Below are positions 1-64,000 of a stretch of DNA of 64,000 nt, one piece after another; the first letter of the stretch is position 1; each line of letters begins with the position of its first letter. A program made the translations under genes and the position numbers. Source of the stretch: an uncultured Candidatus Rokubacteria bacterium (GTDB lineage Bacteria > Methylomirabilota > Methylomirabilia > Rokubacteriales > DASRDR01); the NCBI GenBank assembly GCA_963708025.1, contig CAVPSB010000018.1, forward strand, positions 559,812 to 623,811, given 5' to 3'. The notes beneath the pieces are model-generated. The model did not search any database. It saw nothing but the letters and a program-made list of their open reading frames with translations, and was not told the origin of the DNA.

Positions 1-1493
1 ATCGGCAGGACGTAGTACGGATCCTTCTTCGAGAGATCGGTGATCCACAGCAGGAACGAGGCACCCTGGAGCTCGACCGAGTACTGGAGCGTGAGATAGA
101 GGGCATAGAAGATGGGGACCTGCACGATCATCGGGAGGCAGCCGCCGACCGGGTTCACCTTGTGCTTCCGGAACAGCTCCATCTGCTCGCGCTGGAAGCG
201 CTGCGGATCGGACTTGTACTTCGACCTGAGCGCGTTGAGCTGCGGCTGAAGCGCCTGCATCTGCTTCATCGAGCTCATGCTCTTGTGGGTCAGGGGGTAG
301 AACACGATCTTCACGAGGACGGTCAGCAGGATGATGGCGACGCCGTAGTTCTGGCCCGGCAGGCGCGTGGCGAAGAAGTTCATGAGCCAGAGCAGGGGGA
401 CGCAGAACCACTCCATCGGCAGCGTCCACAAGAACTCGCCGTAGTTGCGCGCCTGGGCCTGCTCCAGACCGACGTTGAACGCGGCCAGCCGATCCCATTC
501 CTTCGGCCCCACGTACAGGTCGGCCTTCCCATCCCAGGCCCGGCCCGGCCCGAGCCCCACTTCCGGGAAGACGACGCCCACCTGGGCCAGATCGCGGTCT
601 CGACCGCGTAGCACGCGGGCACCCGGTCCCGGGATGAAGGCGGCGATGAAGTAGTCGTTCTCCAGCGCGACCCAGCGGTGGACGCCTGGCTCGACGCGCA
701 CCGGCTCGAGGTGCGGATCCTTCAACTCTGGCCCGGCCGGGGACTCCTTCGGGTCCTTCAGGGCGGGCGCCGGGTGCTCCAGGACCTCCGGCTTTCCGTT
801 CCGGGCGACGAGGATGCGCCCGAGGAGCTGGCTGTGCTCCTCGCCTTCCCCGAACGTGAGCCAGGGCGCCTCTCGGGTCTTCCCCGGAATCGCCACCGGC
901 CCAGTCCAGTACAGCGCGACCGACCCAGCCTCGGCTCCCCCGCCGCCGCCCTCCGCGTGGAGCTCCACCTCGACCCGGTAGCTCGCCGCGTCGAAGCGCA
1001 CGCGCTTCTCGACCCGGATCCCGGCCCCCGTCACCCCGCTGAACACCACCGTGCCCTTCGGCCGCTCGGCCGTCAGCTCCAGCCGATCGGTGTCCGCCCG
1101 GAGCGGCACCACCTCCGGCGGCCGGCCCGGCGCGCTGACCGCCACCGCGAGCGGGGCGAGGCCCTGGCCGACCAGGAGCGGCTTCTTCCCCCGGTACCGG
1201 AGGGTCCAGCCGCTCACCGACCCGTCGGACGCGAACGTCACCTCGTATAGCGGGGACGTGACCTCGACGGCCCGCCCGATGATCGCGGTCGCTCCCGGAA
1301 TCACGGGCCGCGCAGGGCCGACCGTGGCGCTTCCGCCCGCGGCGGGCGATGCGCCGCCCGCGGGAGCCGGGTTAGCGGGAGTGTCCCCCGCCGACGGCGC
1401 ACCGGGCGGGGGAGGCGGGGGAGCGAAGAACGCCTGCCAGGCGAGCAGGAGCGCCACAGACAGGACGATGGCGATCAGGGCCCGCTTTTCCAT
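1..1493 (-). CDS. yidC: Membrane protein insertase YidC (3' end beyond window)
   Basis: Manual reverse translation: MEKRALIAIVLS..., NYGVAIILLTVLVKIVFYPL, VNPVGGCLPMIVQVPIFYALY, FLLWITDLSKKDPYYVLP; canonical position downstream of rnpA-yidD. Confidence 0.97.
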   Translation of the reverse strand, partial: MEKRALIAIVLSVALLLAWQAFFAPPPPPPGAPSAGDTPANPAPAGGASPAAGGSATVGPARPVIPGATAIIGRAVEVTSPLYEVTFASDGSVSGWTLRYRGKKPLLVGQGLAPLAVAVSAPGRPPEVVPLRADTDRLELTAERPKGTVVFSGVTGAGIRVEKRVRFDAASYRVEVELHAEGGGGGAEAGSVALYWTGPVAIPGKTREAPWLTFGEGEEHSQLLGRILVARNGKPEVLEHPAPALKDPKESPAGPELKDPHLEPVRVEPGVHRWVALENDYFIAAFIPGPGARVLRGRDRDLAQVGVVFPEVGLGPGRAWDGKADLYVGPKEWDRLAAFNVGLEQAQARNYGEFLWTLPMEWFCVPLLWLMNFFATRLPGQNYGVAIILLTVLVKIVFYPLTHKSMSSMKQMQALQPQLNALRSKYKSDPQRFQREQMELFRKHKVNPVGGCLPMIVQVPIFYALYLTLQYSVELQGASFLLWITDLSKKDPYYVLP

Positions 1494-1514
1494 GGCAGCC
1501 TTGGGCGCCGCTGT

Positions 1515-1745
1515 TCAGCGCGGCGGGTCAATCCCGCCCGGAAAGGCCGGCTGGCACCGGAGGAGCCGCCCGACGGCCAGCATCCCCCCACGGAGCAGCC
1601 CACGCTCGGTGATGGCCTGCCGCGCGTACTCCGAGCACGTCGGCCAGTATCGGCAGGCCGGGGGGAGCAGGGGTGACAACCACCGCTGGTACCCTTCGAT
1701 CAGGACCGCCGCCCCGCGGGCGGCGGCGCGCGGGGCGCGCGTCAC
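1515..1745 (-). CDS. yidD: Membrane protein insertion efficiency factor YidD
   Basis: YQRWLSPLLPPACRYWPTCSEYA...GRLLRCQP; GTG start overlapping rnpA stop. Confidence 0.93.
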   Translation of the reverse strand: MTRAPRAAARGAAVLIEGYQRWLSPLLPPACRYWPTCSEYARQAITERGLLRGGMLAVGRLLRCQPAFPGGIDPPR

Positions 1746-2113
1746 GAAGCCAGACGCCGCGCGGCGTGGCGCAGCGCCTCGGCCACCTCGCTGCTGAGTT
1801 CGGCGAAGGGGGCTGCCACCGCCCGGGGGCGCGCGACGAAGCAGAGCCGCAGCCCAGTCCCTGGCAGGAGGGTCGCCTGACGGCGGTAGGCCTCCCGGAG
1901 CCTCCGGCGCGCCCGGTTCCGCCACACGCTTCCCCCCAGCTTCCGGCCGGCCGTGAACGCTGCCGCCCGCCGACCCGGGGTGGGGGACCACAGGAGCACG
2001 AAGCTCGGGCGCTCGACGCGGCTCCCCCGGCGGAAGAGCCATTGAAACTCCCGCCGATCGCGCAGCCGCTCCGCGCGGGGCAGGGTCGCCCGGGTCGCGC
2101 CGGTCGCGGTCAC
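1742..2113 (-). CDS. rnpA: Ribonuclease P protein component
   Basis: ERLRDRREFQ...RKLGGSVWRNRARRRLRE (RNR motif); GTG start just after rpmH. Confidence 0.93.
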   Translation of the reverse strand: MTATGATRATLPRAERLRDRREFQWLFRRGSRVERPSFVLLWSPTPGRRAAAFTAGRKLGGSVWRNRARRRLREAYRRQATLLPGTGLRLCFVARPRAVAAPFAELSSEVAEALRHAARRLAS

Positions 2114-2115
2114 AC

Positions 2116-2250
2116 TCAGACGGAGAGACGCCGACGCCCCTTGGCGCGCCGGCGCTTGAGGACCTTTCGGCCCCCCTTGGTGGACATCCGCTCGCGGAAG
2201 CCGTGCGTCTTCTTCCGCCGGCGCCGATTCGGTTGATAGGTCCGCTTCAC
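2116..2250 (-). CDS. rpmH: 50S ribosomal protein L34
   Basis: Manual translation [44 protein letters not shown] (below ORF-track cutoff). Confidence 0.98.
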
Positions 2251-2530
2251 ACGATCCTCCTAGCCGGGAATGAACAAAGTTCAACCATCCTACCGGCCAC
2301 CGCTAAGGCTAGTCAAGGGGCGCCGGTGACTCACGCCGGCGGTGATGGGGTTGCTCGCCTGTAGACAGCGTGCTATCGTTCGCCTTTCGGAAGTCGGGCT
2401 CGTTCCTCCTGAGCGCGTCATGCGTCCCGCGAACGCTCCGCCGTCCGGGTCGGCGGGCGTCGGCCAGCGGCGCGGGTCGTTCAGCGCGTGGGCAGTGATG
2501 GGTAGGGCACAGCGACATCCCACCCCAGGG

Positions 2531-2550
2531 TTATCCACACCTGTGGATAA
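2531..2550. promoter_or_regulatory. Pair of perfect DnaA boxes upstream of dnaA
   Basis: TTATCCACA (2531-2539) and TGTGGATAA (2542-2550) in inverted orientation. Confidence 0.92.
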
Positions 2551-2602
2551 GTGTGTGTGTAACTCATGGGGGGCCAACTCCTCGCCACGGGAGCCTAGGT
2601 AA

Positions 2603-3919
2603 ATGTCCGATCGCCTCTGGGAGCGCTTTCTCTCCGCCTTGGAGGGTCGGCTCCCCCCACAGGCCCTCGATACCTGGATCCGGCCGGGTCGGCTCCTGGC
2701 TCATCGGGACACCCATCTGGAGATCGGGGTTCCCAGCAAGTTCCTCCGCAGCTACATCGTCGATCACTACCTCCCGGACCTCCAGGCCGCCGCCGAGACC
2801 TGCCTCGGGCCCCGTGCCCACGTGACCGTCAGCCTCGACCGAGCCGCGGTGGGGTCCCCGGGCACTCCGCCCGCGCCCCCGGCGCCAGCGCCGGTGCCGG
2901 CCGAGCTGGACGGTCGGTACACCTTCGACACCTTCGTGGTCGGCTCCTCCAACCAGTTCGCCCAGGCCGCCTGCCTCGCCGTCGCCGAGCTGCCCTCCCG
3001 GGCCTACAACCCCCTCTTCATCTACGGCGGCGTCGGCCTCGGCAAGACCCATCTCCTCCACGCGATCGGCCACCAGATCCGCCAGACCCATTCCCAGCTC
3101 CGCGTCGAGTACCTGTCCACGGAGAAGTTCACCAACGAGCTGATCGGGGCCATCCGCTACGACAAGACGCCCGACTTCCGCCATCGCTACCGGACGATCG
3201 ATCTCCTCCTGATCGACGACATCCAGTTCATCTCCGGCAAGGAGCGGACCCAGGAGGAGCTGTTCCACACCTTCAACGACCTCTACGAGTCGCATCGCCA
3301 GATCGTCATCTCGAGCGACCGCTCCCCGAAGGAGATCCCCGAGATCGAGGAGCGTCTCCGTTCCCGATTCGAGTGGGGCCTCATCGCCGACATCCAGCCG
3401 CCCGATTTCGAGACGCGGGTCGCCATCCTCAAGAAGAAAGCCGAGCTGGACCGGGTGGCGCTCCCCGACGACCTCGCCTACTTCATCGCCAACAAGGTCA
3501 AGTCCAACATCCGCGAGCTGGAAGGATCCCTCGTCCGCATCCGCGCCTTCTGCAGCCTCACCGGCCGCGAGCTCGGCCTTGATCTCGCCCAGGAAGTGCT
3601 CGCCAACATCTGGGGAACCGAGGAACGCCTCATCACGATCGACGACATCCAGCGCCGCGTGAGCGAAGTCTTCGGCGTGAAGCCCCACGATCTCCGCTCC
3701 AAGACGCGGACCAAAGCGGTGGCCTTCCCCCGGCAGGTCGCCATGTACCTCGCCCGCCAGCTCACCAGCGACTCCTTCGCCGACATCGGTCGGAGCTTCG
3801 GCGGCAAGGACCACACCACCGTCCTGCACGGCGTCCACAAGATCGAGGCCCTCATCCAGGAGGACCCCAAGTTCCGGAAGACCCTGGACCACATCATCAA
3901 CACAATCCGGATCGAGTGA
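2603..3919 (+). CDS. dnaA: Chromosomal replication initiator DnaA
   Basis: YNPLFIYGGVGLGKTHL, LLIDDIQF, RLRSRFEWG, RQVAMYL, GGKDHTTV. Confidence 0.99.
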   Translation: MSDRLWERFLSALEGRLPPQALDTWIRPGRLLAHRDTHLEIGVPSKFLRSYIVDHYLPDLQAAAETCLGPRAHVTVSLDRAAVGSPGTPPAPPAPAPVPAELDGRYTFDTFVVGSSNQFAQAACLAVAELPSRAYNPLFIYGGVGLGKTHLLHAIGHQIRQTHSQLRVEYLSTEKFTNELIGAIRYDKTPDFRHRYRTIDLLLIDDIQFISGKERTQEELFHTFNDLYESHRQIVISSDRSPKEIPEIEERLRSRFEWGLIADIQPPDFETRVAILKKKAELDRVALPDDLAYFIANKVKSNIRELEGSLVRIRAFCSLTGRELGLDLAQEVLANIWGTEERLITIDDIQRRVSEVFGVKPHDLRSKTRTKAVAFPRQVAMYLARQLTSDSFADIGRSFGGKDHTTVLHGVHKIEALIQEDPKFRKTLDHIINTIRIE

Positions 3920-4042
3920 GGACTCGCGTGCATATCGTCCCCAGCGCATCGGATATCCCCCGTCTCTCCACCACCGTCGCGCTCAGTCCTCCCCGACCAC
4001 CGAGCACCACCCTCGACGCCATCACCGGACGGATCCGCCCCG

Positions 4043-4094
4043 CCCTCCACATATCCACTGCCCCTACTACGACGACTACTGAGTTTTCTTTTCC
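4043..4094. promoter_or_regulatory. oriC basal unwinding element (DnaA-box-like pair, GC spacer, DnaA-trios, T-rich tail)
   Basis: CTCCACA-TATCCACT-GCCC-CTACTACGACGACTACT-GAGTTTTCTTTT between dnaA and dnaN. Confidence 0.8.
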
Positions 4095-4115
4095 TACGGA
4101 GGAAGACTAACTCCT

Positions 4116-5207
4116 ATGGAGCTTCAAGTCGCCCGCGACCCGTTCCTGCGCGCGCTTCAGCTCGTCCAGAACATCGTCGAAACGCGCCAGACCTTGCCCA
4201 TCCTCGCCAACGTCCTGATGGACGCCCAGGATGGCGGGCTCCACGTGGCCGCCACCGACCTCGAGGTCGGGGTACGGGTCGCGGTTCCGGCGACCATCGT
4301 GAGACCGGGAGCCGTCACGTTGGCCGCCCGGAAGCTCCACGAGCTGGTCCGGGAGCTGCCTGCCCAGCCCATCACCCTCAAGCTTCAGGAGAACGGCTGG
4401 GTGCAGCTCCTGTGCGGGGCGGCCTCGTTCCGGCTCGTGGGGCTCCCGGCCGAGGAGTATCCCCCGCTCGAGACCGGGGACGCCGAGGGCTGGGTAAGTG
4501 TCAACGGCGGGCGACTGCGGGCCTTGCTGGCGCGGACCGCCTACGCGATGTCCCAGGATGAGAGTCGGCCCTTTCTCAACGGCGTCTACATGCTGGTCCG
4601 GAAAGGGGAGCTGCGTCTGGTGGCGACCGACGGGCACCGTCTGGCGCTGGCCCGCCTGACGGTCGAGGCCGACGGCGAGATGGCGGGCATCGTGCCACGA
4701 AAGGCCGTTGCGGAGATGGGCCGGGTGCTCGGCGGCAGCGAGGCGGCGTCGCTCGCGCTGCGGGAGAACCAGTTCCTGATCCGGACCCCCGGCTTCGTGC
4801 TCGTATCCAAGCTCGTAGAAGGGACGTTTCCCAGCTACGAGCAGGTCGTGCCGAAGGCGCACCCCCGCCGGCTGACCATCGAACGTGAGCTGCTGATCTC
4901 GGCGCTCCGGCGAGTGTCGGTCGTGGCCGACGACCGGACGCGGCCGATCCGCCTGACCGCCGCGCCCGGAGCCTTGCGACTCGCGGCGTCCAGTCAGGAA
5001 CTGGGGGAGGCCGAGGAGGTGCTGCCGGCCGAGTTCGCGGGAGAGGAGCTGCCCATCGGGTTCAACACGCGCTACATCCTCGATGCGCTCGTTCCCATGG
5101 ACGGCGAGCGGGTCGTGATCGAGTTGAAGGACTCACTGAGCCCGGGTGTGTTCAAGAGCGCCGCCGACGAGGATCACCTCTGTGTTATAATGCCGATGCG
5201 TATTTGA
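4116..5207 (+). CDS. dnaN: DNA polymerase III beta clamp
   Basis: ATDLE, ATDGHRL, IGFN.RY, VIMPMRI. Confidence 0.99.
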   Translation: MELQVARDPFLRALQLVQNIVETRQTLPILANVLMDAQDGGLHVAATDLEVGVRVAVPATIVRPGAVTLAARKLHELVRELPAQPITLKLQENGWVQLLCGAASFRLVGLPAEEYPPLETGDAEGWVSVNGGRLRALLARTAYAMSQDESRPFLNGVYMLVRKGELRLVATDGHRLALARLTVEADGEMAGIVPRKAVAEMGRVLGGSEAASLALRENQFLIRTPGFVLVSKLVEGTFPSYEQVVPKAHPRRLTIERELLISALRRVSVVADDRTRPIRLTAAPGALRLAASSQELGEAEEVLPAEFAGEELPIGFNTRYILDALVPMDGERVVIELKDSLSPGVFKSAADEDHLCVIMPMRI

Positions 5208-5224
5208 GAGGAGGCCCATAGGGG

Positions 5225-8730
<3,506 letters not shown>

Positions 8731-8742
8731 CGGACGGTCCCG

Positions 8743-12457
<3,715 letters not shown>

Positions 12458-12485
12458 GCGTGGCGCGTGCGATAGTCGAAGCCCC

Positions 12486-12524
12486 GGAGGGGTGGCCGAG
12501 CGGTTGAAGGCGCCGGGCTTGAGA
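12486..12524 (+). pseudogene. tRNA-Ser(UGA) 5' half truncated at anticodon loop (attL-like)
   Basis: GGAGGGGTGGCCGAGCGGTTGAAGGCGCCGGGCTTGAGA; no T-arm or acceptor 3' strand follows. Confidence 0.85.
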
Positions 12525-12655
12525 TGCGCTGCCCCGGTCCCGTCTTTTCAAGCACTTCCTGGGTCACGTCTGACGTGGTGCCGACTTCTCTACTGTCACA
12601 CTCGAGGGCCGGTCCACCCCCGCGAAGCTGAGGGGAAGGACACATAGAAGGGCAC

Positions 12656-13846
12656 ATGGCCAGCCAGCAGCAGACAGCGGCGCTGGTGCTGAGTGGCCCG
12701 GTACACACGGCGCTCGGGGTCATCCGGGCCCTCGCCCGAAACGGCATACCGCAGTTCACCGTTGGGACGGGCACGAGCTATGTCTCGTACTCTCGCTGGC
12801 ACCGTCGACTGCCCAATCACGGTGGAGATGGTCCTACCCCCGAAACGCTAGCTCCGTTCCTGGAGCGCCTTCCCGTCGAACGGATGGTGCTCATACCATG
12901 CTCGGACGCGTGGGTCGCCGCCGTGGCCCGTCTCGAGCCGACTCTTGCCGCGCGGTTTCCGGCCAGCATCGCTCCGGCAGAGAGTCTCGACATCTGCTTG
13001 GACAAGGGCCGCTTCGCCGACACGCTGGCACGCCTGGGGCTGCCGCACCCGCGGACGATCTCCATCTCAGCGCCCGGTGATGTTCGGACGCTCTGGGACG
13101 GCACCCTCCGTGATCCGTTTCTCAAACCGCGGGATTCGCACGCCTTCCAGGCCTGCTATGGGGTCAAGGCCTTCCGGATCAGGACGCCGGCCGAGGCGAT
13201 CTCGCGGGTTCGTGAGGCGCAGCAGGCCGGCGTCGAGATCCTGCTCCAGGAATACGTCCCCGGACCCGCGGACTCCCATTACTTCATCGATGGCTTCGTG
13301 GATCGTGGAGGGTCGCTCTGCGCGCGGTTCGCTCGGCGTCGCGTCCGGACCTACCCCGAGCCTTTCGGTGACAGCTGCTGTATGGTGACCATCTCGCTCG
13401 AGGAGGCGAGGGCGCCGCTGGGCATCCTGGATCGGTTGCTCCCGGCCCTCCGATATCGTGGCGTGTTCAACGCGCAGTTCAAGTACGACGACCGGGACGG
13501 ACTATTCAAGCTCCTCGAGATCAATCCGCGCCCGTGGGGTGGGGTCAGCCTCGCGGTCAGTTGCGGGGTCAACGTTATCAAGATGGCATACCAGGATGCC
13601 CTCGACCTCCCGGTGCAGCCGAACAGAAAATACCCCATCGGTCGCTACTGGGTCTACCCGTCGCGGGACCGCATCGTCTGCTGGCGACTCCTCCGGGAAG
13701 GCCGCTTGACTCCAGGGGCCTGGATCCGCACCTGGGCCGGAGCCGTGCAGCCGATCTTTTGCTGGGACGATCCTGCGCCCGCGATCGTCGCCTTTCTCCA
13801 GCGGGTGGGACGAGCAGTCCGGCGAAGGCTCAGGGTGTCGCGCTAA
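12656..13846 (+). CDS. ATP-grasp carboxylate-amine ligase (D-aspartate-ligase-like family)
   Basis: LDKGRF, FLKP, LLQEYVPG, QFKYDDRDG.FKLLEINPRPW, WDDP. Confidence 0.85.
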   Translation: MASQQQTAALVLSGPVHTALGVIRALARNGIPQFTVGTGTSYVSYSRWHRRLPNHGGDGPTPETLAPFLERLPVERMVLIPCSDAWVAAVARLEPTLAARFPASIAPAESLDICLDKGRFADTLARLGLPHPRTISISAPGDVRTLWDGTLRDPFLKPRDSHAFQACYGVKAFRIRTPAEAISRVREAQQAGVEILLQEYVPGPADSHYFIDGFVDRGGSLCARFARRRVRTYPEPFGDSCCMVTISLEEARAPLGILDRLLPALRYRGVFNAQFKYDDRDGLFKLLEINPRPWGGVSLAVSCGVNVIKMAYQDALDLPVQPNRKYPIGRYWVYPSRDRIVCWRLLREGRLTPGAWIRTWAGAVQPIFCWDDPAPAIVAFLQRVGRAVRRRLRVSR

Positions 13847-13916
13847 CCAGGTCAGGGCGCGACGGGTATCAGGGTACCGGCACGCAGGGGATGAACGCCG
13901 GCATGTGCTGGCCTCC

Positions 13917-15416
13917 TCACGCGTGCTGAGCCGCCCGCCGCCGGCTCCAGAACCACCGGCCCACGGGTGTCATGATCACGACTCCAGTGATACACACCAA
14001 GGCGGCGGAGATCGGCTTCTCCACGAAGATTGTGAGATCCGCCGCCGAAACCTGCAAGGACTGTAGGAACGACCGCTCGAGAATCCGCCCTAGAATCATG
14101 GCGAGCACCAGCGGCGCCGCGGGAAAGCCTCCCTTCCGGAGGAAGTAGCCGAAGACCCCGAAGACAATCATGACCGCGACATCGAAGGCCGCGTTGTTGA
14201 TGCTGTACGCCCCTATGATGCAGATGACGACGATGACGGTCGCTAGGTAGTGGTAGGGGACGCGCAGGAGACGCACCCAGAAACCGATGAGTGGCAGGTT
14301 GAGCGCGAGAAGCATGAGGTTCCCGACATACATGGACGTGATGACGCCCCAGAACAGGCTCGGGTGCTGCTGGAAGAGGAGGGGCCCGGGCTGGATGCCA
14401 TGCATCGTCAGGGCCACGAAGATCATGGCGATCGACGCATTGCCCGGAATCCCCAAGGTCAAGAGCGGGATGAACGACGAGGTGGACGCCGCGTTGTTGG
14501 CCGCCTCGGGGGCGGCGACCCCCTCGATGGCCCCCTGACCGAAGCGCGCCGGGTTCGCCGACACCCGCTTCTCGACGGCATAGGCGACCAACGAGCTGAT
14601 GATGGCGCCTCCGCCGGGAAGCACTCCGATGAAGAAGCCGAGCCCCGTGCCGCGCAGGATCGCCCCCCAGCACCGCCGCCAGTCCTCCGGTGACGGCAGA
14701 AGCCCGCGGAGGGACGCCTTGTAGACCTCCCGGACGTCCGGAGCCTCCAGATTGATCAGCACCTCCGCGATGCCGAAGAGGCCCATACTCGCCACGACGA
14801 AGTCCAGGCCATCCATCAGGCGGGGGACGCCGAAGGTGAACCGTGCGGCTCCGAAGACCGGATCGATACCCACGGTCCCCAGCACGATCCCCAGTGCGAC
14901 CATCAGGAGCCCTTTCACGATGGACCGCTCGGACAGGTACACCGCCATCATCAGGCCCAGCAGGACGAGCGACGCATACTCGGCGGGGCCGAACTGCAGG
15001 GCGAAGTTGGCGAGGCTCGGGGCGATCAAAGACATCGCGAGAACGCTGAGCGAGCCGCCGATGAACGAGCCTATGGCCGCCATGCCCAGCGCCGGGCCCG
15101 CCCGCCCCTGCCGGGCCAGCGCGTAGCCGTCCAGGCACGTCACGATCGACGCGGCCTCGCCCGGGATCTTCAGGAGAATCGACGTCGTCGAGCCCCCGTA
15201 CATGGCTCCGTAGAAGATGCCGGCCAGCATGATGACCGCCGAGGTCGGATCCATCCGGTAGGTCGCCGGGAGGAGCAACGCGATCGTCGCCGGGGCGCCC
15301 AGCCCGGGCAACACCCCGATCGACGTCCCAATCGCCGCGCCGAGCAGCGCGTGGACGAGGTTCCAGGGGCTCAGGGCGACCCCGAACCCATGGCTCAGGC
15401 CGGCCAGGGGGTCCAT
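13917..15416 (-). CDS. tctA: Tripartite tricarboxylate transporter permease TctA
   Basis: GVLPGLG, GAMYGGSTTSILL.IPG, EAANNA, PLLTLGIPG. Confidence 0.95.
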   Translation of the reverse strand: MDPLAGLSHGFGVALSPWNLVHALLGAAIGTSIGVLPGLGAPATIALLLPATYRMDPTSAVIMLAGIFYGAMYGGSTTSILLKIPGEAASIVTCLDGYALARQGRAGPALGMAAIGSFIGGSLSVLAMSLIAPSLANFALQFGPAEYASLVLLGLMMAVYLSERSIVKGLLMVALGIVLGTVGIDPVFGAARFTFGVPRLMDGLDFVVASMGLFGIAEVLINLEAPDVREVYKASLRGLLPSPEDWRRCWGAILRGTGLGFFIGVLPGGGAIISSLVAYAVEKRVSANPARFGQGAIEGVAAPEAANNAASTSSFIPLLTLGIPGNASIAMIFVALTMHGIQPGPLLFQQHPSLFWGVITSMYVGNLMLLALNLPLIGFWVRLLRVPYHYLATVIVVICIIGAYSINNAAFDVAVMIVFGVFGYFLRKGGFPAAPLVLAMILGRILERSFLQSLQVSAADLTIFVEKPISAALVCITGVVIMTPVGRWFWSRRRAAQHA

Positions 15417-15425
15417 CCAGCGCCG

Positions 15426-15872
15426 TCAGCCCAGGAACTCCAGCACACCGACGGGGAGCTCTATGCCCAGAACGCGAGCGAACAGGACATAGGTGCCCAC
15501 GGACAGCCCCACACTGCTCACGCCCAGCACGCGCCACGACGTCACGCCCAATACCCTCAGGACGACGACTGCGATCGGAATGGTGGCGAGGACGTATCCT
15601 AGTGGGTCGAGGATCGCCACGTACACGCCCATCGCGACCACCAGGATCGCCGGCCGCCGCAGTTCGCCGAAGGCCTCGCACCCCGTGCTCCGCCCCAGCC
15701 ATGCCTGGACCAGGAGGATCGACGACAACGCGAGGAGGGTGACACCGCCGAGCAACGGGAAGAAGCCCGGCTGAGGGCTCGTGAGCGTGCCGATGCGCAG
15801 CTTGAGCGACCCCCCCACGACGCCGATCCCTGCCAAGGCTCCGACGAGGCTTGCGATGATGTCGCCCTTCAT
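15426..15872 (-). CDS. tctB: Tripartite tricarboxylate transporter small subunit TctB
   Basis: About 4 TM helices, PGFFP, terminal LP.G; between tctC and tctA. Confidence 0.9.
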   Translation of the reverse strand: MKGDIIASLVGALAGIGVVGGSLKLRIGTLTSPQPGFFPLLGGVTLLALSSILLVQAWLGRSTGCEAFGELRRPAILVVAMGVYVAILDPLGYVLATIPIAVVVLRVLGVTSWRVLGVSSVGLSVGTYVLFARVLGIELPVGVLEFLG

Positions 15873-15882
15873 CGGACCCTTT

Positions 15883-16836
15883 CTATCGCTTGAACATCTG
15901 TCCGAGCACCTTGAAGGTCTCGAACTCGACCCGCCAGTACTTCTCGAATTCGTCGGGTCCCAAATACTCGATCTGGTCCCCGAGCTGCCGGATCCCCTCG
16001 ACCGCCCGGTCCGTCTCGAGCATCTTCTCGAACGCGAGGGCGATCTTCTCGATCACCGGCCGTGGCGTCGCTTTGGGAGCCATGACTCCCTTGAAGACGC
16101 TGAGCGTCTTGTCGTAGCCTTCCTCCGCTGCCGTGGGTACATCGGGCAAGTCCGGGTGCCGCCGGGGGCCCGACCACGCCAGTGCTCGCAGCTTTCCCGC
16201 ACGGATGTGCGGAAGACTCTGCGGGAGCGCCAGCAGGCTCGCCTGAACATGCCCGCCCAGCAGCGCCACCAAGGCTTCCGCGCCTCCGTCATAGGAAACG
16301 ATCCTGAGCTTGACGCCAAGTACCTGTTCCATTCGCTTCCAGGTGAAGCCGACCGCGGACCACGTGCCCGCGGTGGAAACGGTGAGCTTGCCGGGGTTGG
16401 TCTTGGCCCACGCGATCATCTCGTTCAGGCTCCGAAAGGGTGCACTGGGCTGGGCGAGGAATACCGTGCCCGAGGTGTTCACCCGGCAGACAGCCGCGAG
16501 ATCGTCCGGCCCCTTCGATCGACCTTCGATCGCCGGTAGGATGCTGTTCGAGTTCGTGTGGCCAAACAGCAGGGTGTAGCCGTCCGGCTTGGACTGGGCC
16601 ACGATTTCGGACGCGATGGCCCCCCCGCCCCCGGGCTTCATCTGGAGGACGATCGGCTGCCCCAGGAACTCCGGCGCCCGGTCGATGAACGTCCTGACGG
16701 TCAGGTCGCTGGCCCCGCCGGCGCCGAACGGGATGATGAGGTTGATGGGCTTGGTCGGAAACTCCTGCGCGGAGGCGGGCGAGGCACCGAGGGCCACGAG
16801 CAAGGCGGCGGTGGCGAGGAGTTGACAGTCCGTCAT
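15883..16836 (-). CDS. tctC: TTT periplasmic substrate-binding protein (Bug/TctC)
   Basis: Signal peptide; FP.KPINLIIPFGAGGASD, KPDGYTL, PDVPT. Confidence 0.95.
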   Translation of the reverse strand: MTDCQLLATAALLVALGASPASAQEFPTKPINLIIPFGAGGASDLTVRTFIDRAPEFLGQPIVLQMKPGGGGAIASEIVAQSKPDGYTLLFGHTNSNSILPAIEGRSKGPDDLAAVCRVNTSGTVFLAQPSAPFRSLNEMIAWAKTNPGKLTVSTAGTWSAVGFTWKRMEQVLGVKLRIVSYDGGAEALVALLGGHVQASLLALPQSLPHIRAGKLRALAWSGPRRHPDLPDVPTAAEEGYDKTLSVFKGVMAPKATPRPVIEKIALAFEKMLETDRAVEGIRQLGDQIEYLGPDEFEKYWRVEFETFKVLGQMFKR

Positions 16837-17067
16837 GGGCTGGCCTCCAATCTGGCCGCGAACGCAGGCGGCGCACAGCGTGTTTCCTGGACACCACGCC
16901 GGGCCCGCGTCACCCCAGCCGGCGCATCGCCAGCGTGGCCGGAGTGTAGCGCGCCCCGGCGCGGACCGGCAAGGACCGTTGACGGCCGGGGGTGCTCAGT
17001 TCCGCGCCCTCCCCCCACCCCCGGCGGGGGGCAGGGACAACGACGACGACAATAAGGACACGCCTTG

Positions 17068-18252
17068 TTATCGAGTACTCGATCGCCGCCGGACCCTTCG
17101 CTGCGCGAAGCGCCGAGCCTCCTCGAGAAAGCCGACGACTGCGGGAAGTGGATCGTCCCAGGCGAACGTAAGCTGGTACGCGCCCAACCAAGAGCGGGCC
17201 CAAGCCCAAGGAGTGAGCTTCCCTTCCTGGATCAGCCGCCACCCACCGAAGAGATCGGTGTAGGGGTTCAAATAGTGGCGGCCGACCTCGTACTCGGTCA
17301 CGGGCTCTATCGGCAGGCCGAGCGCATCCCGGTAGGCCATTGCGACGAGATCCACTCCGGACTCGGCGGCAAACCCGATGTTACCGTAGGGGCGGGTGTT
17401 GATCTCCAAGACCTTGAACAGCCCGTCTCGCTCGTCATACTTGAACTCGGCGTCGAACACCCCGCGATAGCGGAGCGCGCCAAGGAACCGCCTCACGACA
17501 TCCATGGCCGGGGCCACCTCTTCGGGCCGGACGCTGACGCCGTAGGACCCATCGCCGAAGTCCGGGGGAAACATCCGCAGCCGCCACGACACGATGCACG
17601 CACAGACGGTCCCCGTGCGGTCCACAAAACCGTCGACGAAGTAGTGGCGTGTGGGCGGCCCCGGGATGTACTCCTGCAGGACGAGCTGGAGACCGGCCCG
17701 GCGTGCCTCACGGACGAGGACAACGGCCTGGGCGCGGGTCTCGAAGCGGAAAGCCTTGACGCGGTAGCGCCGTTGGAACGCCAGCGTGTCGCGGGGCTTC
17801 AGGAACGAGTCCCGAAACGCCGAGTCCGGGAGGGTGGCCAGGTCGTCTTCCGATGCGAGGCAGATCGTCCGAGGGTGCGGCACTCCATGGTGCTGCGCGG
17901 CCTCGGCGAGACGGCCCTTGTCGAGGAGGATTTCGAGGCTCTCGCGCGGCGCGAGGCTCGCCGGGAACCGTGCCGCAAGGGCAGGTTCGAGCTTTGCCAC
18001 AGCGCGGACCCAATCATCCGTGCACGGGATGAGTACCATCCGCTCGAAGGCAAGTCGCGCCAGGAGCCCGGCGAGGGATGAGGGGCCAACGTCCACCGGC
18101 GGCTGACCCGGCAGGGGTCGATGCCACCGAGAGCGAGAGACAAAGCTCCGGCCGGTCCCGACGGCGAATTGCGGAATACCCCGGCGGCCGAGGATACGGA
18201 TGACCTCGAGTGTAGTGCTGTGCGCGGACCCCAGCACCAAAGTGGGAGTCAT
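17068..18252 (-). CDS. ATP-grasp carboxylate-amine ligase, paralog of 12656-13846
   Basis: LDKGRL, FLKP, LQEYIPG, EFKYDERDGLFKVLEINTRP, WDDP. Confidence 0.85.
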   Translation of the reverse strand: MTPTLVLGSAHSTTLEVIRILGRRGIPQFAVGTGRSFVSRSRWHRPLPGQPPVDVGPSSLAGLLARLAFERMVLIPCTDDWVRAVAKLEPALAARFPASLAPRESLEILLDKGRLAEAAQHHGVPHPRTICLASEDDLATLPDSAFRDSFLKPRDTLAFQRRYRVKAFRFETRAQAVVLVREARRAGLQLVLQEYIPGPPTRHYFVDGFVDRTGTVCACIVSWRLRMFPPDFGDGSYGVSVRPEEVAPAMDVVRRFLGALRYRGVFDAEFKYDERDGLFKVLEINTRPYGNIGFAAESGVDLVAMAYRDALGLPIEPVTEYEVGRHYLNPYTDLFGGWRLIQEGKLTPWAWARSWLGAYQLTFAWDDPLPAVVGFLEEARRFAQRRVRRRSSTR

Positions 18253-18583
18253 TGGTACCGCTGCGACGAGATGGGGCCCGATGGCGGGATGCTACCCGGG
18301 TGGTGGCGGAGAGTCAACGGCCAGGCACTCGCAGGTCCTTCTGCCAGGCTCTTCCAGGAGCGTCTCGCAGACTGGAGGCCGGCCGGGCGGCGGCCCAACC
18401 CGTTAGATCCTCGGAGGGCGCCCACCGATGGTCAGTGGGGCCCCTCCGAAACCTCGCCCCTAGGGTGGACGGGGGGCTGGAGTCGCAGCGCGGCGTCAGG
18501 GAGCGCGAACACGGCACATGAATTGGCACATAGTGATATCCTGACCCGGTTGGGACCGCCAAAGTGCGCGAAATATTGGCACC

Positions 18584-18622
18584 GGAGGGGTGGCCGAGCG
18601 GTTGAAGGCGCCGGTCTTGAAA
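18584..18622 (+). pseudogene. tRNA-Ser(UGA) 5' half, second copy (island-island junction)
   Basis: GGAGGGGTGGCCGAGCGGTTGAAGGCGCCGGTCTTGAAA followed by non-tRNA sequence. Confidence 0.87.
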
Positions 18623-19150
18623 TCCTGGGCGGCGCCTTCATCTTTTCGAGCACTTACGGTGCCAGTCCTTCTCCACGGCGCACTTACGGTCGGGACAAGA
18701 AGCTCGGTAGTCTCGGGGAAGGCGTCTTCGCCCGAGAAATGCGGTGGCGCTGGGCCCATAGATGGGCCCATAGCGCGAGCTGCGGCGAGGCCGGTCAACG
18801 GGAGCCCGCCGGACGGGGCAGTTCATCCCCTGGCTGTTCCCGCGTCTCCGCGGGGCGCCGGGCGGGGCAGCCGCGGCGGAGCTTCCGGAAGGCCTGAGCG
18901 ACGGCCCTGTGAGCGTGATCACGCTTATCGATGGCGTCGGGTGACGGCCCGGTGGGCGGGCAGCGCCGCCCACCGGGGCTTGGACATCGCCGAGCGATGC
19001 CGACACCTCCCGCAGGCCCGGCGGCGACGGTGATGTGCTGAGGAGTTCGATCGCCGACCTCGCGAGCGGCGGCGCTCGTGCGCACGTTTCCCGTTTCCGT
19101 TTCCCGCGTGCGGTAGGGCGCACCACGAGGGGAAACGCGACACCCCGACG

Positions 19151-19555
19151 TCAGCGGGCCAGCTGGTAGCCCGCGGGCGTCTTGCGGATCCGGCCCGTGT
19201 GGTGAGGGCGGCGAGGACCTCGCAGAGGCGGGCCGTGCGCATGTGGCACGCGCGCCGGGCACGGTGAGCGAGACCGGCACGGTTGCCTCGGCGAGGGCCT
19301 GCTCGACCCGGTCGGCGGGCGACGAGGGCGGGAGGGCCGAGGCGGCGGGGGCCGGAGGGTCGAGCACCTCGAGGGCGAGGGCGCCGGCGTCGGCCCGCAG
19401 GCCGAGCGGGATGCCGGTGCGCGACGGTGCCGCGCGGTGCTCGACCGAGAGGGTGAGCTGCTCGTGGTGCCGCCGCAGGTAGAGGTTCGAGTCGCCCCAC
19501 GCGTGAAACTCGGAGCTGCCCCGCAGCGCCTGTCCCTCGTGGACCCGGGCGGCGC
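19151..19555 (-). pseudogene. C-terminal remnant of AAA/RepA-like ATPase of an integrative element
   Basis: GQALRGSSEFHAWGDSNLYLRR...LSVEHRAAP; truncated by the MITE at 19556; frameshift near 19255. Confidence 0.6.
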
Positions 19556-19754
19556 TGTCCTTCGCCAAAACCCTTCCGGCGGACAAGCGGTTGATCTTTC
19601 AGCTCTGATCCGGAGACAATAACCGTCCCATGATCGGCACGCTGCTCCACCGGCTTCGAGAAGGATGCGCCCGACGTGCGACCCATCGAGCGGTCGGAGG
19701 CTGGCACGGCCGTGCAAATTCCCGAAGCCGAGGGCGCGGTTTTAGCGAAGGACA
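19556..19754 (+). mobile_element. 199-bp internally deleted TGT...ACA (IS481-like, rve) element / MITE
   Basis: TIRs TGTCCTTCGCCAAAACC / GGTTTTAGCGAAGGACA; interior fuses the ORF start to the C-terminal motif EKDAPDVRPIE. Confidence 0.8.
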
Positions 19755-19938
19755 GACGTGATGCCCACCACCCCCGCGCGCAGCGGTTTCACCGCCCTCA
19801 GGAACCGAGACTGCGTCGATGGGCCCACCGGATGATGCAGGCCCTGAGCGTGGTCGAGGAGATCCGGCGAGGGCGGAGCTGACGACGGGAGAGGCCGCAG
19901 CCCGGCCGACCACCCGACGCCGAGGAGGGTCTCAGATC

Positions 19939-20925
19939 ATGGCCGAAGCTCCCGATCGCAACCTCGCTCTCGAGCTCGTGCGCGTGACCGAGGCGGCCGC
20001 ACTCGCCGCCGCCCGCTGGGTCGGGCTTGGGGACAAGAACGCCGCCGACCAGGCCGCAGTGGACGCCATGCGCTACATGCTGGAGTCGGTCGAGATGGAC
20101 GGCATCGTCGTCATCGGCGAGGGGCAGAAGGACGAGGCGCCGATGCTCTACAACGGCGAGCGCATCGGATCGGGCCGTGGCGGCGCGGTGGATGTCGCCG
20201 TCGACCCCCTGGAGGGGACCGAGCTCTGCGCCAGAGGGCAGCCCAACGCGCTGGCCGTGATTGCCGCGTCCGACCGCGGCACGATGTTCGACCCGGGGCC
20301 GTGTGTCTACATGGAGAAGCTCGCCGTCGGCCCGGACGTCGGGGAGGCGATCGACATCAACGCCCCGATCGAGCACACGCTCGAGCTCGTGGCGCGGGCC
20401 AAGCGCGTGCGGCCCCGGGACCTGATGGTGGTGATCCTCGACCGGCCGCGCCATGAGGAGATGGTCACGCGGATCCGCGCGGTCGGCACGCGCATCCGCT
20501 TCATTTCCCACGGTGACGTCTCCGGCGCCCTGATGGCGGCGAGCCCCGACACGGGCGTCGACCTGCTCTGGGGCATCGGCGGGACACCCGAAGGGGTCCT
20601 CTCGGCGGCGGCGTTCAAATGCCTCGGCGGCCAGTTCCAGGGCAAGCTGTGGCCGCGCAACGAGAAGGAACGGCAGGCCGCGATCGCGGCCGGCTACGAC
20701 GTCGGCCGAGTTCTCACCGGTGACGATCTCGTCAAGGGTGGCAACACGTTCTTTGCCGCGACCGGCGTCACCGATGGGGATCTGCTGCACGGCGTACGGT
20801 ACGAGCGCGGTGGCGCCCTCACCGATTCGCTGGTCATGCGCTCCAGGTCCGGCACCGTGCGGAGGCTACAGGCGACCCACAGCCTGAAGAAGCTGGAGGG
20901 GCTGGCCGGTGGCCGCTACGCGTGA
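19939..20925 (+). CDS. glpX: Class II fructose-1,6-bisphosphatase
   Basis: RNLALELVRVTEAAA, VIGEG.KDEAPML, VDPLEGT, GIGGTPEGV, ATGVTDG. Confidence 0.97.
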   Translation: MAEAPDRNLALELVRVTEAAALAAARWVGLGDKNAADQAAVDAMRYMLESVEMDGIVVIGEGQKDEAPMLYNGERIGSGRGGAVDVAVDPLEGTELCARGQPNALAVIAASDRGTMFDPGPCVYMEKLAVGPDVGEAIDINAPIEHTLELVARAKRVRPRDLMVVILDRPRHEEMVTRIRAVGTRIRFISHGDVSGALMAASPDTGVDLLWGIGGTPEGVLSAAAFKCLGGQFQGKLWPRNEKERQAAIAAGYDVGRVLTGDDLVKGGNTFFAATGVTDGDLLHGVRYERGGALTDSLVMRSRSGTVRRLQATHSLKKLEGLAGGRYA

Positions 20926-21033
20926 TCGCGCGGCGACGATGGACCCTCGATTTCTGGCGCTCAGACGCCCGTCCCGCAGCGCGGCCTTGGCCGAGCGACG
21001 TGATGCGCTCGCCCGGATGGCGGGGGACGTGAG

Positions 21034-21408
21034 ATGAAGCGGGTTCTGTTGGTCGGCTTGGATCCGGCGACGGTGGACTTTTCGGATCCGGCGCTGCCGC
21101 CGGGCATGAGCGTGGAGAAGATCCACGCAGGCGTAAAGGTCGCGCTCGCCGACATGGCCGAACACGGCTGGCAGGCAGAGGCCTGCTTCATCAATCCCGA
21201 CGAGACAGCCGCGCCCGTCGTGGAGCGCCGCGTCGCTGAGGGCCGCTACGACTGCGTGGTGATCGGCGCTGGCGTCCGCCTGCCGCCGAGCCGGCTGGTC
21301 CTGTTCGAGGCCTTGGTCAACGCCATCCACCGCGCCGCTCCGGACGCGGCCATCGCCTTCAACACCCGCCCGGAGGACACCGGCGCGGCCGCGGCGCGCT
21401 GGATCTGA
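21034..21408 (+). CDS. Conserved hypothetical protein (small Rossmann-like)
   Basis: Good codon usage; [11 protein letters not shown]...IAFNT.P.D. Confidence 0.7.
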
Positions 21409-21422
21409 GCACCGAGGCCCGC

Positions 21423-21578
21423 ATGAGCATGCGGCGGTTCACCCGGCTCACCAATGCCTTCTCCAAGAAGGTCGAGAACCACGCGGCCGCCGTGGCGCTC
21501 CACTTCATGTGGTACAACTTCGGCCGCATCCACAAGACGCTCCGGGTCACCCCGGCGATGGAGGCAGGGGTTAGCGAT
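21423..21578 (+). pseudogene. IS1-family transposase C-terminal fragment
   Basis: [47 protein letters not shown]. Confidence 0.8.
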
Positions 21579-21792
21579 CGGTGCCCGACATAGTCCTGGC
21601 GGTGGGGAAACGATCTGCTGGTCCCGACGCCGGCGCGTGGCGACACGTGCGTGGATCTGGTGGCGATCGCCGCGACGGTGGACCTGGGCAAGGCCGCCAA
21701 GTCGATGGAGCGCGCTCGGTGACTCCGCGCGGTGGTATTCTCACGGATACGGAGCCTTGCACGATTCTCAGCTACCGAAGGAGGAATGGTCC

Positions 21793-22707
21793 ATGACCGG
21801 CGTGAATCAGCTCGGCTATCTCGTCCTGGGGGTCAGCGACCTCACCGCCTGGCGCGGGCTCGCTTCCAGCGTGCTGGGCATGGAGCTCGTGCCCGGCGAC
21901 ACCCCCTCGACGACCTACCTGCGAATGGACGAGCATAGCCACCGAATCGAGCTCCGCAAGGACGGAGTCGACGATCTCGAGGTCATCGGCTGGGAGGTGC
22001 CCGACGCTGCGACGCTCCACGCGATTGCGCAGCGCCTGGAAAGCGCAGGCGTGCGGGTGAAGAGTGGCACGCGCGACCAGGCGGACCAGCGCCGCGTGGT
22101 GGAGCTGATCCAGTTCAAGGACCCCGCCGGCATCCAAACCGAGGTGTACTACGGGCCGCCTCTCAACCAGCGGCCGTTCCACGCCTCGCGGGCGATCACC
22201 GGATTCAAGACAGGCAACATGGGCCTGGGCCACCTCGTCGTCTACCAACCCGACCTCGACGCGAGCGCGAAGTTCTACACGGACCTGCTCAGCTTTCGCG
22301 TTTCTGACATCGCCGGTCCCTTGGGCCGTCCCATGGCAGTGTTCCTGCACTGCAACCCGCGTCACCACTCGATCGCCCTGTTCGGCGGCAGCAGACCGAA
22401 ACGGATCAATCACTTCATGCTCGAGTGCAACTCGCTCGACGACGTCGGCTCGGCCCGCGACGTCGCCCGGCAGGCGGGGACGCCGATCGTCATCGACCTC
22501 GGCCGGCACATGAACGATCACATGGTGTCGTTCTACGTGGCGAACCCCTCGCAGTTCGCGATCGAGTACGGGTGGGGTGGCAGGATGATCGACGACTCGT
22601 GTTGGCAGGTGGGCCGGTACGAATCCGTCGAGTCGATCTGGGGTCACCCGGAGCTGTCACAACTGGTTGCTCAGATGGATCGGACGGTCGCCGCCGCCGG
22701 CGGGTAA
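21793..22707 (+). CDS. Type I extradiol ring-cleavage dioxygenase (BphC/HsaC-like VOC)
   Basis: LGYL, YLRMDE, GLGH, FLHCNPRHHS, HFMLE, GRH.ND, IEYG. Confidence 0.92.
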   Translation: MTGVNQLGYLVLGVSDLTAWRGLASSVLGMELVPGDTPSTTYLRMDEHSHRIELRKDGVDDLEVIGWEVPDAATLHAIAQRLESAGVRVKSGTRDQADQRRVVELIQFKDPAGIQTEVYYGPPLNQRPFHASRAITGFKTGNMGLGHLVVYQPDLDASAKFYTDLLSFRVSDIAGPLGRPMAVFLHCNPRHHSIALFGGSRPKRINHFMLECNSLDDVGSARDVARQAGTPIVIDLGRHMNDHMVSFYVANPSQFAIEYGWGGRMIDDSCWQVGRYESVESIWGHPELSQLVAQMDRTVAAAGG

Positions 22708-22859
22708 CGACACCGCATCGACGGCCGCTTCCAGTACGCCTGCGAACACGATTGAGGGGAGCGAATCGAGACAGTTCTCGGACCAATACGTGACGACGAC
22801 AACGGCCATCCTCGAGAACGGAGGCGTGATCCCATGAATCCGAACAAGGCCCTTTGGGA

Positions 22860-23227
22860 AAGGGCGGTGCGTCCGCCTGTTCCTGGAGCGGGTCTTGCGG
22901 CGAACCGAGGCCGTCGTCGTCGGGGCCGAGGACGCCGAGACGGCCCTCGCCATCCTGACCCACGTTCGGCCCGACCTGATCCTGGTGAACCTGGCCCTGC
23001 CGGGCCTGAGCGGGCTGGACCTGGCCCGCCGGCTGCGCCACGATCCGCGATGGCCCGGGACCAAGCTCGTCGCGCTCTCATACTTGTGCGGCCCCCTCTT
23101 GGCAGAGATGATGGGGGTGGCCGGGTTTGACGCCCACGTGGACCTGCCCACGACGGTGGCGGAGCTGGGCGCGGTGCTGCGGCGGCTCCTGACCGAGGAG
23201 GGGCGAGCTGAGCCATCTCGATTCTAG
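22860..23227 (+). pseudogene. Truncated response-regulator receiver
   Basis: RPDLILVNLALPGLSGLDL...AGFDAHV; N-terminus missing, phospho-Asp replaced by Asn. Confidence 0.6.
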
Positions 23228-23372
23228 CGGGGCCTGGCATGACCGCTCCGCCGCTCGTTGTGAGAGTCTGCTCCAACGTCGCCCTGCTCGTAGGGCCGAA
23301 ACCGGCCCGCCGTTTGTGCCATGTGGACGCGCGGAGTTGACGAGCGTGGCACGACGCCGATGATGAAGGTGT

Positions 23373-23609
23373 ATGGCCAAGACCAAGGTCACAACCGAAG
23401 AACTCGCCGCGATGATCCAGCATGGCTTCGCGGAAATGGCGCGGAAGGATGACGTCGATAAGCGATTCGACGGCGTCGACAAGCGCCTGGATGCGATCGA
23501 GGACAAGCTTGAGAGCATCGAAAAGCTTATTCTCGCCGATCACAAGCGGCGCATTGAGCGTTTGGAGGAACAAGTCAGGGAGCTGCGGGATTTGCTTGCG
23601 GTCAAGTAG
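23373..23609 (+). CDS. Small coiled-coil protein (VDKRFD heptad repeats)
   Basis: VDKRFDGVDKRLDAIEDKL...RIERLE; RBS and downstream terminator. Confidence 0.7.
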   Translation: MAKTKVTTEELAAMIQHGFAEMARKDDVDKRFDGVDKRLDAIEDKLESIEKLILADHKRRIERLEEQVRELRDLLAVK

Positions 23610-23636
23610 AGGCGTGTCACTTGGGTATGAAGCGGG

Positions 23637-23661
23637 AAAGGCACCCATCGAGGTGCCTTTT
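23637..23661 (+). terminator. Intrinsic terminator hairpin
   Basis: AAAGGCACC-CATCGA-GGTGCCTTT-T. Confidence 0.7.
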
Positions 23662-23707
23662 GTGTGAGGGACGTTCCTAGAACGCAAGGACGCGAGGGAC
23701 AACCCCA

Positions 23708-23872
23708 ATGCCGAGATATGAGTTCCTGTGCGAGAAGTGCAAGAAGCCGTTCGAGCTCACCATGACCATCTCCGAACGCGAGAAGACCCAGCCGAAATGT
23801 CCAACGTGCAAGGGCAACGAAGTCGTGCCGCAGTTCAGTGGCTTCATGGCGCAGACGTCGAAGAAGAGCTGA
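23708..23872 (+). CDS. FmdB-family zinc-ribbon protein
   Basis: Manual translation MPRYEFLCEKCKKPFE...KCPTCKG. Confidence 0.9.
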   Translation: MPRYEFLCEKCKKPFELTMTISEREKTQPKCPTCKGNEVVPQFSGFMAQTSKKS

Positions 23873-24647
23873 GCGTTCGAGGTGGACCGCCAGGTGTCCC
23901 CCCGTCTTCCCGTGCGAGGGGACTGGCAGCTGCCCTCGGGAGCCCGCAGACAGTGGGGACGGCGGTGGGATTCCCGCCGCAACGCAAAGTTATGGCTCGA
24001 GAGACTTCTCTTGATACTCTGGCTCCAGCAAGACGCGAGGAGTGTGTTGGGATCGGTGAGGGACTCTGTGGCCGGAAGGCTGCCTGATGGTCGCTCGTAT
24101 TGCCCGGGCTGCGAGCCCCGCGCCGACCCGATGCGCGAGACCCTTGAGTTCCGATGGTGCGAGGCCCATGCCCCATCCCGAGACGGTCTTGATGATGGAC
24201 GGGTTCAGTTCGACGCGCAGGCGACGTCGAGTGACGAGGCCGGGGGTGAGGACAATCGCCGGTGGCGTGACCTGCTCCACCGCCAGGTGAGGTGAGCGGG
24301 TGCACGTCTCTTCCAGCACAGTTCTGGCCTCGGATCGACCAGCCACGATCGTTGTCATCGATCGGAAACTCCGCTCCTTTTGTGAGTTCCTGAAGCGGAA
24401 ACGGGGGTCGGCGTGCGGCACTCCGGCCATCCTCCTCGATCGGCGATGCGACGACCGTCGTCAGACGAGCCAACCCGTACGGCTCGACCGTCGGCGGGGA
24501 TGTCGCCGAGCGCCGCCCTCCGAAGCGACGCGCGCCCTCCTTGCCGTGCTCGGGTTCGCCGTGCTCCATCGCGACGGCGCCCGGTACGTCCCCTAGTTCG
24601 ATCCCGGTTTGGCTCGGAAGGTCTCCGCGGCGCAAAGGTGCGGGTGC

Positions 24648-24676
24648 TTGACTGCCTCCCTGATCACGCCTAGAGT
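24648..24676 (+). promoter_or_regulatory. Sigma70-type promoter
   Basis: TTGACT-17 bp-TAGAGT, followed by GGAGG and ATG 24725. Confidence 0.55.
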
Positions 24677-24814
24677 CGCCACAACTTCGACCGCCTAACC
24701 GTCCAGGTCTCAGGGGAGGCAGCCATGCCCCTGGCGTGGATTTCCGGACAACTCTTCGGTGCCCTCGTCGGTCCTCGAGCCCGGCGGGGGCGTTCGCGTG
24801 TTCGTGCTCCACCC

Positions 24815-24961
24815 CCCGTCACGGAACCGGGCGCAACATCAAGGAGTCGCGGAGGCGTCTGGACGCGGCCAAGAAGCTCCTCAAGGAGCTGGGGTGGGGA
24901 ACTGAAGGAGTTTTGCCTCACGCTGGGTGCCTACGATCTCGTGATCGTCGCCGAAGCCCCC
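24815..24961 (+). pseudogene. GYD-domain protein fragment
   Basis: RNIKESRRRLDAAKKLLKELG / ELKEFCLTLGAYDLVIVAEAP across a frameshift. Confidence 0.65.
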
Positions 24962-24991
24962 AAATGGGACTGGACTGCGGAGGATGTTCCA

Positions 24992-25616
24992 ATGCTGCAT
25001 TCCATCGAGAACCTGGCTGAACGCCTCGACGGGTCGGAGCGCGCCAACCGTCGGCTCAAGCGACTCGCCGGGCTTGCCTGGTCGGCGGCGCGGGACTCAT
25101 TCTCATGGGGCAGGCCGGCGGCGGTCAGCCGGCTCGGCTGCTCGCCGCCGAGCGCTTGATCCTCCAGGATGCCGGGGGACGATCCGCGCGGAACTCGGCA
25201 TGGCCGAGAATGGGTCAGCCGGCTTGACACTCTACGACAGAGATCACAAGCGGCGGGCGGAAGTCAGTGTCCGCCCGAATGGCACGCCCAGCGTGGCGCT
25301 CTTCGACGAGCAGGCGAGGACGCGAGCGGCCTTTGGCATTCTCGTGGACGGCGCGCCCGCCCTGAATCTCATGGATGCTGACGGTGGTCTCCGTCTGGGG
25401 TTTGGAGTCCTGTCGGACAGTCGCCCCATCCTCGGGTTGGCCGACAAGAGCGGGGCATTCCGGGCGGAACTGAGTCTTCAGCTGAATGGCGCCCCCGGCC
25501 TTACGCTCTCGGATCAGGAGGGGAAACTGCGGCTCCTCGTCGGCATGCGGCCGGACGGCTCGCCTCGGCTCGCGTTTCTTGACAAGGATGAGAAGCCGGT
25601 CGGGGTTCTGCCGTGA
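24992..25616 (+). pseudogene. 23-aa beta-repeat exported protein, frameshifted paralog of 36174-36914
   Basis: LAERLD.SERANRRLKRL start, then six RAELG..DG.P.L.L.D..G repeats in another frame. Confidence 0.7.
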
Positions 25617-25926
25617 CGCGTCCATCATCGGCGGGACACGCGGTATCGTCGGGGGTGGACACGTCGAGTTGACGCCGCAGTGACCGTGCCGTGACTGACT
25701 CAACGTTCATCACGCCGAGCAGCGACTGCACAAGAATCGGGGGGCGGCTGGCCGAAACGGTCGGCGAGCCAGCCGGCTGGGAACTGGGCGAGTAGCGCCG
25801 CCACGACGCCGAGGTTGAGCAGCAGGCTCCAGATCGAGGCATTGATCGGCCGATCAGCTCCGATACGAAGCAGGGGAGCATGCCGAGCGGCGATAACCGG
25901 TAGCGGCGGATGCCGAAATGCGCGGA

Positions 25927-25955
25927 CGCAGCCGGGTAGCGCACCTGCCTTGGGA
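25927..25955 (+). pseudogene. tRNA-Pro(UGG) 5' fragment ending at anticodon loop
   Basis: CGCAGCCGGGTAGCGCACCTGCCTTGGGA matches D-arm, 5' anticodon stem and loop of tRNA-Pro. Confidence 0.7.
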
Positions 25956-26124
25956 TCCCGGGGGCCTCCCATCCCGGGCTGTCCTAAGTTCTCTAAATTC
26001 GTCGGTTCCAGCCCCGGCAGTCTCCCGGCGTGTCCCGTTAGATCGCCCAATCTCCCTCCAAAACCGTCAGCACGACGTCAGCAAGGGGTTTACGCTTTTC
26101 CCGAGCCTTCGCTTGGGAAAAGTA

Positions 26125-26209
26125 GCGCCTATCGGTCAGTCGAAGTTCGCGGGGAGCCGACGGACTTCTAAGCCGTGGGTCGGGGGTTCGACTCCCCCCA
26201 GGCGCGCCA
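26125..26209 (+). pseudogene. tRNA-Arg(UCU) with intact 3' half and degenerate 5' half (att remnant)
   Basis: CTTCTAAGCCGTGGGTCGGGGGTTCGACTCCCCCCAGGCGCGCCA; upstream GCGCCT pairs with acceptor but D-arm abnormal. Confidence 0.8.
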
Positions 26210-26671
26210 TCCCTACTGCGAGAAATCCCGCGCTGGCCGCTGGGTTTCTGCTCGCGGCCGCTCCGGTCTCCTGGGATGGGGTGTGATGGTGTGAGATGGG
26301 TTGTGATGGGGCATCGTAGCGAAATTCGTAGCGAAGTCTTGGGGCCTCTCGGGTCAACCTGCCTGGGTGACCTTGTAAGGGTGCTCGGCGGCGCCGTGGC
26401 ACGTTGTGCCGAGGGCGTCCCCCGCGGCGAGGCCCAAGGGGCCCCCCGAGGCTCCCCGCGGTGGCCCTCGACGACCAGTGTGCGGATTCCTAGGGCCTGC
26501 TCTCGTCGGACACGGCCATTTGGACGCCCAGGTTCCGATGCGCGCGCCCTCGGCTGTCGTAATGAACGCCTTCCTAATGGTTACCGGGTCGGGCGGCGCC
26601 CGCGGGTCCGGCGCGGCTCCGGCGTCGAGCGTGTTCGGGGCCAGAGCCGCGCTCGTGTCTGGTCGTGGGAG

Positions 26672-26848
26672 CTACTCTTCCTTGATCGCGGCCTTTACCT
26701 TGTTGGCGACGTCTGGGGAAATCGTCAGGAGCTTGTGATCGTTCTTGGCATGTGCCGTGGCCTTGGCCATCACATCGGCCTCGTCCTTCCCTTCGATGAC
26801 GGCCTTGCACCCCGGCATGACGTCGTTGCATCGTAGGATCTTCGGCAT
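26672..26848 (-). CDS. DUF1059-like small metal-binding protein
   Basis: Manual translation MPKILRCNDVMPGCKAVIEGKDEADVMAKATAHAKNDH...VKAAIKEE. Confidence 0.85.
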   Translation of the reverse strand: MPKILRCNDVMPGCKAVIEGKDEADVMAKATAHAKNDHKLLTISPDVANKVKAAIKEE

Positions 26849-27358
26849 AGTCCCGTACCTCCCTCAGCGCACACGTGGCGAGCCGATCCAAGTCGGCACC
26901 TCAGCTTCGACAGCTCACGAGACGGCACTTCTTGGCGGGTCCGCAGAGCGGGCGGCGGCCCGCGCGAATGGGTTGCGATGCGCGACCCGCTGCCGTGACG
27001 CCGGTGATGGAGGCTCTCGATGGTGCGGCTCACGGCTCAACCCTGCATCCGGCTGGTCACGGGGCGCTGATCTTCACCAGGGAATGTGCCCGTCGATTGT
27101 GGGTCCAGCACGTCTCCGCACGGTCCTTGCAGAGTGGGCGGTGATCCGTGCGGCCTCGATGGCCGAGAGCGACGCGAGTTGGTCGCACGTCGCCTTTGCC
27201 GGGCGCGGGCCCAGCGCGAGGGTGTGAGCCCGTTCTCACAGCAATGCCTTGGCGGCATCGAGCCGTCCAACCTTGATCCGCAGGCGGAAGGAGCAGGAGC
27301 CGCATCAGCGCCGCCTCACACTGGGGGCGAAGCGCCTCTCCGAGGGCACTGATTGATC

Positions 27359-27709
27359 TCACTTTCGCTGCGCCACGCCGAACGCGACCTCGAGATGCCG
27401 GACCGCGGACCCGCCATGGCCGCGGACGAGATGCGCGAGGCCGAGCAGGCAGCGCGCATGCTCGAACGCGCGGTAGATCGCCCAGCCCACGACGGTCGAT
27501 CGGTGACGATCGGCCCTGAACTCGGGGTCGTCCGTCAGGGAGGAAAAGATCGCGCCCCCTTGTGTCCGCAGCATGGTGCAGGCCGCCTCCTCCAGCCACG
27601 TGAGGAGCTTTTGACGGCTCTTGGATCGAAGCAGCCGATAGACGAGGCTCATCGTCTCGACTTGTGGGCAGAGCAATTTCAGTGCCGCCGCCAGACGTGA
27701 AGGGAACAT
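27359..27709 (-). pseudogene. Decayed paralog of TPR-like protein 46382-46861
   Basis: EHARCLLGLAHL..G....AVRHLEVA vs EHAYRLLGLAHL..G....AVKHLEIA. Confidence 0.6.
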
Positions 27710-27723
27710 CCCAGTCGCCGAGC

Positions 27724-27798
27724 GCAGTTCGCGTGCCCCCCGCGGGAGATCGCGATGGGGTCAAGCCCTAGGGGTGGCGGCGACCGCAAAGTTTGCAG
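27724..27798 (-). promoter_or_regulatory. Sigma54 promoter plus upstream activator motif
   Basis: Minus-strand GGGCACGCGAACTGC (27724-27738); ACCGCAAAGTTTGCAG (27783-27798). Confidence 0.7.
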
Positions 27799-27863
27799 CC
27801 CGGTCGATTCGGTGGCGTCTCCGGAAAAGCCGCCAGAGTAAGCGCCGGAGTCATCGCCGAGTT

Positions 27864-28425
27864 TCAGCATTGGTAGTGACGGCGCCCAGCGCCTAGCGGA
27901 TGATCTGCTCCTCCACGGCGGGTGCCGAGGGTAATGGCAAGGCTCCCCTCGGGGCGCTCACCCGTGAGGATGGTTCGACGGCAGATGGACGGGGCGGATG
28001 GCGCGCTCGCGCATCGGCCGACCACCCGCTCCGCCAGATTTCGGAGCTCGCGGACGTTGCCCGACCAGGCGTATTCCCCTAGGGCCTGGAAGCGCCACGA
28101 GCGACGAATAACTGCCGCCGCGTGCAGACCGAGCGCAGAACTCCCGAAGGAAGGCGCGGCGAGGAGCGCGATCGGCCCAACGGCGAGCCGGTAGCAGAGG
28201 TCCTCGCGGAAGGCGTCCGCCCGAACGGCGGCCTCCAGATTCTCGTTGGTCGCGGCGACCAAGCGGACGCCCACGGTGATTGGGCGGCTCCCGCGGCGGA
28301 TCTCGCGCTCCTGCAACACGCGGAGAGAGTTGACCTGGATCATGGAACTCTTCCCCGACCTCGTCGAGGAAGAACGTTCCGCCGTTGACCTGCTCGATCC
28401 GCCCGGCCTTCGTCGCCGGCGCTCC
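27864..28425 (-). pseudogene. Decayed copy of 3' half of sigma54 activator 43805-45208
   Basis: [45 protein letters not shown]; multiple frameshifts and deletions. Confidence 0.85.
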
Positions 28426-28457
28426 GCTGACACCGGCTCGCTGACGGCGGCTGACGC

Positions 28458-29612
28458 TCACCGGCGGGCCGGGGTCTGGGACCGGCGGACCAGGCGGAGC
28501 GAGAGCGTCTGAGGGGCGACGCTCTCCAGCAGCACGCCCGGCGGGAGGTTCACCGCGGCGTCACGGATGTTGAGCGTGAGGAATCCCTCAGCCGCCCCGG
28601 CCAGATCGAACCGTGCGACCAGCGTCGTGAGGTTCGCGGACTCGAGGATCCACGCTCGCCCCCGGAGCTGGGTCTGAAGCGTCTGCGTGGAGAGGTACGA
28701 GACCTCCAGGTCTGCCGGGACGTTGCTGAGCTCGACCGGCACCGTGACCGACCGCACGGAGCCCCCCGTGAGGAGGACGGAACTCCCCCACACCAGGGCT
28801 GCCAGTCCCACCGCCGTGGCCTTGAGGGTGAAGTCTCCGAGGAACACTTGCCGGAGCCGTCGCGTGCGGCCGATCGGACGGGGTTCGCGCTGCTGTCGGA
28901 TCGCCTGCACCAGGGCGTCGGGAGTCTGGACGGCGACCATGTCCCCGCCGGATGCTAGGCTGACCTCGCCGCGCTCTTCCGACACGGCGACGACCAGCGC
29001 GTCGGAGCGCTCGGCGAGCCCCATGGCCGCCCGATGGCGGGTCCCGTAGTGGCGAGGTACGTCGCGCCGCTGGGTGAGTGGCAGAAGCGCGCTCACCCGG
29101 GCGATGTGGTCGCCCTCGATGATGGTGGCGCCATCATGCACCGGCGACACCTTGCGGAAGATGGCTTCCAGGATCTCCGTCAAGATGGTCCCGCCGAGCG
29201 GGACGCCACCTTCCATGAGCTCGTCCAGGGGCTCGTCGCCCGCGATGACGATCAGAGCGCCGCGGCGCGCGTGCGCCAGGGAGAACGCGGCGGTCGCGAT
29301 CGCGTGGAGCGACCGCTCGACGGTTGACGCACGGGGCGGGAGCAGCCAGGCCATCACGTCCAGCCGGACCAGGGCGCGCCGGAGCTCGGCCTGGAACACG
29401 ATCAGGATCACGATCAGGGCCGCCAGCGTGGCGGCGTCGAGGACCCACACCGTCAGCGACAGCCCGAGCTGCCGCGCGACGACGGCGCCGACCCGGAGGC
29501 CCACGATCACGAGCGAGACCCGGAACGCGCGCGCCTCGCGGCCCCAGCGCAGCACGAGGTAGATGACGAGCGCGAGGACGAGCGAGTTGACGAGGCCCCG
29601 CCAATGCATCAC
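28458..29612 (-). CDS. Membrane diadenylate cyclase (CdaA-type) with C-terminal TM and YbbR-like domain
   Basis: N-terminal TMs, IVFQ.ELRRAL, catalytic HDGA and GTRHRAA, VSEERG. Confidence 0.9.
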   Translation of the reverse strand: MMHWRGLVNSLVLALVIYLVLRWGREARAFRVSLVIVGLRVGAVVARQLGLSLTVWVLDAATLAALIVILIVFQAELRRALVRLDVMAWLLPPRASTVERSLHAIATAAFSLAHARRGALIVIAGDEPLDELMEGGVPLGGTILTEILEAIFRKVSPVHDGATIIEGDHIARVSALLPLTQRRDVPRHYGTRHRAAMGLAERSDALVVAVSEERGEVSLASGGDMVAVQTPDALVQAIRQQREPRPIGRTRRLRQVFLGDFTLKATAVGLAALVWGSSVLLTGGSVRSVTVPVELSNVPADLEVSYLSTQTLQTQLRGRAWILESANLTTLVARFDLAGAAEGFLTLNIRDAAVNLPPGVLLESVAPQTLSLRLVRRSQTPARR

Positions 29613-29858
29613 GACTCCGACCGGGTGCGGGTGAAGGCGGTGCGTGACCCCGAGACTCCGGTCTGGACCGAGCGTTGGTCAACGCGCCACGTCGGGTGCC
29701 ATCCGCGCTGGCCGGCGGCAAGCGACACGAACCGGAGCGCGAGGGGCGACACGCCCCAGCCTGCGCCCGCCCGTCCACCCTGCGCGTTCAGCAGGATACA
29801 CGAGGGCCCGTATCCCCAGCCAGGCTCCCGATCGCGCGCCGCCAACCCGAGGTACTGG

Positions 29859-29953
29859 CTGCAAGACTTGCAGACCCTTCTGGGGTGCCATGCGGCAGTC
29901 CGACCGCAAACCACTGAAACAGTATGGGATTCTGCGTATGGCAGCCGGCTTGC
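29859..29953 (+). promoter_or_regulatory. Sigma54 promoter plus palindromic activator site
   Basis: CTGCAAG-A-CTTGCAG (29859-29873); TGGCAGCCGGCTTGC (29939-29953). Confidence 0.8.
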
Positions 29954-30091
29954 TGTCCTCCCAGCCACGAGCCTCTATCTGGGCGGGGCACATGACGGTG
30001 ATCGACTCACCGCTGGACCAGGGCGTCGAGGTCGGGGTCTCGGCGCACGCTTCCTGACCGCCGCGGTGGAACGAAGTGAGGAGGGAGACAT

Positions 30092-30703
30092 ATGAGGGCG
30101 AGACGAGAACTGGCCGGTGCGGTGGTGCTCGGCGTTCTGGTGCTGGGCACGGGCTGCGCGAAGCCACCCGATGCGGAGGTGGCCGCGGCCAAGGCCGCGG
30201 TCGAGCAAGCGCGGAGTGCGGGAGCGCCCGAGTACGTGGCCGAAGCCTTCAAGGGCGCGGAGACCGGGCTCCAGAAGGCTCAGGAGGAGATCAAGGCGCA
30301 GGACGACCGATTCGCTCTGACGCGGAACTACGACAAGGCCAAGGAGTCATTGGCGAGGGTCAAGGCGGACGCGGAGAAGGTCAGGACCGACGCGGTGGCG
30401 GCCAAGGAGAAGGCCAAGGCGGCGGCCGAGGCGGCCCGGACGGACGCGCAGGCGGCGCTGGATGGGGCCAAGGCGCTCCTGGTGACAGCCCCCAAGGGCA
30501 AGGGCACCAAGGCGGACATCGAGGTCATGGGCGCCGATCTAAAGATCGCCGAAGCGGCCCTCGCGGACGCCCGGACCGCGCTCGACCGCGAGGACTACCT
30601 GGGCGCCAAGGCCAAGGCCGAGTCCGCCAAGGACAAGGCTGCCGCGGTGAGCGCGCAGGTGCAGCAGGCGAAGGCGAAGACGGCGACGGTGAAGAAGCGG
30701 TAG
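30092..30703 (+). CDS. Alanine-rich helical lipoprotein (DUF4398-like)
   Basis: Lipobox GTGC, then KPP.AE..AAKAAVE.AR.AGA..Y. Confidence 0.8.
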   Translation: MRARRELAGAVVLGVLVLGTGCAKPPDAEVAAAKAAVEQARSAGAPEYVAEAFKGAETGLQKAQEEIKAQDDRFALTRNYDKAKESLARVKADAEKVRTDAVAAKEKAKAAAEAARTDAQAALDGAKALLVTAPKGKGTKADIEVMGADLKIAEAALADARTALDREDYLGAKAKAESAKDKAAAVSAQVQQAKAKTATVKKR

Positions 30704-30706
30704 GGG

Positions 30707-31851
30707 ATGGCGGCCCGTCGGGGGTGGCCGGCCCTCTCGGGCCGGACGTCCGGCATGGTCGGTGCCGGGGTCGCGGTCGCCGCGGGCGCCACGCTCCTCG
30801 CATGCTGGACCTCGGCCCCGCTTCCATCCGATCTGCCGGCGGCGGCGGAGCGGATCGAGGAGGACGCCTCGCGGGCGGGCGCGGCCGAACTGCTGCCCGA
30901 GCAGTATGCCGCGTATGGCCGCCGGCTGGTCGAGGCACGCCGCGTGTTTCGCCGGGAAGCCGACCGCTGGTGCGTGCTGCAGGGCCGGGCGCGCGTGGAG
31001 CAGGCATTCGCGGATCTGGAGCTAGACGGCCGGGCGCTTCTCCTGGCGGCCCGTGAGCGGAGCGCTGCGATTCGGCAGGAAGCGGTCAGGCACCTGGAGG
31101 CGACCGAGCGGCAGTTGGCCCGGTTTCGCGCCTGGCAGAGCGAGCTGGGGATGTACCTTCACCCGTCCCCCTTATCCACGGCCGATCTCGCGCTGCGCGA
31201 GGCGCGGCACTACCTGGACGCCGGGGTGTACGAGCGGGCGCGCGGACGCGTGGACGTCGCCGCCACATCCCTCCGGACGGTGGAGGGCCAGGCCCGAAGC
31301 CAGGTCCTCCGATACAGCGAAGGACCGGCGATGACGAGGTGGCGGCGATGGATTCGGGACGCGGTCGCGTTGTCGCGGGCGGGCCCGGTCCTCGTGATCG
31401 CGAAGGCCGAACGGCGCCTGTTCCTGTACCGGCACGGTCACGCCGTGGCGGACTCCCCGGTCGGGCTGGGCTTCAACGCCTTGGCCGACAAGCTCTCCGA
31501 GGGTGACGGGGCGACCCCGGAAGGCCGGTTTCGGATCGTCGCCAAGAAGAGCGGGACGGAGACGCGCTACGATCGGGCCCTGGTCTTGGATTATCCGACG
31601 GCGGACGATCGCCGGCGCCATGCGCAAGCCGTCCGCCGGGGGCTGCTGCCGCGGCAGGCCAGGATCGGCGGGCTGATCGAGATTCACGGCCGGGGGCCCG
31701 GGCCGGCCGACCGGACCAGCGGGTGTGTGTCGCTGGATCACGAGGCCCTGGTCACACCCTGTTCGACCTGGTCGACCGGGGCACCCCGGTGACGATTGTG
31801 GGGGCCACGTCGCCGCGAAATCCGGTTGCCCAGCAGACCCGGGCCGGGTGA
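30707..31851 (+). pseudogene. L,D-transpeptidase (YkuD) with N-terminal helical region; frameshift near 3' end
   Basis: KAERRLFLY, EGDGATPEG, IEIHG...GCVSL; tail LFDLVDRGTPVTIVG shifted at ~31750. Confidence 0.85.
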
Positions 31852-31871
31852 CAGGAGGAGATGGCCGTCCG

Positions 31872-32523
31872 GTGAGGAGACGCGACGGAGGCCGGCACGA
31901 ACGAAGGACCCTGACTCCACGACGCGCGGTCGCGTGGGCCGCGCTCGCTGCCGTCGCGGCCTGGGGCCTGACGGGATGGCTGGCCACGACGCTGACCGCC
32001 TGGGAGCCACCCCCGGAAACCTCGCCGCAGGGGGCGCCCCCGGGGCCGGACGCGACGGCGCTGTCGCGCCTCGCGCCGCGAGGCCTCTACGTGGTCGTGG
32101 ATACGGCCCGTAAACCGCCTGAGCCTCAGGCGCCGTGACGAGACGCTGTACACGGCGGTCGCGTCCACCGGGAGCGGGGCGCGCCTGATCGCCCCGCGCG
32201 ATCCCAGCCGTGGCTGGCGATTCGACACCCCACGCGGGGTTTTTTCGATCACGAGCAAGCACGTCAATCCCGTCTGGATCAGGCCGGATTGGGCGTTCCT
32301 CGAAGAAGGCCTCTCGGTCCCCTCCACGCCGGAGGAGCGTGCGGAGCCCGGCGTGCTGGGCCGGTATGCCCTGGGGTTCGGGAACGGCTACTTCATCCAC
32401 GGCACCCTCTACACCCGGCTGCTGGGCACCAACGTGACCCACGGGTGCATCCGACTCGGTGACGCGGATCTGGAGCATATCTTCAAGACGGTTCCGCTGG
32501 GTGCGACCGTCTTCATCTACTAG
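31872..32523 (+). pseudogene. Second L,D-transpeptidase; frameshift at ~32112
   Basis: TM, YVVVDTA / NRLSL, FDTPRG, PVWIRPDWAF, YFIHGT...THGCIRL. Confidence 0.85.
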
Positions 32524-32578
32524 GCTGGCCGTCGGGTGCGTCCGATGGGTCCGCTCGCGCGAGGATTTCCGCACCGGG

Positions 32579-33256
32579 ATGTGCGCCACCGCGTCGGCCA
32601 TCCTCGTCGCGACGGCCCTGAGCGGGGCCTTCGCTGGGACCCAACCCCCTCCGGCGCCGGGCGCATCCCCCTGCGATGCGCTGGCTGGGCTGGAACTCAG
32701 CCTGGCCGGCCGCCCGAGCCTGTACGCAGTGGTGGACGGCCCCTCGCGGCGGATCGAGCTGAGGGCGAGAGGCGTCGTGCTTCGCCGGTTTCCGCTCAGG
32801 GAGCTGTCCTCGATCGGCCACGCGCGGGCGCCGACGGGCCCATGGGTCCTGGTCGCCAAGCTCCCGCTTATGGAGCCCGCCCCGACGATGCCTCGGCCTC
32901 CGGGAGATACCACATCCGCTCAGAACGGAGCCGAGGACAGCCCGATGACCGTGGCGACCATGCCGGCGCGCTATCGGCTCGTGTTCCAGGGCGATCTCTG
33001 GATCCTGGTTCATCCAGGAGGGGCTGAGACTCGCTGGCAGCGGTTCTGGGACGGGCTGGGCGCCGTGACGGATCGAATCACCGCGTGGGCGAGGGTGCTC
33101 ACGGGGCGGGTCGTCGGAGCCCGGCGACTGGTGCTCTTCGTCGAGCTGACTGGCGAGGAGGGGAGGGCCTTGTACTGGGCTGTCAGACCCCCGCTGCCTG
33201 TCCTGCTGCGGGTCGCGTGCCCGTCCGGCGAGCCGATCCCCGGCCCGGACCGCTGA
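32579..33256 (+). CDS. Exported hypothetical protein, LDT-like N-terminal strands without catalytic motif
   Basis: Signal-like start; LYAVVD...IELRARGVVLRRFP; fourth gene of the operon. Confidence 0.55.
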   Translation: MCATASAILVATALSGAFAGTQPPPAPGASPCDALAGLELSLAGRPSLYAVVDGPSRRIELRARGVVLRRFPLRELSSIGHARAPTGPWVLVAKLPLMEPAPTMPRPPGDTTSAQNGAEDSPMTVATMPARYRLVFQGDLWILVHPGGAETRWQRFWDGLGAVTDRITAWARVLTGRVVGARRLVLFVELTGEEGRALYWAVRPPLPVLLRVACPSGEPIPGPDR

Positions 33257-33484
33257 CGCTTCAGGCGGCAGGCGCACAGAGCCTGCGACAAGCGGGTGGA
33301 CGAAGCGCGGCACGAGCAGAGCGACCTCAGCGGATGATCGTGTACGCAAAGCCAAGCGGCCTGGTGCGCAGCCGCGGAAAGGCCCTCGTCAAGGCCGAAA
33401 GCGTCGGCAGCGCCTTGGGCGAGAATGGGTCGCGGCCGGCCCAGAAGCGTCTTCCTCCTTCCACGGCACTCTCACGTCACCATC

Positions 33485-34807
33485 CTATCCGGCATTCGAA
33501 ACGCTCTTGCTGCGCCTCGCCTTGACCGTCACGATCCGAGGGCCGTCCATGTCCACGACGGTCCAGACGACGCCGTGCGCCGAGACGGACACCCCGGGCA
33601 GGGGCACAGTGTTGAGGGTGTGAAGAAGGAACCCGGCAATCGTCTGGTACTCGGACGACTCCTCCAGCGGCAGCCCTGCCTGAACGCGGAGGTCGTGGAT
33701 CGAGGCAGTGCCCTCGATCCGATAGGAGCCGTCCGAGAGACGGGACAGGTACGGGAGTCCTCGCGGCTCCCGCTCTTCGTGGATCTCTCCTACGATCTCC
33801 TCGATCAGATCCTCGACGGTCACCAGCCCGACAGTCCGCCCGTACTCGTTGACGACCATGGCCATGTTCTGGTGCTGCCGCTGGAACTCGCGGAGCACCT
33901 CACTGATCTGCGCGGTCTCAGGGACGAAGAGGGCAGGATGGAGCAGCTGGACCAGCACCGGGGGCTTGCCGTCGGCCGCGCAGCGGAGCAGGTCCTTGAT
34001 CACGACGACCCCGATGGTGTCGTCCACTGAGCCCCGGACGACGGGGAATCGGGTGTGGCCGTAGGCGACCGCCTGGGTCAGGACCTCGCCGGGCGCCGTG
34101 TGAAGCCCCAAGGCCAGGATCTTCGGGCGGGGGACCATGACGGCGCGGACCGGCGTGTCCGTGAACTGGAAGACCCTGTGCAGCAGCTCGCTTTCCTGGT
34201 GCTCGAAGATGCCGTGGGACACTCCCTCGCGAACGAGGTACTTGACCTCGTCTCCCTCCGACACGAGCGGCGCCGGCGGCGTCCCGCGCTGCCTCAGGAG
34301 CGTCAGCACGGCGCGGGTGGACGGCGTGAGGATTCGGCCGGGCCACGCAGCAGCCCGGCCGAGGGCCCGGATCGGCCGGGCAACCAAGCAGGCAACGCGC
34401 TCGGGATCCCGCAGGGCCAGCGCCTTGGGCACGAGCTCGCCCGCCACGAGGGACACGTAGGTGATCGCCAGGATCACCAGGCCCAGGGCGACTGGCGCGG
34501 CCCACTGGCGCGCCCCGGGGACGGGCCACGCCGCGAGCCAGGGCGTCAGGGCCTCGATGGCCGTCGCCCCGCCCACAGCCGAGCCGAGGGTGCCGACGAG
34601 CGTCCTGGCGATCTGGATGGGGGCGCGGAAGGTCTCCGCTTCGCCCTTGAGCGACAGTGCGGTGGCCGCTCCGCGGGCCGCCTCGTCCCGGAGTTGCGTC
34701 AGGCGGGCCGTGCGAGCGGAGACCAGGGCGATCTCGGAGCCCGCGAAGAAGCCGTTGGTGAGGATAGCGATGAGGATGAGCACCGTCTCGAGCCAGATCG
34801 TGTCCAT
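33485..34807 (-). CDS. HlyC/CorC (CNNM-CBS-CorC) family membrane protein
   Basis: NGFFAGSEIALVS, GELVPK, VMVPR, HTRFPV, VNEYG...GLVTVEDLIEEIVGEI, YQTIAG. Confidence 0.93.
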   Translation of the reverse strand: MDTIWLETVLILIAILTNGFFAGSEIALVSARTARLTQLRDEAARGAATALSLKGEAETFRAPIQIARTLVGTLGSAVGGATAIEALTPWLAAWPVPGARQWAAPVALGLVILAITYVSLVAGELVPKALALRDPERVACLVARPIRALGRAAAWPGRILTPSTRAVLTLLRQRGTPPAPLVSEGDEVKYLVREGVSHGIFEHQESELLHRVFQFTDTPVRAVMVPRPKILALGLHTAPGEVLTQAVAYGHTRFPVVRGSVDDTIGVVVIKDLLRCAADGKPPVLVQLLHPALFVPETAQISEVLREFQRQHQNMAMVVNEYGRTVGLVTVEDLIEEIVGEIHEEREPRGLPYLSRLSDGSYRIEGTASIHDLRVQAGLPLEESSEYQTIAGFLLHTLNTVPLPGVSVSAHGVVWTVVDMDGPRIVTVKARRSKSVSNAG

Positions 34808-35274
34808 GATGGTCGTTGCCCTCTGCCGGTTTGCGTGCCAGGTCGCACGACGGAGGCGCGCGACGGTGTGGTGCCCATGATCGCTGATACGACGTCGGCC
34901 CACGGAGGGGGCCGGCACCCAGACCGGTTCAGTGGCATCTGGATCGCCGCGGGGGCCCTGATCGATGACTCGCGATCTGCCCGTCATGGCTCGGCCACCC
35001 CGGAGCGTGCGCGCTCCCGGCGGGGTGGCGGAGGGCTGACGGACCGCGTGACGAACCGGGCTCGAGAGCAATCATCGTCTACCGGCCAAGTGCCGGCGTG
35101 GGCAGGAGAACCGGCGGCCATCCGTCGGGCTGAAGCTGTTGGTCGATCTCGGCAACCAGCCGCGTCCTGAGCGCCCCGACGTCCGGCACGACCGCCGGCG
35201 CCCGCTGAGTGAGGAGGCCGGTCTGGCATGCCTTCCGAAACGGTGCCCGCATCCATCCTCCCGGCCGCGGCGCG

Positions 35275-35637
35275 TCAGCGCGGGCCTGCCCTGCGCGACT
35301 CGGCGCGTCGCTGTTCGGCACGGATCTCTTCGAGCAGGGCTCGCGCACTCGCGAGGCGCCCGCTGAAAATCTGACGCGCAACGTCCAGGAGCTGAAACAG
35401 CCGCGCGTCTCGGACGCGATAGCGCACGATGCTCCCATGTTTCATGGTTTCGACGATCCCCTGGCTCCGCAGCACCGCCAGTTGCTGTGACACGACGGAC
35501 TGATCGAGACTCAGATCATGCTGGAGCTTGCTGACGCTCGCGTCCTCGGTGCGGAGCCTCTCGAGGATGGCAATTCGTGTCGGATGAGCAAGGGCCTTGA
35601 AGAAGTCCGCCATGAACGGCCGAAGGGCCTGAGCCAT
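35275..35637 (-). CDS. ArsR/SmtB-family regulator
   Basis: FFKALAHPTRIAILERL...VSQQLAVLR. Confidence 0.9.
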   Translation of the reverse strand: MAQALRPFMADFFKALAHPTRIAILERLRTEDASVSKLQHDLSLDQSVVSQQLAVLRSQGIVETMKHGSIVRYRVRDARLFQLLDVARQIFSGRLASARALLEEIRAEQRRAESRRAGPR

Positions 35638-36173
35638 ATGTAGATCTCCGCGGTTTACGCTCAGCGGTCCACCGCGGGGGGGCCGTCGCTGCAAGGAAGC
35701 ATCCCTCTCGTATGGGGAGGCCCCGTGAAGGAAGGCCGAGCCATGAGGGCGGGGTCCTTTACCGTGGCACCACGAAAAGCGTCGCGGTCATGGTCGGCGC
35801 GTGCGTCGAAGACCGGGCTCGAGGGCTGATGATCCGGTGACCGAGGAGCTTTGATTTCGTGGTCCTCGTCGGCGCGATGTAACTCCTGCTCCGGTGGGGG
35901 TCGTGACGATCGAGCCTTCCGCGTCGCATTCGCGATCCTCGGGCTTGTCGCCGGGGCGGTCTTCGCGCGGCCGCGTGAGCGGCTGATCACGAGCCAGGGT
36001 CTTCGCGCTGGCGAGCCTCCCGGCTCTCGTCGCGGTGCTGGTCCGTGTTCCAGGGCGAACTCCGTCACGCCCTGGCGCGGCTCGATGTCGTCCGCCGCCG
36101 CCCGGGCGCGACCGAATGGCTTGTGCAAGTGATCCGCACGGCGGCGTTCTTCTGAGACGATGAGCCCGGACCG

Positions 36174-36914
36174 CTACGGGGCGCTCCACACGACCCGCCC
36201 CGATTCGTCCAGAAAGGCCAGCCCCGGCCCGGCGTCGGCGACCACACCGAGCTCGACCCTGGTGCGGCCCTGCGGGTCGTAGAAGCCCAGCGTCGCGACG
36301 CCATCCGCCGAGACGCCCAGACCGAGGCGGGGTGTCTCGTCCTTCTGGGCGAACGCCAGGTAGGCCGAGCCATCGGGCCGCACGGCGAGCTCGACCCGCG
36401 TTTTGCCGCTGGGGTCCGTGAGCGCCAGGCTGAGCGCGCCGTTGGCACCGACGAGGAGGACAACGCGGGGTTTGCCACGCTGGTCGGCGAACGCGAGGGT
36501 CGGCGAGCCATCGGCGCGCAGGCTCAGCTCCACGTGGGTCCGACCGTCGGTGTCCGCCAATCCGAGCGTCGGCGTCCCATCGCGTCGCAGCGCCAATTCC
36601 GCCCGCGTCTTCCCGTCCTTGTCGACGAGGCCGAGGCTCGGGGTCCCGTCCTCGCGCATGCCGAGCGCGGCACGCACCTTGCCGGCTTCATCGAGAATCC
36701 CGAGGGCGGGCGTGCCATCCGCCCGTACGGCCAGAGCGGCGCGCCGCCTGCCCGACGCGTCCACGAGCACGAAGCTTTCGGCCGAGATGACTCTGGCCGT
36801 GGGATTCGGCGCCGTTGGGCCCGCGAGCAACATGGCACCGAGCACGATGGCTGCGCCAACGGCGAGGCGTCCTCGTCTCCTCCACCCCGCTGTGAGCATC
36901 CCGTTCTCAGCCAT
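36174..36914 (-). CDS. Exported protein with eight 23-aa beta-hairpin-type repeats
   Basis: TM or signal, AESFVLVD, then repeats such as KTRAELALRRDGTPTLGLADTDG; ends VWSAP. Confidence 0.8.
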   Translation of the reverse strand: MAENGMLTAGWRRRGRLAVGAAIVLGAMLLAGPTAPNPTARVISAESFVLVDASGRRRAALAVRADGTPALGILDEAGKVRAALGMREDGTPSLGLVDKDGKTRAELALRRDGTPTLGLADTDGRTHVELSLRADGSPTLAFADQRGKPRVVLLVGANGALSLALTDPSGKTRVELAVRPDGSAYLAFAQKDETPRLGLGVSADGVATLGFYDPQGRTRVELGVVADAGPGLAFLDESGRVVWSAP

Positions 36915-36989
36915 CCGCCGACCATCCCTTGTTCCGCGCGCACGACACTCGACAGCAGCCCGCGCAATCACCTCGCCCGCCATGCGGGA

Positions 36990-38787
36990 TCATGGCTCGT
37001 CAAGGAGCGGGCGCAAGTCCGCCGGGATCTCCGGCAGTGGCGCTTGTGTCGCTGTCAGCCGCTGCTCGGCTCGCCGCGCAAGGATGTTGACCTTGGAGAA
37101 GTGACCGTCAGGCCTTGGATAATCGGCCCGCGTATGGCCGCCGCGACTCTCGCGTCGTTCCAGGGCCGCGAGGGTCACGGCCTCCGACACCGTCAGGAGC
37201 GCGTGGAGGTCCAACGCGAGATGCCACCCGGGGTTGTAGCAGGCGCTTCCGACCACCGCCACCTGCTTGGCACGGTCCTTCAATCGGTCCAGTCGTTGCA
37301 AGGCCTCCTTCAGCTCGGCTTCTGTGCGGACGATGCCGACCAGTTCCTGCATCAGCGCCTGAAGGTCCTGCTGGATCGCGTACGGATTCTCCCCGGTCTT
37401 GCGCTCAAAGGGGGTTCGGAGCTCATGGACGACGGCGTCGATGAGCCCATCGTCCAGGCTGGCGTGACCACGCCACGCTGCGGCATACTGCGCCGCCGCG
37501 ACTCCGGCGCGGCGGCCGAAGACCAGGAGATCCGACAGGGAGTTGCCGCCGAGGCGGTTGGCCCCATGTAACCCACCGGCGATCTCACCCGCGGCGAACA
37601 GGCCGGGCACCCCAGTGGCCGTGGTGTCGGCGTCCACCCGCACCCCGCCGTTCATGTAGTGGGCCGTGGGCCCGACCTCCATGGGGTCCCGGGTGATGTT
37701 GACGCCGGCGAGCTCCATGAACTGGTGATACATGGAGGGCAGCCGTCGCCGAATGTACTCGGCGGGACGCCGCGACGCGATGTCGAGGTACACGCCGCCG
37801 TGCGGGCTCCCGCGTCCGCCCTTGACCTCGGCGTTGATCGCGCGCCACCTCGTCGCGGGGGAGCAGGTCCGGCGTGCGCCGGGCGCTCTTCTTGTCCGTA
37901 TACCAGCGGTCGGCCTCCGCCTCCGTCTCAGCCGTTTCGGTGCGGAAGTACTCGGGAATGTACCCGAACATGAACCGCTCGCCCTTGCTGTTCTTCAGCG
38001 TGCCGCCGTCGCCGCGCACACCCTCGGTCACCAGGATGCCGCGGACGCTGGGTGGCCACACCATGCCGGTTGGGTGGAACCGATAGCACTCCATGTTGAT
38101 GAGGTCAGCCCCGGCCTCGAGCGCCAGCGTCACGCCGTCCCCCGTGCACTCCCAGGAGTTGGAGCTGAATTGCCAGGCTTTGCCGATTCCACCGGTGGCC
38201 AGGATCACGGCCTTGGCGTGGAAGATCACGAACCGGCCGGTCGGCCGATGGTATCCGAAGGCGCCGGCGATGCGGCCGTCATCCGTGAGCAGCCGCGCGA
38301 TGGTGTACTCTATGAAGACATCGATGCCACGGTGCACCACGTGCTGCTGCAGCGTGCGGATCATCTCGAGCCCGGTCCGATCCCCGACATGCACCAAGCG
38401 CGCGTAGCGGTGGCCGCCGAAGTCGCGCTGCAGGATCCGTCCGTCTTTGGTGCGGTCGAAGAGCGCCCCCCAGCGCTCGAGTTCCAGCACGCGGTCCGGC
38501 GACTCTTGGGCGTGCAGCTGCGCCATTCGCCAGTTGTTGAGCAGCTTGCCGCCGCGCATCGTATCCCGGAAGTGAACCTGCCAGTTGTCCTCGGGATACA
38601 CGTTTCCCAGCGCGGCCGCAATCCCGCCCTCGGCCATCACCGTATGGGCCTTCCCGAGGAGCGACTTGCAGACGAGAGCAGTCCGGGCGCCCGCGGCGGC
38701 CGCTTCGATCGCGGCCCGGAGCCCGGCGCCGCCCGCGCCCAAGACGAGGACGTCATAGGCGTGGTGCTCGCACTCGGCTCGACTCAT
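36990..38787 (-). pseudogene. sdhA: Succinate dehydrogenase/fumarate reductase flavoprotein; frameshift at ~37840
   Basis: GAGGAG, KAHTVMAEGG, FHPTG, TEGVRG; second frame HYMNGG, HGANRLGGNSL, RRESRGGH. Confidence 0.88.
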
Positions 38788-39126
38788 GCGATGAGCGCGC
38801 CTCTGCCCGATCGACGCATGCGCGGCGTCTTCCTCACACGGGGAGCATGGCCCTCCGCCAGTCCCACGTGACAGCCGGGACTGTCGCTCGAAGACGACGG
38901 CGTCGAGCGCGACGGCCCACCCGGTGACGCACGTGGCGAGCCAGGAATGGATACTGTCCGCCGCGGCCGTCCAGGCCGCCCAAGGCCAGGAGCGTCCGGC
39001 CGGTGTCGAATGTGACGTCATCGGTCTGATACCTGCGCATCGCGGCCTGCCTCTCAAGAAAGGGTACATTCCCGTTGCTGGCCCGCGAGTCCTCTGGACC
39101 CGACCCCCCGGGCGTCGGCGTGTCTA

Positions 39127-39360
39127 TCACGCGGCCTTGGAGGCCAGGCGCACGCTGACGCCTGCGGCTCGCATGGCGGCCGCAATCGCGTCCACGGCGC
39201 TCGGCGTCTCGATTCGCAGGAGTGCGAACTCGCTCCGGGCGCCGCGGTCGGTCCGCGGCAGGCTCGCCGTCTGAACCACGTGGGGCGGTAGTACGGAGAG
39301 GATCTCGACGAGTCGCCCCGCAACCGGGTCGATCCACTGCATCTCGAGCATGTAGTCCAT
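39127..39360 (-). CDS. Small hypothetical protein downstream of sigma54 promoter
   Basis: MDYMLEMQWIDP...; purine-rich leader. Confidence 0.5.
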   Translation of the reverse strand: MDYMLEMQWIDPVAGRLVEILSVLPPHVVQTASLPRTDRGARSEFALLRIETPSAVDAIAAAMRAAGVSVRLASKAA

Positions 39361-39445
39361 GCGGCTTCTTCCCTTCTGACTTGCCCGAGGCCCGAGAAGG
39401 ACGAGCTCCCGCCCTTCCCGGGCGCACGGGCTCCCAAGGCGACCG

Positions 39446-39574
39446 CTACCGCTCCGCGGCTTGCGCCGGCTGTGGCGGCGCGGGGGCCGGGGCGGGAGGC
39501 GGGGGTACGGGCTGCGCGCCGCCACCCGGCTGAGGTTCCCGCGGCGGCTTGGACCGGATCTTCTTTCCTCCCAT
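39446..39574 (-). CDS. 42-aa Pro/Gln-rich peptide
   Basis: GGAGG RBS; MGGKKIRSKPPREPQPGGGAQPVPPPPAPAPAPPQPAQAAER; first ORF after sigma54 promoter. Confidence 0.45.
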   Translation of the reverse strand: MGGKKIRSKPPREPQPGGGAQPVPPPPAPAPAPPQPAQAAER

Positions 39575-39625
39575 GCTCTTGGTCACCTCCCTTCGTCAGC
39601 GACACTCCTCGGGATGTTCAGAGGA

Positions 39626-39967
39626 GCAAGGGCTCTGCCACGCCCGAAAACGCCAGGGAGCGTTGATGCTTGCACTCCCACCTGGTGGGCGGCCGCGACG
39701 GCCGACCGCAACTCTTGCAGTCCCGGCCTCAGCACGGCTTGGCCGGTACCGGGGGTCATCACGGGGGCCGAGAGGCGCCGATGGATGGCCGTTCTCAGAC
39801 GCCATCACGGCCGGGCCTTGGGACCGCGGAGAACGCGATGGAGAGCGCCCGCAGCCCGCCAGCCTCGCCGACTGCAGGATTTGCGGTCGCGGGTGGGGGC
39901 TTGGACGCCGCGCGTGTCAAATCGGCGACGCAGCATGCGCACATAGCGGGTTTGGTACGCCCGGTGC
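39626..39967. promoter_or_regulatory. Divergent sigma54 promoters, each with an activator motif
   Basis: Minus TGGCAGAGCCCTTGC (39626-39640) with ACCGCAACTCTTGCAG (39705-39720); plus CTGCAGGATTTGCGGT (39872-39887) with TGGTACGCCCGGTGC (39953-39967). Confidence 0.78.
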
Positions 39968-40034
39968 TTCTGTCATCGCGTGCCGTGGTGTGGGACGTGG
40001 ACGATTCCCTGCGGACAGAGAGGAGAGTGGCAGC

Positions 40035-40430
40035 ATGAAGACCGTTGGCGTGTTGGTAGTGGCGTTGGCGGTGGGCTTGACCAGCGCAGCGTGGTCGCAG
40101 TCGGCTCAGGGACCCGCCAAGACGGACCCGGCCAAGGCGGCGCCCTCGGCATCGCCCCCCAGCGAGGTCAAGAAGGCGCCCGAGAAGCTGACGATGGTGA
40201 GCGGCAAGGTGAAATCGGTCGGGCCGAACGCGCTGGTCGTCCAGGTGGCGGGCAAGACGCCGAAGGAACTGACGTTTGACCTGACGGGCACGGCCATCAA
40301 GGCTGGCGGCAAGGACGCCGCGTCCACCGACCTGAAGGACGGCGACGAGGTCCGGGTCGGGTACATGGAAGCGGACGGAAAGCTGGTCGCCAAGACCGTG
40401 AGCGCGAAGGCCGCGAAGGTGAAGAAGTAG
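40035..40430 (+). CDS. Secreted small OB-fold-like protein (DUF5666-like)
   Basis: Signal peptide; SGKVKSVG...DLKDGDEVRVGY. Confidence 0.75.
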   Translation: MKTVGVLVVALAVGLTSAAWSQSAQGPAKTDPAKAAPSASPPSEVKKAPEKLTMVSGKVKSVGPNALVVQVAGKTPKELTFDLTGTAIKAGGKDAASTDLKDGDEVRVGYMEADGKLVAKTVSAKAAKVKK

Positions 40431-40769
40431 CCCGCAGCACTCGCCGCAGCCCGACTCCTGGCCCCGGGGGCCTCGCCGGGCGTCAGGGTTCGGGCCGCGG
40501 CGTCGCGGCGACATGAAGTATCCGCCTCGCCAGGAGTTGACTGGCGGGGCCAAGGCCGGCGCCGACATGGATGTGAGCGTCATCGGCCGGGCGCACGCGC
40601 TGGTCGGGTTCGGGCCCCGTCAGCGGGCAGCGGCTCGCCGGCGCTTGTCGGGCCCAAGATGCCCTCGTCGTGTGGTGGGTCGCGCCGAACACGGGACGGC
40701 GTCCGTGCCGGGAGGTCGGCCGGCGTCGCCGTTCAGTACGCGCTAATCCGGCGCAGGGAGGACGCGTGG

Positions 40770-42008
40770 GTGGCTCCTAAGGAACGGCGTCCCCGGGTTG
40801 TCGGCGTCACGGGCTGCGCGCCGCTGGCCGCGGTGACGACGGAGCACGGGTCCGAGGCCGAGCAGCTGGCTCAGCATTTGCGATTCCTGGCCGACCATCT
40901 CGGGGCCCGGCCGGTCGGCAGTGCGGAAGCGTCGCGGGCCGCCCGCTACCTTCGTGACGCGATCGTGAGTCTCGGCTTCACCCCGGAGGTCCAGGCATTC
41001 TCCGTGACCCTTCGCCTCGGTCGCCAGGCTCGGTTGCGGAGGGCGGACGGCCGCTCCCTCCCCTGTCAGGCGGCGCTCGGTTCGTTCGGCACGCGAGCGG
41101 TTCTGCGAGGCGTGCCGCGGCTCGTGACCGAGAGCGAGCGGCGGGCGTGGCCGGCCGCCGTGGCCCCCGCGAACACCTTCGCCGTCTGCCCGATCGATCG
41201 CGACGGGGAGGCCGCGGCCGTGACCGGCGCGGTGCAGGGAGGGGCGAGCGCGGTCCTCCTCTACCGGGAGCGGACACCGGAGCTCTACTCGGCCGCCATT
41301 CCGGACGGTGGGCTCCCGGTTCCGTGCGTCACGATTCGGCCGGCCGATGGGCTGCACCTGGTCGCCGAAGGGCGAGACGTCGAGCTGAGCGTCGAGACAG
41401 AGCGACGGACCGCCCTCGGTGAAAACCTGATCGTCCAATTCGGACAGGGGGGACGCCCGCTGTTGTTCCTCGCCAACTACGACTCGCGGCCCGGTACGCC
41501 CGGCGCGTATCAGAACGGCTCGGGCGTGGTGGCCTTGGTGGGCCTGCTCACGCGACTCCGGGGCTGGCAGGGCCACGAAGTGCTGGTGGGATTCCTTGGT
41601 GGAGACGACCCCACCGCCGCAGGCTCGCGACACTGTCGCGACGTGGTGCAGGCGACGCACGTGCCGCCGAGCCTGCGAGGCATCGTCTACGTGTCGGCCG
41701 TCGGGACGAACAGCCTGGCAGCGGTGCCCGGTGACTCGGCGAAGTCTCCCCGGTTGGCGGAGGTCGCGCGACGAGCAGTCACGGCGGACGGTTTGACTGT
41801 GGGAGATCCTGGAGTGCTCGCGGCCAACGCGGCGGCGGCCGCTCGGCTCTGGGGGTGTCCCGTGGTGACGCTGACCGGTCCCCGCTTGCCCCTCGAACAC
41901 ACCGGGCTCGACCGACCGGATCTCGTGAGTCCTCGCGGCTTGGCGCGGGTAGTGTCCGTGCTCGAACGCCTCGCTCGGATCCCGGACGGTGCCGGTTCGG
42001 CGACCTAG
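40770..42008 (+). CDS. M28 peptidase-like protein with PA domain and degenerate active site
   Basis: GARPVGS...AARYL, ENLI, ANYDS, PGAYQNGSG, HT..D. Confidence 0.7.
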   Translation: MAPKERRPRVVGVTGCAPLAAVTTEHGSEAEQLAQHLRFLADHLGARPVGSAEASRAARYLRDAIVSLGFTPEVQAFSVTLRLGRQARLRRADGRSLPCQAALGSFGTRAVLRGVPRLVTESERRAWPAAVAPANTFAVCPIDRDGEAAAVTGAVQGGASAVLLYRERTPELYSAAIPDGGLPVPCVTIRPADGLHLVAEGRDVELSVETERRTALGENLIVQFGQGGRPLLFLANYDSRPGTPGAYQNGSGVVALVGLLTRLRGWQGHEVLVGFLGGDDPTAAGSRHCRDVVQATHVPPSLRGIVYVSAVGTNSLAAVPGDSAKSPRLAEVARRAVTADGLTVGDPGVLAANAAAAARLWGCPVVTLTGPRLPLEHTGLDRPDLVSPRGLARVVSVLERLARIPDGAGSAT

Positions 42009-42431
42009 CGCGAGCGGCAGGGGGGAGGCGGGCTGACGCGAAGCCCGTTGTCGCGCGACGTTGGACAGCTCCCGATGTCCGGGGGGGAGCAGTAGGGCGG
42101 GTCCCCCGGATCGACGGCTGGACGCCGGCGCCGTGTGGCGATCTCCTCTCTCTGTGGCTGCTCGTGGTCGGCTCCTGGCCGCTCGGCTGACCTGGGAGGC
42201 CGCGGTGTCGCACGCGCATCGACCGTCTTGGGCCGTATTAGACCAGGCGTGGCGTCCGGAGCCGCGTGGCCACGTGGCGCGGAGCCGCCAGCGGGGACGC
42301 GTCGCCGTGGCCCAGCCACGTTTCCGCGTGACTGCCAGAGTGCTAGAGTGCGGAGGATGACGAAGTGCCGTTCCCGAACGCCGTCTCGGATCGATGGGCC
42401 GCGGGGCGGTGGCCGGAGGCTGGTCTAGCCC

Positions 42432-43805
42432 ATGCTCCGTCCGGCGCCGGCCCGCTCACTTCTGGGATACGTCCCGCTCCGCTTGGCCGCGTCGGTCTTT
42501 CTCCTCTTCGCCTTGCTTCTCGCGGCCGCCGTCGGGGTCGGCATCCAGTTCGAACGGCACTCCCTCGTGAGTTCCGGCGCCATTGCGTCGCCCGGGGATC
42601 TCCGCGCTGGCCTCACGTGGAACGATGCGCTGAAGATCGTGACGATTCTCCTGACGCTCGCCGCTGCCGCCATCGTGCTGTTCACCACGTTTCAGAACTA
42701 CCGATCGGCCACCCAGACGTTTGAGCGCGTCAAGGCCCTCATGCGGAACGTGTTGGAAAGCATCCCGACCGGCGTGTTGACGCTGGACTCCGACGGGGTG
42801 GTCACCTCGCTCAACACCGCCGCCGAACGCCTGCTCGGGGTTCGGGCCTCGATGGTCGTCGGCCGCCCGTTGGAAGACGCGCTCCAGCGAGCGGCCGAAC
42901 TCGCCGCCTGGGTGCGCGCGGCACTGTGCGGCCAGGGACTCGTCCAGGAGAGCGACCTGTCCGTGTCGGGCGCCGAGAGTCGCCGGCTGATTGTGCGCGT
43001 GTCGGCTGCTGAACTCCGTGACGAATCGAGTCGGTCCGACGGACTGGTCGTCCTCCTCCGCGACGTTACCGAGGTCAGCCGGCTCGAGCTTCAGCTCCGG
43101 CGAGCGGACAAGCTCGCCGCGCTCGGCACGCTAGCCGCCGGGGTGGCCCATGAGGTGAAGAACCCACTGCACGCCCTGAGCCTGAATCTGCACCTGCTGG
43201 TCCAAGAGCTCGGGGCGCCCCAGCCGGCCAAGGGGGAGCTCGAGGATTATCTCGGGATTCTTCGGTCGGAGATCGAGCGCATTCACCAGATCGTGGAGAA
43301 CTTCCTCCGCTTTTCGAAGCCCTCGATTCCGGAAGTGAAGCCGCTCGATCTCAACGCGCTTGCCGAGCGGGTGCTCAGTCTCGTCGCGTTCGAAGCGGCG
43401 GGGCACCGGGTCGGGATCCAGACCGAGTTTGACCCCGAGCTCGACCCGATCGCTGGCGACGAAGGCCAGCTCGCCCAGGTCGTCCTCAATCTCGTGATCA
43501 ACGCCCTGCAGGCCATGCCGGCCGGCGGGAATCTGGCGCTCGCGACGCGGCGCGACAATGGCTGGGCGGCGCTCACGGTGAGGGATACTGGCGAGGGCAT
43601 CCCGCACGAGGTCATTCCGCAGATTTTCGACCCGTACTTCACCACCCGGCCGGGCGGGTCCGGGCTCGGGTTGGCGATTGCCCACCGGATCATCGAAGGC
43701 CACCACGGCACCATTGACGTCGACAGCAAGGCGGGCCTGGGGACGACCATGGTCGTCCGCCTCCCGCTGGCCGGTGGGCCCATGCCGGCCGCGAGGAGCG
43801 CCTGA
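42432..43805 (+). CDS. PAS-domain sensor histidine kinase (NtrB/AtoS type)
   Basis: 2 TMs, PAS, AHEVKNPL, NLVINA, DTGEG, FDPYFTT, GSGLGL. Confidence 0.95.
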   Translation: MLRPAPARSLLGYVPLRLAASVFLLFALLLAAAVGVGIQFERHSLVSSGAIASPGDLRAGLTWNDALKIVTILLTLAAAAIVLFTTFQNYRSATQTFERVKALMRNVLESIPTGVLTLDSDGVVTSLNTAAERLLGVRASMVVGRPLEDALQRAAELAAWVRAALCGQGLVQESDLSVSGAESRRLIVRVSAAELRDESSRSDGLVVLLRDVTEVSRLELQLRRADKLAALGTLAAGVAHEVKNPLHALSLNLHLLVQELGAPQPAKGELEDYLGILRSEIERIHQIVENFLRFSKPSIPEVKPLDLNALAERVLSLVAFEAAGHRVGIQTEFDPELDPIAGDEGQLAQVVLNLVINALQAMPAGGNLALATRRDNGWAALTVRDTGEGIPHEVIPQIFDPYFTTRPGGSGLGLAIAHRIIEGHHGTIDVDSKAGLGTTMVVRLPLAGGPMPAARSA

Positions 43806-45208
43806 TGCGAGGCAACGTCCTGGTCGTCGACGATGAGCTGAACATTCGGACCGCGCTGGGGAAGATACTCGAGAAAGCCGGTCACGCGGTCGTGGTGGCG
43901 GAGAGCGGAGACCAGGCACTGAGCCGGCTCCACGAGACGTCGTGTGACGTCGTTCTCACGGATCTCAAGATGGTGGGCGCTGGCGGCCTGGACGTCCTGC
44001 GTGCTGTCAAGCAGCGACAGCCGGAGGCCGAAGTGATTCTGTTGACGGCGTTCGGCACGATCGACAGCGCCGTCGAAGCGATGAAGATCGGGGCGTACGA
44101 CTACCTGACCAAGCCGACCGACCCCGAACGGCTCGTCCACGTGGTGGCGAAGGCGCTCGAGCACAAGGCGCTGCGTGAGGAAGTCCGTCAGTTGCGCGAG
44201 CGCATCGCGGAGCGCGAGGCGTTCGAACACATCGTGGGACGAAGTCTCCGGATGCGCGAGGTCTACGAGCGGGTCCGCCAGGTCGCCTCGACGACCGCGA
44301 CCGTGCTCATCAGCGGCGAGTCCGGGACCGGCAAGGAGCTGGTGGCCCGGGCCATTCACAACCGCAGTGCCCGGAAAAGCGGACCGTTCGTGACGTTGAA
44401 CTGCGGGGCGCTGCCGGAGACCCTCCTCGAGTCCGAGCTCTTCGGCCATGAGCGCGGCGCGTTCACCGGCGCGCTGGCGACGAAGGCCGGGCGGATCGAG
44501 CAGGCCGACGGCGGCACGCTGTTCCTGGACGAAGTGGGCGAGATGAGCGCCAAGACCCAGGTGGACTTTCTTCGGGTCCTCCAGGAACGGGAGTTCCGTC
44601 GAGTCGGGGGGACGCATCCGCTCACGGTGGATGTTCGGTTCATCGCGGCGACCAACAAAGAGCTGGAGGCGGCCGTCAAGGGGGGGGCATTCCGCGAGGA
44701 CCTGTATTATCGGCTCGCCGTGGTGCCGATCACCCTGCCGCCGCTCCGCGAACGAACGGAAGACCTCCCCGTGCTGGCGACCGCGTTTCTCCGGGAGTTC
44801 TGCACCCGGTACGATCGCGCGGAGAAGTCCTTCTCGGCGCCGACGTTCCAGGCGCTCCGCGAGTATGCGTGGCCCGGCAACGTCCGCGAGCTCCGGAATC
44901 TCGTCGAGCGGCTCGTCGTCACGGTCCCCGATCGGGTGGTCCGTCCCCTCCACCTCCCCTCCACGATCCTGACGGGCGAACGCCCGGAGCACAGTGTCAC
45001 GATCCCGTTGGGCATGCCCCTCCACGTCGTCGAGGAACAGGTGATCCGCCGAACCCTCGGCGCGATCACCGCGAACCGGGAGCGGGCCGCCAAGGTCCTC
45101 GGCATCAGCCCGCGCGCTCTGCACTACAAGCTGCGGCGGTATGGGATCGAGAAGTTGCCGCGCGAGCGATCCGAGGAGGAAGAGTCGCCCCAGCGGCCCC
45201 AGCCGTAG
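43805..45208 (+). CDS. Sigma54-dependent response regulator (NtrC/AtoC family)
   Basis: Receiver, GESGTGKE, intact [21 protein letters not shown], Fis-type HTH. Confidence 0.97.
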
Positions 45209-45281
45209 GGCCTGGGTTCCAGACTGAGGCGAACGTCCCCGTTTCTCCGCGTGCCTCGGCCCAGCGGGCCCCTCCGGCACA

Positions 45282-45409
45282 CTGCAACTCTTGCGGTTCG
45301 ACCGCCACCTCCGCCGGGTGGGTCGCCCGTTCGGCGCGCCTCCCGACGGACTAAGCCGCTGTCTCGCTGAGGGTTTCTGGCCCCTCGTCCTCGCAGGCAC
45401 GCGAATTGC
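45282..45409 (+). promoter_or_regulatory. Sigma54 promoter plus activator motif
   Basis: CTGCAACTCTTGCGGT (45282-45297); AGGCACGCGAATTGC (45395-45409). Confidence 0.8.
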
Positions 45410-45428
45410 CGTGCAGACGAACGAGGCC

Positions 45429-46083
45429 ATGATGGCGTTGCGGTTGTCCATCCTCAGGGCACGCCCAGGACGGGAAGCGGCCGTGCTCGATCGCCTGCGC
45501 CACGCGGTGTCACGCCCGGGACACGGCGAGGCGACGTCGCTCCTTCTCTGCGCGACGGACGATCCCGGAGAGTTCGTGTGGATGGGGGACCTCGCAGCGG
45601 CGGCGCGGCTCGGCCCCGCATCGATCGACGTCATCGATGCAGTGGCGACCGATCTCCTTGGGCCGGTGTCGGTGTTCTCCCTGCGGTTCGTCGGTGGGTG
45701 GCACCGCTTTCCGGCGCCCCCCTACCAGATCTGGAACGTCGAGGTCTGGGCACCGGTCGACCTGCCTGGTCAACAGCGTGACCGAGCTGTTCGTGCCGGC
45801 GGGCGCCAGCCGAGCTGAGCCCGTGATCGGCCGCTCCGTGTTCCGCGCCATCGATGAGGCGACGCTCTTCATCGGATTCGTCGGCCTGACATCGAACTGG
45901 CTTCGACAACACCCGATGCCTCGGCACGCCAGCGCACGCGGCGCCATCGCCGTTTGGCGACCGCTGTCCGTGATGTACCGGGCAGAGACGCTCCGAGGCG
46001 GCGTGGAGAGGCGGCCCCTCGGTTCTCTCTGGTCTGGTGTCGTCCCAGCGCCGGTGGGTGCCGCCGTGGTCGTTTCGTCGTGA
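45429..46083 (+). pseudogene. Hypothetical protein, possibly tandem ABM-like, apparently frameshifted near 45770
   Basis: LRARPGRE....DDPGEF; continuation VFRAIDEATLF in another frame. Confidence 0.4.
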
Positions 46084-46118
46084 CGGACCAGCCGTCGCCA
46101 GGTGCTCGATCACGCCAC

Positions 46119-46361
46119 ATGGGCGGCGAACGCAACGGGGTCAATGGTCACCACAGGGGGATAGGGGTGGACACACTCATTGTGGTCGTCACGTGTGAGC
46201 GCTGCGGGCAAAGCTGGCACCAACGGTCCGTCTCGCCCGAGCAGGTCCTGGAGTGCATTTTTTGCGGCTGTCGAGGACACCTCAGCCTCGGGCCCGCCCA
46301 GGCCGATCCGAACGGGACCCAGCATGCGGAAGGGTGGCTTCATGGTCCGCGCGCATCCTAG
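46119..46361 (+). CDS. Small zinc-ribbon protein
   Basis: CERC...CIFC. Confidence 0.55.
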   Translation: MGGERNGVNGHHRGIGVDTLIVVVTCERCGQSWHQRSVSPEQVLECIFCGCRGHLSLGPAQADPNGTQHAEGWLHGPRAS

Positions 46362-46381
46362 CGAATCACCCCGGAGGTCAT

Positions 46382-46861
46382 GTGGGATTCTTTTTCGGTG
46401 CTGACGCGGAGCGGGCCCTGGGCGAGGATCTGACCCCCACGGTCACGGCGGGCGAGTATCTCGAGGCGATGACCAACGTAATCCAGGAACTGACCGAGGC
46501 CCCTCGAGGTCGACGTCACACGTGCCGCCTCGGATTTCGCGCCCTCGCGGCGGGCCTGGCCGGGCGGGCCACCCTCGTGTTCTCGGCTCACGTGCGCCGG
46601 CACCCGAGCGACGAGCACGCCTACCGGCTGCTGGGCCTCGCGCATCTGACCTGGGGGAACGATCGGCTGGCAGTCAAGCATCTCGAGATCGCGCTCGGTC
46701 TTCTGCGCCGGAGGGCCGTCCACGCCATGAGCCTGCGTGACAGGCTGCGTCTCCACTGCGAGGCGGCACTGCTGCGGCTCGTGCTCGTCTCGCTACACTC
46801 CCGGCTCGGCGAGGTCCAGGCCGCGCGCTGGCTCGTCCGCGAAGGAGAGGAGTTCCTGTGA
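46382..46861 (+). CDS. TPR-like helical protein
   Basis: HPSDEHAYRLLGLAHL...AVKHLEIAL; GGAGG RBS. Confidence 0.6.
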   Translation: MGFFFGADAERALGEDLTPTVTAGEYLEAMTNVIQELTEAPRGRRHTCRLGFRALAAGLAGRATLVFSAHVRRHPSDEHAYRLLGLAHLTWGNDRLAVKHLEIALGLLRRRAVHAMSLRDRLRLHCEAALLRLVLVSLHSRLGEVQAARWLVREGEEFL

Positions 46862-46892
46862 ACCGTCACGCACGGAGAGGAGGGTCGCCGCC

Positions 46893-47549
46893 GTGGACCG
46901 AAGGAGACAGCTGATTTCCAGCGTTGCGCTGCTGGGGACGGCCCTCCTGCTTGCGGGGTGCCCCAAGACGCCGAGCCCGACGCCGGCTGGCAGTGCCGCC
47001 GTGGCCGGCTCGGCCCAGAGCGCAGGCGTGACCGCCATCGTGCCCAGCGGAGGCGCCCCGGCCGGGCCGCGGACTGCGACGGCGACGGCACCGGGTGCGG
47101 TGACCGGCGGCGCCGGCGGCCCCGGAGCGCCCGGAGCCTCCGCATCCCAGGGAGGGCTCACCGCGGCGGGCACCTCGTTACCGGCTCTGCCCGCGCCCCG
47201 GGAGTACGTCGAGAACCCAGCTCTGTCCGCGATCCACTTCGACTTCGACCGGTACGACCTTCGTCCACAGGAGAAGGAGCGGCTGGCGAAGAACGCAGAC
47301 TGGATCAAAGCGCACACCGGGGTGCTGCTCCTGATCGAATGGCACGCCGACGAGCGAGGCACGAACGAGTACAATCTCGCGCTCGGCGAACGCCGGGCGA
47401 AGGCCGCCCGCGACTACCTCGCTAGTCTCGGAATCGACGGCAGCCGGGTCACCCTCATCAGCTACGGCGAGGAGCGGCCCCTGTGCACCGAGCGCGCCGA
47501 GAGCTGCTGGGCCAGGAACCGGCGCGCGTACTTCCTGGTGAAGCCGTAA
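46893..47549 (+). CDS. pal: Peptidoglycan-associated lipoprotein (OmpA/Pal)
   Basis: Lipobox LAGC; IHFDFD, HADERGTNEYNLALGERRA, ISYGEERP, NRR; conserved G of IEGH is W. Confidence 0.9.
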   Translation: MDRRRQLISSVALLGTALLLAGCPKTPSPTPAGSAAVAGSAQSAGVTAIVPSGGAPAGPRTATATAPGAVTGGAGGPGAPGASASQGGLTAAGTSLPALPAPREYVENPALSAIHFDFDRYDLRPQEKERLAKNADWIKAHTGVLLLIEWHADERGTNEYNLALGERRAKAARDYLASLGIDGSRVTLISYGEERPLCTERAESCWARNRRAYFLVKP

Positions 47550-47573
47550 GCGTTGCCGTAAGCGTCGGATCCA

Positions 47574-48125
47574 ATGGCAGAGGCGCGGAGGGGGTGCGGT
47601 GAATGCGAAGCCACCGACGCTGGGGCGGCCGCACATCAAGCTGACCTCAGCGGATCCGATGGCAGGACCAAGAGGCCAGACACCATGGCGCCGCAATTCG
47701 GAGGAGGACATGCGCCGGGGACCCACGCCAGTCAGGCCGCGCTGGTTCTGGTTGTGGAAGATTACGAGGATACACGCGCGCTCCTTGCCTCGTTCTTGCG
47801 CGAAGCCGGGTTCCGAGTGCAGACCGCCAACGATGGCGTCGGCGACAGCCAAAAGGCCGTCGCCTTGAAGCCCGACCTCATCGCTATGGACTTGGGGCTG
47901 CCCGCCCTCGACGGACTTGAGGCCAGCCGGCGCCTGAAGCGGGATGAACGGACGTACCGCATCCCGGTCTTGGCGATGACGGCCAACGGTGACGAGCGCC
48001 AGCCGGTGCGCGCCGCCGAGGCGGGATGTGACGGGTTCTTGGTGAAGGCCTGCCCTCCGGAAGACTTCATCAATGTGGTCCGGCGGCTGGTGAGCCGGCC
48101 GGCGGCGAGCCATGGCGGCAAATAA
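47574..48125 (+). CDS. Single-domain response regulator (DivK/CheY-like); start uncertain
   Basis: VLVVED, PDLIAMDLGLP.LDG, AGCDGFL.K. Confidence 0.8.
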   Translation: MAEARRGCGECEATDAGAAAHQADLSGSDGRTKRPDTMAPQFGGGHAPGTHASQAALVLVVEDYEDTRALLASFLREAGFRVQTANDGVGDSQKAVALKPDLIAMDLGLPALDGLEASRRLKRDERTYRIPVLAMTANGDERQPVRAAEAGCDGFLVKACPPEDFINVVRRLVSRPAASHGGK

Positions 48126-48678
48126 CGGCGGTGGAGACCTGAAGAGCAGAATTGCCGCCGCGTGGGCAAGCTGGGAGCTTGAGCGAACCTGCCGCGCGCG
48201 TCGCGTCGCCGACGGGGCCGTGGCCGTGTCCCAGGGCTCGGTCGCGGCACCGGAGGACGGAGTGCATCCGATCCGTGTGGCGCTGTTGGACCGGAACGAG
48301 CGCGTTCTCCGCTCCCTCGAGCAGTTCCTCGGCGAGCACGCGAACGAGGTTCGCGTTGTGGGGGCAGAGCGAACCGTGGCAAGCGGCGCGAGCTATCTCG
48401 ACCGGTCCGGCGCATCCCTCATCATCATCGGCATGGGACTTGCGGGCGCGAAGACGCTGGAGTTGATCCACCAGACTCGCGCCACGCGTCCGACAACGGG
48501 CATCATCGCCCTGCTCCTGGTGGAGGCCGGGCACGCCGAGGCAGCCCTGGCCGCGGGCGCCGACGACGTGGTGGCGAAGGATCGAATCGCCCAGGATCTC
48601 TTGCCAGCGGTCCGGCGAATCGCGGAGCGGCGGAGAGGCGACTTGCGGAGCGCGCTCGCCGACGCCGCCGACACGTGA
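48112..48678 (+). CDS. Atypical receiver-domain protein lacking the phospho-Asp
   Basis: IRVALLD, LIIIGMGL, ALAAGADDVVAK. Confidence 0.55.
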   Translation: MAANNGGGDLKSRIAAAWASWELERTCRARRVADGAVAVSQGSVAAPEDGVHPIRVALLDRNERVLRSLEQFLGEHANEVRVVGAERTVASGASYLDRSGASLIIIGMGLAGAKTLELIHQTRATRPTTGIIALLLVEAGHAEAALAAGADDVVAKDRIAQDLLPAVRRIAERRRGDLRSALADAADT

Positions 48679-48692
48679 GCTTTGCCACGTTA

Positions 48693-48804
48693 GGGCCTGC
48701 GGCGAAATAAGTGGACCAGATCTCACTCGGTTCCCTGCCGGCGTGGGAGGAAATCATTGAGCAGCCCGCCCGATGATCTGGGACAGTTATTTCGCGGCAG
48801 GCCC
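48693..48804. mobile_element. MITE 1 (112 bp), IS5-family-like
   Basis: TIR GGGCCTGCGGCGAAATAA / TTATTTCGCGGCAGGCCC (1 mismatch); TTA on both sides. Confidence 0.85.
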
Positions 48805-48807
48805 TTA

Positions 48808-48930
48808 GGCGGTGTCAGGAAATAAGTGAACGAATCATCTGAGTCCAGCGTGTCCGGGGAGGCCGAGAATCGGCACTCGCAGTCTATCCGCTTGGCCCTT
48901 GGAACCGGTCACTTATTCTCTGACGACGCC
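48808..48930. mobile_element. MITE 2 (123 bp), IS5-family-like
   Basis: TIR GGCGGTGTCAGGAAATAAGTGA / TCACTTATTCTCTGACGACGCC (18/22); TTA on both sides. Confidence 0.8.
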
Positions 48931-49003
48931 TTAGTGAAGGTGAGCCACAAGATGCTGCTGAACAAGATTGCAGAAAGCGGACTCAACCCCGAGCGTGCTC
49001 GGC

Positions 49004-49123
49004 GGGAAGGCCAGGGCGGGCCTGAGGTTTTGGGCCAGCGGGCCATCCTCACCCAGGAACCTGGGCTTGTAGCCCTTGCGGTTCTGATAGTGGGGGGTCG
49101 ATCACGGGCTGCACCAGCTTCCC
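49004..49123 (-). ncRNA. Structured non-coding element resembling an IS110-family end (bridge-RNA region); no recombinase adjacent
   Basis: Two stem-loops with internal loops: GGAAGCTGG/CCAGGTTCC plus TGCAGCCC/GGGCTACA; TGAGG/CCTCA plus GGCC/GGCC. Confidence 0.5.
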
Positions 49124-49745
49124 GAGCAAGGCCGACCCCAGGGCCCCCTTGCACTGGCCGCTGCGGCAGCGGGCGGCACCGCATTCGGCAAGCAAGTGGC
49201 AAAGCGCTCTACCCGCTGGCTGCGCGGCGATCACGCGCGGCGCGGGACCGAACTCGTCGCGCTCACGGGTCTGTCCGGACCGACATGGCGTACAGAGGCA
49301 CGACGCCTCAGGCGCGAATTTCGTGCTCTATCTGGCCCGTCGCGAGCGTCATGAACAACCGGTCTAACCGCGCATCCGGAGTGCTGAAGAACTTAGGCCA
49401 CGGCGTGGCCCCCTGGAGGGCGGCATGACAGTCGTTACGATCCTGGATGGCATCCAGAGCCAGACGGCGATCACGCGGGCCATGATAGACACGGCGCTGG
49501 CGAAGAGGCACGTCGCCCTCGCCGAGAGCGCCCGGCTCGAGCGGCGATGGTCAGGACGAGCCACGTCCTGGGAGCCCTGCGCGGCCTTCATTGTGATCGA
49601 GGGCCGTGGGCGCGTCCGATGTTGGAGACCCCCGGAGCCGTCAGGCCGGGGGTTCTGTTGGGAACACTCCACAGGCGACGCGGATCGACCCAACCCCGGG
49701 ATACGGGAAAGTCCCGCAGCCAGTCTGGCGCCTCGGAGTAGATCC

Positions 49746-49803
49746 TGTCCTTCGCCAAACCCCGTCCGGTGGACCGGGTTGCCCCTTTCAGCTCTGACCC
49801 GGA
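49746..49803 (+). mobile_element. Orphan left end of the TGTCCTTCGCCAAA element family
   Basis: TGTCCTTCGCCAAACCCCGTCCGGTGGACCGG...CAGCTCTGACCCGGAG; homologous to 19556 and 51346. Confidence 0.75.
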
Positions 49804-50112
49804 GCTGACACACAGCGTGGTGGCCCACGCCGTGGGTGACCTACCCCGCTGGAGTCACCGCTGCAAGTTCACGGCCCTTGGCCGGCTACGATCCCGAGAT
49901 CGAGAGAGACCGGCTCGGCGACCGGCTGCGCGGCGAGGTCCTGGTGCCGGCGGGGTAAGACCGAGGCGCCGGGGCGTGGTGCTTCGGGCGGCGCATTCCC
50001 ATCGCCACCGCCGGAAGACGGCCGTTGAGAGGGTCACACCGAAGGGGAACTGAAGCCTGGATTGGAAAGTGGCTGACCGCGCCAGTCGCCGAGTGGAGGG
50101 AATCGGTGGGCA

Positions 50113-50140
50113 CCCCCCGACCGACGGCTTAGAAGTGCGT
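50113..50140 (-). pseudogene. tRNA-Arg(UCU) anticodon-to-T-stem fragment (attR-like)
   Basis: Minus strand ACGCACTTCTAAGCCGTCGGTCGGGGG vs 26160 ACGGACTTCTAAGCCGTGGGTCGGGGG; arm-type repeats at 50255/50267. Confidence 0.75.
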
Positions 50141-50405
50141 ACGCGCCATCTGCGACCTACTGTGCCCGAGCGCGATGACGTACGACGGAATCAGCACTTA
50201 GCCGGGCCGCGCCGTTGTCCTACCGTGACCGATTGTGCCTCATTTCGATGCCGAACCGGCACCAAGACCGGCACCAGGGACCTGGGCACTCTGGGGGTGG
50301 GGGCAGCGAGCGAGAAACGCCAGTACGATTGACGAGTGGAGGTCGGCGAAGATCACGGCCGCCCCGCGCGCCAGTTCCTGCCGAGGTCCCTTGGAGCCTG
50401 GTCCC

Positions 50406-50906
50406 TTAGCCGCGCCGCCGCGTCCTGGGCCGCCCCTTCCGGGGTCGTGGTCTCCGCCTCGCGGCCGGCGTCGGCATCCGAGCCAAGAGGCGCTTCACCT
50501 CTCGGCGCCCGAGCGTCCGGAGCGCCACGACCGCCTTCCGGCGGTCCCCGGACGGCGCAGCCCGGCCCTGCTCCCACTGCAGGACCGCCGCCCCGCTCAC
50601 CCCCGCGAGCTTGGCTAGCGCGCTCTGACTCAACCCGAGCCGGGCCCGGAGCTTCTGGATCAGCCGCGGCGACAGACGAGCGGCCTTGACCGTCTCATCG
50701 GACACCGTTGAGGACCAGGGGGTCTGCTCGGCCACCCGTTTCCACTGCGCCGCGGTCGCCCGGAGGGCGATCAGTTCCTTCCGGAGCCCGGCGACGGTGT
50801 GGCGGAGCCGCCGCACCTCACGACGGAGCGGCGTGGCGACCAGGCGGATCTCCCGCCGGGCCCCTCGCTGGATGCCGTCTCTGATGGCCATTTCGATCTT
50901 CGGCAC
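50406..50906 (-). CDS. XRE-family HTH protein with N-terminal coiled coil
   Basis: IQKLRARLGLSQSALAKLAGVS..AVLQWEQG...P. Confidence 0.85.
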   Translation of the reverse strand: MPKIEMAIRDGIQRGARREIRLVATPLRREVRRLRHTVAGLRKELIALRATAAQWKRVAEQTPWSSTVSDETVKAARLSPRLIQKLRARLGLSQSALAKLAGVSGAAVLQWEQGRAAPSGDRRKAVVALRTLGRREVKRLLARMPTPAARRRPRPRKGRPRTRRRG

Positions 50907-51253
50907 AGGCGCCTCCGGATCAAGTCACAGGGGTGAGGCTGACGGTCGAGCGGAACGCACGCAGCGGGCAGGGGTCAGCCCGTACTCGGACGCCGATGGG
51001 CCGGCCCCGCGAGTGAGACGGCCGGAACGCACTGGGGGCACCGCCACACCCAGTGCCAGAGCCATGGGGGTTCCTCGTGGGGCCACTCGTGATCGCACCC
51101 ATCGCAGTCGTGGTAGTGGACCGGACTCGTTCCCGGGACTCGTGGGCGGCGAGCCGGGAAGACGAAGCCGAAACGCATCGCCCTCACCCTACCATTTCGT
51201 CGTCCCTGAGCCCTAGGTTTCCGGGGCCGCGCTCTTCATCGCCAGATCAGCAA

Positions 51254-51346
51254 GTGGAGCAGCGTGCTGATCATGGAGGGCGATTGTCTCCGGATCAGAG
51301 CCGAGAGGGCAATCCGGTCCACCGGACGGGGTTTTGGCGAAGGACA
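51254..51346 (-). mobile_element. Orphan left end plus ORF start of the TGTCCTTCGCCAAA element
   Basis: Reverse complement matches 19556-19650, including ATGATC.GCACGCTGCTCCAC. Confidence 0.75.
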
Positions 51347-51347
51347 G

Positions 51348-51656
51348 GTCATTCGCACGCCGGTGAGAGCGCCCCGGGCCAACGCCGACGCGGAACGGTG
51401 GGTCCGGACGGAGTGCCTCGACTGGCTCCTCATCCGGACTCGGAGCCATCTGGAGCGCGTGCTCCGAGTCTACGTCGGCCACTACAACCACCAGCGACCA
51501 CACCGAGGACTCGGGTTGGTCGTGCCTGCGGGAAAGCACCGGCTGCCGCCGACGGCCTCCGCGGCGAGCAGCGACGTGTGTCGGCGGGACCTCCTCGGCG
51601 GTCTGCTGCATGAGTATGACCAAGCCGCGGCCTGATTCGAGTTTGTGCACCCTTCA
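51348..51656 (+). pseudogene. rve/IS481-like transposase C-terminal remnant with right end
   Basis: IRTPVRAPRANA.AERWVR.ECLD...YNHQRPHRGL...LGGLLHEY; end GAGTTTGTGCACCCTTCA. Confidence 0.85.
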
Positions 51657-51801
51657 GCCCGAAGTGGGCGGAGGATCGAGCGGCGCGATCGAAGCGCGGT
51701 CCATTCGCGCGGCGCGCAGGTCACGCGCGTAAGTAAGGCAAACCGTTTGTGGCGCCAGCCCGCGGCCGCGCTCGGCCTGCTCGGACGGCGAGGCCATTCT
51801 T

Positions 51802-53670
51802 CTAAGGCTCGATCGGCTTCGTCTCGCCGTCGATGCTGCGCAGAAAGAGGACGAGATCCGAGATCTCTGCCTCCGAAAGCGGAGGGGCGTGTCGCGGATT
51901 CTTCAACACGTCCTCCAGGCTCCGCGCCGAGCCATCGTGGAGATAGGGCGCACTCGAGCCGACCCCTAGCAAGGTGGGCACGTCGAAGCCTGATCGGCCC
52001 CGCACATCGTTGGGATTGGTCGTGCCGACATCGCGCAACGCTGAGGCGATCTCGGGTCGGCTTCCATCGATTGTCGCAGCCAGTGCGCTCACGGTCCAAT
52101 GCGGTCCTGCGTGGCACTGAGGGCAGCCGGCCCGACGAAACACCTGTCGGCCGCGCTCCTCCTGCTGCGAAGTGATCGCGGCGCTCCTCGGCACCCGAAT
52201 GCCCTCGAGGACGAACCTGGCCAGACTGTCCAGGTCGTTCGACCGGCCGCCATTGGGCTCGCCCAGTTCGGGCCTGGCGCGCCCGGGAGCCAGGCCGACC
52301 CCGCCCATCAACGTCTCGATATCCCTCTCCACATCCTGCACCTCGTCTCGGGTGGCCGAAGCGTGAAAGGGAGCGGTCCCCGCGAGATTCCAGAGCGGTT
52401 GTGTCTGGCGTGGACCATCGGGACCGAGCCAGGTCGTCCCGTCTACGCCGCCGTCCAGGTGGCAAGACGCACAGGACATCCAACCCAGGCGCGAGAGCCT
52501 CGGGTCATTCGCCTTGTTGAAAAGAACCTTGCCTCGCAGCAGCTCCGGGTCGAGTGTCTCCGGCGTGATGGCGATCGTCGCCAGGACGGGCCGCCGGGAC
52601 GTGTCCCTCAGGTCGAGGACGCTGACGTCGCGCGAGAGGTAGTTCATCACGTAGGCCCTGGAGCCCTCTCGATCGAGCGCGATGCCTCTCGGGCTTCTCC
52701 CCGTCGGCCAGAAGCCCACGAGCCTCGGTCTCTCCGCGGTCGACAGATCGATCCCCATCACCGCGTCGCTGCCTGCCAGCACCACGTATGCCGTGCGGGC
52801 ATCGGGCGAGAGCGCCACGGCCCGGGGAAGGTTCACCGGTGTCGAGAAGGTGGATTCGTTGAGGTGGATTCGCCTCGCCTCGAGCTCCTCTCCGGCGGAG
52901 AGGTCGATGGTCGTCACCGCGGCCGATACCGTGTGCTGAAAATCTCGGGGCCCCGCCGGCCGATCGAGCAGGTGCGCGACCAGGACCGTCTCGCCGGAGA
53001 CCGCCAGCCCCTCGAGTCCATTCACGAAGCCGAACACGTACGGCCGCAAGGGGATCTCCGTGACTCGCTCGCCCTGGAGGAGGCTCAGCCATCCTTCCTT
53101 GCCGTCATTGGTGCCTTCCTGGCCGCCGGTCCGCCGCCGGGCCAGGCGATGCGAGACGATGAGCGTTTCGGTGTCGCTCCACGGAGCCGCCGCAATGGAC
53201 CAAGGCTGGCGCCCCACCGCGACGCGCTTCGCCACAGACCTCCTCGACAGGTCTACGGTGACGACCTCGTCACTCCCGGAGACCGTGACATAGGCCGCAC
53301 GTCCCGAGCGCGCGAGCGCGAAGCCGCCCGGTTCGGGGCCCACCGGAATGGTCGTTCGCGAGCGGCCTTCCAAGAGCGACACGGTGCCATCCGCGCGGTT
53401 GAGAACCACCACGAGGCCGGATGCCGTCGCGGCAACCCCCCAGGGTTCTCTGCCCACTGCGAGGGGCGGGCCCGCCTTCAGGGACCCGGCGTCGATGGGC
53501 GTGACGGAGTCGGCGTCCGGGTTCACCACCCACACGGTCCTTCCGTCGGGCGACATCGCGATCGGGCTCGAGACGGTCGCGGCCGCATTCTCCAAGCGCT
53601 GCGCTGCCGGGAGCACACTGCACCCGCCGAGGCAGGCCAGCAAACCCAGGGCTGCGCACCTCGACGCCAT
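51802..53670 (-). CDS. Lipoprotein with YVTN beta-propeller and di-heme cytochrome c (CcP/MauG-like) domain
   Basis: Lipobox LGGC; VG..P repeats; CASCH and CPQCH; PYLHDGSA.SL. Confidence 0.85.
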   Translation of the reverse strand: MASRCAALGLLACLGGCSVLPAAQRLENAAATVSSPIAMSPDGRTVWVVNPDADSVTPIDAGSLKAGPPLAVGREPWGVAATASGLVVVLNRADGTVSLLEGRSRTTIPVGPEPGGFALARSGRAAYVTVSGSDEVVTVDLSRRSVAKRVAVGRQPWSIAAAPWSDTETLIVSHRLARRRTGGQEGTNDGKEGWLSLLQGERVTEIPLRPYVFGFVNGLEGLAVSGETVLVAHLLDRPAGPRDFQHTVSAAVTTIDLSAGEELEARRIHLNESTFSTPVNLPRAVALSPDARTAYVVLAGSDAVMGIDLSTAERPRLVGFWPTGRSPRGIALDREGSRAYVMNYLSRDVSVLDLRDTSRRPVLATIAITPETLDPELLRGKVLFNKANDPRLSRLGWMSCASCHLDGGVDGTTWLGPDGPRQTQPLWNLAGTAPFHASATRDEVQDVERDIETLMGGVGLAPGRARPELGEPNGGRSNDLDSLARFVLEGIRVPRSAAITSQQEERGRQVFRRAGCPQCHAGPHWTVSALAATIDGSRPEIASALRDVGTTNPNDVRGRSGFDVPTLLGVGSSAPYLHDGSARSLEDVLKNPRHAPPLSEAEISDLVLFLRSIDGETKPIEP

Positions 53671-53690
53671 GGGGGAGGCTGTCGGTGTCG

Positions 53691-56519
53691 TCAGGGCGTC
53701 TTGGTGAGATCGACCCGGTAGGTCCCGAGGTACTTCTGAAACTCGGGCTCGAAGGGATTGAAGGTGTGCTGGACTTGGAGTACGTACGGGCCGGCGACGC
53801 TCAGGGTACGCGAGCCCGAGACGCTCCGCCGCGCATCGCTCGTCGAGAGGGGGAGGACGACCGGCTGCTGGTAGAAGGGCACCGAGGAGAGGGGCTCCCG
53901 AACGAGAAGATCGGCGTTCAAGGTCGAGCCGCCGTCGTGGCTCAAGGTTACCTGGAGAAGATCATTCACGTTGCCCGTGAAGGTGTAGAACTGGCTATCG
54001 CCCAGCGTCGCCAGGTTGCCCGCCAGAGGCACGGTGAGGTCGAGCGGTTGGGGCGGATCGATCTTGGCGAGACCCAGCGTGTAGTTTCCGCTGACGGCGC
54101 TGCCGTCGACCGTGAAGGTATGAGGCCATCGGCCGTGAGTTCTACGAACTTCGTCTCGAAATAGAATCCGCCCGAGTGAGCGCCGGTTGTAAGCGGAACG
54201 CCGTTGGCATCGCTCAGTTGAAAGCCGAATCCGGCCAGCGGAGACTGCTCGCTGAGGATCGCGAGATTGACGATGTCCCCCGCCTTGCCCTGGAAGAGAT
54301 AGACGTCGACGCCGCCGTAGACGCCCTGGGTGTTCGTGTCGTAATCGACGAGCTTGCCTCCACTGCTACCCGGGCTCGTGAAATCGAAGAACAGGTAGGT
54401 CGAGCGACCCACCTCCGGTCCGACGCCCTTCACCGAGCGCGTCGTCTTGGTCACCGTGTCGACGGCGATGGCCTCGAAGGGCTGCCCGGCGGGAATCGTC
54501 GGGATGTAGAAGTAGCCGCTGGAGTCGCTGACACCGGTAAAGGGTACGCTGTTACCAGCACCATAAAAGACTTTGACGATAAATCGTTCTGCCAAGTCCC
54601 CGACGAAACTGGAAAGATCTGTGCTTTGGCCCTGCAAACCCGAACGTCGTAAAGCGGGGCTCGCTGATGGGTCACTGCCCACCGCTGAGCCGCAACTATC
54701 GCCGCCTGGTGGGACGACTGAGCCCATGCCAGTCACCACGTTGGGTGGTGGGGCTTGTTGAGCACGAGTGCTGTCGGGTTTTGGTCCACCTGGCGATGGA
54801 GGAATGGGTTGAGGAGGTGGAGGGACCCTTCCTGGTGGAAGCGTGATTGGCGGTAGGCAGACTTGAGGGGGTGTTCGGCATAGATAAATCTCGTGAACGA
54901 TGAGACCTGCTTCAAGGGCAAAACCTCCAAGGCTGGCATTAAATAACAATCCCGAGGCAACGGCCAACACGGGATTGGCGCTGACAATAGACAATCCCGC
55001 TCCGGCGATTGCGAAGGTCATCGCATAAACATCAAACAAGAGGACAGCATTCATGAAAGCGATCTTGCCGAGCGAGCACTGCGGCGATGCGCTCAGACTA
55101 CTACCACTCCCGGCCTCGATTTGGCTCAAGAGGTCACTCACATTCGAGTTGGAAGTGAAAACGGCAAGATTGTTTAGGGCTTGTGCTACTTCGGGGGTGG
55201 GGTTGCTGCTCAGTGTTACGAAGTTGCTTCGCACTGTCTCTAGTTGGCTCACCTGATTTTGGAACTCTGGAGTCTTCGAAAGAGCCCTAATCGCTTGGGC
55301 AAAGGTCTCGTCAATGATGACCGCAGGTTCCTTCGCAAGTGGGGGTGGGGTCTCGACCGTAAGGGAGAGAGGCGAACTCGTTTGGTTCGTGCTGACATTC
55401 TTCAATGTCACGGTTGCGGGACCCGCCGGCGACACGGGAACAAAGAATCCAATGGTGGGAACTGGGTCTTGTTGCTCGAGGTGACTGTTGACGAAAGCTG
55501 GCAGCTCAATCTCGCTGTCGTCAACAAGGGACTTGAAGTGCGCGACATTCCCCAACGCCGAGAACTGGTTGAAGCCCCCAGCTTCGATTTCGATGTACGT
55601 GCCCGGCGGTCCGCTCAGGTTGCCCGCTTGCACGCTGCGCCGGGTCTGGGTTCTTGCGGCTGTCTTAGCTGTCACAGCCCCGAGCTGAATCGGCGGCACC
55701 GGGTCGGAGATCACATCGCCACCCGGCGCCACGCTGGCAGTATTGATCGCCACCAGCTCGCCGATCCCATCCCCGTCGCGATCCGGAACGATCAGGTAAT
55801 TCAGCACAGCTTGACCCGGCTGCACCATTGGACCGAAGCCGCCCGAGGTCACGCCGAGCGGGCCGGTGAGGGACTGCGTGGAGCCGATGTCCTGGGCGCC
55901 CAGGAAGGTCACGCCCAGCGCGTCGTAGTCGATGCCGGTCGCCGCCTTGACGTCGGCCTTGGTGCGAGCGGCGAAGGTCACCGAGGCCCCTTCGGCCACG
56001 CCGCCAGGGATGCTGAGCGTGCTGACGGCGCCATTCTCCTCCTTCGTCCCAGGACCGCGCCATCTTTGGTGACGGTGGCGGTGGAGGGCGGACTGGCCAG
56101 GACATTGACGGTGACAGTCTTTTCGCTCTTGCCGCCGTCCTTGCCCGTGACGGTCGCGCGCAGCGTCAGGGGTCCATCGGGGAAGTCGCGCGGATTGAGA
56201 AAGACTTTGAAAGCGTCCTCGCCCGGGGCATGTGCCCCCAGCTGAGTGCTGCCCGCCGTGAAGAGGACGCTCTGGACGTCAGCCGGCCTGAATGGCTGGA
56301 CGAGAAGAACGTGGCGCTGCTGACGGTCGCGCGGTCCGAAGGGCTGTTGATCACGAAAGCGGGGCCTGGCGGCGGCGGGGGCGGCGGTGCGGAGGCACAG
56401 GAGGCGAGGGCACCGGACACGGGACAACAGATCGCTAGAATTCGAAGGTAGCGTGCGAATCTGCCCAGGCTTGCAGGCTCCGAGCCTTTTCTTGCGATCA
56501 CGGCAGCCTCCCTCAACAT
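53691..56519 (-). pseudogene. Large surface lipoprotein (Ig-like/PPC-like domains) split by about three frameshifts
   Basis: LASC lipobox and poly-Pro at 5' end; continuous sense across ORFs 56166-56519, 55978-56670, 53966-55999 and 53691-54032. Confidence 0.65.
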
Positions 56520-57089
56520 TACCTGCGCTCCGGCTCACCGGATCAGCGCGTTCGGGCGCTGGGCCTGTGGCAACCGATCGACTCGTCTTTCGGCTCCGAG
56601 GCGGGACCCCCACGTGCCGCCTCGGGAGCGCGCTCGGATGGGGAGCACGCTGGGCGGGCAATCCAGACAAAGCGCGCCCAAGGGGATTGCGCGTGGGAGT
56701 CGCGGGAGCCGCTCACTCGATCAGCAACTGCCCCGACCGCCGCCTCTCCAAAGATATGTCGGTCGCCCCGGCCCACCCCGCTCTGGCCACCGGCAAGGCA
56801 ATCGCTCCAAAGCTTCTGCCGCCCTTCTCCTGCGCCCCGCGTCACCCATTGGCTCAGGGAACCCTCCTCTCCACCGAACGCGAGCGGCCCCGGCCGCCAG
56901 ACGGGTGCCGACCCCTCAGGCCCCGCGCGCCGTCGGGCCCTTGCTGGCCAGCTCGCGTCCGGGCTAACTTCGAACCATCGTGGAGCGGGGCCCGGCGACG
57001 TGGGCGCGAAAGACGCGGCGCGGGGCGGTCCCGGCCGCACGGACCGGAGGACCGCCAGGGCCGCCCTCACGGGGCCGCCGCGGGTCCGC

Positions 57090-57290
57090 GGTGGAATTCC
57101 GGATCGGCCGGCACCACCTGATCGTCGTGAGCGCACGCGTCAACAGCCGCGGCCCCTTCGATTTCGTAGTCAACACCGGCGCGTCAATGACGGTGGTGTC
57201 GCCGTCCGTCGCCCGGCGAGCCGGAGTGTCGCTGACCGGGCCTCGCGCGAGCGCCGCCAGCACCGGGCCGCGTCAGCCGGCGCGGCTCGC
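57090..57290 (+). pseudogene. Retropepsin-like aspartyl protease fragment
   Basis: LIVVSARVNSRGPFDFVVNTGASMTVVS (catalytic D of DTGAS is N). Confidence 0.6.
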
Positions 57291-57473
57291 GCGAGACAGA
57301 CCGCCATGCGCTGCCGGAACTGCCCTACCCCATACTAGATTGCCGAGGGTGCGTCAAGTAAGTAACATCACCTGCGGTATTCGCCTTGTATCTGGTCGGA
57401 TACACCTGCCGGGCCTTCTCGGTGTTCGGCGGCAGCGCACGGGCCGGCGGTATCCTGGAGCCATGTCATCCGC

Positions 57474-58626
57474 TGTAGGGCGCAAGAACTCGATCCACAG
57501 CCCTTTCCTTCTGCCCGGGTCCGTGAAAAACTTCCCGCCAGGACAAGGACGGAAGGGGGGTCAGCATGATCAGGTGGGCGGGGAGGGCGATCGCAGCATG
57601 GTTCACGTCCAGAGCGGACCTGATCGCCGAAAATCTATGCCTGCGCCAGCAGCTGGTCGTGCTGCAACGCCGGACGCCCCGCCCAAGGCTGCGCGACGGG
57701 GACCGCCGGTTCTGGATTCTGGCCTGTCGGTGGGTGCCCCGATGGCGAGAGTCCCTGCTCGTCGTTCAGCCCCCAACCGTGCTCGGCTGGTATCCCAGAG
57801 GGTGGACAGCCTACTGGCGATGGCGGTCCCGGCGAGGAACGCGAGGCGGGCGGCCCCGTATGGCGGGAGAGCTGCGCGCCCTCATCCGGAGGATGGCCGC
57901 GGAGAATCTCCTCTGGGGGCGACGCCGCGTCCAGGCGGAGCTCACGCGGTTGGGGTTCACGGTGTCGGCGCGGACCGTCGCCACCTATATGCGCAGGCGC
58001 TACGACGGCGTCCCGTCACCCAGCTGGCGGGAGTTTTTGACGCGCCAGGCCAAGGACGTCTGGGCGTGCGACTTCTTCGGCGTGCGGACAGTGTTATTCA
58101 GGACGTTGTACGTCTTCTTCGTGATGCACCACGGGACCCGGCAGATCCTGCAGGCTCGGGTGACCCGGCATCCCACTGCCGAATGGGCGGCCCAGCAGGT
58201 CGTGGCCGCGTGTGGCTGGGAGCGGGACCCACCGCGGTATCTGATCCGTGACCGGGACGGCCGGTTCGGGATCGAGTTCGACCGCCGCGTGCAACGTCTC
58301 GACGTCAAACGGATCCGGACCCCCATAAGGGCACCGCGGGCGAACGTGCTGGCCGAGCGGTGGATCCGATCGGCGAGGAGTGAGTGTCTCGATCATCTGT
58401 TCATCGTCGACGAGGGCCACCTGCAGCGCGTCCTGGACGAGTACGTCGCCTATTTCAATGCGTGGCGACCGCATCGGGGGCTGGGCCAACGCGCGCCGTG
58501 CGGATCAGATCCACCGGCGGGGTCCACCCCCGCCGGTCAGATCATCGGTCGGCCGGTGCTCGGGGGCCTGCATCATGTCTATCAGCATGCAGCCTGAGGG
58601 CTGGGATGGAGTTGTTGCGCCCTACA
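57474..58626 (+). mobile_element. Complete TGT...ACA insertion sequence (IS481-like, rve integrase core)
   Basis: TIR TGTAGGGCGCAAGAACTC / GAGTTGTTGCGCCCTACA (1 mismatch) around an intact ORF. Confidence 0.88.
57566..58597 (+). CDS. DDE transposase / integrase core domain protein
   Basis: ENL.LRQQL, WACDFF, YLIRDRD, AERWIRS.R.ECLDH, LGGLHH.Y. Confidence 0.92.
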   Translation: MIRWAGRAIAAWFTSRADLIAENLCLRQQLVVLQRRTPRPRLRDGDRRFWILACRWVPRWRESLLVVQPPTVLGWYPRGWTAYWRWRSRRGTRGGRPRMAGELRALIRRMAAENLLWGRRRVQAELTRLGFTVSARTVATYMRRRYDGVPSPSWREFLTRQAKDVWACDFFGVRTVLFRTLYVFFVMHHGTRQILQARVTRHPTAEWAAQQVVAACGWERDPPRYLIRDRDGRFGIEFDRRVQRLDVKRIRTPIRAPRANVLAERWIRSARSECLDHLFIVDEGHLQRVLDEYVAYFNAWRPHRGLGQRAPCGSDPPAGSTPAGQIIGRPVLGGLHHVYQHAA

Positions 58627-58680
58627 GCCCCTCACGACGAAAGGAGGACAAGAGGCTCGACGCCTAACCGTTCCCGGCTC

Positions 58681-58763
58681 GCGTCGCTTCGCTCCGATCA
58701 CGATGACCGATCGAGCTGATCACGATGGCGCGATCTGGGTGATCACGATCGCCGGAATCCGCA
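58681..58763 (-). mobile_element. Orphan IS21-family terminal repeat region
   Basis: Minus strand begins TGCGGATTCCGGCGATCGTGATC; GATCACGAT repeated at 58696, 58718 and 58741. Confidence 0.7.
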
Positions 58764-58789
58764 GCCAAACGCCAGTTGGGGAGGATATC

Positions 58790-60420
58790 ATGTGTATACT
58801 GTGCGATCGCGGTAAGCCGCAGCTCCATTCGACGTCGCGGCGCAATTTCCTGAAGGGCACGGCGGCGACAGGCCTCGCGGCGGGGGCCATGGGCCTGTTC
58901 AGGTCGAGCGCCGAGGCGCAAGGCCTCGACGTCAACCCGCCGCTGCACACGGGCAGGCCGGGCCGGCGCTACGTCATCCGCAACGGCTACGTGATGACGA
59001 TGGAGCCGGGGACGCCGGACGCTAACTCGTCATTCGGAGAATTTATCGACGGCGACGTGCTTGTCGAAGGCAAGACGATTAAGGCCATCGGTAGGAACCT
59101 GCGTGTCGGAAACGCCGCCGAGATCGACGCCCGCGACAAGGTTGTCATGCCGGGCTTCATCGACACTCACCACCACCAGGCCTGGACGGCGATCAGAAGC
59201 GCTATTCCCGACAGCATCCTGATCAACGACGGTACGGGAACGGCGAGCGCGGAGCAGAACTATTTCGAGAACGTTCTGGCTGGACTGACCGGGACGACTG
59301 GCTTCGCCCGCCACTACCGGCCGCAGGACGTCTACATCAGCGAGCTGTTCGGCGGCCTTTCACAGCTCGACGCCGGCGTCACGACGGTGTTCGACATCTC
59401 GCAGATCCACCACTCGCCACAGCACTCCGATGCGGTCATCCAGGCTCTTCGCGATACCGGCCGCCGCGCCATGCTGGGCTACTTCGAAAGCGCCGGCAAT
59501 GTTGCGGGGAACCAGTATCCGCAGGATGCGACGCGTCTGGCGGGCATTTTGTCGTCCGACGATCTCGTCGGCTTCATCATGGGCGGCGAGGTCTATCTGG
59601 GGGAGCCGACCTACAGCGCGGCCTGGGCGATCGGTCGCCAGCTCCAGGTCCAGATCGCGGCGCACATCCTGTCGCCGTTCGGCATCCGCCCGATCCTGGA
59701 CGAACTCGCCGCGGGTACCGGCGGCGTCAACAACAACATCGGGCTCGGACCCGACAACCTATTCATCCACATGACCGGCATGTCGGACGACGGCTGGAAC
59801 GGGGTCAAGAACAGCGGCGCCCAGGTTTCGATCGCGTTCCCGATCGAGATGAACATGCGCCACGGCATCCCGCCCATCGTCAAGATGCAGCAGCTGGGGC
59901 TGGAGCCGTCCCTCAGCACCGACGTCGAGACCAACATGACGGCGGACTTCTTCACCCAGATGCGCTCCGCCATGACCATACAGCGAATGGTCATCAACCA
60001 AACGGTCCTCAATACGGGCGACTTCGTGACCTTCCCGACCGGGACGTGGCCGACGTTCCCGGCGGACCTGCCGCCGCTTCTCAATGCGCGCGACGTGCTG
60101 CGCTTTGCCACCATCAACGGCGCCAAGCACTGCGGCTGGACAGCGAGACCGGCTCGCTCAAGGTCGGCAAGGAAGCCGACATCATCATCCTCGACGGCAC
60201 CGACCTCAACGTGTTCCCTATGAACAACGTGCCGGGCGCCGTGGTGACGATGATGGAGCGGACCAACGTCGAGACCGTGATCGTCGCCGGCAAGATCCGC
60301 AAGTGGAAGGGGCGCTTGCTCGACGTCAACCTGGACCTGCTGCGCACCCGGCTCGCCGCGACACGCGACCGCCTCTACAGCGCGGCCGGCGTTCCGCAGA
60401 ACCCGTTCCCCGCCAAGTAG
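58790..60420 (+). pseudogene. Tat-exported amidohydrolase (SsnA/AtzA-like); frameshift at ~60131
   Basis: SRRNFLK; PGFIDTHHH; LSTDVE; ATINGA / GSLKVGKEADIIIL. Confidence 0.85.
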
Positions 60421-60437
60421 CGGAGGAGACTCCTCTC

Positions 60438-60578
60438 CACCCGTCATCCCGGACTGAGCGATGCGAACCGCAGGCGAGCGGCTCTCTTCGATCCGGGACC
60501 CTGCGAGGAGCGCGACTCGCCAGACGAGTTCCCGGATAGGCTCGCCCCTTTGGGGCTCGGCTTCCGGGATGATGGGTG
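60438..60578. repeat. REP/RPE-like palindromic element
   Basis: CACCCGTCATCCCGGA ... TCCGGGATGATGGGTG with internal ATCCGGGA/TCCCGGAT. Confidence 0.7.
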
Positions 60579-60836
60579 CGAGGCTTACCGCCTGCGGAAC
60601 AGCGTCCGGGCGGCTGTCCCTTCTGCATAAACCACCCGGGGTGTTCATGGAGGGCCGCGGACGGTGGGCGGTGGGGCTCGCGGCGCCTCAGACCCCAACG
60701 ACGGGCGGGTGCTGCGTTGCTCCACATCTACTTGGGGATCGACCCAACCGGGCTGGAGGGGAGGCGAAGGCCTCGCCGCGAGTCAGACCGCGGGATCGCC
60801 GACGTGAGCGTGGCCGGGATGCCACGCCGACCGGGC

Positions 60837-61556
60837 TTATGCGGCCCGGCGGGTGTAGCGATGATGGAGGCCGCCGACGAGAGGCGTGTCAACGATGCGA
60901 CCCCGGTCGGGAGGCTCCACCGGTCTGGGCTCCGGGGCGTCCTTGTCGAGGGACAGGTGAGTCCGGGCCGAATGGTAGTAGACAAGATAGGCGTGCAGGA
61001 CGCGACGCAACTGGGCGTCGTTCAGCACCACCACGTGGTCGAGGCACTCCCGGCGCAGGGTCCCGATGAGGCGTTCGACATAGGGATTCTGCCACGGGGA
61101 CTGCGGGGCGCTCTTGACCTCGTGGATCCCCATGGATCGAACCCGGTTCGAGAACACTTTCCCGTACACCGCATCGCGGTCGCGCAGCAGGTATCGGGGC
61201 GCGGTGTTCCAGGGGAACGCCTCGACGATCTGCTGGGCCGTCCACTGAGCGGCGGGGGCGTCGGTGACGTTGACGTGAACTACGCGTCGCCGGTCGTGCG
61301 CCAGGATCACGAAGACGAACAAGACCTTGAACGTCAGCGTGGACACGGTGAAGAAGTCCACGGAGACCAGGCTCCGGAGGTGGTTGTCGAGAAACGTGCG
61401 CCAGGTCTGCGACGGGGGCCTGTTCGGACGGACCACGTACTTGGACACCGTCGCCTGGGAAATCTCGATGCCCAGCTTCTGGAGCTCCCCGTGGGGTTGG
61501 CGCGCGACATGCGTCGGATGAGCGCTCGGACCTCCGGGGAGACGCTCGGGCGGCCA
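60837..61556 (-). pseudogene. rve/IS481-like transposase, 5' truncated and frameshifted
   Basis: GRP.VS.EVRALIRRMS.ANP / SVDFFTV, YLLRDRD, SPWQNPYVER.IGTLRRECLDH, GGLHHRY. Confidence 0.88.
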
Positions 61557-61707
61557 GCTCCCGGGCAGCCAGCGGGGGGTCGTTCAGCAGTCCGTCGCCG
61601 CGAAACTCGCGCAGCAGGTTGATGAAAATGTGCTCGTGCATGAGCGTAACGCCGAGCTGTCCAGCCGGGATCGGGCCTCGCACCGTGACGATCGTTGGAT
61701 CGCTCAT
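61557..61707 (-). pseudogene. Phosphotriesterase-family N-terminal fragment
   Basis: IVTVRGPIPAGQLGVTLMHEHIF; fused to transposase remnant. Confidence 0.75.
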
Positions 61708-61859
61708 CGCTCCTCACACTCCTCTTCGAGCTCGCGGCCAGGCCAAGCCAAACCGGGATCGCCACGCCGTTGAGCCCTTCCGCGTTGACCATGGCGGTGA
61801 ATGGGTCCGGGTGATGAATCCGCGCGGATGTGACCATGGTGGCAGCACGCTACATTAGC

Positions 61860-62293
61860 GCCCGTGTTCGGCGGATGTCCAATTGCGTTGTGTCCTCGGA
61901 TCTCTCTTCGCCGATCCTGTCCTGCCCGCGCTCGGGCACGGCGATCCGACGGAAACACGCTGCTCCGAGAGGCCTACCGGGAGATGTAGTTACGCCGAAG
62001 ACCCAAGAACACCGCAGCCAAACGCCACGCGCTTCCCGCAGACCGTTTTTTTGACCGCCGGGCGAGGGTGAGCACGCGCGTGTGCGGGTCCCCGAAGATC
62101 CCCACGACCGTCGAACTCGGCCCGAATCCCGCGAAGCGATACGTATCCCACAGCCGGCGCGGTCGTCGCGGTGTTGGCATGCGCGTATCATGCCCGATTC
62201 TCGCGGCACCGCCTCAGCCTTTCCGACCGCTGCCAGAGCGGGTGCCCGCACCCTCAGCCCCCTGTTTTCACCCACTCACTTCGATGAAGAGCC
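61860..62293 (-). mobile_element. ISL3-family left end with decayed transposase start
   Basis: End GGCTCTTCATCGAAGTGAGTGGG at 62293; YRF.GF.P...GIFGDP..RV.TL.RRSKK / TVCG. Confidence 0.7.
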
Positions 62294-62362
62294 GTTTGAA
62301 TCTTCCCGGAACGCGTGATAGGTTGGCCCTGCTGTCCGTTACACAGATCGAGGAGGTGCAAC

Positions 62363-63387
62363 GTGCCCGGCGGAACTGATGACCTTCACCCCGATATCGT
62401 TCTCCCCGACAGCGTGGGGCGAACTGAACTCTTCGTGGACAAATGCAGCCGACCGCAGCTCGCGGCGCATCCGCCGCTGGAGGGCGGCAGCGACAATCCC
62501 GACGTCGCCGGCGTGCAAGGCATGCACTGTACGCGGGGCATCGCCGTTGACGGGTTGAGTCTCGAAGGCACCGGCGTGCACGGCGACGGCCAGCAGACCG
62601 GCGTGATGGGCGAGAGCCAGAAGGGCACCGGGGTGGTCGGAAAGAGTCAGACCGGTCGCGGAGTCTTCGCCACGAGTTTGAGGGACGAAGCCATCCGCGG
62701 CGAGACCAACTCCCGATTTGTCGCCGCGGTCGTGGGTGTCTCCCTCAATCCGAACCTGGGTCCCAACGAAGAGTTCTCCTCGGGCGTCTGGGGCAGCAGC
62801 AAGTCCGGAGAAGGCGTGCATGGGGAATCACATTCCGACCGGTTCGCTGCTGTCGCCGGCATCCAGGTGAATCCGGACAGCAGCGGTGCTGGCGTATACG
62901 GTGAACACCGCGGCAACGGCCCGGCGGGCTTCTTCAACGGCAATGTCGTCGTCACCAAGGACATCTTCCTGTCGAACGCCGACTGCGCGGAGGAATTCGA
63001 CCTCGCCCAGACAGGCGCGATCGAGCCCGGAACGGTCATGGTGATCGATCGCAACGGCGCCCTGCTGCGAAGCGAGCAGGCGTACGACAAGAAGGTCGCC
63101 GGTATCGTCTCCGGGGCCGGGGATTTCTGCCCGGCGATCGTGCTCGACAAGCAGGGGCCGGGGCTGGGTCAGCGGGTCGCGATCGCGCTGGTCGGCAAGG
63201 TGTTCTGCAAGGCGGACGCGACCTATGGATCGATCGACGTGGGAGACCTGCTGACCACGTCTCCGACGCCGGGCCATGCGATGCGCGCCGAGATCTGCTC
63301 AGGGCGTTCGGCGCCGTGATCGGCAAGGCGTTGCGCCCGCTGCGTGACGGCACCGGCCTCATCCCCGTGCTCGTCGCGCTGCAGTAG
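62363..63387 (+). pseudogene. GVxG-repeat fibre-like protein with C-terminal Peptidase_G2-like autochaperone; frameshift at ~63295
   Basis: GVHG/GVMG/GVVG/GVWG repeats; ADCAEEF, IALVGKV.CK, GDLLTTS..PGHAM / GAVIGKAL. Confidence 0.7.
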
Positions 63388-63398
63388 CGGGGGCGATC

Positions 63399-64000
63399 AT
63401 GGCCTTCTCTTCGCACGGTGGCGCAGTGCATCGGCTTGACCGGCGCCTTCTCGGTTGCGCACCAGTTCTTCGGCTTCTGGATCGGGACACCCGTCGGGAT
63501 GGTGGTGTCCGTGGGACGGCAGGTCAAGCTGCTGCAGGGCAAGCACTTCCACCTGAACGTGATCCGCACCGCAGCGTTCACCGACCCGCACCGGGCGCAG
63601 ATCGATCAGGCACTCCAGACCGCGTGACACCTACGCGCCGGCGAACATTGGCATCGGCCGTATCGAGCACCACCATGTGCCGCAAGGCGGCTACGAAATC
63701 ATCATGGCCGAGGACGTCGCGCTCGAGATGTGGGACTCGTGGTCCGCACCGAACGACGGCATCGATGCCTTCTTCTGCTATTACCTCAACGGCTCCGAAT
63801 CCGGCCGCAGCCCAGAAGACGGTTCGTGCGACAAAGACGACAAAGACTCGGGCCTCGTCCTCGGAGTCCTCGACAATCCCACCACGCTCGGCCAGGCACT
63901 GGCACACGAATTGGGCCACTATCTCGGCCTTGGCCACGAGGATGAGCTTGGCGGCAACCTCATGTTCCCCAGTGTCCCGAACGGCGGCACGCTCTACGGG
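63399..64000 (+). pseudogene. Metzincin-type zinc metalloprotease, frameshifted, runs off window
   Basis: Manual translation AHELGHYLGLGH...NLMFP (HExxHxxGxxH plus Met-turn). Confidence 0.75.

Follow-up and report, generated by a model that had tools for sequence, protein, structure and literature searches.

The window analysed here, a stretch of 64,000 nucleotides from an uncultured Candidatus Rokubacteria bacterium (phylum Methylomirabilota), carries a gene for a sensor kinase, an adjacent gene for a sigma54 activator, and five copies of a palindromic operator, each accompanied by a sigma54 element (Table 1). The operator has the core TGCA-N5-TGCA and the fuller form CTGCAA-N3-TTGCRG. All five copies reported in a preliminary description of this DNA were found where it had placed them. 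Of the genes that it named, the lipoprotein obtained a DUF4398-like score (below cut-off), the two L,D-transpeptidases have YkuD domains above cut-off, the product of 46893-47549, in the operon said to lead to Pal, scores as OmpA/Pal-like, and the GAFTGA motif of the activator is present at residue 218.

Table 1. Predicted genes, operators (15-bp cores) and sigma54 elements of the window.
Feature	Position	Strand	Remarks
Decayed unit: truncated TPR-like ORF (27359-27652) and Pal-like remnant (~27072-27188)	27072..27652	-	
Sigma54 element for copy 1	27672..27687	-	best-scoring; 96 nt from operator
Operator copy 1	27784..27798	.	inside decayed paralogous unit; positional homologue of copy 5
Decayed activator gene fragment	27948..28448	-	66-69% DNA identity to local and relatives' activators
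Operator copy 2	29859..29873	.	top matrix score of the genome
Sigma54 element for copy 2	29939..29954	+	65 nt from operator
DUF4398-like helical lipoprotein	30092..30703	+	Pfam score below cut-off
L,D-transpeptidase 1	30707..31851	+	YkuD, catalytic His and Cys retained; frameshift near 31750
L,D-transpeptidase 2	31860..32523	+	YkuD, catalytic His and Cys retained; at least one frameshift near 32105
Uncharacterised protein, fourth gene of transpeptidase operon	32579..33256	+	in the same operon in G050, G054 and G059
Split FAD-binding (SdhA-like) gene and repeat protein (36174-36983)	36174..39069	-	further genes behind copy 3
Small uncharacterised ORF	39127..39360	-	77 aa; no Pfam match for 73-aa part
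Sigma54 element for copy 3	39625..39640	-	65 nt from operator
Operator copy 3	39706..39720	.	motif match and matrix
Operator copy 4	39872..39886	.	homologue in G006 runs straight into kinase gene
Sigma54 element for copy 4	39953..39968	+	66 nt from operator
Secreted DUF5666-like protein	40035..40430	+	domain search
M28/PA peptidase-like protein	40659..42008	+	expected metal ligands missing
Sensor kinase	42432..43805	+	two predicted membrane helices, short outer loop, PAS, HisKA (His240), HATPase
Sigma54 activator	43805..45208	+	receiver (Asp53), AAA+ with Walker A/B and GAFTGA, Fis-type HTH
Operator copy 5	45282..45296	.	3' of activator gene; positional homologue of copy 1
Sigma54 element for copy 5	45395..45410	+	98 nt from operator
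ABM-like (dimeric alpha/beta barrel) gene	45429..46083	+	frameshift in the window; relatives have an intact frame of about 225 aa
Small CxxC-CxxC zinc-ribbon-like protein	46167..46361	+	sequence motif
Small TPR-like protein	46382..46861	+	
Pal-like OmpA-family lipoprotein	46893..47549	+	TIGR02802 124.7 bits, cut-off 125.35

The preliminary description missed that the activator-to-Pal unit (44.4-47.5 kb) has a decayed paralogue at 27.0-28.45 kb, and that both transpeptidase genes and the gene at 45429 carry frameshifts. Because one operator sits in this decayed copy, the five operators are four functional positions. A recent in-place duplication giving the site at 27783 was excluded by identity comparison, since the decayed copy is 66-69% identical to the activators of relatives and 68% identical to the local one. 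Behind copy 3, we infer that the genes of 36174..39069 are co-transcribed from its promoter, and homologues of the repeat protein directly follow motif and promoter in another genome (G003). In addition, the M28/PA peptidase-like protein is likely inactive, judging by its sequence.

Simulating the window 200 times with a third-order Markov model gave the operator 0.01 times on average (maximum 1) against five observed copies, an excess that is overstated because the search pattern was derived from these five sites. The strict motif has 10 copies genome-wide, including the five in the window, three in one tandem repeat, and two singletons. We then scanned the genome with a matrix built from 34 sites of other genomes (themselves picked with the window-derived pattern). 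The window operators took ranks 1, 2, 3, 4, and 7 among the 49 matches scoring at least 11 in the 8.2 Mb genome. Among the best 45 of these 49 matches, a sigma54 score of at least 12 was found only beside the five window operators, and the next best was 4.4. These results support that the operator-promoter set of the host genome is confined to the window region, and a genome-wide regulon was thus ruled out. Both simulations and scan contradict a motif at background frequency with no link to sigma54 promoters; together with the spacer specificity given below, they also rule out chance or a repeat element as its source. In the self-comparison of the window, no listed repeat spans the five operators. 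An RNA element was rejected as well, and an Rfam search of the window gave a weak tRNA only.

Four of the five -24/-12 promoters proposed earlier held, namely 29939(+), 39640-39625(-), 39953(+), and 45395(+), while that at 27724 was outscored by the element at 27687. The former element (27738-27723) is present but weaker and lies 45 nt from the operator; the distance of copy 1 to the better one resembles that of the homologous copy 5. The 39953(+) element is likely an autoregulatory promoter. Furthermore, pairing with a sigma54 element depended on the spacer of the palindrome. In 20 Methylomirabilota loci, 46 pairs were found with N5 and 0-4 with N3, N4, and N6-N9; in 68 Nitrospira-type loci, the corresponding counts were 98 and 2-8. 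The operator-promoter spacing was helically phased in both sets (best period 11.0 and 10.5 bp, respectively).

The activator has the domains PF00072, PF00158, and PF02954, all above cut-off. With these domains, its motifs, the promoter-linked palindrome, and an RpoN (sigma54) gene in the host genome, 43805-45208 has the features of an NtrC-family sigma54 enhancer-binding response regulator, and its DNA binding is predicted. In a quick tree, the activators of related loci formed one clade (SH-aLRT 100), with AtoC, ZraR, NtrC, and GlrR outside. The recognition helix is conserved across this clade.

The kinase is 457 aa long, and its predicted structure model has an outer loop of about 15 residues between two long helices. 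Its PAS domain is without the invariant His or Cys for heme or a flavin adduct, and a fold search with the N-terminus gave generic PAS matches only. Intramembrane-sensing kinases are small and have two membrane helices, a very short outer loop, and no extra sensor domain. The short loop fits this class, but the PAS domain and the length do not, and membership was rejected; the kinase may nevertheless work like such a kinase.

Among known systems, AtoS/AtoC of E. coli gave the best NCBIfam matches for both window proteins. The two systems share a membrane PAS kinase, an activator of receiver-AAA-HTH type, and a similar recognition helix, and AtoC sites also carry TGCA half-sites (excerpt of PMC3118216). 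However, according to the same excerpt, AtoC sites are 20 bp long with 6 nt between half-sites and form an adjacent inverted pair, whereas the window operators are separated by 5 nt between half-sites and mostly occur singly. In addition, scores fell short of the cut-offs (AtoC 475/714, AtoS 319/646), the identity was 43% with a separate clade, and no CoA-transferase operon (atoDAEB) was found among the targets. ZraS/ZraR/ZraP of E. coli, with DVU3381 in Desulfovibrio, is a small, local, autoregulated sigma54 regulon linked to envelope stress (PMC7657598, in part). The window pair likewise belongs to the two-component systems that act through sigma54, and its predicted regulon is small, local, and probably autoregulated. 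However, its kinase lacks a large periplasmic domain, the DVU3381 sites are of the TGTATA type, ZraR and ZraS scored below cut-off (400/760 and 193/479), and the activator and ZraR were separate on the tree. No ZraP-family (PF13801) match was found among 23 window proteins. NtrB/NtrC, GlrK/GlrR, and PrsK/PrsR have the same activator architecture and GAFTGA loop; NtrC (450/559) and GlrR (366/763) scored below cut-off and lie outside the clade, and the PEP-CTERM pair PrsK/PrsR was below its cut-offs too (TIGR02915 404/503, TIGR02916 93/300). The excerpt of PMC4641369 describes palindromic TGCA-type sites, obtained by comparative genomics, for DVU1419, DVU2827, DVU3305, and DVU0539/0946, with one to four operons in each regulon. 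Compared by sites in this excerpt, the spacings are 6, 4, 3, and 10 nt versus 5 nt in the window operator, and a consistent 5-nt family was absent among its rows with TGCAA or DVU3381. In our literature searches, neither this motif nor this kinase/activator pair proved to be described, and PMC12316311 made no mention of the two phyla.

The distribution of the operator follows that of the pair. In Methylomirabilota, with the window genome left out and operator and promoter required at 63-68 nt, 9 of the 17 genomes that encode the kinase or the activator had the combination, compared with 3 of the 233 that lack them (reversed-pattern control, matches in 9/251). In Nitrospirota, 16 of the 23 carriers had it, compared with 23 of the other 278 genomes (control pattern, 10/301), and the match adjoins the kinase in 15 of the 16 positive carriers. 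These counts overstate the association because the genomes are kin, and the kinase searches scored just 5-6 candidates per genome. Across related loci, the operator lies no more than 450 bp 3' of the activator in 52/59, and operator and promoter lie 5' of the kinase in 39/64. Thus, the tie of the pair to motif and sigma54 promoters, proposed earlier from one locus, recurs in two phyla, with the set in the host genome being local. Composite matches in five Nitrospira genomes were mostly local too; two in G251 looked coding. The distant carriers G046 and G063 showed no operator-promoter pair in the stretches examined, and four distant Methylomirabilota loci had no N5 peak. Meanwhile, some Nitrospirota genomes without a kinase match carry the same palindrome in tandem, in G533 beside a different activator; thus, the operator is not exclusive to this activator clade. 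In a protein search with the kinase alignment, no further phylum appeared among the labelled matches.

Since the operator travels with one kinase/activator pair through two phyla, it is likely the binding site of that activator. We therefore consider it probable that the palindrome is the activating site of the 43805-45208 activator and that the pair governs a local membrane/envelope stress regulon. The activation mechanism of the NtrC family itself is textbook knowledge. By analogy, the membrane kinase would phosphorylate the adjacent activator (His240 to Asp53), an activator dimer would bind the palindrome, and ATP would drive opening of the sigma54 complex across a loop of 65-110 nt. The 39953 promoter would give positive feedback on the pair. 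The signal might be a membrane/envelope perturbation read by the two membrane helices with their short outer loop.

Such a system offers a predicted activator-operator pair with promoters and targets for two phyla for which our literature searches found no sigma54 regulon. It also groups several uncharacterised small protein families under one predicted signal and illustrates a fixed regulator with exchanged targets. Ca. Nitrospira defluvii carries the pair, so the predictions are testable in a described nitrifier, beyond the uncultured Rokubacteria. A bolder proposal, which we regard as doubtful, is that the circuit has been kept since the split of Methylomirabilota and Nitrospirota. Its core (the pair, the operator with its helical phase, and the feedback loop) would have remained unchanged through an exchange of nearly all targets. 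In Nitrospira, the Hyf/Ehr membrane complex and a set of uncharacterised small proteins would have their missing regulator in this circuit, which would connect proton or envelope stress to sigma54 in a cultured nitrifier.

Whatever the signal, the wiring could be real in the lineage while this genome carries the module in a state of decay, with part or all of it silent, which we think unlikely. The decayed copy agrees with this, as do the frameshifts in both transpeptidase genes, the ABM-like gene at 45429, and the FAD gene, and a Gly-to-Trp change in the Pal-like protein relative to G006. However, both proteins of the pair are intact, with 89-92% identity to their counterparts in G006, and all five operators and promoters are still near consensus. 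Furthermore, unrelated activator genes of the same assembly are likewise split across frames, so assembly error may explain the breaks. A 169-nt contig of depth 2.5, uninformative on this genome, shows an apparently intact frame near 31750 in a relative.

The neighbours of the pair bear on the signal. We surveyed 17 Methylomirabilota and 68 Nitrospira-type loci, many of them ended by contig ends. The former had TPR-like (13), ABM-like (10), zinc-ribbon (10), Pal-like (10), and M28-like (8) genes, and the latter had small TPR (45), HyfB (31), ABC transporter (29), CO_dh-family (25), POR-like (21), and DUF4398-type lipoprotein (16) genes. What is conserved, besides the pair itself, are small TPR and zinc-ribbon proteins as well as lipoproteins, joined by additions specific to each lineage. 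Exported and cytoplasmic proteins are mixed: the most conserved neighbours look cytoplasmic or metabolic, as does about half of the conserved targets by cellular location. An envelope theme is favoured by the Pal-like and DUF4398-type lipoprotein genes counted above, by the DUF5666-like protein and transpeptidases of the window, and by three other Nitrospirota in which this N5 palindrome lies 5' of ZraP-like genes. Envelope stress, one of the two alternatives in the preliminary description, is plausible.

The same wiring could instead answer energy, pH, or redox stress through the membrane helices or the PAS domain, with the envelope genes secondary, a reading that we hold to be unlikely as well. 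Hyf/Ehr-type membrane subunits near the pair in 31/68 Nitrospira-type loci and 3/17 Methylomirabilota genomes would fit it, as would the CO_dh-family genes and POR-like paralogues counted above, a cation/H+ antiporter-like gene (by translation) behind one operator in G241, and the SdhA-like gene downstream of copy 3. In addition, hyfBCEF was upregulated in an acid-tolerant comammox Nitrospira (excerpt of PMC13109103), which would bear on this reading if the strain has the pair. However, the Hyf genes are mostly 1-5 kb from the operator promoter, their co-transcription is putative, and the PAS domain has neither the invariant residues nor more than generic fold matches.

The other alternative of the earlier proposal, a dedicated peptidoglycan-remodelling regulon centred on the L,D-transpeptidases and Pal, did not fare well, and we judge it improbable. 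The strongest operator does front the lipoprotein-transpeptidase operon, this operon also lies directly 3' of the orthologous activator in G063, and Pal-like genes occur in the 10 Methylomirabilota loci counted above. However, with many loci ending at contig ends, transpeptidases were found in 1/17 and 0/68 loci and a Pal-like gene in 1/68 Nitrospira-type loci. The DUF4398-like lipoprotein is present in only 4 of 250 other Methylomirabilota genomes; in three of them the operon stands beside a different kinase/activator, with no N5 site in front, and it is motif-linked in the window genome only. The transpeptidase operon thus appears to be a local capture, with target genes turning over by lineage.

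It is very improbable that the operators are bound by an activator encoded elsewhere in the genome, with the local pair as a bystander or target. There are 28 further activator matches in the host genome, TGCA half-sites are common among sigma54 activators, and G533 gives the example above. However, in both phyla the operators cluster within kilobases of the pair, their frequency does not exceed background in own-phylum genomes that lack it, and none of the 18 readable recognition helices among the 28 matches is the same.

Finally, we scanned the operator-promoter spacers with an IHF consensus that we take from general knowledge. In Methylomirabilota, 2 of 46 spacers had an IHF-like site against 1.1 expected; in the Nitrospira-type loci, where kinship makes the excess suggestive only, there were 28 of 98 against 9.9 expected.

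The five palindromes of the preliminary description all lie where it had placed them, and the strict pattern, which was chosen post hoc, was counted 5 times in the window, where 200 Markov simulations gave 0.01 on average. Genome-wide, there were 10 copies in 8.17 Mb, 3 of them within one tandem repeat. Four of the promoters assigned to the sites were the best local sigma54 (-24/-12) elements, at 65, 65, 66, and 98 nt, but for site 1 (27783) a better element was found 96 nt away, at 27687. Site 1 lies in a paralogous, now decayed, copy of the unit that runs from the activator to Pal, with DNA identity of 66-69% both to the local activator and to the activators of relatives. Therefore, it is the positional homologue of site 5, and it was kept while the neighbouring gene decayed.

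Four comparisons bear on whether the site belongs to this activator. First, a weight matrix was trained on 34 site-plus-promoter pairs from other genomes (two of the pairs from genomes without the activator orthologue), chosen by the window-derived pattern. When this genome was scanned with it, the five sites took ranks 1, 2, 3, 4, and 7 among 49, and among the best 45 of 49 only they had a sigma54 score of at least 12 (next best 4.4). Second, among 250 other Methylomirabilota genomes, a site followed by a sigma54 element at 63-68 nt was found in 9 of the 17 carriers of the kinase or activator versus 3 of the 233 non-carriers (reversed-pattern control, 9/251). As for the eight carriers missed, the spacing is 86-107 nt in G245, G247, G248, G087, and G052; the sites in G169 lack a clear promoter when the stricter threshold is applied; and no site-plus-promoter pair was found in the stretches compared from G046 and G063. 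Third, the kinase N-terminus was used to scan the genome collection, and 80 of the 119 loci were retained, of which 12 are Methylomirabilota-type and 68 Nitrospira-type (our grouping; most of the 68 are so titled, including Ca. N. defluvii). In the latter, palindromes with the 5-nt spacer numbered 291 versus 51-104 for other spacers, and sigma54-paired ones 98 versus 2-8; the paired counts were 46 versus 0-4 in a set of 20 Methylomirabilota loci to which the window belongs. The site-promoter distances clustered at 64-66, 74-78, 85-86, 94-97, 103-108, and 115-119 nt, and the periods that fitted best were 11.0 and 10.5 bp. Fourth, in a sample of 301 Nitrospirota genomes, the composite was present in 16 of 23 carriers (beside the kinase in 15 of the 16) versus 23 of 278 others (reversed control, 10/301). 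The site and sigma54 element track the pair in both samples; Fisher values for these carrier counts are overstated because kin genomes are not independent. These sequence comparisons strongly support the palindrome as the predicted operator of the activator, in what would be a small local regulon. However, exclusivity is contradicted by several Nitrospirota without a kinase match, which carry tandem copies of the 5-nt-spacer palindrome; in three of them the copies lie upstream of ZraP-like genes, and in one they adjoin a different activator. Convincing pairs also occur in G205 and G228, although the search for an orthologous activator there gave nothing closer than 50-51% identity; the assemblies may be incomplete, or another activator may be at work.

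In the activator, the receiver, AAA+, and HTH domains all score above cut-off, and Asp53, Walker A/B, and, as described earlier, GAFTGA are intact. An RpoN gene is present elsewhere in the genome. The kinase has two hydrophobic stretches, modelled (mean pLDDT 73) as two long helices with a connecting loop of ~15 residues; the PAS domain that follows has no invariant His or Cys and gave generic fold matches only. Neither protein reached the NCBIfam equivalog cut-offs shown, AtoC and AtoS being top-scoring. In a quick tree (43 rows), the activators of both phyla formed one clade (20 rows, SH-aLRT 100) separate from AtoC, ZraR, NtrC, and GlrR. No description of this clade, common to Methylomirabilota and Nitrospira, was found in the literature searched. 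The recognition helix was absent from all readable paralogues in the genome (18 of 28).

A site lies within 450 bp after the activator in 52 of 59 loci, 46 of them with a promoter at the relaxed threshold, and in 39 of 64 a site with promoter lies ahead of the kinase, on its strand and no more than 3.5 kb away. The kinase of G006 comes directly behind the homologue of site 4, and the terminator scan around the sites and pair gave background-level matches only. This arrangement makes positive autoregulation via the 39953 promoter likely. The kinase would, most likely upon a membrane-level cue, autophosphorylate and pass the phosphate to the activator, which, bound to the palindrome, would reach sigma54 polymerase by looping, both being on one face of the helix, and open four promoters, its own among them. 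We regard this wiring of pair, sites, and promoters as highly probable.

The neighbours of the pair were counted in stretches from 17 other Methylomirabilota carriers, many ending at contig ends, and in the 68 Nitrospira-type loci; the counts describe neighbourhood only, and direct control is proposed solely for genes immediately behind a promoter. The former had TPR-like (13), ABM-like (10), zinc ribbon (10), Pal-like (10), M28-like (8), and, more rarely, DUF5666 (3) and HyfB (3) genes. The latter had small TPR (45), carboxypeptidase-regulatory-domain (41), small CxxC (35), HyfB (31), ABC transporter (29), CO_dh-family (25), and POR-like (21) genes, and, more rarely, DUF4398-type lipoprotein (16-17) and Pal (1) genes. 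From this mixed list, the wiring with an envelope or membrane stress output seems the best reading overall, and a fairly probable one. The main rival, an output in energy, pH or redox stress, is rather unlikely. The peptidoglycan-remodelling idea first suggested was not supported as a general theme: with transpeptidases at 1 of 17 Methylomirabilota and 0 of 68 Nitrospira-type loci, a wall-specific programme is very improbable.

Of 250 other genomes, 4 have the lipoprotein that heads the transpeptidase operon. In G063 the operon stands behind this activator; in G050, G054, and G059 it accompanies an unrelated pair. It therefore behaves like a movable unit that was captured in this genome. Frameshifts affect both transpeptidase genes, the ABM-like gene, and the FAD gene here; split genes also occur among unrelated genes of the assembly, and either assembly error or decay may account for the breaks. 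The ABM label came from Atlas features (0.91), and Pfam gave no match. The M28-like protein is likely inactive, since an Asp that the ligand pattern requires for metal binding is missing in 8 of 8 relatives.

The regulon would work as other small sigma54 regulons do, for instance ZraSR and AtoSC, but tests of membership in both were negative. E. coli AtoC recognises an adjacent pair of sites built from this half-site, but the spacer there is 6 nt (PMC3118216), versus 5 nt here. For Desulfovibrio activators, spacings of 3, 4, 6, and 10 nt appear among the TGCAA-containing and DVU3381 rows (PMC4641369). No published description of the motif or pair was found in the mainly open-access literature searched. 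As a mechanism this is of a familiar type; what it adds is a regulator-site-target map that can be tested, in poorly studied phyla.

The window likely adjoins the replication-origin region, and its tRNA-like pieces suggest an integration-prone zone.

Coordinates of features in the window and in compared loci
Feature	Position	Strand	Remark
Sites 1-5 (core starts)	27784, 29859, 39706, 39872, 45282		
Kinase; activator	42432-43805; 43805-45208	+	
Decayed copy	27.0-28.45 kb		
Two stand-alone receiver-domain genes	47574-48678	same as Pal	right behind Pal
CdaA-like diadenylate cyclase	28458-29612	-	divergent from site 2
Remnant of similar gene	35.8-36.1 kb		
G006 homologue of CdaA-like gene	L021, near G006:C161:40477		palindrome ~55 nt upstream, no good sigma54 element
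dnaN, recF, gyrB, gyrA, serS	4116-12457		frames intact; named by eye from the translated sequence
Pieces resembling tRNA 5' halves	12481-12557, 18579-18655		80% identical
Weak tRNA match	26125-26206		just ahead of decayed copy; Rfam 35.8 bits, none by ARAGORN
Inverted paralogues, ATP-grasp-like by eye	12656-13846, 17068-18252	+, -	66% DNA identity; flank tripartite-transporter-like genes
60-95 nt element	19555-19650, 49744-49804, 51254-51347		82-90% identical; no Rfam match
Lower-GC stretch	53966-55999		60% at 54-56 kb; large ORF broken
Hyf/Ehr-type membrane subunit genes, both phyla	L049-L051 (G247, G245, G248), L113:15168-20489		downstream of motif promoters; ArsR-like gene by eye in Rokubacteria cases (L049-L051)
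Pairs lacking orthologous activator	L059:15688 (G205), L061:4572 (G228)		
Tandem 5-nt-spacer palindromes	L175:9639, L176:8461, L178:9884, L177:4739		20-21 bp apart, with sigma54 elements; three before ZraP-like (PF13801) genes
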